Shown: positions 1-63,124, counted from the whole stretch's first letter. The stretch is 63,124 nucleotides of DNA, filler included, from Reclinomonas americana ATCC 50394 (GCA_048213135.1; 22 parts of 22 records of this genome joined end to end with filler, not necessarily neighbours in it), one strand, 5' to 3'. Numbers and translations are program-made. The notes: generated from the sequence alone by a model not told the origin.

Positions 1-3000
1 CCGACGATTTCTCCGCCTCCCCTCTTCGCAGTCGCCTCTCGTCTCCTTGTGACGCTGCTGTGCGTCATCATCCTGCTCGTCGGCGTCTCGCATGGTGAGT
101 CGCACGACGTGCGTGGATGCACTCGCGTGTTGTTGTTTTGTTGTGTGTGTGTGTGTGTGTGTGTAAATGGCGGACGGAGCCGCGCACCACCATGTCGCGC
201 CCGATCTTAAACTGTTTTCTGTGTGACCAGGTGTGCCCCTGCCGGTCAGGCAAATCTCCACCGGCTTCAAGGGGACGACCATTCCGCCGCCGGTGGGTTC
301 TGGCGTGACGTACTCGCAGGACGACCATTGGAGTGTCACTGTGAACGGCCAGACCACCAAGGCCTTCGTTAGCAACCCTTCGCTGTGCTACTCTGACGGC
401 TCGAGCACCATTTGCTGGGACTCTGCCTCTGCGGCCTCTGCGTGGGTGACTCCATGTGAGTGGTCGAGATCGGATTCTGTGCTCTCACTTCCCTTTCTCT
501 CTCGATCTCGCACTGTCTCTCTCTCTCTCTCTACCTCTCTCTACCTCTTTCCCTTTCTATCTCTCAATCTCGCACTCTATCTCTCTCCTGTCGGTCTCTG
601 TCTGTCTGCGTGTCTCTCTGTAAGTACCAGTCTTCCCGTCTGTCTCTCTGTGCTCCTTCTCTTTATCTTTCTCGATCTCTTCTTAACCATTCTCTCTTTC
701 CCCATCGATATCCCTTCGCCTCTCTTCGCACAGCCAGCAGCAGCACGGCTCCCTTTGCGTGGAACGACAAGACGTTGCAGTACACCACCAGCTTTGACAT
801 GACGGGGTACAATCAAGGCATAGCGATCCTGCAGATTCGATTGGAGGGAGATTCCGTTCCAGCCTCGACCACCGCCTTTGTGCAGCTGACGCCTGCCGGC
901 ACCTCTGATCTAATAACCGTGCCCTATCCCGCGTGGTCGCCCACCAACTCGTACTCGCTGTCAAGCCATTTGTGGGTGACGGTGAACGGATGGCTCCCCA
1001 AGGCCGGCAATGTGCTGTCAGTGAAAATCCGCAATGACACTTATGGCACCGGACTCCGAGTCGAGGCACAGTGTGAGTGATGCTGTGTATTCGTGGTGCC
1101 GCTATGACATTATGAATAATATCCTTGAGTTAATGCACAGTGCTCTGTAACGCCAACGCCTGCGCGGCGTCCTTGGCGTGCTGCGTTGGTCTATGCCAGG
1201 ACCTCCAACACGATGTCAACAACTGCGGCACGTGCAATAAAGTGTGCCCCGTTGCGTTGCTGCTGCTGTTCGTTGCCTGTGACAATCTCTCTCCTATGAC
1301 CATAATCTCATTCATCTCTGCCATACATTGCCCCCTTCCTTCCAACCCTTTTCTTCTTTTCATTTCCCCACAGAACCCTCAAGCATGCTGCCGAGGCGTG
1401 TGTACGGATCTGACTTCGAGTCTCGACAACTGCGGCGCGTGTGACAAATTTTGCGGACCGGCAGATGCCTGCTGCGCTAGTGTGTGCACCAGTGTGCTCA
1501 GCATGCAGACGGACCCCAAGAACTGCGGCAAATGCGGCTTTTTGTGCCCCACTGGCCAGTCGTGTTGCGCCGGCAAGTGTGTCAACCTCAGCAACAATCC
1601 ATTCAACTGCGGCACGTGCGGCAAGTCGTGTGCCGCCGGCCAGGACTGCTGCAACGGCGTGTGCTACACCATCAGCAACTACGCCACCGACGCCAAGAAC
1701 TGCGGCAAATGCGGCAACGTGTGCCCCACTGGCCAGTCGTGCTGCAACGGCGTCTGCACCAATCTCAGCAACAACGCCACCAACTGCGGCACCTGTGGCA
1801 AGACGTGCGCCGCCGGTCAGGTCTGCTGCAACGGCTTGTGCGTCTTCCCCAGCGCCTTTATGTTTGACAGCAAGAACTGCGGCTCTTGCGGCTTCGTGTG
1901 CCCCACTGGCCAGTCATGCTGCTTCGGCAAGTGTGTCTCCACGAGCAGCGATTCGAGCAACTGCGGCACCTGTGGCAAGACGTGCTCCACTGGCCAGGCG
2001 TGCTGCAACGGCATCTGCGTCAATCCCCAAAGCTTTGCCACCGACGCCAAGAATTGTGGCACGTGCGGACATGTGTGCCCGCTGTCGGCACCCAATTGCT
2101 GCAGCGGATCATGCGTGGCACCGACCAATGATCCGCTGAAATGCGGTCCGTGCGCCAATGTGCAGTGTCTTCCCGGTCGCGCCTGCTGCAGCGGCGTCTG
2201 TATCAATCTCAGCAACGACGCCAGTAACTGTGGTACGTGTGGAAAGCCGTGCGCCGCCGGTCAGGACTGCTGCAACGGTGTGTGCTACGCCATCAGCAAC
2301 TACGCCACCGACGTCAAGAACTGCGGCTCGTGCGGCAACGTGTGCCCCACTGGCCAGCCGTGCTGCGCCGGTAAGTGCGCCAACCTCAGCAACAATCCAT
2401 TCAACTGTGGCACGTGCGGCAAGTCGTGTGCCGCCGGCCAGGACTGCTGCAACGGTGTGTGCTACGCCATCAGCAAGTACGCCACCGACGCCAAGAACTG
2501 CGGCAAATGCGGCAACGTGTGCCCCACTGGCCAGTCGTGCTGCAACGGCGTCTGCACAAATCTCAGCAACAACGCCAACAACTGTGGCACCTGTGGCAAG
2601 ACGTGCGCCACCGGTCAAGTGTGCTGCAACGGATTGTGCGTCCTGCCCAGCAGTTTCACCAACGACAAGAACAATTGTGGCTCTTGCGGCTTTGTGTGCC
2701 CCGCCGCTGGCCAGTCGTGCTGCAACAGCAAGTGCGTCTTTGTGAGCAGCGATTCGAGCAACTGCGGCACCTGTGGCAAGACGTGCCCCACTGGCCAGTC
2801 GTGCTGCAACGGCGTCTGTGTCAATACCCAGAGCTTCGCCACGGACGCCAAGAATTGTGGCACGTGCGGACATGTGTGCCCGCTGACGGCACCCAATTGC
2901 TGCAGCGGATCGTGTGTGGCGCCGACCAATGATCCGCTGAAATGCGGTCCGTGCGCCAACGTGCAGTGTCTTCCCAATCTCAAATGCTGCACGGGAGTGT

Positions 3001-3017
3001 GCAAGTCCGCCTGCTGA
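1..3017 (+). CDS. Secreted Cys-rich protein: signal peptide, galactose-binding-like beta-sandwich, 19 STIG1-like repeats (5' incomplete, 5 exons)
   Basis: Phase-consistent exons <1-94 (LLVTLLCVIILLVGVSHG, hydrophobic), 231-455, 734-1072, 1141-1250 and 1374-3017, with GT..AG introns. Repeats D/N-x-x-NCGxCGxxCxxGQxCCxGxC. Confidence 0.8.
1190..3014 (+). repeat. Coding tandem repeat of 28/31-aa Cys-rich units with a higher-order 801-nt (9-unit) duplication
   Basis: The NDPLKCGPCANVQCLP unit (atccgctga) occurs at 2131 and 2932. Repeats 2-10 parallel repeats 11-19. Confidence 0.85.
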
Positions 3018-3194
3018 TGTGCACCACCCAGGTGACACCAGGCGCAAGCTGAGGATTGTGGAAGAGAAGAAGAAGCTCTGGTCTTGAAACAATATAACTG
3101 ACAAGGGTGGGGTAACGAGGGGCACAAACAGGCAGCTGAGGGGACAGCGATCAGGTACCTGACATACAACTCGTGCAGGGCATGGTTCATTGCG

Positions 3195-3779
3195 CTACCA
3201 CCAAAGCACGCGACGCTCAATCACCTCTGCATCCTCCAACACAAAACACCGCAGCACAACATCCACGAGAATCCAAGCACAGCCATCGTCCTCCTCGCCG
3301 ATCAGCAACTCGTTGACGGCCAGCATCGCCAGTCGTGCGGCCGCAACCGCTTGACTGGCGAGCCCACGCGACGTGGACCACACTCGGATCGTCCTGTCGG
3401 TACTCCCACTCACGATGCACAGGCCATCGGGAGTGACGGTGACAGAGTTCACAGCGTCCGCAGCTCCCTTCAATAGTCGCCGCTCCTCACCGTTCGCCAG
3501 CGACCACACTCGCACCGTTTCGACTTTACCGCCACTCACGATAAACTCTCCACCGGCAGAAACGGCCACCGACAGAACCGCGTCACTGTGTCCCTCCAAA
3601 CGCCGCACTTCAGCCCCACTCGCCAGCGACCACATTCGCACCGTCTTGTTATCACCTCTGCTCACAACGTGCTGACCATCTGGAGCGACGGCGACCGACA
3701 ACACCGTGTCCGTGTGGCCGCAGAAGCGACGCACTTCCTCGCCACTCGCCACACACCACACGCGTACACTCCGGTCCTG
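3195..3779 (-). pseudogene. WD40 array copy W1 (type B C-terminus), 5'-truncated
   Basis: About 3.3 WD40 repeats with damaged motifs (VSRGDNK, GGKVET), then the tail NELL..WILVDVVLRCFVLEDAEVIERR. The 5' end fuses directly into mid-spacer sequence (ctcgtctcatgcacgtactgtgagg). No MATK exon. Confidence 0.7.
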
Positions 3780-5227
3780 ACTCGTCTCATGCACGTACTG
3801 TGAGGCATGGAGTCACGCGCCATCGATGTTATGTTGCATGCATGCCAGTGGCGAGTCACTTGCCAGCACGCCTGTGTTCCGATCATACCCAGACAAAGTC
3901 AGTCAATCTCCCAGTCTCACCAACTTGCTCCCAACACGAGTGTAGAACACGCACGCACCATGTCTTGCTGGCCTCGCACGTGCCAGCTTTCCATGGCCAC
4001 CACCATCGTCACTCGGCAGAAACAGCAACAGCCAGAAAACGCGCATCATTGATCCGCTCCGACTTGCCAGCCGGTATTGATACCGATCCACCGACCACGC
4101 CACCATGTCGCACATCACGGTACGCATGTGTACACCAACCACGCCACGCTCTCCATGACCTGCACGACCTGCATGAATGAGATGAGTGGGAGGGAGGGAG
4201 GAAAGAAAGATCACGCCGAACATGTCCACACACCTGCTGAGTGCGCGGTGGGATGCGAATGGGGAGCCGTGTGAATGAAGTGACAGCCGGCAACGGGAGA
4301 TGCACAGCACGTCTGTCATCGTCACGGCCGACGGCAAGCACGGGCTTCCAAGGTGTCTGCATGCCAGTGTACTGTGAGCATAGGAATGGAGGAAAGAGAG
4401 ACATCTGCTCTGTCTCACGTGACGAACACACCGATCAGCATCTGATAGTTGGTCAGGAGGCAAGCCGAGGGACGGTTCTGCACGCACAACCATCCTTCAA
4501 AGGAGACAGAGAGAGCATTATCAGCCTGCAGGCAGTATACATCCTTCGGTGTCGGGATGCTCACCATGATGGACGGCCCAACACGATGGTAGCATGGCAA
4601 TCGGTGCATCATGAGAAGGCCAGCATCCTCGGCATCGAACGTGTGTGGGAAGGATGGGGTGGATGACTGGGGAGGCAAATGAGCGCACAAAGGAGGGAGA
4701 CGGTGGAGAAAGAGAGACTCTACAAGGGACATGAAAGAGGGAGAGCGGATTGACATGCATTCTTCAGGGCGGAAGGAGAATGTCCACGGCGCACATGCAC
4801 GATGAGAGGAAGAAAAATGGCACCAAGAAGGTGAATCAAGACGCGAGAAAACAATCATCGTATCTCGCTCACTGAGGCACTCACATGGGCGACGAAAGAT
4901 GCACGCACAACAGACATCAAAAAAGACGAAAAAGACGCAAGAGATACCCAAGTGATTTATCGCGCTGGCACACACAAACTGAGGTGAGAAGGAAACAAGC
5001 ACACACACACACACAGAGAGACATGCTTCACGACCTCTCGCTCACATTTACGTGACAAGAAAAAACCGACGGGAGAGCTCCTCGTAAACAACAATCTCTG
5101 CCTTCCTCTGTCATCCTCTCTTCCCCCACCTGCATCCCGCATGATTCACCCACTCTCCCTCGCAAGACACGAAAAACAACTCACAATCACCAGTAGCCAC
5201 CGCTCTCCCTCCCTCCGACTCACCAAC
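3780..5227. repeat. Spacer S1 copy 1 (partial)
   Basis: Shares blocks with the other S1 copies, e.g. gtcacttgccagcacgcctgtg, acaccgatcagca, gggatgcgaatggggagccg. Confidence 0.85.
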
Positions 5228-5641
5228 TCAGCACTGGAAAAGGACGACCTCGGCATCCTCGACGATGAAACAGCGCAGAACCAGCTCGGGAAGGCATCGT
5301 GAATCTTCTTCATCCTCCTGCATCTCCTGCACAGCCCGCATGGCCGAGCGCGCGGCGTCGAGTTCGAGGCCAGCAAGGCCACGCGGCGTGGACCACACTC
5401 GCACCNNNNNNNNNNNNNNNNNNNNNNNNNNNNNNNNNNNNNNNNNNNNTTAATTAATTAANNNNNNNNNNNNNNNNNNNNNNNNNNNNNNNNNNNNNNN
5501 NNNNNTGCCGACCACCCGCGGTGAGGCGCACGTGCACACACATCAACACAAACAACAACCGCACACACACGCACGAGCACACCAATGAACGCGCAGACAT
5601 CAACCCCGCGAATGCGCAGACATTCTCACCTTTGTTGTCAT
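5228..5641 (-). CDS. WD40 array copy W2 (type A); middle lost in gap
   Basis: Tail VWSTPRGLAGLELDAARSAMRAVQEMQEDEEDSRCLPELVLRCFIVEDAEVVLFQC* at 5228-5405. MTTK exon 5630-5641 with GT donor beyond the gap. The join across the gap is assumed. Confidence 0.7.
5406..5505. other. Artificial scaffold linker N44-TTAATTAATTAA-N44 (first of 21)
   Basis: Identical 100-nt blocks at 5406, 6651, 9748, 14390, 17143, 18847, 22582, 24415, 26008, 27125, 28628, 30197, 31852, 33211, 34775, 37666, 44624, 47306, 53246, 59996 and 61697. Confidence 0.98.
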
Positions 5642-6650
5642 TCTCCGTGAGCGTGCGCGTGAGTGAGTGATTTGCTCGCTCAGAATTGTCACCGTTTCCC
5701 GCCTTGCTCCGAGACGTCGTCCATCCCTCGCCAGGCTGCAACCAGCACCCCACACAGCATGCGGTAGTGTGTGAACGATGTGGCTTCGTTGATGCGTGTG
5801 AGCTTTCGAAGACCGACATGGGACTCGTCGATATGGGCAGAATGGACATGCTGGTGGTGGTGGCACAAGGTGGCGCTCCACTGCACCGTGCATGTCCAGC
5901 GACACTCTCTTTCAACTGCCCTGCATTCTCTCTCAACGAGGATTGGAGTGTCGGGCTGCTTGGATACGCAGTTGTGGCCCTGGTGTGCTGATGCCACAGC
6001 ACAGCACACTCGAGAATCCAATGAGCAAGCCAGCGACACCTCACACCTCGGATCGGCCCACAGCGAAGTTGAGGTGCGACAATGAAGAAAAAGAGCCACA
6101 AGAGAGAGGAGAGGAGTGACCAGTACAGCAGCACAGCGGTGGAAGAGGCTGCGTCATGAGACTTGCCTCCCCTTCACCCAACTCACAATCAATGCCTCGT
6201 GCCTTCAATCACACACACAGTCGGTCGGTGAACCGCTTCATGCATGTACTGTGAGGCACGGAACCACGTGTCTTCGCATGCCAGTCACTTGCCAGCACGC
6301 CTGTGTTCATGGCACACACCGAACTGAGTCAGCTGCAGTCTATCTCCGAGTTTCATCAACTTGCTCCTCAGTGCAGATACAGAATGTGCACGCACCATGA
6401 GTTGCTGGCCGAGCATGCGTCTAAAGTCACCCATGGTCACCACCATCGGTACTCGACAGAGACGGCGGCAACCAACGTGCGCACATCATCGATCTGCTCC
6501 GACTTGCCAGCCGGGATTGAAAACGATCAACCGACCAGGCACATCACGACACGCATGTGTACACCCACACAGCCACGCCCTCCATGGCATGGACGGCCTG
6601 CATGAATGAAGTGAGTGGGAGGGAAAGAGGAAAGAAAGATCACGTGCACG
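5642..6650. repeat. Spacer S1 copy 2 (partial, ends at gap)
   Basis: Starts gatttgctcgctc..ttgtcaccgtttcccgcc like the other copies. Confidence 0.85.
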
Positions 6651-6750
6651 NNNNNNNNNNNNNNNNNNNNNNNNNNNNNNNNNNNNNNNNNNNNTTAATT
6701 AATTAANNNNNNNNNNNNNNNNNNNNNNNNNNNNNNNNNNNNNNNNNNNN

Positions 6751-7113
6751 AACCACACACGTAGGGTGTTGTCTCCACCTCCACTCACGATGTGCTGACC
6801 ATCAGGGGTGACGGCAACAGACTGCAACCATGCAGTGTGTCCCTCCAGCCGTCGCACTTCTTCCCCACTCGCCAGTGACCACACTCGCACGGTACTGTTC
6901 AAGCAACCACCGACAGTGTGCTTGCCGTCGGGAGTGACAGCGACGGACCGCACTGCAGCGGATCCGGAACTCTGAATGATCTGTGCCGATCACTCGCAGT
7001 GAGACGCACATGCACAAACACTCAAACAGCAACCGCACACAAGCACAAGCACACGAATGCATGCACAGACACCGACCACGCAAAAGTGCGCACACATTCA
7101 CCTTTGTTGCCAT
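6751..7113 (-). CDS. WD40 array copy W3 (5' part only)
   Basis: Exon 1 7102-7113 MATK. Intron 6981-7101 GT..AG. Exon 2 IIQSSGSAAVRSVAVTPDGKH... runs into the gap. Confidence 0.8.
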
Positions 7114-8388
7114 TCTCCGCGTGTGTGTGTGTGATTTGCTCGCTCGGGATTGTCACCGTTTCCCGCCTTTCTTCTCCCGCCTTGCTCTGAGGCGTCTTAC
7201 ATCCCTCGCCAGGCTGCAGCCAGCACCCCACACAGCATGCGGTAGTGTGAACGATGTGGCTTCTTTGATGCGTGTGGGCTTTCGAAGACCGACATGGGAC
7301 TCGTCGATGAGAAATCGGCAGAATGGACAAGCAGGGTGGTGGTGGCACAAGGTGGCGCTCCACCGCACCGTGCTTGTCCAGCAACACTCTCTTTCTACTG
7401 ACCTGCATTATCTCTCAACGAGGACTGGCATGTCGGGCTGCTTGGATACGCAGCTGTGGCCCTGCACCCGAGAATCCACTGAGCATCGAGTCAACGACAC
7501 CTCACCTCCTTGGATCGGCCCACAGCGAGGTTGATGATGGTACGACGAAGAAGGAGAGTCACAGGGGACAGGAGAGGAGCGACCAGTACAGTAGCACGTG
7601 CACATCGATGGAACAGGCAGCTGCGTCGTGAGGCTCGCCTCCTCTCACCCAACTCACAATCAATGCCTCCAATCACACTCACAGTCGGTCGGTGCATTGT
7701 CTCATGCATGCACTGTGTGGCACGGAACTACATGTCTTCGCATGCCAGTGACGAGTCACTTGCCAGCACGCCTGCCGCACAGAATTGAGTTAGTCAATCT
7801 CCAAGTCTCACCAACTTGCTCCTCAACGCAGATGCAGAACACGTACGCACCAGGCCACGCGCGCGCGCATCTGCAGTCTCCCATGGCCACCAGCATCATC
7901 ACTCGACAGAGACGGCGGCAGCCAAGGTGCGCACATCATCGACCCGCTCCGACATGCCAGCCGGGATTGAAAACGATCCACCGACAGGCCATCCATCGCA
8001 CATCACGGCACGCGCGCATGTGTACATCCACCCACCCATGTCCTCCATGGCATGCACGGCCTGCATGAATGAGGTAAGTGGGAGGGAAGGAGGAAAGAGA
8101 GATCACGACAAACAGGGCCACACAACTGCTGAGTGCATGGTGGGATGCGAGTGGGGAGCCGAGTGAGTGAGGTGACGGTCGACAACGGGCAATGCACATC
8201 ACGTTTGTCATCATCGACATAACAATGAGGGGGACCTGCCCCTAAGGTGCCTGCATGTCGGTACACTGTGAGCAAAGAATGGAGGAAGAGGAGCTCTTGT
8301 CTCACTGACAAACACACCGATCAGCACCTGATGCCAACACGCATTGGTCAAGAGGCAAGCGAGGAACGTTTCTGCATCCAGACGTCCA

Positions 8389-8420
<32 letters not shown>

Positions 8421-9146
8421 CAGAGTCAGTATGTAGTCATGCCACCTCACACACTTCTATGTTGGGATGCTCACCGCGATAGACGGCCCAAAACGATGGC
8501 GCCGGCTGAATCGCAGCCGGCGCATCTTGAGCAGATACTCGGATCGAGCTTGTGCGGGAGGGATGGGGTGGATGGCTGGGGAATCAGATGAGCACACATA
8601 GGAGGAAGACGGTGGGGAAAGAGAGAGAGAGACTCTACAAGGGACAGAGAAGGAGGGCTCGAGAGCGGAATGACAGGCATCCTGCAGATCTAGAGCCGGA
8701 AGGAGAATGTGCACGGCGCACAGGCACAATGAGAGGAAGAAAAATGGCGCCAAGAAGGCGAATCAAGAAGCGAAGAAACAAACATCGTTGACTCGCTCTC
8801 CTGAGGCGCATACATGCACGACTAAAGATGCACGCACAACAAATATCACAAAGAGAGGGAAAAGAGCAAGAGACTCCCAAGTGATCCGTCGAGCTTGTAC
8901 ACAAAATAGAGGTGAGAAAGAGACACGCACACAGAGGGAGACATGCTTCACGCCCGCACAATCACATTCACGTGACAGGAAAAACCGACGGAAGAGCTCT
9001 TCGTAAACAACAACCTCTGCCTTCCTCTGTCATCTCTCTTTCCCCACCTGCATCCCGCATGATCACCCACTCTACCTCGCACGCGTACGACACGAAACAA
9101 ACTCACAATCACCAGCAGCCACCTTCTCTCCCTTCGACTCACCAAC
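7114..9146. repeat. Spacer S1 copy 3 (complete, ~2.0 kb)
   Basis: Colinear with 12280-14259 and 14856-17045, with many indels. Confidence 0.9.
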
Positions 9147-10034
9147 TCAGCACCGGAAAAGGACGACCTCGGCATCCTCGACGATGAAGCAGCGCAGAGC
9201 CAGCACTGGAAGACATCTTGAATCTTCTTCTTCCTCCTGCATCTCCTGCACAGCTCGCATGGCCGCGCGCGCGGCGTCGAGTTCGAAGCCAGCAAGGCCA
9301 CGCGGCGTGGACCACACTCGCACGGTCTTGTCCTTGCCACCCGCACTCACAATGTGCAGACCATCGGGAGAGACGGCAACAGACGACACCCATCCGTCAT
9401 GTCCCACCAACAGTCGCACTTCCTCGCCACTCGCCAGAGACCACATCCGCACTGTGCTGTCCTTGCTCCCACTCACGATATGTTGGCCGTCGGGAGTGAC
9501 GGTGACAGACGATACCCAGTCAGTGTGTCCCTCCAGTCGGCGAACCTCTTCTCCACTTGCCAGCAACCATACCCGCAATGTGTTGTCTCCACCGCCACTC
9601 ACGATGTGCTGACCATCAGGGGTGACTGTCACACAAAGCACCCATGCAGTGTGTCCTTCTAATATTAATCGTCCCACTTCTTCCCCACTCGGCAGTGACC
9701 ATACTCGCACGGTGGTGTCTCCACCGCCACTCACAATGTGCTGACTANNNNNNNNNNNNNNNNNNNNNNNNNNNNNNNNNNNNNNNNNNNNTTAATTAAT
9801 TAANNNNNNNNNNNNNNNNNNNNNNNNNNNNNNNNNNNNNNNNNNNNGTCGGGAGTGACGGCGATGGACCTCACCACATCGAGACTCTGAATGATCTGTG
9901 CCGATCATTCGCGGTGAGACGCACACGCAGCAGCGACATTCGAAGACACGCACACACAAGCACACACACACACGAATGCACGCACAGACACCAACCACGC
10001 AAAAGTGCGCACACATTCACACCTTTGTTGTCAT
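9147..10034 (-). CDS. WD40 array copy W4 (type A), internal gap
   Basis: Exon 1 10023-10034 MTTK. Exon 2 from 9895 IIQSLDVVRSIAVTPD. ORF 9147-9734 has WD40 repeats and the tail ...RCFIVEDAEVVLFRC*. Confidence 0.8.
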
Positions 10035-10103
10035 TCTCCGTGTGTGTGTGTGTGTGAGAGAGAGAGTGCGTGAGAGAGAGAGAGTGCGTGCGTGCGTGCG
10101 TGC

Positions 10104-10138
<35 letters not shown>

Positions 10139-10299
10139 AAGCACTCTGATTCATCGGACGGAGCATCAACATCAACTCTCGCGCGTGCGCGTGCGCCTCG
10201 TGGTGCCGTCTGTGTCTCAGTGCCCCCTGTCTCTCTGCGTCCTCGTCGCGGTGCTCCCTTCTCAACCAGCAATGTGAGCGAGATATTGCGGCATTGAAT

Positions 10300-10946
10300 G
10301 TGTATGCATGCATGCCGAGCCAACTCGACACGCCATGAGCATCAACTCCCTCCGAGCCACGCGTGTGAGTCGGGTGGAGAGGCAACACCACACGATTCTG
10401 AAAGAGAGCGAAGAAGCAGAGAAACTCGCGAGTGGGGTGCGTCACACCAGTTGTCAGGGCACACACGCACGCGTGGGAAACGAGTGCGCAGGGCAAGTGC
10501 ACTCCCTCCCTCCCCGTGGCGTGGGGTGATCATGAGAAGGGTGGCCGTCTGAATCGATGCCTGACGCGCTCTCCGTGTTCACGCGGTGCCAGTGTGAGAG
10601 AGGGGAGGTGGGCGAAGATGCCACTTCAAAAAGCTGCAGGCTGGCATCTCCACTGCGTTCGAATGACAGGGCGAGATGAGGGGTGGGTGGGTGAGAGAGC
10701 GACGACTCGCCCAACGCCGAGCAGAACGCGTGTCTATTCATCCATGGCCTCACCTCAACCACCCACACACACCTCGCACTCGGGATTCTCTTGTTGCGAT
10801 TCCACTGCACTGTGCAGTGCCTGCTTTCCGGCTGCCTCCACTTGGCAAGGCAACGGAGAAGCACCTTGGCACGTATGAGGCAGTGCGGCAGCCAACGTGA
10901 GACAGTTGCACACAGACAGCCATCAGTCTTCGTACATTAATTGAGC
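10300..10946. repeat. Spacer S2 copy 1 (3' flank of type B genes)
   Basis: Homologous to 22682-23324 (gccatgagcatcaactc, gggcaagtgcactccctccc, acacctcgcactcgggattctc). Confidence 0.85.
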
Positions 10947-12118
10947 TCACTCCGACCAGCACCATCCAGGCGAACGATGTTCAATCACCTCTGCATCCTC
11001 CAACACGAAACACCGCAGCACAACATCGACGAGGATCCAGTCATAGACATCGACCAGGATCCAGTCATAGTCCCCATGGTCATCATCTTCAGCAAGCAGC
11101 TCGTTGACGGCCAGCACGGCTGATTGCGCGGCCGCAACCTCTTGACGGGCAAGCCCACGCGGCGTGGACCACACTCGGATCGTTTTATCCTGACTGCCAC
11201 TCACGATGTGCTGGCCATCGGGAGTGACGGCAACAGACCATACCGCGTCAGAGTGCCCTTCCAACCGTCGCACTTGTTGCCCACTCACCAACGACCACAC
11301 CCGCACCGTATTGTCCACTCCACCACTCAAAACGTGCTGGCCGTCGGGAGTGACGGCAACAGACAGCACCACACCGGTGTGCCCTTCCAACCTCTGTGCT
11401 ACCTCTCCAGTCGCAAGCGACCACATTCGTAACGTATGGTCATCGCCCCCGCTCACAACGTGCTGACCGTCGGGAGAGACGGCGACGGACCACACTTCAG
11501 CGTGCCCTTCCAGCCGCCGTACTTCCTTTCCGCTCGCGACAGACCACACTCGTACAGTGCTGTCCCAGCTGCCACTGACAATGTGGTGACCGTCCGGCGT
11601 GATGGCGACGGAGAGCACCACGCGGGAGTGACCCTCCAACCGTCGTAGTTGTTTCCCATTCGCCAGTGACCACACCCGCACGGTATGATCTCCACCCCCA
11701 CTCACAACGTGCAGACCATCGAGAGTGGCAGCGACAGACATCACCCAGTCGAAGTGTCCCTTCAACCGTCGCACTTCCTTTAAATTTCCACTCGCCAGTG
11801 ACCACACTCTCACTGTGTCATCCATACCGCCAGTCACAACGCGCTGGCCGTCAGGAGTGACAGTGACAGACATCACATTTGTAGTGTGTCCTTCCAACCG
11901 TCGCACCTCTTCGCCACTCGCCAGCGACCACACACGTACCGACCTGTCATGGCCGCCGCTCACGATAAACTGACCGTCGGGAGTGACAGCGACACATCGC
12001 ACCGCGTCTGTGTGGCCCCGCAAGACCTGTGTCACACGATGAGAAGCACGCGTATAGAGAGAGAAACAGTCAAACACACGAATCCCTCACACACATGTGA
12101 GCGCACCTTGGTTGCCAT
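10947..12118 (-). CDS. WD40 array copy W5 (type B), complete 7-blade propeller
   Basis: Exon 1 12107-12118 MATK. Intron 12027-12106. Exon 2 VLRGHTDAVRC... has 7 WD40 repeats and a tail with a 24-nt duplication (YDWILVDV x2). Confidence 0.9.
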
Positions 12119-12279
12119 TGGAAACGAGGAAGGATAAATGACTCTGCAGTCCTCTCTTGATAGGTTCGCTTCTGTTGACTTCTTCTCTTCGAAGAGCAAG
12201 CCAATTGGTCGGTACTCTTCTGTGGTGGTCACGAAGAATCTGTTCTTTCTCGTGCGCGCGTGTGTGCGTGGTTGCGTGT

Positions 12280-14259
12280 GTGTGATTGCTCGCTCCGAAT
12301 TGTCACCGTTTCTCCCGCCTTTCTTCCCCCGCCTTGCTCGGAGGCGTCGTCCATCCCTCGCCAGGCTGCAGCCAGCACCCCACACAGTGTGTGAACGATG
12401 TGGCTTCGTTGATGCGTGTGGGCTTTTGAAGACCGACATGGGACTAGTCGATGAGAAATCGGCAGAATGGACATGCATGCGCAAGGTGGTGGCACAAGGT
12501 GACGCTCCATTGCATCGAGACCGGCCAGCATTCTCTGCCAACGAGGATTGGAATGTTGGGATGCTTGGAAATGCAGCTGTGGTCCAGCTGTGCTGATGCC
12601 ACATCCGTGAATCAATTGAGCAGCGGGTCAGCGACACCTCACACCTCGGATCGGCCCACAGCGAGGTTGATGAGGTACATACGACGAGCCTCAAGGAACA
12701 AGAGAGGAGCGACCAACATAGCAGCACAGCGATGGAAGAGGCAGCTGCGTCGTGAGACTCGTCTCCCATCACCCAAATCACAATCAATGCCTCATGCCTT
12801 CAATCACACTCACAGTCAGTCGGTGATTCGTCTCTTGCATGTACTGTGAGGCACATAACCACGTGTCTTCGCATGCCAGTCACTTGCCAGCACGCCTGTG
12901 TTCATGGCACACACCGAACTGAGTCAGTCGATCTCCGAGTCTCATCAACTTGCTCCTCAACACGAGTGTAGAACACGCACGCACCACGAGTCGCTGGCCT
13001 TGCGCGTGTCAATCTTCCATGGCCATCATCTTTGTCACTCGGCAGTGTGAGCAGCAACCAACGTGCGCACATCATCGATCTGATCCGATCGCGACTTGCC
13101 AGCCGGGATTGAAAACGATCCACCGACCAGGCCATCCGTCGCACATCACGGTACGCATGTGTACACCCACCCAGCCACGCTCTCCATGGCATGCACGGCC
13201 TGCATAATTGAGGTGAGTGGGAGGGAAGGAGGAAAAGAGAGATCACGAAGAACAAGGCCACACACCTGCTGAGTGCGCGGTGGGATGCGAATGGGGAGCC
13301 GAGTGAGTGAGGTGACAGCCGGCAGCGGGCGATGCACAGCACGCCTGCAATCATCACGGAACAACAACGACGAGGAACACGTGCTTCCATGGCCTCTGCA
13401 TGTCGGTGCGCAGTGAGCAAAGGAATGGAGGAAGAGGAGAGAAATCTGCTCTGTCTCAACGACGAACACACCGATCAGCACCTGATACCAACTCAAGAGG
13501 CAAGCCAAAGGTTGCTTCTGTACACACACATCCATCCTGCAAAGGAGAGGGAGAGAGCAGAATCAGCATGCAGTCAGGCCATCTCACACACTTCGGCATC
13601 GGGAACCTCACCATGATAGACTGGCAGGACGGCAGTCGGTGCATCTTGAGCAGACCAGAATGCTCGGCCTTGAGCGAGTGCGGAAAAGAGGGGTGGATGG
13701 CCGGGGAAGCAGATAAGCGCACAAAGGAGGGAGACGGCGGAGAAAGAGAGAGGTTTGGCACGGGACAGAGAAAGGGGGAACGGAATGACATGCATTCTTC
13801 AGAACTGGAATGATAATGTCCGCGACGCACAGGCACAATGGGAAGCAGAGCAGTGATGCCAAAGTGGTGCGCAAAAGAAGACGCGAGGAAATAGACAACG
13901 GCGACTCGCTCTCCTGAGGCACACACATGCACGAATAAGATGCACGCACAACAGACTTCACAACAAGACAAAAAAAGCAACAGACTCCCAAGTGCTTCAT
14001 CTCGCTCGCACACACAAACTTGAGGTGAGAAAGAGACACGCATGCAGAGGGAAACGTGCTTCACGACCTCTCACTCACATTCATAAGACAAGGCAACAAA
14101 CACGAAGAGCAATTCTGCACCGTCAACAACGAGTTCTCTTTCTGTCGTCCTCTCTTCCCCCACCTGCATTCCGCATGATCACCCGCACTCCCTCGCACGA
14201 CACGAAAACAACACACAATCACCAGCAGCCACCGCTCTCCCTCCCTTCGACTCACCGAC
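12280..14259. repeat. Spacer S1 copy 4
   Basis: Colinear with the other S1 copies. Confidence 0.9.
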
Positions 14260-14855
14260 TCAGCACCGGAAAGAGACGACCTCGGCATCCTCGACGATGA
14301 AGCAGCGCAGAACCAGCTCGGCAAGACACCGTGAATCTACTTCCTCCTCCTGCATCTCCTGCACAGCCTGCATGGCCAAGCGTGCGGCANNNNNNNNNNN
14401 NNNNNNNNNNNNNNNNNNNNNNNNNNNNNNNNNTTAATTAATTAANNNNNNNNNNNNNNNNNNNNNNNNNNNNNNNNNNNNNNNNNNNNTCCAGCGACCA
14501 CACACGTACGGTACAGTCTCCACTCCCACTCACGATGTGCTGACCATTGGGAGTGACGGCGACAGACCACACCGAACCAGTGTGTCCATCCAGTCGTCGC
14601 ACTTCTTCCCCACTTGCCAGAGACCACACACGAACGGAGCTGTCCAAGCACCCACCGACAATGTGCTGGCAATCGGGAGTGACAGCGACTGACCGCACCG
14701 AAGAAGCGAGACTCTGAATGATCTGTGTCGATTACCCGCCGTGAGACGCACATGCACAAACACTCAAACAGCAACCGCACACAAGCACAAGCACACGAAT
14801 GCATGCACAGACACCGACCACGCAAAAGTGCGCACACATTCACCTTTGTTGCCAT
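14260..14855 (-). CDS. WD40 array copy W6 (type A), internal gap
   Basis: Exon 1 14844-14855 MATK. Exon 2 from 14722 IIQSLASSVRSVAVTPDCQH. Tail AARLAMQAVQEMQEEEVDSRCLAELVLRCFIVEDAEVVSFRC*. Confidence 0.8.
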
Positions 14856-17045
14856 TCTCCGCGTGTGTGTGTGTGATTTGCTCGCTCGGGATTGTCACCG
14901 TTTCCCGCCTTTCTTCTCCCGCCTTGCTCTGAGGCGTCTTACATCCCTCGCCACGCTGCAGCCAGTACCCCACGCAGTATGCAGTAGTCTGAGAGCAATG
15001 TGGCTTTGTTGATGCGTGTGGGCTTTCGAAGACTGACATGGGACTTGTCGATGGGAAATCGGCAGAATGGACAAGGGTGGTGGCTCGAGGTGGCGCTCCA
15101 TTGCATCGCGCTGCTGTCCAGCGACACTCTCTTTCTACTGCCCTGCATTATCTCTCAACGAGGACTGGCATGTCGGGCTGCTTGGATACGCAGCTGTGGC
15201 CCTGGTGTGCTGATGCCACGGCACACTCGAGATTCCAATGAGCAGCGGGTCCGCGACACCTCACACCTCCTTGGATCGGTCCACAGCGAGGTTCATGATG
15301 GTACGACGAAGAAGGGGAGTCACAGGGAACAGGAGAGGAGCGCCCAGTACAGTAGCACGTGCACAGCGATGGACGAGGCAGCTGTGTTGTTCGCCTCCTC
15401 TCACCCGGTCACAATCAATGCCTCGCGCCTTCAATCATACTCACAGTCGGTCGGTGCATTGTCTCATACATGCACTGTGTGGCACGGAACCACATGTCTT
15501 CGCATGCCAGTCACTTGCCAGCACGCCTGTCACACATAATTGAGTTAGTCAATCTCCAAGTCTCACCAACTTGCTCCTCAACGCAGATGCAGAACACGTA
15601 CGCACCAGGCCACGCGCGCGTCTGCAGTCTCCCATGGCCATCACCATCATTGCTTGGCGGCGACAGCAGCAACCAAGAAGCGCACATCATCGATCCGCTC
15701 TGACTTGCCAACCGGGATTGAAAACGATCCACCGACCAGGCCACCCATGGCCATCGGGAAACACAACACGTGCACGCATGTGTCCACCCATGAGTAGATT
15801 GCCGAGCACGCGTCTGCAGTCTTCCATGGCTACCAGCATCATCACTCGGCAGAGATGGCGGCAGCCAAGGTGCGCACATCATCGATCCGCGCAGACTTGC
15901 CAGCCGGGATTGAAAACGATCCACCGCAGGCCATCCATCGCACATCACGACACATATGTGTACACCCACCCAGCCACGCTCTCCATGACATGCACGGCCT
16001 GCATGGATGAAGTGAGTGGGAGGGAAGGAAGAGAAGAGAGATCACGCCGAACAAGTCCACACACCTGCATCGTGCATTGGTGGGATGCGAGTGGGGAGCC
16101 GAGTGAGTGAGGCAACAGCCGGCAACGGGCAATGCACAGCACGCCTGTCATCGCCACGACATGCTTTCCATGGTCTCTGCATGCCGGTGTGCTGTGAGCA
16201 AAGAATGGAGGAAGGAGAGAGAAATCTGCTCTGTCTCACTGACAAACACACCGATCAGCACCTGAAACCAACACACGCGTTTGGGCAAGAGACAAGGCGA
16301 GGGATGCTTCTGTACATACATCCATCCTGCAAAGGAGAGGAAGAGAAGAATCAGCATGTAGTCATGCCACCCCACACACTTTGGCGTCGAGATGCTCACC
16401 GTAATGGACGGCGCAACGCGATGGCTGAATCGCAGCCGGCGAATCTTGAGCAGATACTCGGATCGACCTTGTGCGGGAAGGATGGGGTGGATGACTGAGG
16501 AAGCAGATGAGCGCACAAAGGAGAAAGACGGTGGCCACGTGGGGAAAGAGAGAGACTCTGTAAGGGAGAGAGAGAGAGAGTGAGGTGCAAGACATGCATT
16601 CTTCAGAGTCGGAAGGAGAATGTCCACGGCGCACATGCACAATGGGACACAGAGTAGTGTGCAATGCAAGACACAATGAAACAATCATCGTTGACTCGCT
16701 CTCCTGAGGCACACACATGCACAACTAAAGAAGCACGTACAACAATTATCACAAAAGAGACGAAAACGCAAGAGACTCCCAGGTGATTCATCGCACTGGC
16801 ACACACAAATTGAGGTGAGAAAGAGACACGCACACAGAGGGAGACATGCTTCACGCCAGCACACTCACATTCACATGAAAGGGGAACAAGCACGGGAGAA
16901 CAATTCTGCATCAACGACCTCACTCTCCTCCTCTGTCATTATCTCTTCCCCCACCTGCACCCTGCATGATCACCCACACTCCCTCGCAGACACGAAACAA
17001 CTCACGATCACCAGCAGCCACCTTCCCTTCCTCCGACTTACCGAC
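14856..17045. repeat. Spacer S1 copy 5, with an internal ~190-nt-period duplication
   Basis: cgcgtctgcagtct..catggc...ccgggattgaaaacgatccaccg occurs at ~15617-15735 and ~15808-15927. Confidence 0.9.
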
Positions 17046-18107
17046 TCAGCACCGGAAAAAGACGACCTCGGCATCCTCGACGATGAAGCAGCGCAGAACC
17101 AGCTCGGGAAGGCATCGTGAATCTACTTCCTCCTCGGCGGCANNNNNNNNNNNNNNNNNNNNNNNNNNNNNNNNNNNNNNNNNNNNTTAATTAATTAANN
17201 NNNNNNNNNNNNNNNNNNNNNNNNNNNNNNNNNNNNNNNNNNCACCCTAATGGTGCAGTCCCAGCTCCCACTCACGATATGTTGGCCGTCGGGAGTGACG
17301 GTGACAGACCACACCGCAACATAGTGTCCCTCCAACCGTCGCACCTCCTCCCCACTTGCCAGCGACCACACTCTCACCGTGTTGTCCCAACTGCCACTCA
17401 CGACGTGTTGACCATCAGGAGGGACGGCGACAGAGTATACCCGTCCAGTGTGTCCCTCCAGCCGTCGCACTTCCTCCCCGCTCGCCATCAACCACACTCG
17501 CACGGTGCTGTCTCCACCCCCGCTCACTACGTGCCGACCATCAGGGGTGACTGCCACAGACATCACCCTTGCAGCGTGTCCTTCCATCCGTCGCACCTCT
17601 TTTCCACTCGCCAGAGACCACACTCGTATTGTCTTGTCGCTGCTGCCGCTCACAATATGTTGACCATCGAAGGCGACGGCGACAGACAACACCGCATTGG
17701 TGTGTCCCTCAAACCGTCGCACTTCTTCTCCACTTGCCATCGACCAGACACGTAGGGTGTTGTCTCCACTTCCACTCACAATGTGCTGACTATCAGGGGT
17801 GACGGCGACAGAGAACACCCATTCAGTGTGTCCCTCCAGTCGTCGCACTTCTTCGCCACTCGCCAGTGACCACACTTGAACGGCACTGTCCACACACCCA
17901 CCAACAATGTGCTTGCCATCGGGAGTGATGGTGACGGACCTCACTACAGCAGCGCGACTCTGAATGATCTGTGTCGATCATTCGCGGTGAGACGCACACA
18001 CAACATCAACACAAAGAACAACAACCGCACATATGCACGAGCACACGAATGCACGCACAGACACCAACCACGCAAAAGCGCGCATACATTCACACCTTGG
18101 TTGTCAT
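17046..18107 (-). CDS. WD40 array copy W7 (type A), at least 6 repeats, gap before the tail
   Basis: Exon 1 18096-18107 MTTK. Exon 2 from 17968 IIQSRAAVVRSVTITPDG. Tail EEEVDSRCLPELVLRCFIVEDAEVVFFRC* at 17046-17135. Confidence 0.85.
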
Positions 18108-20092
18108 TCTCCGTGTGGTGTGTGTGTGTGTGTGTGTGTGTGATTTGCTCGCTCGGGATTGTCACCGTCTCCCGCCTTTCTTCTCCCGCCTTGCTCTGAG
18201 ACGTCCCGCATCCCTCGCTGCGCTGCAGCCAGCACCCCACACAACATACAGCAGTATGAGAGCAATGTGGCTTTGTTCATGCGTGTGGGAATCCGAAGAC
18301 CGACATGAAACTCGTCGATGCGATATGGGCAGAATGGACAAGCAGGGTGGTGGTGGCACAAGGTGGCGCTCCACCGCACCGTGCTGCTGTCCAGCGACAC
18401 TCTCTTTCGACTGACCTGCATTATCTCTCAACGAGGACTGGCATGCCGGGCTGCTTGGATATGCAGCTGTGGTCCAGCTGTGCTGAAGCCACAGCACAGC
18501 ACACTCGAGAATCCAATGAGCAGCGAGTCTTCGAATCCTCAAGCCTCCTTGGATCGGCCCACAGCGAGGTTGATGATGGTACGACGAAGAAGGTGAGTCA
18601 CAGGGAACAAGAGAGGAACGACCAGTACAGTAGCACGTGCACAGCGATGGACGAGGCAGCTGCGTCGTGAGGCTCGCCTCCCTCTCACCCAAGTCACAAT
18701 CAATGCCTCGCGCCTTCAGTCATACTCACAGTCGGTCGGTGCATTGTCTCATGCATGCACTGTGTGGTACGGAACCACGTGTCTTCGCATGCCAGTGACG
18801 AGTCACTTGCCAGCACGCCTGTGTTCAGATCACACGCAGAATTGAGNNNNNNNNNNNNNNNNNNNNNNNNNNNNNNNNNNNNNNNNNNNNTTAATTAATT
18901 AANNNNNNNNNNNNNNNNNNNNNNNNNNNNNNNNNNNNNNNNNNNNCAAGGCCATCCATCGCACATCACGACACACATGTGAACATCCACCCAGCCACCC
19001 CGCTCTCCATGACCTGCACGACCTGCAGGTATGAAGTGAGTGGAGGGAAGGAAGAGAAGAGAGATCACGCCGAACAAGTCCACACACCTGCTTCGTGCAT
19101 GGTGGGATGCGGGTGGGGAGCCGAGTGAGTGAGGTGACAACCGGCAACAGGCAATCCACAGCACGCCTGCAATCATTACGGAACAACGAGGGGGACCTGC
19201 CCCTAAAAGGTGTCTGCATATCGGTACACTGTGAGCGAAGAATGGAGGAAGGAGAGATATCTGCTCTGTCTCAACGACGAACACACCGATCAGCATCTGA
19301 TACCAACACGCGCATGACAAGAGGCAAGGCGAGGGATGATTCAGCACACACATCCATCCTGCAAAGGAGAGGGAGAGAGAGAGAGAGAGAGAGCGAGCAG
19401 AATCAGTATGCAGGTATGCCACCTCACACACTTCGGTGTCGGGATGCTCACCATGATGGACTGGCAATCGATGGCAGTCGGAACACGGTGAGCAGACCAG
19501 CATGTTCGGCCTCGAGCGTGTGCGGCAAGGAGGGGTTGATGACTGGGGAATCAGATGAGCGCACAAAGGCAGGAAGATGGCGGAGAAAGAGAGAAATTCT
19601 GCAAGGGACATGAAAGAGGGAGAGCGGAACGACATGCATTCTTCAGAGCCGGAAGGAGAATGTCCGCGGCGCACATGCACTATGGGACACAGAGTAGTTG
19701 AGTGCAAAGCAAGACGCGAGGAAACAAACATCGATGACTCGCTTTCCTGAGGCGCATACATGCACGGCTAAAGTTGCACGCACAACAGACATCACAAAGA
19801 GACAGAAAGACAAAACAGACTCCCAAGTGATTCGTCGCACAAGCTGAGGTGACAGACACGCACACAGAGGGAGACATGCTTCACGACCGCAGACTATCAT
19901 TCACATGAAATTTAAAGGGCAACAAACACGGGAGAACAATTCACCACCATCAACAGCGATCTCTCGATCTCTCTCCCCTGTCGTCCTCTCTTTCCCCATC
20001 TGCATCCCGCATGATCACCCACTCTCTCTCGTACGACACGAAAACAACACACAATCACCAGCAGCCACCTTCCCTCCCTTCGACTCACCTTC
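18108..20092. repeat. Spacer S1 copy 6 (contains a gap)
   Basis: Colinear with the other S1 copies. Confidence 0.85.
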
Positions 20093-20996
20093 TCAGCACC
20101 GGAAAAGGACGATCTCGGCATCCTCGACGATGAAGCAGCGCAGAACCAGCTCGGGAAGGCATCGAGAATCTACTTCCTCCTCCTGCATTTCCTGCACAGC
20201 CAGCATGGCCAAGCGCGCGGCGTCGAGCTCGAGACGAGCGAGGCCACGCGGCGTGGACCACACTTGCACGGTCTTGTCGTAGCCACCCGCACTCACAATG
20301 TGCTGACCATCGGGAGAGACGGTCACAGACGACACCCATCCAGTGTGTCCCTCCAACCGTCGTACTTCCTCGCCACTCGCCAGAGACCACACTCGAACTG
20401 TGCTGTCTCCGCACCCGCTAACAATGTGCTCACTACCAGGGGTGACAGCGACTGACCACACCTTTTCGGTGTGTCCCTCCAACCGCCGCACCTCCTCCCC
20501 GCTCGCCAGCGACCACACCCGCACTGTGCAGTCCCAGCTCCCACTCACGATGTGATGACCATCTGGAGTAACAGCGACAGACGTCACAGTGTCGGCGTGT
20601 CCAACCAGCCGTCGTACCTCCTCCCCACTCACCAGCGACCACACACGTACTGCGTTGTCGAAACTGCCGCTCACAACGTGCTTACCATCAGGAGTGACGA
20701 CGACAGACATCACCCTAGGGTGCCCCTCCAGCCGTCGTACCTCCTTGCCACTCGCCAGTGACCACACTCGGACGGTACTGTCCATGCACCCACCAACAAT
20801 GTGCTTGCCGTCGGGAGTGATGGTGACGGATCGAACCACTGCGGGACTACGAATGATCTGTGTCGATCATTCGCGGTGAGACGTACACACACAAACATAC
20901 ACACAAACAGCAATCGCACACATGCACAAGCACACGAATGCACGCACAGACACCAACCACGCAAAAGTGCGCATACATTCACACCTTTGTTGTCAT
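20093..20996 (-). CDS. WD40 array copy W8 (type A), complete, 5 repeats only
   Basis: Exon 1 20985-20996 MTTK. Intron 20858-20984. Exon 2 IIRSPAVVRSVTITPDG...KTVQVWSTPRG...AEIVLFRC*. No gap. Confidence 0.9.
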
Positions 20997-22465
20997 TCTC
21001 CGTGTGTGTGTGTGTGTTTGCTCGCTCGGGATTGTCACCGTTTCCCGCCTTTCTTCTCCCGCCTTGCACTGAGATGTCGTCCATCCCTCGCTGCGCTGCA
21101 GCCAGTACCCCACACAACAGACGGTAGTGTGAGAGCAATGCGGCTTCGTTGATGCGTGCGGGCTTTCGATGACTGACATGGGACTCGTCGATGAGAAATC
21201 GGGAGAATGGACAAGCAGGTTGGTGGCTCGAGGTGGCGCTCCACTGCACCGCGCTGCTGTCCAGCGACACTCTCTTTCGACTGACCTGCATTATCTCTCA
21301 ACGAGGACTGGCATGTCGGGCTGCTTGGATACGCAGCTGTGGCCCTGCACCCGAGAATCCAATGAGCACCGAGTCAACGACACCTCATCTCCTTGGATCG
21401 GCCCACAGCGAGGTTGATGAGGGTACGATGATGGCAAACGGTACAGGAGAGGAGCGACCAGCACAGCAGCTCAGCGGTGGACGAGGCAGCTGCGTCATGG
21501 GACTCACCTCCTCTCACTCAAGTCACAATCAATCCCTCATGCCTTCAATCACACTCACAGTCGGCCGGTACATTGTCTCATGCATGTACTGTGAGGCACG
21601 GAACCACGTGTCTTCGCATGCCAGTCACTTGCCAGCACGCCTGTGTTACGATCACACAAAGAATTGAGTCAGTCAATCTCCAAGTCTCACCACCTTGTTC
21701 CTCAACGCAGATGCAAAACACGTACGCACCAGGCCTTGCGCGTATCTGCAGTCTTCCGTGGCCACCACCATTGTCACTCGACAGAGACGGCGGCAGCCAA
21801 GGCGCGCACATCATCTATCCGTTCCGACCTGCCAGCCGGGATTGAAAACGATCCACCGACCAGGCCATCACGACACGCATGTGTACATCCACCACGCCAT
21901 GCACTCCATGGCCTGCACGACCTGCAGGTATGAAGTGAGTGGAGGGAAGGAGGAGAGAGAGGTCACGAAGAACAGGGCCACACAACTGCTGAGTGCATGG
22001 TGGGATGCGAGTGGGGAGCCGAGTGAGTGAGGTGACGGTCGACAACGGGCGATGCACATCACGCCTGTCATCGCAACGACATGCTTTCCATGGTCTCCGC
22101 ATGCCGGTGTGCTGTGAGCGAAAGAATGGAGGACGGGGAGAGAAATCTGCTCTGTCTCACTGACAAACACACCGATCAGCACCTGATACCAACGCGCGTT
22201 TGTCAAGAGGCAAGCCAAGGGACGCTCACACAACCATCCTGCAAGGGAGAGAGAAGGAGCAGAGTCAGTATGCAGGTATGCCACCTCACACACTTCGGCA
22301 TCGGGAAGCTCACTATGATGGACTGGCAGGATGGAAATCGTAACACGGTGAGCGGACCAGCATGTTCGGCCTCGAGCGTGTGCGGCAAGGAGGGGTGGAC
22401 GACTGGGGAATCAGATAAGCACACAAAGGAGGGAGACGGTGGAGAAAGAGAGAAACTCTGTAAGG

Positions 22466-22499
<34 letters not shown>

Positions 22500-22536
22500 C
22501 GTAGGTAAGGGACAGAGAGAGAGAGAGAGACTCGTA

Positions 22537-22581
<45 letters not shown>
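20997..22581. repeat. Spacer S1 copy 7, ending in a (GA)n expansion at a gap
   Basis: Colinear with S1. (GA)n at 22469-22581. Confidence 0.85.
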
Positions 22582-22681
22582 NNNNNNNNNNNNNNNNNNN
22601 NNNNNNNNNNNNNNNNNNNNNNNNNTTAATTAATTAANNNNNNNNNNNNNNNNNNNNNNNNNNNNNNNNNNNNNNNNNNNN

Positions 22682-23324
22682 TGCCTGCCGAGCCTGTTCC
22701 ACTCAACCCGCCATGAGCATCAACTCACTCCGAGTCACGCATGTGAGTCGGGTGGAGAGGCAACAACACGCGATCCACAAAGAGAGCAACGAGGCATCGC
22801 AGTTCGTGAGTGGGGTGCGCCACGCCAGTTGTCAGGGCACACACACACATCCGGGAAACGAGTGCGCAGGGCAAGTGCACTCCCTCCCTCCTCGTGGCGT
22901 GTGTGGCGAGAAGGGCGGCCTACTGAATCGATGCTTGACGCGCTCTCCATGTTCATGCGGTGCCAAAGTGAGAATGAGGCGGGTAATGATTGCCACTTGC
23001 CGCTGCTTCAACGCCGCGTTCGAATGACAGGGCGACATGAAGGCACAAGCACAAGGCGTGTGTTTGGGTGGGAGAGCGAGGACTCGCTCAATGCCAAGCA
23101 ACACGCGTGTGCCTGTTCATTCCATGGCCTCACCTCAACCACCTCTCGCACACCTCGCACTCGGGATTCTCTTCTTGCAATCCCTCTGCACAGCACTGTG
23201 TTGTATCTGCTTTCCGGCTGCCTGCACTTGGCAAGGCAGTGGAGAAGCACGTGTGAGCCGGTGTGGCAGTCAACATAGCAGAGTCGTGCAGTGACAGCCA
23301 TCAGTCTTCGTACATTCATTGAGC
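22682..23324. repeat. Spacer S2 copy 2
   Basis: Homologous to 10300-10946. Confidence 0.85.
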
Positions 23325-23620
23325 TCACTCCGTCCAACACCATCCAGGCGCACGGCGTTCAATCACCTCTGCATCCTCCAATACAAAACACCGCAGCACG
23401 ACGTCGACGAGGATCCAGTCACGATCATCTTCTTCGACAAGCAGCTCGTTGACAGCCAGCACGGCTGAGCGTGCGGCCGCAACCTCTTGCCCCGCCAGCC
23501 CACGCGGAGAGGACCACACTCGGATCGATTTATCCGCACTCCCACTCACGATGTGCTGGCCATCGGGGAAGACGGCGACAGAGTATACCCATCCAGTTCG
23601 TCCCCCCCAACCGTCCAACA
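23325..23620 (-). pseudogene. WD40 array copy W9 (type B): one repeat plus tail, 5'-truncated
   Basis: GWVYSVAVFPDGQHIVSGSADKSIRVWSSPRG..RCFVLEDAEVIERRAPGWCWTE*. The GH motif is frameshifted (G7 run) and upstream sequence is unrelated. Confidence 0.7.
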
Positions 23621-24029
23621 CTGCGCAACAGGAACAAAGGACTGTGAGAAGAAACAATCTGATGAGAGAGTGGGTTGTGAAGCAAAGAGACAGACATCGA
23701 CGAACGGGATGGAATGCGGAGAATGAGTGAGGAGTAGCGCGCTGCAATTACGTGGGTGCAAAAGGAAGAGAGAGAGGGTAGGCACAAATCGGAATGGGGA
23801 GGAAGAGGAGAGCAAGCGAGGAACGCGGCACAGTGACGGGCAAGCATCACTCAATCGACACGAAGCAGAACAATGCGAGACGAGAAGAAAGAGATAGTGG
23901 GCGCACGGAGGCATGAACAATGCAAGTGCATGACATGAAGGAAGGAGAACAGGGCGGATCTTGAGAAGCGGACGATGAAGACAGGAGGGAGGCATTGAAA
24001 GGGAGGCCACTGAAGAGCGATCAGCTGAC

Positions 24030-24414
24030 ACAGGAGAGAACGAAACGAGGTGAGGAGGAGGAGAAAGGGAGGAGGCGTGAAGGATGCAAGTGAAAAGAGA
24101 TCAAGGAAGGAGAAAGAGACCGAAAAGGGAAGTCCTTGAAGAGCGAAACGAGGTGAAGGAGAAAGAGAGTGGAAGGATGCGTGAAGGATGCAAGTGAAAA
24201 GAGACCAATGAAAAGCAACAAGGGCGGCTCACGGGAAGGGGACAATGGAGAGGAGAGAGGCCAAGAAAGGAAGGCAATAGAAGACACAAGAAAGAGCAAA
24301 ACGAGACGAGACGAGGTGAGGAGAGTGGGAGCTCGAGGAGGCGTGAAGGATGCCAGTGAAATGAGATCAAGGAAGGAGAAAAGGGACCGAAAAGGGAAGT
24401 CCTTGAAGCACAGA
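24030..24414. repeat. Purine-rich degenerate tandem repeat
   Basis: gtgaaggatgc(a/c)agtgaaa at ~24077, 24181 and 24343. gaccgaaa..gggaagtccttgaag occurs twice. Confidence 0.7.
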
Positions 24415-25469
24415 NNNNNNNNNNNNNNNNNNNNNNNNNNNNNNNNNNNNNNNNNNNNTTAATTAATTAANNNNNNNNNNNNNNNNNNNNNNNNNNNNNN
24501 NNNNNNNNNNNNNNGAAGAACGAGAGAGAAAAGAAACGTGAATCGCTTACCTGCTCAGTATGTGAGACACAAGAACACAGTCGGCGTAGAGGCGCCGGCG
24601 GACAGGGAGAGATCTGAATGTGATGCTGGAGCGCGCCAGTGCGAGGCACATGCACACTTCTCGTCGCCACGGCGCTCCGTCTCGCACAACGCAATAGACA
24701 GATGGTGCATGGCAGGCCTCACTCCCCTGCGACATGAGAGCGCATGTGTGAGCAAAGAAAAAAAGCAGAGCAGCCGGCACTCGTGTGGCATCACCACAAG
24801 CACACACCGATCGACAGAAAATGTGTGTGGGCATTCAAGCAGTCAAGGGACACCGCGGCAAGTGACAGGATGCCGCCCAGCCAGCACCTGCTGCAGTTGC
24901 GCATGTGGACCAGGCGAGTCGAAATGCGTCCCGCATCTGTCGCAGAAGTGGCACCATGCGTGTCAGTGCATGACGTCGACCATGTTGGTCGCCCTCCCTT
25001 CAACCTCAAATCGCAAAAACGATCTTCTTCTCTCTCTATCCACTCCTCTCACCCTCGCGTCAACTCACCCCGCACGTTTGTATCGTCGAACGCCACCAGC
25101 ATCATCAGCTGCTGCTGTGGAGGAGTGCGTGACGGTCGATCAACGCAGAGCCACCAACGGGAAGAACAAGATGCACCACATGGCGAATCCGGCGGTGGCC
25201 GACGACTGGCTCACACGAGCTCCCATTGATATCACGCCGGCTGACAAGCGACGGTCGAATGGCACCGCTCTCACACAATCATCGCCTGCAGGCGGAGAAC
25301 GAGAGAAGGTGAGTGTGGGCGCAGAAATGGGCGAAGAAGGAGGGCGTAGAGAGCGAATCGGTGAATCTGAAGCGAGAGGGAGACAGAAGAAAGCAACGGT
25401 GGCATGGCGGACAAGGGGGAGAGGGGGGGAGAGGGTTACAGAGACAGGCAGAGTACAGGCAAGAGGAGG

Positions 25470-25930
25470 ATGAAGACGGAAGGGGAGAGGGAAGATGCGA
25501 AGGAGCAGAAGAGAAGGGAGAGGCGCAAAGACGGAAGGGAGAGGGAAGATGCGAAGGAAGAGAAAGCAGAAAGCAGAAGAGAAGGGAGAGGCAGAGACAA
25601 CAACAGAGCGATGATTCAATGAGGGAGAACACGGAAGGGAAAGGGAAGACGCGAAAGAAGGGAAAGCAGAAAGAGAAGGAAGAGGCAGAGACAACAACAG
25701 AGCGATGATTCAATGAGGGAGAACACGGAAGGGAAAAGAAGAGGCGAAGGAAGAGAAAGCAAAAGAGAAGGAAGAGGCAGAGACAACAGAGCGATGATTC
25801 AACGAGGGTAAAGACGGAAGGGAAAGGCAAGACGCGAAGGAGAAGAAAGAGAAAAAGAGAGGGGCGAAGGGGGAAGAGAATGAGGAGGAAGAGATAACAG
25901 AGCGATGATTCAACAAGGGTGGAGAGGAGA
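25470..25930. repeat. Purine-rich ~90-110-nt tandem repeat
   Basis: acagagcgatgattcaa at ~25603, 25697, 25786 and 25897. Confidence 0.75.
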
Positions 25931-28269
25931 GAGAGAGAGGCGATTGCATGAACGCACAGATGCACATCCATCTGTCACTCTGACCAGAGCCAAGGATGAG
26001 AATGGAANNNNNNNNNNNNNNNNNNNNNNNNNNNNNNNNNNNNNNNNNNNNTTAATTAATTAANNNNNNNNNNNNNNNNNNNNNNNNNNNNNNNNNNNNN
26101 NNNNNNNCGCGCGAAACAATGAATGCCACTTTCACACACTCTCACACACACACTCCCACACACTCACTCACCTGGTGTGTGTGTGCAAGCAGCTGCTCAT
26201 GCACGATGTCGACAAGCGTGCCACACTCATCCTCCTCCTCATTCTCCGAGTCTCCTCGCAGAACACACACACGCGCGACGAGAGAATGTGTGCCAACGAC
26301 GAAACACGGTCACTCGCTCACTCGCTCATGCATGCACGATCACACGCAAGCCGCACCACTGATGCTTTGCTCGTGCATCAGCGCATCACACCACACAATA
26401 GAAGAAGAAGACTGAGCGGCGGAGAGAGGTGTGCGGGGGACAAACGATGCGACGTTGGACAAAGTGTGTGGGTCTCTTCTCCCTCTCCTTGCTGGTATTC
26501 ATCGCAGAGGCAGTGTGTGCAGGAGAGTGAGATTCAACGAGCTGATGCATACATTGCGCCACCACGACAGCCACCACCACAGCCACCCAGTTCGCGATGA
26601 TCGTGGTTCCCGAATCAATCGGCATTCACGCCACACTGCAGACCAAGGACAGACGCAAGCCACAGAGGAGGAGCAAGAGAGGAAGAGAGGCAGAGATGGA
26701 TGGAGCGGCGCTGTGCCGATCTCCTTGCACAGCATGAGCATCGACTGTGGCCGATGGGAGAGAGAGAGCAAGAAAGGCGACGGAGTGGAGAGTCTGCCAT
26801 CCCGCTCATTGCAGCAGAGGGGAGAAAGTGGGGAAGGGGGAAGGGGAAGGAGCTCAAGGAGAATGTTGAGAGGTTGAGAGTGGGAAGAGGAGGAGGATGG
26901 GGAGTGAGGAAAACAAACCAGCAGGAACAAGCATGCAATCACACACACGCACTCTTTCTCTCTCTCACACACACACACACATGCTGTTGCAATCGATGGC
27001 GGTTATTGAGAAGGAAGACGACAAACAGTGTGTCGCAATGCCGCGTGCGGTCTGCATGCAATACGCTCCTGTTTGACGAGCCAGGCATGATGGTGAAAGA
27101 GCTCGAGGAGAGCGAGAGTGGGGGNNNNNNNNNNNNNNNNNNNNNNNNNNNNNNNNNNNNNNNNNNNNTTAATTAATTAANNNNNNNNNNNNNNNNNNNN
27201 NNNNNNNNNNNNNNNNNNNNNNNNCGCAGCAACAACCGAGTGGTCGATGCGTCCCTCCTCCGTCGAATCCTGCCTGTCTCTCTCTCTCCATCTCGCTCAC
27301 CAACAAGAAAACACGCTCTCTCTCTCCTCGCCTCCTCTCCTCCATCCATTCTTGCTCACACACAAACACACAGGCACAGCGATCCACCACCACCACCACC
27401 GTCATTCTCACGAGTGGGAAAGGAGAAATCGGTTGAACAGTCGGACAGGTGAAATGAGGCAAAAACCGATTGCATGCCGGCCGCCCTCCTGGTGGGTGTG
27501 GGTGCGTGGCGGCGGGGGGGACACCGGTTGCTATTGATGTATGGATAGGAGGGCGGGAATTGGGCGAGGAAAAGAACTCTGCAAGAAATGGAATTGGAGA
27601 AAGGGGAAGAAAGGAAGCACGAACGGGCGGTGAGCGGTGGAAATCGAAGCAATCCGGCATGGCACCGAATGAAATGCAGCCGAGAAATCCGGCAGGGGGA
27701 TGGGTGGAAGGTGTGAGTGAGATGAATTGCACGATGGAGTCGATGGAGAGAGTGGAGAAGATGCACGGCATGCGAAACACTCACTTACAGACGCATGCAA
27801 CAAGCAACGGTGCGGAATTTAGCTGAAATGATGGCCATCGATGGAATAACAGGGCGGGAATGAGGTCAGATTTGGAAACAAAGGATGGGATCACATGGGC
27901 GGAGAGGGGAAGAAGGATTCTGCCAGGGGGAATGTGGAATTCAGATGCTGGTGAGGAGCTGCAATGGATTGACTGATGCAATTCCGATGGAAGATTGAGA
28001 AAATTATGGAGGGCGGAGGAGAGGTGGAGCAGGTCATGTGATGCAAGTATCATGTACAAGGAGAGGTGAGGAAGGGTGATACAGTAGGGAATCAAGAATT
28101 GAGATACTGGTGGGGAGATACGAGGAGAGACATTTGATTGGGCATTTCCGAATTCACATAAATCGCAGAGAGAGGGTGAAAGGAGAGGTCAAATCGATCA
28201 GTAGTTGATGGAGGAGTGGGGATGGAGAGGTGCGAGAGTGTATTCTTGGAGTGGAATGAGGAAAATAAG

Positions 28270-28905
28270 AAAGGCACGGGTGAGAATTGGGGAAAGGAGA
28301 TGAAAGGGCGAGAATTGGGAAAAGGAGAATAGAAGGCACAAGGGCGAGAATTGGGGAAAGGAGATGGGGAGAGAATAGAATGTGGAAACATATTCTTGAA
28401 GTGAAAGAAAGAATTTGGGCAATGCAAGAGGGGAATGGTGAAATCGATGCAATGACGGAAATAGCTTCAATGTAGAAGGCACAAGGGCGGGGTATTATGA
28501 ATGCAAGAGAAAAAGAGATGGGGAGAGAATAGAATGTGGAAACATATTCTTGAAGTGAAAGGAAGAATTTGGGCAATGCAAGAGGGGAATGGTGAAATCG
28601 ATGCAATGACGGAAATAGCTTCAATGCNNNNNNNNNNNNNNNNNNNNNNNNNNNNNNNNNNNNNNNNNNNNTTAATTAATTAANNNNNNNNNNNNNNNNN
28701 NNNNNNNNNNNNNNNNNNNNNNNNNNNTTGGGGAAAGGAGATGGGGAGAGAATAGAATGTGGAAACATATTCTTGGAGTGAAAGAAAGAATTTGGGCAAT
28801 GCAAGAGGGGAATGGTGAAATCGATGCAGTGAGGGAAATAGCTTCAATGTAGAAGGCACAAGGGCGGAGAATTGGGGGAAGGGCGGGGGTATTTTGAATG
28901 CAAGA
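28270..28905. repeat. ~154-nt satellite (at least 3 copies, spans a gap)
   Basis: gagatggggagagaatagaatgtggaaacatattcttg at 28361, 28515 and 28738. Confidence 0.85.
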
Positions 28906-29384
28906 GACGTGTGAATGAATAGGTGGTGTGTTTTAAAAGGGGTTGTATTTGAAAAAATTTGGGCAATTCAAGAGGGGAGTGGCCTATCGAGCGCACTTGT
29001 CTCCCTTCAAAAGCCACATGACCCCCCCTTTCCGCATCATCTTTCAAAACAAATAATAGATTACCTGCAGAAATCAAGTGACATTACTCTTCTGATCAGG
29101 GTTGGGGTATTCTGATGAAAGGAAAGGGCTCTATTCATGAAACACTGCCCAGTGAGCGCACTGTACACACACAAAACGAGCCAATGGACGCCCTATTTTT
29201 CAATCATTGTGTCGAAGGGAAAGAGAAGGAGCGAAGCAACATCCTTTTTCTTTGTCCTTTTTCATTTGAATTGAGAAGAGAGAGTCACATAAAGGAGAAG
29301 GGATTTTCTTTTTCTTTCTTTTTTGAATTGAGAAGAGAGGAGCCGGAGGCGACTCTCTTCTCTTTGAAGGAGTGAGAGACTTCA

Positions 29385-29522
29385 TTTTCTCTTTCATCAA
29401 GAAAGAGAAGAATGGAAATCAGGCTCTCTCTCACTCATCAAGAAAGAGAAGAATAGAAATCAGTCTCTCTCTCACTCATCAAGAAAGAGAAGAAAGACTG
29501 TTGTATTCGTCAGTGAAGCTTC

Positions 29523-29564
<42 letters not shown>

Positions 29565-29615
29565 TACTATTATTATAATCAGTCTCTCTCTCACTCATCA
29601 AAAAAGAGAAGAAAG
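29385..29615. repeat. ~41-nt repeat interrupted by a (TAT)n microsatellite
   Basis: ctctctctcactcatcaagaaagagaagaa x4. (TAT)n at 29523-29577. Confidence 0.85.
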
Positions 29616-29829
29616 TTTTTCTCTCAAAGAAAGCCTACGAGAGATGGAAGAAAAGAAAAAGAAGAATCGAGTCAGGAACCAGAGAAGAGAAGAGAAGAGA
29701 TGAATCATTCTCCATTTGTGAAAGAGTGAGTGAGAGAGAAAATGAAGAGAGAGAAAATAAATGACCGCCTCTCTTTTGAATCATCCTATCCTACAAACAA
29801 ATCATAGATCACCGTGGCAAATCAAAGGG

Positions 29830-30196
29830 CATTACTTTGCTGACCAGGGATGTGGGCATTCTGATGAGAGTGGGAGGCGCTATTCATGAAACTCTCTCTG
29901 CTGAGCGCACTTTTCTCGCTCAACATGCCGGACGACACCCTATTTCAACACATTCTCAAGAAACAAATGATAGGTGACCATGCTTAATTGAGTGAGATGA
30001 CTTTTCTAATCAGTGACTTTTACATTCTGATGAGAGTGGGAGGCGCTATTCATGAAACTCTCTCTGCTGAGCGCACTTTTCTCGCTCAACATGCCGGGCG
30101 ACCCCCCTATTTCAACACATTCTCAAGAGACAAATGATAGGTGACCGTGCTGGATTGAGAGAGACGACTTTTCTAATAAGAGACTTTTACATTCTG
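29830..30196. repeat. ~166-nt tandem repeat with a diverged relative at 29080-29200
   Basis: attctgatgagagtgggaggcgctattcatgaaac at 29858 and 30024, with a third start at 30191. The relative keeps ctgatga, ctattcatgaaac, gagcgcact and ccctattt. Confidence 0.85.
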
Positions 30197-30449
30197 NNNN
30201 NNNNNNNNNNNNNNNNNNNNNNNNNNNNNNNNNNNNNNNNTTAATTAATTAANNNNNNNNNNNNNNNNNNNNNNNNNNNNNNNNNNNNNNNNNNNNGCGG
30301 GGACGGGGGATAGTCACAAACGGGGCGAAAAAGCAATTGATCCATTGCCAGCCGTTGAACCGTTGACGAACATGAGTCATCGGTCAGTGTTGTCTTTGAG
30401 GCAAAAGCCGAGAACTCACAAGTCGCTTGCCTCTCTCACACAGTCGAGC

Positions 30450-30578
30450 ATGAGCGACTCGGCAAGCGACGAGGACTATCGCACAGAGGGCGACAGCGAT
30501 GGGTTCACCTTTTCGGAACCGCATTCGTCAATGTATGGCGGCAGCGTGCCACTGACCATGTCACTCGGACGGTGAGTG

Positions 30579-30620
<42 letters not shown>

Positions 30621-33600
30621 TCTGTGGACGAGGGTTGTGCGTGCGTCAGACAAAGAGGTTCTTACGGGTTGCTCTCTGTGTTTCAGTCGTGTGCCGGCAG
30701 TGGACTCTCCACGGTTTCAGGTGTACGCCAGCGCCGCACGATACGGCTTCTCTCCATCGAGTTGCGTGCGCACGCACACACACAGACACACACACATATC
30801 AGCTCTTCCACAGCAACAACGCTCACTCACACACTCCACCACACAGTCACGGCGATTCGTGAGGAAGACGACGACGACGATGCAACGTCGTTTGCGTCGC
30901 CGTCGGCGCAGAATACGTCTTCCAGTCGCGTGTGGTCGACGCCGCCTCCACGCAAGGTGTCGATGGCCACACTGACACCATCGTCGCCCAAGTCGTCGAT
31001 CTCGTTTCCGCTGGTGATCAGCTCGGTCAAGTCTCTGCTGGAGAACGCCACCTCGGAAGTGAGTTGCTCTCGTGTGGTGAATGCAGTCGCTCGGGGTCTC
31101 ATCGCTCAATGTGCGCACAGTTCCTCGAGCAAATGGAGGAGTGCAGTCGGTGGGCGATGCTGCAGTCGGAGTTTGGCTATCTGCATATGCCGGGTGTTGG
31201 TCGTGTGCCAGCTCCGGCGCCCGTGCCCATGCGGAAAGCAGCCAAAGCCGCGGCAGAGCCGACCTCGGCCGATCGTGCAGCCACGCAGAAGGCTGCCGTG
31301 GCCGCCGCAGTCAAACAGAGCGCTCGACGCCGCTCTAGTCGCTTTCCCGAGGTCAGTCGCTGTTGACATTGATGGCGTGGCTCGTCTGCTGCTGACGCAC
31401 ACAACAACCGCAGGTCAACGATATCGCAGGACTGGAGTTGCACATCAAGGAGCGTCTGAGGGCTGTCGGAGACGCACTCAGTGTGGAAATGGACCATGTG
31501 CGCGAGGCTGTCATGCAGCTGGTGAGTTGACGAATATCGAAATCTCTCTATCTCAGTTCCTTCTGAACCGCGAAATGGGGAGCAGAAAGGAGAACGTGAT
31601 CGGTGGTCCGACCTGCCTGGAGAACTCGTGCAGTTGCGAAAGACCGTAGTGGAGCAAGAGAACTCGATCGAAGCGTTGCAGAAATCGGTACGTGGACGCG
31701 CCCCCACACTTCGTCAGTCCTCAGTCTCTCACCGTATCGGTCCGCTACGCAGATAAGCACGCATCGCGAGTGGTGGGACGAACAGCGTGGTGTGTTCCTG
31801 AAAGATGCCGTGTCGGCAAAGCGCGAAATGGAGACCGTGCAGGCGGCGGCCNNNNNNNNNNNNNNNNNNNNNNNNNNNNNNNNNNNNNNNNNNNNTTAAT
31901 TAATTAANNNNNNNNNNNNNNNNNNNNNNNNNNNNNNNNNNNNNNNNNNNNAAGAGGCGGCAGGATCAAATGACACGACAGATTTTCACACTGCAACAAA
32001 AGCTCAACGAGGCTGAGCGTCGCTGCGCGCTGCTGGATCCCACGGGCGCACTGGCTGCCTCTCTTCCACCCCCGCAGCCGGTGGTGGACACGGAGAAGTT
32101 GCTGGAGAGGGAGCGACAGGAGATGCAGGAGGAGATGAGGCGACGTATCAACGAGGTTGAGCGCTCGCGCAACTCGAGCTCCGATACGATCGAGCAGCTG
32201 CAGCTGTCGCTGGAGCTGGTGACCAAGGAGAAGCAGGATTTGGAGCACGTCAACTCGGTGCTGACGCGCGAGAACGACATTATGCGTGCTCGTTACGTGG
32301 AGCAGCAGCAGCAGCAAAAGGTGCTGGAGGAGATGCAGCGAAAGCAGCTGCTGAGTCTGGAGGAGCAGCATCGGGAGGAACAGCAGCAGCTGCAACAGCA
32401 ACAGCAATCTCTGGCGCGCGATCCGTCCATTGAGTCGCCACTGCAGCCAGAGCCACCAGCGGAGGTGACGCCGAAAGCGGAGGGCGAAGAGCAGCAGGCA
32501 CAGGAGGAGCAGCAGCAGCAGTCGGAGCAGCAGCAGCATACGGATGAGGGTGCTGCGGAGCCAACGCCGTGTGCACTGTGTGCGGCGTACAAGCAGCAGA
32601 TTGCGCACATGGCCAACTCCATGGGAGCCATGGAGCTCGATCTGGAGACGTGGCGGCAACGCGAGGGACAGTGGCTTGTCGAGCGCGATTTGTACAATGA
32701 GCAGTCGCAAGAGACGTCGGCAAAACTGGAGGCTTTGTCGGACGAGATGGGCGACCTGAAGGATCGACTGGTGGAAACCGATCGTGCGCTGGGTGCGGAG
32801 CGCGAAAAGGTGGCACACGCCGAGAAGTTGATTCAACAGCAGGCGTTTGAGGTGTGTTCTGCACGTGCTGCAACTTGGTTTCTTGATCGTGCTCCTCCAC
32901 TCACGGCTGGTTTTTCGGCGCATGCAGATCACCACGCTCACACAGAGTCTGCAAGTGGCGCAGCACCAGATGCAACAACCCGTGTCAGCAGCGCACTCAC
33001 ATGTCATCGAGTCGCACGCATCGCAACGCCGAGCCTCGTTCTTCCAGTTCAATCCGTTTGGAGGCGGCGGAAGCGATGTGCGTATTATTTTGTGCATTAG
33101 CCCTTCAATGTTTCACTCATCATACCCAACATGCACAGAGTGACAACAGCGGCGGAGGATTAAACCCACTGGCAGATCCGGCAGCCAACGGACGGCGCGG
33201 AAGCATGTTTNNNNNNNNNNNNNNNNNNNNNNNNNNNNNNNNNNNNNNNNNNNNTTAATTAATTAANNNNNNNNNNNNNNNNNNNNNNNNNNNNNNNNNN
33301 NNNNNNNNNNGGACGATGATGACACGCCATCGTCGTCATCGTCGCCACCACCACCGCAGCCGCTTGTCGCTCGCACTGCGGTGGCACCACGCTCCAATCT
33401 CGCTCCCTACCTTGGAGAGGTCGACGACAGAAGCGTGCCCATGGTGGTCGATCCGAATTTCGGTGTTCCGCAACACGGCCGACGAAGCGGCAAGGACAAG
33501 GAGACCCACAAGGCGGGTTCCACCAAGGAGCGTGCACGCGCTGCTGGCGCCGTCAAGCCAGTGCAGACCACCAACACCGCGGCTGCTGTGGCGACTGCGA

Positions 33601-34774
33601 CCATTATGGCGAGCAGCAACATACCAGTCGAACGTACTGCCACGGTCTTCATAGACGCCGACTCTGCGCCACAGACCGCAACCTCGACCACCACCACTAC
33701 AGTCACCCCTAATACGGCAGTAGCGGTGGCAGCCGCGGTGGCAGCCGGCGCGGTAGCACCACAGCCGCTGGACGCAGGCAAGAATCAGTCATTACGACCA
33801 CCATCACTTGCGACCACCACCGACGACACGCAGAAACCGTCTGGCAAATCAACAAGTGCCAGGTGAGTCGCTCCACCCTTGCACCTCAGTCACCCTCCAT
33901 CTGACATTGTTTTTTTCACCGCGCAGCTCTCTTAATGCCGCCGCGCGCAATGCCACGGCCGATCCCAACTCGCTTGTCGTATGTCAGCAGGCGCCCACCA
34001 CTGGTGACGAGATTCGCCGTCGTCGACAAAAATCACGAGAGAAATCACAAGGTATGCGAAAACAGACGACGTCACAGTGACTCGTGGAAGTGTCACCGAC
34101 CAACCGCGGTTCATGCAGAAACACTCCGTGGTGGTGCCGTTGTCGACACTGCAGATCCCACACCAAGTGCACTGCCCGCCACTGTCCACACCGCGGCGGC
34201 GGCGGTGGCAGCTGGCGCCATTGCACCACCAGCGCCAGCAGCAACAATAACGACAACAACAACAACAACCGCCGTGTCGGAGGATACTGGCGATCGGGGC
34301 CAATCGCAGTCCCCTGCGTCGGCCGACGACAACCAGCCATCTCGGCCACGCACGGCAGGATCAACGGCCGCCGTCAGCGCACCGACGATTCCCCGGCTTC
34401 CGCTACCCAGTGCGTTTGAGAGTGATGCACCACTGCCACCCGCAGCGGCCGCAGCCTTCTTCGCCGGTCCGAAGCGTAAGGAGCGCCCAACAAGGCAGCC
34501 GCTGTCGAATTCGGTCCAACAGCAGGGTCCAGCGACTGCACGCGGTCGGCTGGAGAGTCGAGGCGCACCAACACCGTGGGACTCATCGGCCAGCACGGAC
34601 ACTGTTGCGCTGACGCAAAGACCACCCTCGGCCGGTGGACGAAGCGCACTCGTCACCTCACCGTTGCGGCGCACAACACCCAAGCAAGCGTTCGAAGAGG
34701 AGGACAGCGACGGCCTCGGCGACAGCGCCAGCGCGAGTGGCGTCATCGACGACTATGCGCACTTGGCGCCCTTC
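30450..34774 (+). CDS. Large multi-exon coiled-coil / low-complexity protein (one or more genes; three gaps)
   Basis: MSDSASDEDY... start with GT..AG introns. E/Q/L-rich coiled-coil exon 31952-32851. A/T/P-rich exons 33311-34774. No family recognised. Confidence 0.55.
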
Positions 34775-34874
34775 NNNNNNNNNNNNNNNNNNNNNNNNNN
34801 NNNNNNNNNNNNNNNNNNTTAATTAATTAANNNNNNNNNNNNNNNNNNNNNNNNNNNNNNNNNNNNNNNNNNNN

Positions 34875-35809
34875 TACACGAAGACACAGGTGAACAACAT
34901 GACACACAGCACACACAGACAGCCTGGCACGATGCGCAAGACATACACATAACAACAACAAAAGGTGAGAGAGACGCAACGTAGTTAGTGCGTCGTCCAC
35001 GGAATGCGCGGCGACCGCGAGGCGCTCCACGGAAACCACCTCGGAAGCCACCACGACCTCGTCCTCGGATCATGTACGACGGCACATTGGTTCGCTTGGT
35101 CGTCACCTGTACAGCGTGGCCCGTTAGCTTCTGACACACCCATACACACGAAGGAGCTGCGTGAGACCTTCAGTTGTCGTCCCTTGAAGAGCGTCTCGTC
35201 GAGCAGCAGAGCGTTGGCCACCGACTCCTTGTCGGCGAACTCAATGTACGCGAAGCTGCAAGTGCACGCATGAGCCACTCGCCGCCTTCAAACACATACG
35301 CACACGTGGGCGGACTGTACCCTTTTGGCTTGCCCGTGTACTTGTCGCACAGAATGGTGACTCGATTGATGACTCCACAGCTCTTGAAGTGCTCCTGCAG
35401 CTGCTCCGGCTTGGCGCTAAAGTCGACACCAGCCACAAACACCGAGCGCGAATCCATCTCCTCACGCTCCTCTGGCGACAACAAGCCCGCTGCTCCCTCG
35501 CCCCCCTGCATCTGCAAGCGCAACTTGGCCGACTCCTCATCGGCCAGCTGACTCAATCGTTTTTGCTCCTCCTGCGCATCACACGTAATGGTGAGGCGAT
35601 GCATGCAGGCATCCACCACAAGCACACGAGCACCAACACACACGCACCTCCATCTCTGCCATCTTTCGTCGCAAAGAGTCCAATTCCTGCTCGACAATTC
35701 CATCGTCCTCGCCCTCGCCCTCACCGCCCTCGCCCTCTCCACCCTCGCCCTCTGCGCCCTCTCCTGTCTCCTCTTCCACTTCCTCACCTTCGCCCAACAG
35801 ATCGTCCAT
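34875..35809 (-). CDS. PABPN1: Nuclear poly(A)-binding protein 2 (3' end in gap)
   Basis: Acidic N-terminus, coiled coil, RRM ([12 protein letters not shown]...[22 protein letters not shown]...[16 protein letters not shown]) and RG-rich tail. Confidence 0.92.
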
Positions 35810-36153
35810 CTCGTGCTGCACGAAAACGAGTGAGTGCGACATGCCTTGCACACGCACACACATGCCCAGAAACAGACGCACGCGCTCTCGTATCACTAGC
35901 GCGAGTGTGAAAGATGAAGTGTGCGTTGTGTGTAATGCACAGGGGCGAGTTGCACACGGAGAGAGAGAGAGAGATGGAGAGACAGAAGAGAAAGTGGCAT
36001 GCAGTGATGCACTTTGACATACCGCGCTCATCAGTGGATTTGTGCTGATCTTTCTGTCGTTGATGTGAGTAAGTGTTACGTGTGGGTGTGTCTTGGCGTT
36101 GCAAGCGATGACGGGGTCGAGACTGACAAGAGGACAACTTTGATCATCGATAT

Positions 36154-37665
36154 TCATTGCGCCTCGCTTGCTTCTGCAGCAGGAGGGCACACAGAGTAAG
36201 CAAGCAGCACGAAACATAATACAACTGCATCCTCCCCTCCCATACACAAACCTGGTGGCTCGACCGATCGGAGATACTCGGCAACTTCGGCCCTCCTCAA
36301 GCCGACGGCCTCCTCGTACGGCGTCTTGCCGTCGCGATTGCGAGCGGTGAGCAGCTCCGGCACACGCTCCACCAGGAACTTGGCGGCATTGAGCTTGCCG
36401 TACATGGCGGCAAAGTGCAGGGTGGTTTCGCCGTCGTTGTTGACCACCTTCAAGCTCTGCCCGACCTCGGGACTCGTGAGGAACTCCAGAGTGCGTACGT
36501 CGCCGACGCTGACCGCAAAGTGCACCGGCAGGCTGCCGTTGGTGAACGGCACCACCAGCAGCCGCGGATGCTCGCCGACCAGGAACCGCACCATATCGTA
36601 GTCGGCATTCTGGCACGCCATCAACAGCACCGTCCAGCCGTCCACGGAGACCACGTCCGTTGCCGAGCGATCCTCCTGCACCAAGTACTGCGCCACAGCC
36701 AGTCGCCTCTGTCCGACAGCCTCGTGAAGCGCCGTAAAGTTGACGTTGGTCGTCAGCGGCAACAACTCGCGCGAGTGCGACACCAACGCTCGTGCCACCT
36801 CCACGTGACCGCACGAGGCCGCTACATGCAACGCTGTGGCGTCGTTCGCATTCCGGCGCAGCGCGAGCGAAGGGGCGACGCGCAACAAGAACTGCACCGC
36901 TGGCAAGTTGCCGTCGGCGGCAGCAACATGCAGAGCGGTGCCATGCAGGTCGGTGAGCACGGCGTCGACCAAGTGCGAACATGCCAGGAACACAATCTCC
37001 AGCGTCTCCAACGAGCTCTGCCTCGCCGCAGTGTGCAAAACCGTCTGGTTTTTCGGTCGTCGATGCTCCACACACTGCGGGTACGTCTTGGCCAGCCACT
37101 CCACCACGTCCGGATGGTTGTTCTCCGCCGCCACATGGAGGAGCGGGCAATCGACGGCCAACTCGTCAACCACCGCGGCAACTTCGTCTGGGAAAATACG
37201 TGCCAGGTGCTGCAGGAGCGGAAGGTGGCCGGCGAACACCGCATGGGCGAGTGGGTGATTCGAGCGGTCGGGCGCGCCAGTCAGCAGCGTCGGTTCGCGT
37301 CGGATGAGCCACTCCGCAACGTCGACATAGCCATTCTGGCACGCCAAGTGCAACGCCGTGTGCGGCCCGTGGTGGGTGGAGGAAATGAGGTCCGGTCGCA
37401 CGCTGTCCAGCCACTTGACCATGTCGAGAAAGTCGACAGAGACAGCCACATGCAGCGGCAGCATTCCGTCACGAGTCACCACGCCCACCAGCTCCGGCTC
37501 GCACTCAACAATAAACTTGGCGGCCTCCAACTGACGGCACACCACGGCCAGATGCAGCACTGAGCCATCCTCTGTCACGGCATCGCGCAGCAAGTGGGGC
37601 CGAGCGTCGGCGAACACACGCAAGACGCCCACTTCGCCACCCGCCACGGCCATGTGAACGGCACT
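36154..37665 (-). CDS. Ankyrin-repeat protein (~12 repeats), 5' end in gap
   Basis: Uninterrupted ORF with repeated TALHxAA/TxLH motifs. The true 3' end may be spliced near 36250. Confidence 0.85.
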   Translation of the reverse strand, partial: SAVHMAVAGGEVGVLRVFADARPHLLRDAVTEDGSVLHLAVVCRQLEAAKFIVECEPELVGVVTRDGMLPLHVAVSVDFLDMVKWLDSVRPDLISSTHHGPHTALHLACQNGYVDVAEWLIRREPTLLTGAPDRSNHPLAHAVFAGHLPLLQHLARIFPDEVAAVVDELAVDCPLLHVAAENNHPDVVEWLAKTYPQCVEHRRPKNQTVLHTAARQSSLETLEIVFLACSHLVDAVLTDLHGTALHVAAADGNLPAVQFLLRVAPSLALRRNANDATALHVAASCGHVEVARALVSHSRELLPLTTNVNFTALHEAVGQRRLAVAQYLVQEDRSATDVVSVDGWTVLLMACQNADYDMVRFLVGEHPRLLVVPFTNGSLPVHFAVSVGDVRTLEFLTSPEVGQSLKVVNNDGETTLHFAAMYGKLNAAKFLVERVPELLTARNRDGKTPYEEAVGLRRAEVAEYLRSVEPPGLCMGGEDAVVLCFVLLAYSVCPPAAEASEAQ

Positions 37666-37842
37666 NNNNNNNNNNNNNNNNNNNNNNNNNNNNNNNNNNN
37701 NNNNNNNNNTTAATTAATTAANNNNNNNNNNNNNNNNNNNNNNNNNNNNNNNNNNNNNNNNNNNNCCCTCGCACACACACTTTTCCTCTCTCTCACACAC
37801 TCTCCTCTCTCTCTCCCCCTCTGTGTGTGTGTTGTGCCGTAG

Positions 37843-39507
37843 AACGCTGCCAATGAGGCGCGACAGCTGGTGCGCAGTCTGGCTGCGGATTTGCGCATGT
37901 CGGTGAGTTGTCACTCTCTCTCTCTCTCTCTCGTTCTCTCTCTCTCACACACATGTGGCACCCTCTCCCTCGCGTGCAGAAGTGGGAAATGTTGCGACTC
38001 ACGCAGCAGGAGCTCGATGAGCTCTACAATCGCACGTGTATGATGTCTGAGAGGAACGAGCCCGAGGTCATGGTGAGTCTTCTCCTCTCGTTTTGTTGTT
38101 GGTGTTTCCAGCTGTGTGTGTTGACTGATCGCTCCTCTTGTGTGCTGCGACAGTTGACGTACGATCAGTTCCGCGAGGTGGCAAGTGCGTTGCCGGCGGA
38201 GAAGGCGGCCTTTTTCTTCTCGCCTCGCACCTTTGCGCAGTTGCCGCACGACGAGGAGGGGCGCATCGATGCCAAGCCCTTTTTCAACTTTCTCATTCGC
38301 AAGAGTTGAGTGCGACGCGTGCGCTTGCTGTTCACTCGACACTCGCTCACTCTGGTGTTGCGATAGTGGCCATGATGGAGTGGAGATTAACCGTGTCGCC
38401 GTTCGACTCCAAGTGCAACGGAACGCTGTCGGCCATTGATGTGACGGCCATGCTGCGGTCGTTTATCGGCACCCAGCAAGTGCCGGCCCTCAGCTTTGTG
38501 CCGCCATCGATGGTGCCGCACCACATTGTCACGGGGCGCGCCAAGCTCTTCTTCTTCTGCGACCCGCTGGGACGAGGCCACTTGGTCATCAAGGACCTCA
38601 TGACGAGTCCGGCGTTTGCGGAGCTGATGGAGGTGGTGCACACGGCGGTGCCTGACGACGACATGTTGTCCGCCAACTGGTTCTCGCTGGAGAACACGCG
38701 TCGGTTGATTGGTGTGTGTGCTCTTCAAGCAGGTGGGCGGTGTCGATGAATGCATACTCAACGCGCGGGTTGCACTTCCAGGTCATTTCACGGAGCTTGA
38801 CTTGGACCACGATGGATACCTGTCGCTGGAGGACATGCGCGTCTTCAACGGCTCCTCGATGACCGAAATGTTCTTGCAGCGCGCCTTCGAGGAGCTGGAC
38901 GTGAGGGACCAGCGCATGGTTCCGTTTTTTTGCGCAGCTTGCCTGAGTGTCGGTTTCGCATGTCCCTCACTCACTCACTTGCGTGCGGCTCGCAGAACTT
39001 TGAGGCGTTTGTGCGTCTCGTGTTGGCCATTGAGAACAGGCAGACGTTCGAGGGTCTCAAGTTCCACTGGAAAGTCCTCGACGTGGACAAGAAGGGCTAC
39101 ATTACGCTGGCCACACTCAACTTGTTCTTCAGGGTGCGAACTACCCTTTGCCCATCTCTGCATCTCAGTGCTGATCGCTTTCTTTGCGCTCCACAGGAGG
39201 TGTTTGAGCGATTCCGCCTCGAGACGCCACCGTCGGACGATTGGACCTTTGAGGATGTGCTGGTGAGTGCGACAAACTACACCGCCCATACACCGAACCG
39301 CGCTCTGACTTCTCCTCGTCTCCCGCCCAGTCGGAGATGTACGATATGGTGAACCCGGCCGACCCACTGCGCATCACGTTTGACGACATTTTCCGATCCG
39401 GCAACGGGCACTACTTTGTTGGCAACATGACCGACGTCCGAGCCTTCCGCAACTACGAGAATCGCGAGGCACTTGCCACTGGCCAGATCGACGAGGGAGA
39501 AGACTGA
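37843..39507 (+). CDS. PPP2R3C: PP2A regulatory subunit B'' gamma (TONNEAU2/FASS-like), 5' incomplete
   Basis: KLFFFCDPLGRG, NWFS, EF-hand DLDHDGYLS, VLAIENR, WKVLDVDKKGYI, EMYDMVNPADPLRI, YENRE across GT..AG exons. Confidence 0.88.
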
Positions 39508-39638
39508 GTGGCCATAAAAAGGAAGCCTCACGAGTGACAAACGTCTCATCTGCTGTCCGTCCGGCGATCGCGTCTCTGTGTTTGTTGCTCGTGGAACGCA
39601 TAGTGCGCCTGGTTTGAGTGCATACACAGACACACACA

Positions 39639-41106
39639 ATGTCAGGCCGAACATCCGACATGCAGACTGTGAAGCTGAAGAAGGGTGCGCTTGCTCACAC
39701 TCGAATCCTCACTCGCATTCGCACTCTCTCACTCTCTTACACACACACTCGCAGGTGGCAAGACCTTTGAGGTGTGCATGTGTGTGTGTGTTGTGTGCTA
39801 GTGACTGACACAGATGCTCATCACATGCGACGCACAGCTGCTGGTGCAACCCGACTCTGTGGAGGTATGTGTGGTCACATGCGAGTGGTCACACACGCTC
39901 TCTCTCTCTCTCATTGTCACTCACTCGCACGCACACGCACACAGCCATATCGCGAGGGCAAGCTGTCTGTCGATCAAGTGCTGGTCTCCGATGAGATATG
40001 CCTCTTCTTCCTCGTCGTCTTGTCTCTGCGTCTCTCACATGATCGCTCACTGGTCGTCGATCGTCGATGCACATTTTCAGCAACGCGTCCAAGGGCGATC
40101 GCGCCAAGGCCGAAGACCTGCAGGCAGCGTTCGGCACCGATGTAAAGGCCACATGCATCGCGTCCATTCTGGTGAGAGTTGTCACGCACCCGTATTCGGA
40201 TCCTACCTCTTGCCACGCCAGCTACTGAAATGAGTTTTTTTTCGATCGGCAGGCCACTGGCGAGTTTCAGCAGAGCACGGAGGAGCGGCGGCGAAAGGTG
40301 GATGAGAAGCGGCAGCAGATCAGTTGCGCTCCCTCCCTCCTTGCTCCCTCTCCGGCGCTGCGTGATTGGTCATGACATGCGCGCGCAGTCGGATACATTG
40401 CCCGCAACTATGTCGACCCGAAGACCCGCCTGCCGCACCCCGCGATGCGTGTGGAACTGGCCTTTGAAGAGGGTTCGTATGTGTGTGTGTGTGTACTGTC
40501 GCTTCTGTTTGCGATCGCCTGACCGTCGTGCAGCCAAGCCCAAGATCGACCCGGAGGTGCCGGCCGAGCGTCAGGCTCCCGACATTCTCAAGCGCCTGCA
40601 GGGTCTCCTCTCGTTCGCCAAGATCGCCGACCTGGAGGGCTCAGTCACAGGTTCGACGTTCTGTGTTTCTGCGAGTACGCACCCGCACGCGCGCACTCAC
40701 CAACCAACCGCTCCACAGTGCCGACCAAGCACATTGGCGTGGCGAGCAGCATTTTGTACAAGTGGTGCCGCGTCGGCAACGAGACCTACGGCGACGGGTG
40801 TGTGTACGAGGTGGCTCTGGCGCCCGCCGACTTTGATGCATTCATGGTGGACTTGACGCGCGCCACGGGCGGCGAGTTCGAGTTCAACATTGCTGGCGTT
40901 GCGTGTGGATGTTCTCGTCGGTGTTTTGCTGCACAGATCGTCACTGACGTTGTGCGCAGGCTCCGACGCCTGGAGTCACCGCAGCAGCCGGTGGCAGCGA
41001 AAAGGGTGGCAAGAAGGGCGGCAAGAAGGGTCGCGGCAGCACCGGGGGCGACGAAGGCGGCAGCGGCAGCGGCAGTGGAGGCAAGAAGGGCGGACGTCGC
41101 AAGTGA
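39639..41106 (+). CDS. SBDS: SBDS/Sdo1-family ribosome maturation factor, archaeal-like sequence
   Basis: GKTFE, [61 protein letters not shown]/K-rich tail. Confidence 0.88.
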
Positions 41107-41296
41107 CCAAGCACCACCAGTTCAGTTTTTTTCTTTACTCGGGGTTTCCCCGTTCCCGCACGCACTGTTTGATGTACACCCAAAGTAGCAGCAAGAGAGA
41201 CTCGCATACGACGACGGCCGAAGGTAGTGATCGGTTCGTCCTGTTTGTGTAAGTGAGTGACGGAGAGTGAATCGATCGAGAGGATCGCGGCCAGCC

Positions 41297-44200
41297 ATGC
41301 TGCTTCCCCTGCTGCGACACCTGTCCACTCCATTACGCACAGTCAAGTACGTCCACACACGTGTGTGTGGGAGAGAGAGAGGGAGACTTACACAGCCTCG
41401 TCTACAGTCGAGCATGGTTCTCCACACAGCAGCAACAGCGCGTGCTGATCGTCGATGTGCCTGGGTGCCTTGTGGCGGCCTCGTCACCTGCATTTGCCGC
41501 GGCAGTGCCTGCGGCATTCGCCACTGACGGAGGCCACGGACCGGCGACATCGATGCGTGCATTGCATGCATTGTTGCATGCACTGCCCAAGTGGAGAGAG
41601 CAGAACGGGCCTCCGTCGGCTGACACACTTGGTCAGTGCACGAGTGAGGGAGGAGAGAGGGAGAAGAGGGAAGGCAGCACACGCTCATGTGATTCCCTTC
41701 CGTGTTCAGTGATTGTTTTCGGCGATGGGATGCACAGTGGCCAGCGATCGCACGTGGACAAGGTGGTGATGGAGCAGCAGAATGCGTTTCGCGAAGTGTG
41801 TCAGGTTTGTGCGCCCACTGCTGCTGCTGCTGCTGGACGGGCGAAGCACTCAATTGTTTTCGTCGTGCAAGGCGTTTGGCGTGCCATTCGTGCAGGCGGA
41901 GAACACGGGCACGGGCATCGTCAACGTGATCGCCGGTGTGGTGGCCGAGGCCAAGGAGCAGAAAGTGCCGGTGAGTGTGCGTGCAGGCGAGTGAGGGTGA
42001 ACACGGGTGGTAACGCGGCGTGCGTTGTGCAGGCCTCGATCTTCACGCCAAACGTGATGTTGTGGCAGCTGGTCAGCGATCCGCTGGTGACGGTTGTGGA
42101 TCCGGCGTCGTCTCGTGTGTACGGTCAGTGGTGCGCGCCACGTGCACGACAGCGGAACGCGTCTCCCTCACACCATCTCAATGCGCGCAGATGAGGCCAC
42201 TGTGAAGGCCGAGATGCTGGTCCCTCCGTCGTTGGTGCGCGACATGCTCTGCCTGACCGGCGACGGATCGACAAGTTCGTCACTCTCGCGTTTTCTAGTG
42301 AAGGTATGCGCTGACGTGCTGTTGCAGATGGCCGCGGAGTGCTCGGCCTGTCGAAAAAAGCCGCCGCTGAGTTGCTTCAGCAGTTCCCATCGATGGAGGC
42401 GGTGCTGGCTGGGCGGCAAAACATTGCAAGTCGGAAAACACGGGAACTGTTGCGTCGGAGGCAAGCGGTCGCGAACTCGCTGACTGACTGGTCGACTGAT
42501 TTGTCTTGGTGGGATTGCAGCATTCGCAGCCATGCAGCGCACCTGTCGCGCTGTGTTGGCGAGTATGCGATCGATCCGCACATGTTCCCTGACTTGCAGT
42601 CGTTTGCGTGGCCGGCGTGGACACCCGGCGATCAGGTCCCTCATCGCCAGTCGACCGCGTTGCTTCGTTGCACAGTGTAGCACAACTCACTGTGTAGTGT
42701 TGCGCAGGCGGAGCAAGTGTGCCGTCGATATCAGCTCGAATGGTTCCTCACGCAGCAACAACAACAGCTGCAACAGCAGCAGTTGGCATCTGCGGCAGCA
42801 GCCGTCGACGCCGACAAGATTGGATTCGATGGGACCACGGGTCACGTGCTGTCTCGTTCCGAGCATCGCGGTTGCGTCGTGCGCGCACACACGCACAATC
42901 TCTTCATCTTAGACAGTCTCTTTCTGATCGTGTTCGTGACTGGAAGCAGAGCCCGACGACAGCGTGCACGGTCGCTTCCAGCGACTAATGGCACTGCCCA
43001 TGTGGGCCGAGGTGCCTGCGGTGTTTGGCAACGCACGCTACCGGTCGATTCGTACCGTCGAGGCCTTTGAGGAGTGGGTTGCAGAGCATGCAGCTCCGGG
43101 TGGTGTTGCGTTTTCTGGGGCGAAGGTTGACTTGTGTGTGAGTGGTTTCGCTGCTGCTTCTCACTCCACGATCGAGCGCAGGTGATTAGCATCCACGCGC
43201 AAGTCTCGCACCCCAACGAGCACGAACAGACGCTGGGTGTGTGTGCGAGTGTGTATGTGTGTATGTGCGCCTCCGTCTGTGCGCATCGTCTCACCTTCTC
43301 GCGCAGCTGGTGTGGCCTTGTGCAGTATCCGCGGCGATGCGTGTTACGTGCCGCATCTGTCACCGTCGGCCTACCCGGCCTCTGCCGACTCTACTGCCGG
43401 CGATATGGGCACTCGCTTGTGGAATGCCGTGCGACGCGTACTCACCGATCCAACCATTCACAAGGTCGGGCACGACATGAAGGAGCAGCTGGAGGCGCTG
43501 TACAACTACAATGTGGACGGTTGGTGGCTGCGCACACATGTTCGTGACATTCGACTGGGCGATTGAGAATGCGTGCCTTTGTGTTGCAGTGCAACCCTAC
43601 GATGATACCATGGTCATGTCGTACTGTCTGGACTGCGGCAAGCACCGACACGATCTCCAGCTGCTGGTGGAGAAGTTGCTCGACGTGCACGACGTGACTC
43701 CCGAGGGCGAGGTTTGTCTGTTCACAGAGCAAGGCATTGCCTTGTTGCTGACAAAGGTGTGGCAGATGGTGGGCAGCGGGCGCAAAATGATGCCGTTTGC
43801 GGACGTGGAGCTGGACATTGCCACGCGCTTTGTGTGCGAACGTGCATTTTACAACTTGCGGTGAGCACGCCTGTCTCGAGAGTGAAGGCGGGCCGTGTAC
43901 TGACAGAGTTGTGCGCGCAGCTTGTACCAACTGCTGGCCACACGCATGGTGGAAGACGCAGCGCGGTCGCGATTCTACAGCGACATTGAGTTGCCGTTGG
44001 TGGAAACACTCAAATGCATGGAGCTGACCGGCGTGCTGGTGGACTCGAATGCACTGGACAAGCTGGGTGCCGATCTCAACGCCCGATTGGACATTGTGAC
44101 CAAGAGCATCTACGCCGCGGCCGGTCGCGAATTCAAGATCAACTCGCCAAAACAGCTCGGTGAAATCATTTTTGACGTGCAGGTGGAAAAGGTCGACAAC

Positions 44201-45140
44201 CGCCTTGCCAAGCGCCTGCCCGGTGGCACGTGGCAGACCGACTCGGAGGTACTCGAGAAGCTCAAGGCCAAGGGTATTCGTGTGCCGTTCGTTTGCCAAA
44301 AAGCCGCGGTGATTGTCAACACTCATACTTTATTCGTCGCAGGTCACAAGTTGGCGACACTGGTGCTGGAACACCGTCGCCTCTCCAAACTGCACTCGAC
44401 ATACGTCAAGGGTCTCTCTGTGCGCATCGATCCCACCACTGGGCGCATTCATACGACGTTCCAGAATGCACTCACCAACACTGGTAAGCGTGTGTGTCAA
44501 CTGCTGATGTGCGAAGTGCGTGTGCTGAGTTGCGTCGTCGCAGGGCGACTGAGCTCGGTCGATCCCAACTTGCAAAACATTCCGGCTCGTACCGAAGGTT
44601 TTTACTGCGCACGCGATACACTGNNNNNNNNNNNNNNNNNNNNNNNNNNNNNNNNNNNNNNNNNNNNTTAATTAATTAANNNNNNNNNNNNNNNNNNNNN
44701 NNNNNNNNNNNNNNNNNNNNNNNTGGAGACGCTGGTGAGTACTCCGTACCGGTATGCCTCCTTCCTTACACGCACGTGCTAACACACTCGTGACGCAGTT
44801 TGGACGACGATGCCACATTCCGCAGATTCATTCGCAAACCCCAGCCATTCGCTCATTTGCCGAGCGCGCCGCCATCAACACTCCCATTCAGGGCTCGTCG
44901 GCCGACATCACCAAGATTGCGATGAACCGTGTGCACGCCATGCTCGAGTCGCAGCGACCGAGATTGCGAACGCGCATGCTGTTGCAGGTGCACGACGAAC
45001 TGGTGTTCGAGGTCCCCGACGAGGAGCTCGACGAGGTCACGCCCATCATCAAGCGCCTCATGGAGGGCGCTGTCGACGGCGTGAACTTTGAGGTGCCACT
45101 CATTGTCGAGACCGAATGCAGCAGCGCGTGGACCAAATAG
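41297..45140 (+). CDS. polA: Family A DNA polymerase, bacterial PolI-like, probably mitochondrial; motifs A/B in gap
   Basis: Presequence-like N-terminus. Degenerate 5'-3' and 3'-5' exonuclease domains. FKINSPKQLG, KLHSTY, GRIHTTF..TGRLSSVDPNLQNIP, AERAAINTPIQGS, LLQVHDELVFE. Confidence 0.92.
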
Positions 45141-45165
45141 TAAAACCGCAAGAGGAATCAATCAC

Positions 45166-46551
45166 CTACGGCTGTGGGTCACCATCGACAAAGTTCCACA
45201 TGTAGATGCTGTAGTCGGCGCCAGCGGTGCCCACCAAGCCCTGCCAACGCAAGTAAGATCGACCGAGCAGTGGCACCAGGAGAAACCAAGAGTAGCCTAT
45301 CTCACCAGCATGTGCACATTCCAGTCCCAGCAGGTGGTCGGCAGGTTGTGTGGCTGGTACGACTTGAGATTTTCGACCGACGATCCCTGGTGTGCGTGTT
45401 GAGTCTCAGAGACCGATGAGGGAAGGACAACGAGGGCGATGTACTGCACCTCCACCACGGCACCACGCGTCCTGCTGGCACTCTCACTGGCCTCCCTGCA
45501 GCACACAATCAGCAACGCAGAGAAGAGTGCATGAACACGAGGAGACAAACAAACCGCTGGCCGCTGCTCTTCGTCTCCTGCGCCGCACCGACGCTGCGCG
45601 ACACATTCCACAAATGCCAGTACGTGTCGGTGCTGCTCGATCCCAGCAGGTGCTCGTCGTGTGGCGAAAAGTGCACATCCGACACCGACAAGCTGTGCGC
45701 CTGCCACGAGTCCACCGGCTTGCGCAGCGTTCGCAGATCCCACAGCGTGATCTGCCCAAACTCGTCGCCGACCGCCATGAGGTTCTCGTTGTACGGACTG
45801 CTCAAAGCACACACGTGTGGGCGGATGTCATGAAGCGCCACAAGACAATCGGCGCAACTTGATGCTCATCGACGAAAAGAGCGTCTCTTGCGGCGGAGTC
45901 ACCGCGTAGATCATGTTCTTCTCGTCGGTGTTCCACATCTGGATCTGTGCGTCCATGGGAGCCACCAGCAGCAGCTTGCGATTCTGTGGATGATAGTGCA
46001 CATCGAGGAGCGGCTGGCTGCTCTCGTGCGAGTGCGCAAACACCGGCTGACTCGCCGACACATCCCACAGCGCCAGCGTGGAGTCCTTTGACACACTTGC
46101 GAACTGATCGGCATGATGCGGACTGCATCGCACATCTTCCACAGCCATCGAATGGAACGTGAAACGCCGCAGTGGTCCCTTCTCCAGGTTCGCCGTGCTC
46201 CACAATCGCAACACCGGATCCGTGTGACAAGTGAACAGAAATGCATTGTACGCCGAGCTCTCGCTCATGCGAATGCCGCCCGTGCGCAGTGGCACCGAGG
46301 CGCGCTCCTCCAGCGTTCCCTTCTCCGTGAGATCCCACACATTCAGCTGGCCAAAGCTACGCACATGCATGCGCATGAGAACTGCATGTGACACAAACAA
46401 GTGCGTGCACGAGACTCACAACTCGGCGTCTTGTTGATCGGCGCTCAGGCCCAACACTGTGTGTGCATCCCAGTGCGAAAAGTGAAAGTCGGAGAGCACA
46501 TACTCGGTCTCCAGGCGCAGCATCTGATGGTGTGACAGCGAAAGGGGACAT
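45166..46551 (-). CDS. WD40-repeat protein (PEX7/RBBP4-like fold), unrelated to the array
   Basis: FASVSKDSTLALWD, GQITLWDLR, AHSLSVSDVHFSPH..LLGSSSTD, TAGADYSIYMWN. Start uncertain. Confidence 0.7.
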
Positions 46552-46764
46552 GAAAGTCCTGCGCGCGTGTGTGTGTTTGTGCTTGTGTTGTCGGGTTGTG
46601 CAAGGTTCGTGTCGAGTCTTGTGCTACTGCTCTGTTATCGCTCGATCGCATGTGTGTGTTGTGGCAAGGACGGTGCCGCGTGCGTGAGAGAGAGAGAGAG
46701 GGAAATGTCGGCGCTCTTCCCTCACTCTCACGCGCCTTCGTATGTGTGCGCGTTTACAGAGAGA

Positions 46765-49700
46765 ATGTCGGCGTTCGAGGAGCTGGGTGTCATGCCCGAG
46801 TTGATCCAGGCCATTGAGGAAATGGGTACGTTCTTTGTGTAGGTGAATGCACATCGGAATGCAAGTCGCTTACTTGTCTGTGTAAAAACGAATGACAGGA
46901 TGGGTGCGTGGTCGCTTTCCGTTGACGAAGCTTCCACAGTGCGTCTCACTGCGTGTTGCCACAGGTGTTGCCGACCGATGTGCAGCAGGAGGCGATCCCT
47001 CTCATTCTCGGAGGTGGCGACGTTCTTGCTGTTTCGTTCTCTCTCCCCGCTCTCTCCTACTCTCTCCACTTGCTGCTGTTGTGTTCGCTGATCGTGCATC
47101 AATAGGCGGCTGAGACTGGCAGTGGCAAGACTGGAGTTTCGTCGGAGAGGCGATCTATTTGCGGTCTCTCCCTCTCTCGATGACTGACTGCGCTGCGTGT
47201 TGTCAGGCGTTCTGTTTGCCAGCCATTCAGATTGTCCACGAGACGCTGACGGCGTCACGACGTGCTGTGGCCAGTGCCAGTGACAGCGGACCGAGTTGCG
47301 TGGTGNNNNNNNNNNNNNNNNNNNNNNNNNNNNNNNNNNNNNNNNNNNNTTAATTAATTAANNNNNNNNNNNNNNNNNNNNNNNNNNNNNNNNNNNNNNN
47401 NNNNNCCGAGATTGGTGATGATTGGAGGTGAGGAGACTGATTGTTGTTTGTCGTGCAGGCAAGTACTTTTACGAGGCTCGCTTCTCCGATGAGGGTCTCT
47501 CGCGCGTCGGCTGGGCCACATCGGCGGCCGGCTTCACCATTGGCACCGACCGACAGGTTTGTTGTACACATGTGATTTTGTGTGCAGGAAGTTGGAGGTC
47601 CATTGTTTGACCACCCATCGTCGCAGAGCTTTGGCTTTGGCGGCACCGGCAAAAAGTCTCATGGCGGTCAGTTCGAGGACTATGGAGAGAAGTTTGGCAT
47701 GGGAGATGTGCTAGGCGTGTGCGTCGACTTGCACGACGAGTTCACCATCTCGTTCACCAAGAACGGTGTGCACTGCTTGGCATGCCACTCTACTGTACTG
47801 CTCTCCTCTTCTTCCTCATATTGCATCCGCAGGCAAGGACTTGGGTGTGGCATTCGAGATTCCAGAGGGACTGAGGAATGCCGTGTTCTACCCGGCCTGT
47901 ACGTTGAAGGTGGGTTTATATGTGAGGCTGTCTATGTGTGTGTCACTCAACGCGACTTGCAGAACTCGGAGGTGTACTTCAACTTTGGAGCTGCACGCAG
48001 CGACTTCTCCGTGCCGCGCGGCTACCGTTTCATCAACCAGGCGCAAAAGTCGCACACGAATCTGGCCGTGGAAGCCGCCGGTGGCTCGCAGAAGGGCGGC
48101 GTGTGCGTTTTGTGTGATCGCCTCGTCATTCCCTGTCCACTTCTGTCCTCACTCTGTGACGTTTGTGTGTGTGCCACACGCAGGCGCACGCCGAGTGTGC
48201 TGATTATTGAGCCGACTCGCGAGCTTGCCGAGCAGGTCTCGCAGGAGATTGAGAAATTCAAGGTTCACCTCTCGCACCCGTCCATCAGCCACACGCTGGC
48301 TGTTGGTGGTGTGGAAACCGCGCAACTGGGTCGAGTTTCGTCCAGCACACCTTCTCGTGATGACATGCACGACTGCTGCTGCTCACGAATGTGTGGGTGC
48401 AGGAACTGCAAAACAGAGGCTGCGATATTCTCATTGGATCGCCGGGCAAGCTGGTGGATCTGCTCGACAGCGGCAAGCTGGACCTGTCGGGCGTGCAGTT
48501 CTTCATCTTGGACGAGGCCGATCGTCTCATCAGCCCCGAGAGCGTGGAGGAAATCATGAAGTTCTATCGGGCCATTCCCAAGGTTGCTCGCCGCCTGCAG
48601 GTGAAGAATGACAGTGCATTTTTGCCGTCGCACGCAGGGAGGAAACGACTGACAGGCACACGTGTGAACAGGTTCTGCTCTTCTCGGCCACGCTGCACTC
48701 GCCGGAGATTATTGAGTTTGCCGAAAAGATCACTGTCAATCCGATCTGGGTCGATCTGAAGGGCAAGGACTCGGTGCCGGATGTGAGTGACACGTGCATT
48801 TCGTTGTTGTTCCCCCCACTGAACTCGCTCACCGTGGTCTCCGTGAGCAGACTGTACATCACACAAAAGTGGTCATTGACCCGAAGGGCGACACGCAGTG
48901 GGGCGATGCGCCCACTGACCGCATTCACATTGCTGGTGCGTATGTGTTTCTGTGTCAACCCTCTGCTCCCTACCGCCGCTGAAAACTCGGTCGTGCTCTG
49001 TAGACGGCGTGCGACCGGGCCTCATGACACCGGAGGCATTGAGCGAGGCGATCAAGAAGCTGAAGATGAAGAAGATTGTCGAGTTGCTGGACAGATTCAA
49101 CATGGACCAGGTGATGATCTTTTGCCGTACCAAGGTCGACTGCGACAACCTGGAGGATTATTTGGTGAAGCGCGGTGGTGGCACCAAGTGTTGCGTCCCA
49201 TTCACCACGTGTGCGTATTGATGTATGCGTGTGCGACTGACACGGACGTGCATCGCAGTCAAGGGCAAGGCCGAAAAGGGCAAGGAGAACATCTACTCGT
49301 GTGTGGTGCTGCACGGCGATCGCAATGCACAGGAGAGACGACAGAATCTGGCAGTTGCGGCGCCCTCTTGTGTCAGAGAGAGAATGAGAGAGCGCGCACG
49401 TCACTGATGATGCCACGACACACACAGGCGTTCAAGGACAGTGACGTGAGAATTTTGATTTGTACCGACGTGGCGGCACGTGGTATTGACGTGCAGGAGC
49501 TGCCGTATGTCATTAGTTGCGTGCAATGCGCATTGTCGTGCAACATACTGGTGCGTGAGACTCAATACGTCGGCGACCGACAGACATGACGCTCCCCGAC
49601 AAACCGGAGGATTACGTGCATCGTGTGGGTCGTGTGGGTCGTGCCGAGGCAATGGGTATGGCCGTCTCCCTGGTCGGCACCGAGAAGGAGAAAGTGTGGT

Positions 49701-50105
49701 ACCACACGTGCGCCAGTCGCGGCCGAGGGTGCACCAACACGCGTCTCGTGCCGCAAGGTGGCTGTGCCATCTGGTACGACGAACCGGAGCTGCTGGCGGC
49801 CATTGAGACACGAATTCAGGCCTCCATCCCCACTCTGGACGATTTCCTGGCCGGCGGTGGCAGTGGCCCCAGTGGAAGTGGAGGTCGGTTTTCGACGCAC
49901 ATGTGTCGGTTGCTTGCGACGCTCACGTTTTGTGTTGTGTGTCCGCGCAGTGGTGTACGGCAAGTCGCGCGAGTCGAGCGAGGCGTCGCACCGCATGGCT
50001 GCGCTGGTCGAGTCACTGCGACCCTCTGTACGACAGCTGGCCGAGCTGGAGTCCAACGCACAGGACATGTACTGGCGCATCAAGCGCGGGGAGATGTTCC
50101 GATGA
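46765..50105 (+). CDS. DDX1: DEAD-box helicase DDX1 (SPRY insertion)
   Basis: [27 protein letters not shown] ([15 protein letters not shown]), [44 protein letters not shown]. Confidence 0.96.
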
Positions 50106-50157
50106 TGATGATGGGGCACACGAATTCTGTGTGGTATGTGACTTGAGTGAACTGTCT

Positions 50158-51051
50158 TTACTTTTTCCCGAATTCGAGCCAGTCGGCGACCACCACGCGT
50201 GCCCAGTCGGTGGCTCGCAATCGCAAGGATCGCGACAAGAGTCCGGCGTTGAAGGCAATCACATCGCGCTCGTCTGCCGACGATGCCGCCTCTCCCCCTG
50301 CAGCTGCGGGCACTAACCGCGGATCGCACACCATTCGCAGACCCATCAGGTGGCCAAACGGTGGCAAACTTCCTGCGCGAGACTGAGTGAGTGGCAGACA
50401 GGGATCGACAGCAATGCAGTCGACGTGGCGAACCCTTGACACATCTGCCAGTTACGAAGAAACGAGTCAGAGTGCAAGTTCACGACAGCAACAGCGGCAG
50501 CAGCGGCGAGACAACGCAACCCAGTGTGTGTCAGCAGCTCCTCTGGCGTGCTGCAGACGCAGTGAGCAACAGAAACAACAACAAATTTAAAAGGAACAAC
50601 CATAGATCGCCCACCAGAAGCGCAAGTCGCCGCCGAGATTGAGCTCCTTCTTGAGCTTCTTGGAGTCGACCTTCATGTCGGCCGGCAGCACCAACAACAG
50701 TGGCTCATTCGTCTTGCCGACCCACATCAGAATCGCCTTGGCACCTACATGGCATGCATGCATGCATGCATCAACATGATCGTCATCAATCACATCAGTG
50801 ACGCACAGAGCAACACCCACCGACGCTCAGCGACTCGCCGCGGAAAGCTGCACTCTCCTCACTGGTGCGACTGTGCGGCGCGCCACTGGTCAAGTGCACG
50901 AGGATGAGCGATCATGAGTGATGGCAGAACAACGCAACGCCGGTGCATGATCGATGCGCTCGAACGCGACACCTTGCTCCGTGAGAAACGACACAATGCG
51001 CTCGTACAAGTCGGCATTGCCGTCGTAGTGTGCCTCCTCGACCTCGGCCAT
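50158..51051 (-). CDS. YbaK/ProXp-family trans-editing aminoacyl-tRNA deacylase (YeaK/ProXp-y-like)
   Basis: HAPARTSEESAAFRG..GAKAIL, VLPAD, TGCVKGSLPPFG (uses an 11-nt exon, 50434-50444), IAFNAG...S. Confidence 0.82.
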
Positions 51052-51114
51052 ATCTCGGAACGAAGTTGTTAGCACGTGGGACACCACTCCCGCCCGCCGC
51101 TCAAATCGCGAAAC

Positions 51115-52044
51115 ATGACAACGACGCGCAGTGCAGACGACGACGTTGTGTTGCTCAAGTCGACTGCGTCGCCGGTGATCGCTGAGCAGGCGGCGTCGAC
51201 ACTGAGCAGTGAGGCAGCACTCGCACCGAGCATCAAGTCGTCGCTGTGGGGATTCGCCGTGTTGGGTTTCGTGACGGCGTTCTTGGTCTTGTCGACATCG
51301 ATGCATGTGCGGAGTGATGTGCCGCTGGCGTGGCATCACACGTTGCTACCGGCGGATGTACTGAACGCGCAGTTGACGGACTCGGGTGAGTGAGACAGTG
51401 ATGCATGCACGAATGCATGCATGCGGTCTCTGACGAGACACACGTGCAATGCATGCAGAGTTTTTTGCCATGTTTAGCAATCGCACGCTGCCGTTTGAGC
51501 AGTGGACCCATCGAGCGCATCTGCGAATGGCTTCGATTGTGCTTCGCGAGCAGAGCAGGTGGGGCGCCGGTGCGATCGCTCTCGCTGTTGTGTTTTTTTC
51601 TCAGTCGTATGTCCGCAGTCATGATCATGGTGTGGAGGAGCGATCACTGGATCGCATTCGCCGCGGCATTCAGCACTACAACGAGTTCAACAAGCACCGG
51701 TTGACGATCGGCTATCACGAGACCATTACGCAGTTCTACGCACGGATGGTCCACGAGGCCATGGTGGCCACGGCGCGTCGGGATCACTTGCCGATGCAGG
51801 TGAGTGTGTTCGCAATCTTCCCTGCTTCTTGGATCAACTTAACATGAGAATGCAGGCCATTCGCATCGACCGTGTGCTGCAGTCGTACCCGGTGCTCCTG
51901 TCCAACGCACTGTTCCTGCACTTTTACACTCGCGAGCGTCTGTTCAGTGCCGAGGCGCGCGCCACCTACGTGGAACCCGATCTGCAACCACTCAGTCTAG
52001 CCGCTGCGGTGGTCGCCGCTGCTGCATCCGCAACCACCCAATGA
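51115..52044 (+). CDS. Single-TM protein with an uncharacterised HxxHLR / YHETIT domain
   Basis: TM segment LWGFAVLGFVTAFLVL. TLPFEQWTHRAHLR, IRRGIQHYN, YHETITQFY, ARATYVEPDLQPL. Four exons. Confidence 0.7.
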
Positions 52045-52231
52045 AATCACGAATGGCGGCGACGGAGAGAACGTAAAAGAAGTGAATAAGTCGGTGTCAT
52101 TTTTCCCCCCCATCACATACACACAAAACACACACACACACAAAGAGAGACATTGAGACCGTTTGGCCAGCTGAAACATATCAACAAGAACAACAACAAC
52201 AACAACAACAAGAAGAAGACACATGGATCGA

Positions 52232-53174
52232 TTAGTGTGCCCGTGACCCTCGATCCCGCTCCTTCTGCTTGTCGGCATTGATCTTGAGCTTGATTTGCTC
52301 CCAGTTGATGTCGCCCACCTCCTCGGCCAGCTTCAGGAAACGAGCATTCGATTCGTGGCGATGTGTCGAGAGAAGATGCCGCTGTCGGTACGCCAACACG
52401 GTGTCGGTGTGCACGCGGTACTTGACAGCGAGGTCCAGGGCACTGTTAAACGAAAGCGAGTGAGCCACTGAGGCAGAGAAGAGAGGAGGAGCAGAATAAC
52501 GAACCGATCCCACTGGAACATACGGATGCGCATCTTGACGGCCCTGTACGTGAGGCCGGCCTGCACGAGCAACTGCTCGGCCTCGTCCACTCGTCGACGG
52601 TACATCAGCAACTCGGCATTGCGGCCCTCGGCCGACGGAATGTCCTTGACCTTGAGAATGAATTGCAACTTGTCGACCTCCTCAATGGCGGCCAGCGCCA
52701 CCTCGGCCGTGTTCAGGTCGACTGCCTCCAGTGCCATGGCGGCCAAACACGCCCACAGTGTGTTATCCTTGACGAAGCGGCACAAGCGGATTGAGTTCTC
52801 CCACTCGTTGCGCTCCACATACTTGTAGAGCATCAAGGGGTACGGTGAGACACCGGCGGCCATCATGGCGCCATCCGCTCGCCGAATCATGCACCGGGAG
52901 CCCACAAAGCTCAAAAGAGTTGCGTTCTTGCCAAATTCGCTGCGACGCGCGAAGGGCGAGACAAAGAGTGCGTGAGTTGCTGGGGGGGCAAGTCATGTGC
53001 TCTTGACAAAAAGCGCTCACCTGGCGTCCTTGGCGAAACGCGTCTGCAACAGCAAATCCTTGTCAATGTTGATGACTTGCGGGTAGTACCACGTGACCAG
53101 CTTGCCGTCGGCCAGAGCCACCAGCATGTCCGTCTGATCGTTCCACCTCACCGAATCCACCTGCACGTGCCGTG

Positions 53175-53230
<56 letters not shown>

Positions 53231-55635
53231 GACAACAGTGGTCGGNNNNNNNNNNNNNNNNNNNNNNNNNNNNNNNNNNNNNNNNNNNNTTAATTAATTA
53301 ANNNNNNNNNNNNNNNNNNNNNNNNNNNNNNNNNNNNNNNNNNNNGAGAGAGAGAGAGAGAGAGAGAGAGAACGAGTGGAACGCAACCATGGTGGCCAGC
53401 TTGATGACGCGCACGTCCTCCACGCTGGTCAGGTACAGATCGCGATTTGAATCAATAAACACCACCTTGCGGCTGTTGAGCGAGCCGTGATAGTCCAACG
53501 CCACCTCCACCACCTCGTTGGTGTGCGTGATGGTGCCGCCATTGGTGCCACCGAGTGGCTTGCCTGTCACCGAACTGAGGATGCGCACCGTGCGTGGCTC
53601 GGCGCGATCAATGATGGCGACCGCGTCGTTCGACAGCGACATGGATTGGGCGTTGAGAAAGTCGGGTCGCAGACCCGAAAAGCCCACCTTGCACACTGGT
53701 CGCATGTCGTACGAGAAGATCTGCACGCCGGTGATGTTGTCGACAATCAGGAATTTTCTGCAACACGAGCAACAACAAGCAAGTCAGGCACTCTCAACCA
53801 GCCAGCACCACAACATGCACAGTCGGCCCACACACCTCTCTGCTTGAAGCAACAGCGTCACCGAGTCCTTCACGTCGAGAATGTGCGGCGTGTGCCAATT
53901 GTCGGAGCTGTAGACGAGCACTTGGGTGCTGGTGGCCACCACCAGGTACCCAAAGTCGAACGAGATCTTGATGATGCGATCGCGGAACTCCAAGTCCTCG
54001 ACCAACTCATTCAGCACATCTTGCACAAAGAGTTTGTTGGAATCCTGCAGGGTGACCACATAGTTCTTCCACTCCAGCCGTCGATCCACCACCTGCGCAA
54101 ACACCACCTGGCCACCGCCGCCGCCGCCCGCCAGCATTGTGGAGTCGGGAGTCCAGCTCAGATCAAATATCGAGCCCGCCTCGACACTCTCACGTGAGCA
54201 CGACCACTGCAGGAGTGCCGGCGAGTGAGCGAAGGGGTGCGGAGGGAGGGAGAGAGAGACACACACACTCGTGTGTGGAATGACGAACCCCGGCCTTGTC
54301 GCACAGACGAATGAGGTTGAAGGCACCGACGGCAAACAGCTCGCCGTCGGGCGACCACTTGACCGAAGTGATGGCGTACTCGAACGGTGCGCTGGAGAAC
54401 AGTGGCCGTCCATACGAGTCCCACACCTGATAGGTCGAGTGAGTGGGAGGCGAGGAGAAGAGGTGTGGTGGCGTGCGTCGAAAAATCACCTTGTAGCGAC
54501 CGTCTTCGCCGGCAGAGACAATGCGGTTGTTCACAATGTTCCAGTCGACGCGCAGAATGGTGGCATCATGGGCCTTCCACTGCAGGTGCTTGGACGACGG
54601 CTGCTGCGGCTTGATGATCAGGTCCTTGCCCGACGTGTACAGCACGTGGTCGCTGTCGGGTGCCCACGCAATGCTGTACACACAGAGACCTGGCATGGTG
54701 AAAGAGATGGGGCAGTCAGCACTTGCAGAGAGAGAGGGGAGGGAGGGAAAGGAAGAAGTCGACGACAACGACTCACCGGCCGAAGACAAGGTCGAGCGTG
54801 GCGCACCGCTCCGCGACCACACCTTGATGCTGCCGTCTTCGCCGGCCGTCACCAAGGCGGTGCCTTCGTAGTTCCACTTGAGCGCTGTGACAGCACCACG
54901 ATGCGCGCCGTCCACCACTTTTTCCACACGCCCCGAGCGCGACATCAAACAAAAGGCGCCTGGAACGGACAAGTCCCACCACTTAGTCAGGCTCGTGCAT
55001 GTGTGAGCGAGAGAGGTGAAACGAACCGTCTGCACACGACACTGCGAATGCGTCTGGATTGCCGCCTTGCTTGCGCGACACTGCCGGATACCAGTCCAGC
55101 GCCGTCACATGGCGGTCAAAGTCGCACACTTTCTGCTCACCAGCAACCACACCCCCATTCAGGTGCATGCGTGTGTGTGTCACTTGTCACCAGCGACCGG
55201 ACACATTACCTGCACGTTCTCTCCATTCTTGCTCCACACGTAGATCGCTTGGTCGTCGCCACATGTGAGCAGCTCACCGGCAACCGACCAGCCCACTGAC
55301 GTTACCACATCGCGGTCTGTGAAGGAAGGCAGCGAGTGAGCAAGTGCGCGCGCGAATGAAGTCAACCGCCTGATCACAAAGGGCCAATGAAGAACGACAC
55401 ACACGCACACACACGCACACAAGCAGGAACACGAACTTCCAGGCACAGACACGAGCGAGGAGGCACAAGCGGATGCACGGGAGAGCAAGAAACAACTGCC
55501 ACGCACACAAACGCTCTTCCTCTCACATTCACGCGCGCGCACAGACACACAGAGGAGCACAGACATATAGGGAGTGAGTGCCACACACACACAAACGCAA
55601 CGTTGTGTCTCAGTGGCGAGCACCTGCAAGCGCAT
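52232..55635 (-). CDS. IFT80: Intraflagellar transport protein 80 (one gap)
   Basis: [83 protein letters not shown]. Confidence 0.96.
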
Positions 55636-55725
55636 TTTGTTGACAGAGCGAGAGAAAACGTTACACGGGACAGTCGCCGCCATGAGTCACGCAATTCGGT
55701 TTTCTCTGCTTTTGTGCGAGAGAAG

Positions 55726-57070
55726 ATGGGGGACCCATTGCTCATCGGTATGCCTCGCCTGACGCCACGCCAGCGGACAGACTCCAACACGGCGATTGTC
55801 GGGCCACGCGACTCCACCGAGGGTGTGCGTCTGCCGCCCACGCAACTCCACGTGCACAACAGTCAACAAGCAGCCGCGGTTGTTGTTGATCGTGAATCGC
55901 GCTCCACCGTTTTGCCTCCGCTGGCGTTGTGCAACAACAACTATACCAACCCAGCGGCGGCAGCGGTGTTTGCGCACATGAAGAAGGACTCGGCGCGATC
56001 GGCGTCACGCGATCCACCATCGGCGGTGCGGAGTGTGCGGACTTCTGGGTTTCAATTGGCAGCCATGCGCGCTTCGGCACGCGTTGAAGTAATCGATATG
56101 GTACGATTGATTACTCGTCCTCCTCCTCCTCACCCTCTTCCTCCTCCTGTTTTCATTTTATTGACACTGACTACAAAAGAACATGCAGTTGCCACTGGCA
56201 CAGCCAATGGGCCCGGCGCACCCGCTTGCACAATTGCTGTCGTCGCTGGCCAGTATGTCCGATAATCAGCGGGCGTCGGATATGCACCGGGCGGCAGCGA
56301 CCTTTATGCAGGTGCACTGTGGTACGGAGCGACGGCATGTCAGCGACATTAGCGAGGCGGCGCAGCGGGCGGCGGTGGTCGAGGAGGCGCGGCGAGTGTT
56401 GCCGTTGCCGTTGATCGGGGCGAGCGGAAGTCACAAGTGCATTTCGGTTGCGCAGTTTCCGTTCTCGAAACGCACCGTGTTGACTGCGGCGACGGCAGCG
56501 GCCATGGCCGCCACCGGTACCACCACTGCAGGTGTCGTGCCCACAGAGGCGGAGACGGAGGTGGTGCGCGACTCAATGGACAGTGCCGCCGCCGACGGCG
56601 AAGGCGACACAACGGCCGCCGTCGACGAAAACTACGCCGCCGACGGAACACTAGTACCGTCGCCGTGGCTCAGCGTGCAAGTGAAGCAGGTTCATGATCG
56701 GGCCCACGCCAGTCGATGTCCCGACGTGGCCGTGTTGCACCGAGTGGCGCAATGGCGTGCCGCCGTCAGCACACCACCGGCACCCGGATCGGATCCGGAG
56801 GTGTGCGTCTCCGACGCCGACAATGGCGACAACGCCGGCGAAGGCGATGCTGGTGAGGCGATAACGCCGACGCCGGGCACACCACCACTCGTACTTGTAC
56901 AACCACCACCACCACCACCACCGCTGCCCGCCACCAGTGATTCCGCGACGCTTCCGAATCCGCGGACTCACATGCAAATGTGCCGTCGACCCGTGTCAAA
57001 CAGTGCTGTCAATGCCGACAATGTCGGCGTAGAATCCAATCGTGGTCGGCCACCACTGGGTCCGTCATGA
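55726..57070 (+). CDS. Hypothetical protein, 2 exons (intron ~56101-56188)
   Basis: Two long coding-like ORFs joined in frame by GT..AG. No family recognised. Confidence 0.55.
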
Positions 57071-57572
57071 GTGTGATAATTGATGATTAGGGGTAATGGG
57101 GCTTGGTGTTAAATAATGAGCTCGCAGCGAGTGGTGGTCTACGTAGTGTTGATCTGCCTGAGTACACGTGCAATAATAATGTATACTTCGTGTTGAGTGT
57201 GTTGTTTACAAGTGCACATCGGATCCGGAGCGAGTCGGGATTCTTTCGTGGAATTCGAACTGCCGACGGTGCCAACAACAGCGACAAGAATTGCGAACGG
57301 ATCCGGAAGATGTGTCCGTGTGGACGGAAGAACCGCTCTGCTGCTACAAAAGCACTCACCCGACCCTTTTTGTGTATCAACTTGTCTTTTCGTGAGCCAG
57401 TACAACCTCCCTTCGGTATGTGCGCTCTTCTTGCACCACACAACACGCTTGGCGAGCACACACCACCACCACCTACACCTTTCCTTGTGTATTGCTGCGT
57501 GCCCTCAACATGTTGAGTGTGTGTGTGCGCGTGTGTGTGTGTGTTGCGTTGTGTGTGTGCCTGTAGATCACC

Positions 57573-57974
57573 ATGTCGTCTCAACGCTCCTCGAACATCG
57601 GTTCCGGCCAGCAGCAGCAGCAGCAGGAGAACCAGCAGCAGAGTGGACAGCAGCGCCAGTCGGGTCAGCCGCATGAGCAGAGTCTCAGTAGCAAGGGATC
57701 GAGCCAGTCCCAGCAGCGCCATCCCCAGGCCGGAGGAGCCTCGTTCGAGTCGGCCGCCGGACCCGGATCCGACCAGCGTGGATCATCGGGCGTGCAGAGC
57801 GCCGGCGAACAGAACCGCGGACAGAAGCAGTCTGACCTTTCGACCAAGCACCAGGCCGGTGGCGTCTCGCAGCAGCAGCAGCAGCAGCAGCAGGGCCGCC
57901 AGCAAGTCGGAGGTGGAGGGCAGCAGGAGGGAGGGCAGCGCCGAGAGGGAATGGGTGGACGCGGAAATCAGTAG
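57573..57974 (+). CDS. Small Gln/Gly/Ser-rich hydrophilin-like disordered protein (133 aa)
   Basis: Clean ORF in accATG context, almost no hydrophobic residues, no Cys or Trp. Confidence 0.7.
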   Translation: MSSQRSSNIGSGQQQQQQENQQQSGQQRQSGQPHEQSLSSKGSSQSQQRHPQAGGASFESAAGPGSDQRGSSGVQSAGEQNRGQKQSDLSTKHQAGGVSQQQQQQQQGRQQVGGGGQQEGGQRREGMGGRGNQ

Positions 57975-58265
57975 CGAGTGCGGAAGCACAAGCGACGCGG
58001 ACATCAACAACGACCAGTGGCGTTGAGCTGCTTCCCCTCGTCAGAGAGGAGGAAAAGGCAACAATGAACGAGTCGTGAATGTTTTGCCAACCATTGCAAT
58101 TAGACAACTGAGCTTGAGGGAGATCCTCAATTTATCGATTCCTTTCACAACCAGTTTATATCATCGAGCAACGAGAGAGGTATGGCGTTCGCGTTGCAGT
58201 GAGATTGGATGCCGGTGGTGGTGGTGTAGTGTTGGCGAATGTTGATGAGGATTGTGGCTTGGCAG

Positions 58266-58736
58266 ATGTCTTCCCACCGCATGAGCGCCAGAGCCTCGGC
58301 GCAGGCGCGGCGCGAGACAGGCGACCTGGATCGACAGCATATCGAGGCGCAGCAGGAGCAGCAACACGCCCGCACGCCCCACGAGCAGAGTGAGGGCAAG
58401 GCGCAGGATCGCCTGCTGGGAGCGGATCTGCAGGAGGAGCGCGTGCAGTTTGACGCCGGCCAGCGCATGCAGTCGGGCCAGAAACGCGGCAAGTTCACCG
58501 AGCGCCAGCATGCGAGCAAGTGGCAGCAGGGCGCCGAGCAAGGGAAGGGCTTGTGGCCTGGCACTGTCACGGAGCACCAGCAGGGCGTGGGCCAAGATAC
58601 ATCCTCACGCGGATTGGTGGAGAGCGAAGTTCGGCACGCCGGTCTCGGCGAGCGGCCGGGACAGCCGGAGGGGCACACCGAGCGCGAGCGCCAGCAAGTA
58701 CTTGGAGGCGACGAGCAGAACACGGGAGGCCAGTGA
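58266..58736 (+). CDS. Small Gln/Glu/Gly/Arg-rich hydrophilin-like protein (~156 aa)
   Basis: MSSHRMSARASAQARRE...GGDEQNTGGQ*, highly hydrophilic. Confidence 0.65.
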   Translation: MSSHRMSARASAQARRETGDLDRQHIEAQQEQQHARTPHEQSEGKAQDRLLGADLQEERVQFDAGQRMQSGQKRGKFTERQHASKWQQGAEQGKGLWPGTVTEHQQGVGQDTSSRGLVESEVRHAGLGERPGQPEGHTERERQQVLGGDEQNTGGQ

Positions 58737-59405
58737 TGGAGATCTAGAAGAAGAATCGCCGAAGAGATCTAGAAGAAGAATCGCGAGAGAGAAAATGAAG
58801 ACAACACTGGTCAGAGCTACACACTTGGTTTCATCAGTCGGTGACGCGGTGGATGGTTGGGTGATAGGTGCTCTCTATAGTGGGCGCACTGGCGCATGTG
58901 TGGCCACTGCATCTCTTCCAAGAGGTTGCAATTGATATTGTCAGTGACCAATCAAAAAATATTCTTCCCCACCAAGTTCGCACAATGACATTGGAGCAGA
59001 TTGTGTCCTCCTACATGTGGTGCTAGCACTTTGTGCGCTGCAGCGCAAGGCTTCTTTGAGCGACGACGACACCAGTGTGGCCGAGTCTGTTCGTCGAACG
59101 CTCAGCAAAGACTGATCACGAGTGAAACCGCCTTGCATGCGTGCAATATACAGCTGCTTTGAACAGCAGATTTCGGTGACACTGCAGCTCTCTTCATTTT
59201 TCCGCCCACCTACCCCAAGCAATGACGGCTCGGGCAGCAAGTGTGGGCTGCATTCCCTCATTCTTCTTCTCTCTAATCATCCCCTCTAGCCCTCCTCTAC
59301 AATGGGAGCTCCTGGCACGGGGTTGGACGGCGACGTCACAGTCCGACGCGGTGGCGGTGGTCGGTTCGGCCGCCGGTGCCAGAGGCCGACTCCGCTCTGA
59401 AGCGT

Positions 59406-59995
59406 TCAGGTGCGGCGGCCGATGTCGCCGCTCACATCGCTGGAGCGCTGTTGGCCGCTGCTGATGTCACTCGAGCGCTGCTGGCCCTGCTGCTGCTGGC
59501 CACTGCTGATGTCGCTGCTCACGCCCTTGCTGAATTGTCCTGATTCGCCCGACAGTCCGGTCTGGCCCGACTGCCAGCCCTGCTGGCCACTCTGGACGCT
59601 CTGGCCGCTCTGGCCGCTCTGGCCAAATGTGCTTCCAGTCTGGCCAGACTGTCCGAGTCCCTGCTGACCCTTCTGGCCAGTCTGGTCAAAGGTGCTGCCG
59701 GTCTGCTGGCCCGACTGTCCAAGTCCCTGCTGCTGCTTCTGTTGACGCCGGCGGGATGCACTAACTGGTGAGCGCACGGCTACGTGTGATTGTGATGGGC
59801 CGCAAGCACGGCACTAAACACTCACCGATCCAATGTCACCCTGCTTGCCCTGCTGGCCCAATCCCGACTGGGCCTGTGTGAGGGGCATATTTTGCGTTAG
59901 CACCACAGCCAAAAAGGAATAAATACGCGCAGGAGACGGGCACTACTCACTCCCGAACGCTGGCTCTCCGACTGCTGCTGCTGGTGCAAACATAT
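59406..59995 (-). CDS. GQSGQ-repeat hydrophilin-like protein (at least 3 exons, 5' in gap)
   Basis: Exons QQQSESQRSG | AQSGLGQQGKQGDIGS | KQQQGLGQSGQQTGSTF...SSDISSGQQ repeats, with GTGAGT donors. Confidence 0.7.
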
Positions 59996-60124
59996 NNNNN
60001 NNNNNNNNNNNNNNNNNNNNNNNNNNNNNNNNNNNNNNNTTAATTAATTAANNNNNNNNNNNNNNNNNNNNNNNNNNNNNNNNNNNNNNNNNNNNTCGTC
60101 GTCGTCGTCGCGTCGTGTGTCGTG

Positions 60125-60127
<3 letters not shown>

Positions 60128-60217
<90 letters not shown>
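60128..60217. repeat. (GT)n microsatellite, ~45 units
   Basis: Direct reading. Confidence 0.95.
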
Positions 60218-60219
<2 letters not shown>

Positions 60220-60296
60220 CGCATGGTGGAATCTTTGCATCTGCTCCGTCGTTTGTTGTCCAGACGACATCCACTGTCAACGAGAGAGAATATACA

Positions 60297-60689
60297 ATGC
60301 AACGCCGTTACCACGACTCGCAGCATAGCCAGGCACCAGGCGAGCAGCAGACCGCCTTCACCTCAGGCCAGCAACGACAAAAGGCGGACCACAATCAGTG
60401 GGATCAGCGTGCGTTTGCTCACGACAAGTCGGCTGTTCGCACTCACGAGCAGCAGGAGAACCCGCCCTCGATCCTCTCGGCCGGCCGCCTGCATCATCAC
60501 CTGGAAGCCAAGCCCCACAACGCTGCCGATCCGCACGCTTCGCGCCAGCATCGCCTGCTCGCCGAGCAGGAGGCAACGCAAGAACAGGGAGGGCGAGATG
60601 TCGGCAGTGGTGGTGGTGACGAGCAAGTGGTCGGTGAGGAACAGTCGACCGCGCGCGACTCGACTACGGAGGACTCTAGCGATGTGTGA
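60297..60689 (+). CDS. Small Gln/His/Glu-rich hydrophilin-like protein (130 aa)
   Basis: MQRRYHDSQHSQAPGEQQ...DSSDV*, hydrophilic single ORF. Confidence 0.65.
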   Translation: MQRRYHDSQHSQAPGEQQTAFTSGQQRQKADHNQWDQRAFAHDKSAVRTHEQQENPPSILSAGRLHHHLEAKPHNAADPHASRQHRLLAEQEATQEQGGRDVGSGGGDEQVVGEEQSTARDSTTEDSSDV

Positions 60690-61169
60690 TGATGTCAGGT
60701 GCAAGCGACAGCAGTGCAGCAGTGAAGAGAAGGGATACTGAATAGCGAGTGAAAACTGGATGATTCTCTGCTTGTATGGTGGTCGTGCAGGTGATTCCAT
60801 GTGGCCACAAGACTCAGCTGACAAGCATGCAACACAGAACAGAGATGTGCTGCGGTTAGTGGATGCACGTATGATGGCATCTTTGCTTGCAGTGTCAAGG
60901 TCATTGCCGGGAAAGGATCTGTACATGTGGACGTTTTGTCGAGTATTTGCAATGTGGTGGTGAATGAAGTGTTTTTGATTGTGCTTGCGCTGCGCATGCA
61001 TATGCTACGCGTGGATGCACCGCCGCAAGAGCCAACAACGCTCAAGGATATATTCCCCTGGCCATTCAAAGTGAATGATTCTTTCGAGCTCTCTCGTCGT
61101 TGTTGTCGTGGGTGCTGTCGAGACAACTTCAGCACTCACACACACAAAAACTGTTGCGCAAGAGAGAAG

Positions 61170-61520
61170 ATGAAGAAGAAGAGCACCCGCCAACACCGCG
61201 TCGGCATGTCGATCAGTGAGCAGATTCGACAGCTGCGACGGGAGACTGGTGGCGTACTGAAAGACGCCAGCGACGTGCCCAACAACTCGGTTCTGCAGCC
61301 ACCGACGTTTGTGGAGGATCTGACCGCCACTCCGGTGACCGGGCTGCCCCAGTTCAGCACCGGCAAGAAGAAGCAGGGTCGAAAGCAGGGCCAGCAGCAG
61401 ACGGAGACGCAGGCGAAGGCTGGCACCGAGCGCACGACAAAACCGCAGCCGACGTCCACTGGTGGCGGCGACAACAATCCATCAGTGCAACGGCGTTCCA
61501 CCACCACAGCCAGCACGTAG
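61170..61520 (+). CDS. Small basic Thr/Gln-rich disordered protein (~116 aa)
   Basis: MKKKSTRQHRVG...RRSTTTAST*. Confidence 0.55.
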   Translation: MKKKSTRQHRVGMSISEQIRQLRRETGGVLKDASDVPNNSVLQPPTFVEDLTATPVTGLPQFSTGKKKQGRKQGQQQTETQAKAGTERTTKPQPTSTGGGDNNPSVQRRSTTTAST

Positions 61521-61796
61521 TCCTGCGGCGCACTTGCTGCACTGCAAAGCAAGGAGAGAAAGAGAAAGAGACATCCAATGAATGTTGTTGTTGGTGAATT
61601 CGATTGACATTCACCTGTACCCAAAGTTCCGATTTGTTTGTGCAATACAGAGAGCGCGACAATGTCTCACCAAGGCAGCGATTCGCAGAAGAAGCANNNN
61701 NNNNNNNNNNNNNNNNNNNNNNNNNNNNNNNNNNNNNNNNTTAATTAATTAANNNNNNNNNNNNNNNNNNNNNNNNNNNNNNNNNNNNNNNNNNNN

Positions 61797-63100
61797 TTTG
61801 CTCGTACCTCGCTTTGCTGCCAGAGTGACATCGTCGCCTTTTTGTGGTGCCACCACCGCAGCTGCTGGCGCTTCGACCACATGTACACCAGCGCCATGGC
61901 CAGCTGCGCTACTGGCTGCGCTATCACCGTCGTCAGCGGCACCGGTACGCGTACCCTCCTCCACGTGCACCACCACCTCCTCCTCCTCCTTCTCCTCCTC
62001 CTCCTCCTCCTCCTCATGGGCCTCCTCCTCCTCCTCCATTGCGTCGTCGTCGCCGGCCGCGCCACTGCCGCTGTCGTCATCGCTGTCGCATTCCATGTGC
62101 GATTCAGAGGCCGAGGCCGAGGGTGAAGGTGATCTTGGTGCATCCGATTCACAATCGACTTCCATGACGTCGCGACCGTGACTGCCAGCTGCAGCACTCA
62201 TGGCACCGACTTCTTCTGTCACCAAAGGTGCTGCCGCAACGAGATTTTGGATCACAAGCCAGTCGAATTGTTCCACGATCCGTTCCACAGGCACATCGTC
62301 GACGGCGGCGGCAGCTTCAACCGTCAAGCGTGTGGCAGCCTCGAGCTCCTTCAATTGAGTCTCCAGCGCGTTCGCCACGATGCCGGCGATGTTGGCAATC
62401 GCATCAACGGCCGACACTGTAGCGGATGCTTGTTTTCCCTTCTCCTGGTGATTAAGCTTGGGAGCGTCGTCACGTACGGGCAAGCGGTCTACAACGGATC
62501 GCAAAACATCGACGAGAGAGGGACACAATCGGTGTCGCAGCTTGTGGATTCTCGCCAGCTGGTCACATTCAGCGACGTACAGCCGGCCATCTCCGACAAC
62601 ACTCGCATCTGCGCGCGCAAGGTGAGGAGGTTTTCAGAACGACTGCCAGCCGGCCAGCTAGCATGCGTGTGCACGCACCATCTCGGTCGGTCTCCTCGTC
62701 ACTGATGTCGGCCTCAAGATCCGCCTGCAGGTCATCTAGATCTTGTTCCTCCACCAAAGCCGTCGCATCGGCCGCCATTGTCTCTGCCTTGTCAGACTTC
62801 GGAACCAGCTCGTCGCGATTGTCTTCTGATGCCGATTCGTCGTCGTCGTCGGCGTCGTCGTCGGTGGATGATGCGTAGCCAGTCGTCACTTTTAGCGAGC
62901 CAACAAGGGATTCTATGATATCATGAGCGATCGAGTGCACGGCATGAGTGAGATGCATTCACCAAGAACGACATGGAACTGGCTTGCCGCGCAACTCAGT
63001 CTGTCGAATGACTCATCGAGGGCCCTGCAAGCAGAGGTCAAGCACGACAGCAACCGGTCGGACGAGAATGCCGTTGCGTTCGCACTCTGCTGCAAGTGAC
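61797..63100 (-). CDS. Multi-exon acidic hypothetical protein (both ends incomplete)
   Basis: Exons with poly-D/E tracts joined by short GT..AG introns (~62912-62962, ~62645-62677). Confidence 0.55.
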
Positions 63101-63124
63101 GTTTTTGTGTGTGGATGGCTGATC

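What the first reader, a model, noticed from the sequence alone, without database searches (positions are those of the whole stretch)
3195..23620. Tandem array of at least 9 stand-alone WD40 genes with HET-E-like hypervariable binding positions: a candidate diversifying receptor repertoire
Seen: nine same-strand paralogs whose repeats share one scaffold, EEVRRLEGHxxxVxSVAVTPDGQHIVSGxxDxTVRVWSLASG. Variation concentrates at two sites. After GH: TDAVR, TTNVM, FDWVM, SRVVL, TEWVF, AARVM, TGRVY, YVAVW, ADTVT, TEKVW, TAWLQ. Around SGxxDx: GHDR, GMDD, SWDS, GDDH, SFDN, SWDC, CGDS, SSDK. Established: in Podospora HNWD allorecognition proteins (HET-E/HET-D/HET-R), equivalent top-face positions of homogenised WD40 repeats are positively selected and set ligand specificity. 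Unlike HNWD proteins, these genes carry no NACHT or HET domain, only a short C-terminal module. Inference: an antibody-like, gene-conversion-driven family of cytoplasmic recognition propellers (defence or self/non-self) in a protist.
Basis: partly seen in the sequence, partly recalled or inferred. Interest (0 to 1): 0.85.

Follow-up and report, generated by a model that had tools for sequence, protein, structure and literature searches.

The report
Tandem WD40 gene family, variable top face
A protist genome piece carries at least nine head-to-tail copies of a small WD40 propeller gene whose likely binding surface differs in every blade, but the copies are old and diverged rather than freshly shuffled like fungal HET-E receptors.

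Summary
Nine same-strand WD40 units lie at 3195-23747. Six of 42 repeat positions (GH-xxx-V-x and G-x-D-x) carry most of the amino-acid variation.

Three corrections apply.
- The window is 22 short contigs joined by a synthetic 100-bp linker. Only two genes (Gb, Ge) are contiguous, five are split by gaps, and two (Ga, Gi) are relics.
- The genes are not intronless. Each has a 12-nt first exon (M-A/T-T-K) and an 80-127-nt phase-0 intron.
- The HET-E mechanism is not supported. Repeats are only about 70% identical at DNA level, within genes as between genes, with synonymous sites near saturation. They group by blade position rather than by gene. The conserved scaffold has dN/dS of about 0.16. 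The variable sites have 0.8-1.4, and 0 of 42 sites tests positive.

This is birth-and-death evolution under purifying selection, not concerted evolution.

The 55-75-aa C-terminal tail matches no Pfam family. It matches 2 of 1.84 billion representative proteins, one from a Reclinomonas americana EST.

Most likely this is a family of adaptor propellers with differing top faces and one shared tail. Function is inferred, not shown.

The parts
23325..23747 (-). Ga: relic unit with one blade plus a type-2 tail (..AVNELL..DWILVDVVLRCFVLEDAEVIE..), no start exon, non-WD sequence upstream
   Evidence: its 3' part and the flank below it (22682-23589) are 77.7% identical to Ge's 3' part and downstream flank
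20093..20996 (-). Gb: complete gene in one contig. Exon 1 is 20985-20996 (ATG ACA ACA AAG), the intron is 20858-20984 (127 nt, GT..AG, phase 0), exon 2 is 20093-20857. Five blades plus a type-1 tail, stop TGA
   Evidence: Pfam WD40 E 1.6e-53; AlphaFold blades pLDDT about 98, modelled as 5 of 7 blades of a propeller
17243..18107 (-). Gc 5' part: exon 1 18096-18107, intron 17969-18095, exon 2 17243-17968 with six blades, running into the contig end
17046..17142 (-). Type-1 tail fragment at the top of seg5, taken as the 3' end of Gc across the linker
14490..14855 (-). Gd 5' part: exon 1 14844-14855, intron 14723-14843 (121 nt), exon 2 14490-14722 with two blades, running into the contig end
14260..14389 (-). 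Type-1 tail fragment at the top of seg4, taken as the 3' end of Gd
10947..12118 (-). Ge: complete gene. Exon 1 is 12107-12118 (ATG GCA ACC AAG), the intron is 12027-12106 (80 nt), exon 2 is 10947-12026. Seven blades plus a type-2 tail with an internal DWILVDV duplication
   Evidence: Pfam WD40 E 1.9e-84; AlphaFold seven-bladed propeller, mean pLDDT 89.2, blades about 98
9848..10034 (-). Gf 5' part: exon 1 10023-10034, intron 9896-10022, start of exon 2 up to the contig end
9147..9747 (-). Gf 3' part: 3.4 blades plus a type-1 tail
6751..7113 (-). Gg 5' part: exon 1 7102-7113, intron 6981-7101, two blades up to the contig end; its tail lies in a gap
5506..5641 (-). Gh start: exon 1 5630-5641 and an intron that runs off the contig
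5228..5405 (-). Gh 3' end: last strand of a blade plus a type-1 tail
3195..3812 (-). Gi: degenerate unit with three decayed blades plus a type-2 tail, no start exon, stop TAG; probable pseudogene
   Evidence: lowest repeat identity of the genes compared (median 0.55)
6990..9146 (-). One complete inter-gene spacer (about 2.16 kb), 76-87% identical between units, with no Pfam-detectable coding
5406..5505 (.). Example of the synthetic linker N44-TTAATTAATTAA-N44. Within the finding the same 100 bp recur at 6651, 9748, 14390, 17143, 18847 and 22582

Best explanation
This is a tandemly duplicated, lineage-restricted gene family that encodes small WD40 beta-propellers with no recognisable domain other than WD40. 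Each gene has a 12-nt first exon (M-A/T-T-K), one short phase-0 intron, and a second exon with 5 to at least 7 near-consensus WD40 blades. It ends in a conserved 55-75-residue tail: an acidic helix followed by the invariant LRCF..EDAE motif.

The family grew by duplication of whole 3-3.4-kb units and then diverged (birth-and-death). The blade scaffold, including the H, S, D and W positions of the WD40 hydrogen-bond tetrad, is held by strong purifying selection. Six top-face positions per blade change at about the neutral rate, so every blade has a different surface.

Inferred mechanism, not shown: the variable top face binds a different partner in each paralogue, and the constant tail links all of them to one common partner or assembly. 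That would make the family a set of adaptors or substrate receptors.
For: Gene reality:
- Reading frames stay open through the blades of all units although the units differ by 13-33% in DNA.
- Scaffold dN/dS is 0.155 over all 276 repeat pairs, 0.17 over the 13 closest pairs and 0.27 by tree counting, with many sites significantly constrained.
- The start exon with its GT donor is found in 7 of 7 units that have a 5' end, and the AG acceptor in the 6 where that stretch is assembled, always in phase. In Ge the same ATG GCA ACC AAG|GTG sits in flanks that otherwise do not align with the other units.
- Seven of 8 tails end in TGA at the same place. Type-1 tails have dN/dS 0.45.
- 12 tail columns are invariant across 8 units.

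Fold: Ge is predicted as a seven-bladed propeller with blade pLDDT about 98. The closest solved structures are repetitive WD40s (5yzv, 2ymu, the designed WRAP-T) at 40-41% identity.

Mode of evolution:
- Repeat DNA identity is 0.70 within genes and 0.71 between genes. The best pairs are equivalent blades of different genes (Gc_r2/Gg_r2 0.905, Gb_r5/Gf_r4 0.897).
- In the tree the first blades cluster (SH-aLRT 96), last blades pair up, and gene labels are not clustered for Gb, Gc, Gf, Gi, Gd and Gg.

Surface:
- All 24 blades have distinct six-residue signatures.
- Trp makes up 16 of 142 residues at these sites against 3.3 expected from base composition, and Pro, Ile, Val and Leu are depleted, so the sites are not compositionally neutral.
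- Synonymous changes are not concentrated there, which argues against a local mutation hotspot.

Family elsewhere: a tail profile hit 2 of 1,835,955,588 representatives. One is a protein predicted from a Reclinomonas americana EST (E 5e-19, 67% identical to Gb's C-terminal part). The other is a 394-aa protein with ordinary, divergent WD repeats and a type-2-like tail.
Against: - No expression data exist for this locus. The splice model rests on consensus signals and their conservation only.
- Five of seven start-bearing genes are interrupted by gaps, so blade numbers, and any recently exchanged blades hidden in the gaps, are unknown.
- Gb has only 5 blades and is modelled as an open arc, so it may not be functional on its own.
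- The tail is predicted with low confidence (pLDDT 30-78) and matches no known adaptor box. The 'common partner' step is pure inference.
- dN/dS near 1 at the variable sites fits simple lack of constraint as well as divergent binding.
- The Trp enrichment test treats related blades as independent, so its P value is overstated.
Confidence: 0.6

Rival explanations
1. One reading: a HET-E-like recognition repertoire. Repeats are kept homogeneous and reshuffled by gene conversion or unequal crossing-over, top-face codons are under positive diversifying selection, and the proteins serve defence or self/non-self recognition.
For: The same codon geometry is variable as in HNWD repeats. Blade number differs between paralogues (5, 7, at least 6). 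Among the 13 closest repeat pairs the hypervariable-site dN/dS is 1.42 against its own dS and 1.09 against all-site dS. Trp is enriched at these sites. Assembly gaps fall inside five genes and could hide recently exchanged blades.
Against: Repeats are about 70% identical in DNA with pS 0.55-0.62, against up to 100% identity in HNWD. There is no within-gene homogenisation (0.700 against 0.710). Repeats group by position. 0 of 42 sites is significant for positive selection, and pooled hypervariable omega is 0.81, P 0.90. There is no NACHT, HET or other signalling domain. Contig ends are not near-identical to other places (30-38 of 40 bases), and the whole window is fragmented, so the gaps need not mark identical repeats.
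Confidence: 0.12
2. A largely redundant or decaying duplicate family. One or a few copies do an ordinary housekeeping WD40 job, the rest drift, and the top-face sites vary because nothing constrains them.
For: dN/dS at the variable sites cannot be told from 1. Ga and Gi are clear relics. Gb has only 5 blades. A distant relative (P0122) has ordinary divergent blades.
Against: The scaffold is under strong constraint in all assembled blades of start-bearing genes. Start codon, donor and acceptor are intact wherever they are visible. Residue use at the variable sites is far from mutational expectation: Trp is 4.8-fold enriched and Pro 10-fold depleted.
Confidence: 0.18
3. The units are alternative terminal exons of one long transcription unit, not separate genes.
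For: Each WD exon begins at an AG acceptor. A conserved donor-like GGTGAGT or GGTAAGT lies 4 nt after the stop codon.
Against: Each unit carries its own ATG mini-exon with a donor in phase. Every WD exon ends in a stop codon. No upstream domain-coding exon was found. The post-stop motif is a single inherited observation and could mark a 3'-UTR intron.
Confidence: 0.04
4. An assembly artefact: haplotypes or collapsed and expanded copies of one locus.
For: The window is a chain of short contigs with artificial linkers. No reads could be laid on the locus.
Against: Units differ by 13-33% over kilobases, spacers included. Two to three different units lie inside single contigs (seg1, seg3, seg4, seg5). 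All 7 junctions between the eight array contigs are colinear with the unit order and on the same strand, which is unexpected for a random chain.
Confidence: 0.02

Closest known systems
Podospora anserina HNWD/NWD family (HET-E, HET-D, HET-R)
   Same: 42-residue near-consensus WD40 repeats. The variable codons sit on either side of the conserved Val (start of strand A) and the conserved Asp (B-C turn), on the interaction face. It is a multigene family and includes pseudogene members (PMC1805685, passages read).
   Different: Here there is no HET or NACHT domain. Repeats are about 70% rather than up to 100% identical. There is no concerted evolution and no demonstrated positive selection. The genes lie in one tandem array and carry an orphan C-terminal tail.
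Highly or moderately repetitive WD40 proteins (Hu et al. 2017, PMC5587647), in particular their minority class of ancient repetitive WD40s kept alike by purifying selection
   Same: High internal repeat identity with diversity confined to predicted hotspot sites. That paper reports a small group with dS of at least 1.0 and median omega 0.19 (passages read). Here scaffold dS is 0.97 and dN/dS is 0.155. The closest solved folds are from this class (5yzv, 2ymu).
   Different: Most described members are prokaryotic or fungal, are often multidomain, and mostly have low dS (young). This is a stand-alone, intron-bearing, tandemly arrayed family in a protist. Internal identity is 0.63-0.74, which straddles their 0.7 cut-off.
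Expanded families of cullin-RING substrate receptors (F-box-WD40, SOCS-box-WD40) - recalled, not tested by any search beyond Pfam
   Same: The architecture works alike in principle: a variable propeller surface plus a short constant module that could dock to common machinery.
   Different: No F-box, SOCS-box or other box is detectable in the tail (0 Pfam families at E<=10). The resemblance is functional analogy only.

Membership tests
WD40 repeat beta-propeller (PF00400) | Repeated 40-44-residue units with the GH..WD pattern that fold into four-stranded blades of a propeller | tested here: met
   Pfam E 1.6e-53, 1.9e-84 and 1.6e-27. AlphaFold gives seven blades with pLDDT about 98. Foldseek to 5yzv gives rmsd 1.0 over 286 columns.
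HNWD / HET-E-type fungal NLR | N-terminal HET and central NACHT domain | tested here: not met
   The N-terminus is four residues before the first blade. 0 of 70 other ORFs of at least 110 aa in 3100-24414 hit any Pfam family.
HNWD / HET-E-type fungal NLR | Concerted evolution: repeats nearly identical within and between genes, not grouping as positional orthologues | tested here: not met
   DNA identity is 0.70 within and 0.71 between genes, and pS is 0.55-0.62. The tree groups blades by position. Caveat: blades hidden in gaps are unseen.
HNWD / HET-E-type fungal NLR | Positive selection (dN/dS above 1) at the codons flanking the conserved Val and Asp | tested here: inconclusive
   The same positions are hypervariable. 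Omega is 0.82 over all pairs, 1.09-1.42 over close pairs and 0.81 by tree counting, with 0 of 42 sites significant. The data are paralogues only, with saturation and 24 short sequences.
HNWD / HET-E-type fungal NLR | Repeat-number and sequence polymorphism between strains | not testable with these tools
   There is one assembly only. No sequencing run was listed.
Highly-Repetitive WD40 (Hu et al. 2017 definition: at least six repeats with all pairwise identities of 0.7 or more) | Internal protein identity of at least 0.7 (HR) or 0.4-0.7 (MR) | tested here: inconclusive
   Ge has 7 repeats with min 0.48 and median 0.63, which is MR. Type-1 genes have medians 0.70-0.74, but fewer than six internal repeats are assembled in any one gene.
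Ancient repetitive WD40 kept by purifying selection (subclass in Hu et al. 2017) | dS between repeats about 1 or more, with omega far below 1 | tested here: met
   Scaffold dS is 0.97 and dN/dS is 0.155.
F-box / SOCS-box WD40 substrate receptors | A recognisable F-box or SOCS-box next to the propeller | tested here: inconclusive
   Tails gave 0 Pfam families at E<=10 and no usable Atlas hit. A short, divergent box could escape these searches.

The most novel reading that the evidence does not exclude
A NOD-less recognition repertoire in a deep-branching, probably jakobid-related, protist. Each stand-alone propeller paralogue would present a different Trp-rich top face to foreign or variable ligands. 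The shared orphan tail would trigger one common response by oligomerising or by recruiting an effector. Incomplete members such as the 5-blade Gb might complete their rings with other members, giving combinatorial surfaces. That would be an innate-recognition architecture built from WD40 sensors without NACHT or STAND ATPases.
Probability: 0.12. Interest if true: 0.85.

Novelty: new variant of a known kind. Interest (0 to 1): 0.45.

Why it matters
Near-consensus WD40 repeats with variable hotspot residues are known mainly as sensor domains of fungal and bacterial NLR-like proteins, and as young, recently duplicated repeats.

This locus shows the same surface pattern in a different setting. The genes are stand-alone, arranged in a tandem array and carry an orphan tail. 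The blades are old yet kept near consensus by selection rather than by gene conversion.

If the paralogues bind different partners, the locus is a compact natural series of one scaffold with many surfaces. It would be useful for studying how WD40 specificity is encoded, and for asking whether such repertoires arose independently of NLRs.

It is also a caution. Variability at HET-E positions is a property of this repeat class and does not by itself show diversifying selection.

Tried and rejected
- Whole-genome search: no genome is held for this window.
- Sequencing runs for 18947-22581: none was listed and no RNA holder was listed. No reads were therefore laid, and expression and splice sites could not be checked.
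- Whole-protein homologue search with Gb: 2942 hits at E<=1e-3 among 8000 candidates scored. The best was 57% identical and covered the WD part only, so it gave no information about the tail.
- Metagenome contig scan with the tail profile: 164 pattern matches, 0 confirmed relatives.
- Protein Atlas search for the tail: no usable hit.
- Attempt to place the organism with a DNA-polymerase-I-like ORF (43904-44623): only bacterial-type PolI at up to 42% identity, so no taxonomic information. The jakobid link rests only on one EukProt name.
- miT2SS-associated WD40 proteins Gcp1-3 of jakobids (PMC8134430, passages read) are described as Pex7-like. I did not compare sequences, and I see no reason to link them to this family.
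- Alternative genetic code to explain the in-frame TGA before 'STQIIQS': dropped once the mini-exon and intron were found, because the TGA lies in the intron.
- A roughly 13-kb super-unit (type-2, then three type-1, then type-2...): the order fits, but unit-to-unit identities do not pair up cleanly. Left open.
- Contig breaks as a sign of identical hidden repeats: contig ends match other places at only 30-38 of 40 bases.
- Complex prediction was not run, because no binding claim here rests on it.

Full report
**What the window is.** The 63,124-base window is not one continuous sequence. It holds 21 copies of an identical 100-bp linker, N44-TTAATTAATTAA-N44, which has a stop in all six frames. 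The linkers split it into 22 contigs of 1.0-6.9 kb. The finding spans eight of them: seg1 1-5405, seg2 5506-6650, seg3 6751-9747, seg4 9848-14389, seg5 14490-17142, seg6 17243-18846, seg7 18947-22581 and seg8 22682-24414. No whole genome is held, and no sequencing run was listed for the locus. GC content is 52-60% across the region. Other contigs carry intron-split eukaryotic genes.

**The observation.**
- A loose blade-core motif gave 28 hits, all on the minus strand: 27 between 3398 and 23534, and one in an unrelated gene at 54837.
- Pfam WD40 scored E 1.6e-53 (Gb), 1.9e-84 (Ge) and 1.6e-27 (Gi).
- Stop-to-stop translation and frame checks resolve nine units, from high to low coordinate.

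| Unit | Position | Content |
|---|---|---|
| Ga | 23325-23747 | one blade plus tail |
| Gb | 20093-20866 | complete |
| Gc | 17243-17977, tail piece 17046-17142 | split by a gap |
| Gd | 14490-14731, tail 14260-14389 | split by a gap |
| Ge | 10947-12086 | complete |
| Gf | start near 9900, plus 9147-9747 | split by a gap |
| Gg | 6751-6989 | tail lost in a gap |
| Gh | start in seg2, tail 5228-5405 | split by a gap |
| Gi | 3195-3812 | degenerate |

**Are the copies real and tandem?**
- Unit-to-unit blastn identity is 76-87% over the 2.1-kb spacers and 67-76% over the repeats. These are diverged paralogues, not haplotypes or assembly duplicates.
- Head-to-tail arrangement is seen directly inside contigs. 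Seg4 holds the Gd tail, all of Ge and the Gf start. Seg3 holds the Gf 3' end and the Gg start. Seg5 holds the Gc tail and the Gd start. Seg1 holds the Gh tail and Gi.
- The joins across linkers cannot be verified. However, all seven junctions between the eight contigs are on the same strand and colinear with the unit order, so the linkers most likely stand for scaffold gaps.
- Contig ends are not near-identical to other places (30-38 of 40 bases), and the whole window is fragmented. The breaks therefore need not mark identical repeats.
- Unit count: seven units have a start exon (below). Ga and Gi have none and are contiguous with non-gene sequence upstream. That gives at least nine units, of which only Gb and Ge are complete in one contig.

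**Gene structure.**
- Type-1 open frames begin right after an in-frame TGA ('..SHRE*STQIIQS..') with no ATG.
- Aligning the spacers and a pattern scan revealed a conserved mini-exon, GGAGA-ATG-RCA-ACM-AAG|GTG. It lies 121-127 nt upstream of the acceptor ..CGRCACAG|ATCATT, in phase 0.
- The ATGs are at 20996, 18107, 14855, 10034, 7113 and 5641.
- Ge has ATG GCA ACC AAG|GTGCGC at 12118 and an 80-nt intron ending ACACAG|GTC. Its flanks otherwise do not align with the other units, which argues for constraint on this element.
- The proteins thus start M-(A/T)-T-K and run directly into the first blade. The N-terminal strand can close the ring in the usual WD40 way (inference).
- Stops are TGA in seven tails and TAG in Gi.
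- This model rests on sequence signals only.

**No other domain.** 77 stop-to-stop ORFs of at least 110 aa lie in 3100-24414. I scanned 70 of them; the seven left out were six WD frames and one frame overlapping Gd's 5' end. None hit Pfam at E<=1e-3.

**Where the variation sits.**
- 24 internal repeats were aligned over 42 columns.
- Entropy is 2.05, 2.53, 2.76 and 2.92 bits at positions 15, 16, 17 and 19 (GH-x-x-x-V-x). It is 3.15 and 2.76 bits at positions 35 and 37 (G-x-D-x-T). The next highest position has 1.78 bits.
- All 24 blades have different six-residue signatures.
- In the AlphaFold model of Ge (mean pLDDT 89.2, blades about 98), these residues lie in the loop before strand A, at the second residue of strand A, and in the B-C turn. 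By established WD40 topology that is the top face.
- Paoletti et al. 2007 (PMC1805685, passages read) report positive selection at codons 7, 9, 25 and 27, flanking conserved codons 8 and 26. That is the same geometry as 17/19 around V18 and 35/37 around D36 here.
- Hu et al. 2017 (PMC5587647, passages read) note that in repetitive WD40s generally most sites are conserved but predicted hotspot sites are diverse. The pattern is therefore a property of this repeat class, not a special mark of HET-E.

**Mode of evolution.**
- Nei-Gojobori counts over all 276 pairs gave scaffold pS 0.545 and pN 0.137 (dS 0.97, dN/dS 0.155). Hypervariable sites gave pS 0.616 and pN 0.567 (dN/dS 0.82).
- Mean DNA identity between repeats is 0.700 within genes (43 pairs, maximum 0.794) and 0.710 between genes (233 pairs, maximum 0.905). 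The best pairs are equivalent blades of different genes.
- An ML tree of 29 repeats, built without the hypervariable codons, has weak support overall: 1 of 26 inner branches has SH-aLRT of at least 95. It clusters the four first blades (SH-aLRT 96). It pairs last blades (Gb_r5 with Gf_r4, Ge_r7 with Ga_r1) and second blades (Gc, Gf, Gg). Gene labels are no more clustered than shuffled labels, except partly for Ge.
[quoted passage not shown] It also matches the small class of ancient repetitive WD40s (dS of at least 1, median omega 0.19) described in PMC5587647.
- Internal protein identity is median 0.63 for Ge and 0.70-0.74 for type-1 genes.

**Is there positive selection?**
- Among the 13 closest pairs (at least 80% DNA identity, not independent of each other), hypervariable-site dN/dS is 1.42 against its own dS and 1.09 against all-site dS. 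The scaffold gives 0.17.
- A parsimony count on the tree (SLAC-like, my own script) gave omega 0.55-1.20 at the six sites and 0.81 pooled (P 0.90). 0 of 42 sites were significant for positive selection, and many scaffold sites were significantly constrained.
- Parsimony undercounts changes at fast sites, and the data are paralogous blades. The correct reading is 'about neutral rate; excess not shown'.
- The six codons hold 129.8 of 291 non-synonymous changes but only 45.2 of 261 synonymous changes, so the variability is not a mutation hotspot.
- Residue use is not neutral. Trp is 16 of 142 (3.3 expected from spacer base composition). Lys, Asn, Asp and Thr are enriched. Pro, Ile, Val, Leu and Arg are depleted. 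That test treats related blades as independent.

**The tail.**
- There are two forms. Type 1 (Gb, Gc, Gd, Gf, Gh) reads ..AMxAVQEMQEEExDSRCLPELVLRCFIVEDAEVVLFRC. Type 2 (Ga, Ge, Gi) reads ..AVLAVNELL..DWILVDVVLRCFVLEDAEVIE...
- 12 columns are invariant, including LRCF and EDAE.
- Type-1 tails have pS 0.163 and dN/dS 0.45.
- There was no Pfam family at E<=10, no Atlas hit and no confirmed relative in metagenome contigs.
- A profile search of 1,835,955,588 representatives found two proteins. P0121 is 116 aa and named in EukProt as from a Reclinomonas americana EST. It has one blade plus a type-1-like tail, and is 67% identical to Gb over 107 residues. P0122 is 394 aa, from an unnamed contig. It has ordinary divergent WD repeats and a type-2-like tail, and is 28% identical over the propeller and 45% over the tail.
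- The family is therefore narrow, is transcribed in at least one jakobid, and its type-2 tail looks like the older form. Whether the window's organism is a jakobid is not shown.
- AlphaFold gives the tail a helix at pLDDT 60-78 and nothing confident after it.

**Blade number.** Ge has seven blades and folds as a closed propeller. Gb has five. Its model superposes on five of the seven blades of solved propellers (5yzv rmsd 0.9 over 199 residues; WDR5 entry 8q1n Z 32.4). It also matches 6r60, an assembly of two 5-bladed fragments (Z 30.9). Gb may be a deletion product, or it may need a partner to close its ring. This is open.

**Verdict.** The sequence observation is sound and well above chance. 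The physical description needs the caveat of linkers and gaps. The best-supported account is an old tandem family of small WD40 adaptors. The scaffold is selectively maintained near consensus, the top faces are free to differ, and an orphan tail is shared by all copies. Function is inferred from architecture only.

Noticed in passing
whole window; e.g. 5406-5505, 6651-6750, 9748-9847: 21 identical synthetic linkers (44 N, TTAATTAATTAA, 44 N) join 22 short contigs. Any feature that spans a linker depends on an order that the sequence itself cannot prove.
   Followed up: yes
1134-3017 (+): A Cys-rich repeat protein next to the array: 12 Stig1-like repeats (PF04885, E 7.4e-94), with what looks like an in-frame read-through of an intron near its start.
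   Followed up: partly
minus strand, 4 nt after each type-1 stop codon, e.g. 20083-20089, 9137-9143: A conserved GGTGAGT or GGTAAGT, a consensus 5' splice donor, directly after the stop. It is possibly a 3'-UTR intron. It counts as one inherited observation, not eight.
   Followed up: no
10950-11174 (-): Ge's tail carries an internal duplication (DWILVDVY followed by DWILVDVV) that is absent from the other type-2 tails.
   Followed up: no
3195-23747: Tail types follow the order type-2, three type-1, type-2, three type-1, type-2. This hints at an older super-unit of about 13 kb, but pairwise identities between units do not pair up cleanly.
   Followed up: partly
22440-22581, 8340-8400 and many spacers: Long (CT)n and (CA)n/(GT)n microsatellites in the spacers and at contig ends. 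They probably contribute to the fragmented assembly.
   Followed up: no
P0122 (394 aa, unnamed contig): A distant relative with ordinary, poorly conserved WD blades but the same tail motif (WMLVDVVLRCFIKEDAEV). It suggests the near-consensus blades of the window family arose after the tail-bearing gene already existed.
   Followed up: partly
34875-63124: The other contigs hold intron-split eukaryotic genes: ankyrin repeats (36154-37713), a PolI-like polymerase (43442-44623), a DEAD-box/SPRY helicase (47576-50146), an IFT-like WD/TPR protein (52333-55104) and an RRM protein (35170-35892). They were named by eye from the translations, apart from the PolI-like ORF. None is related to the array.
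   Followed up: no
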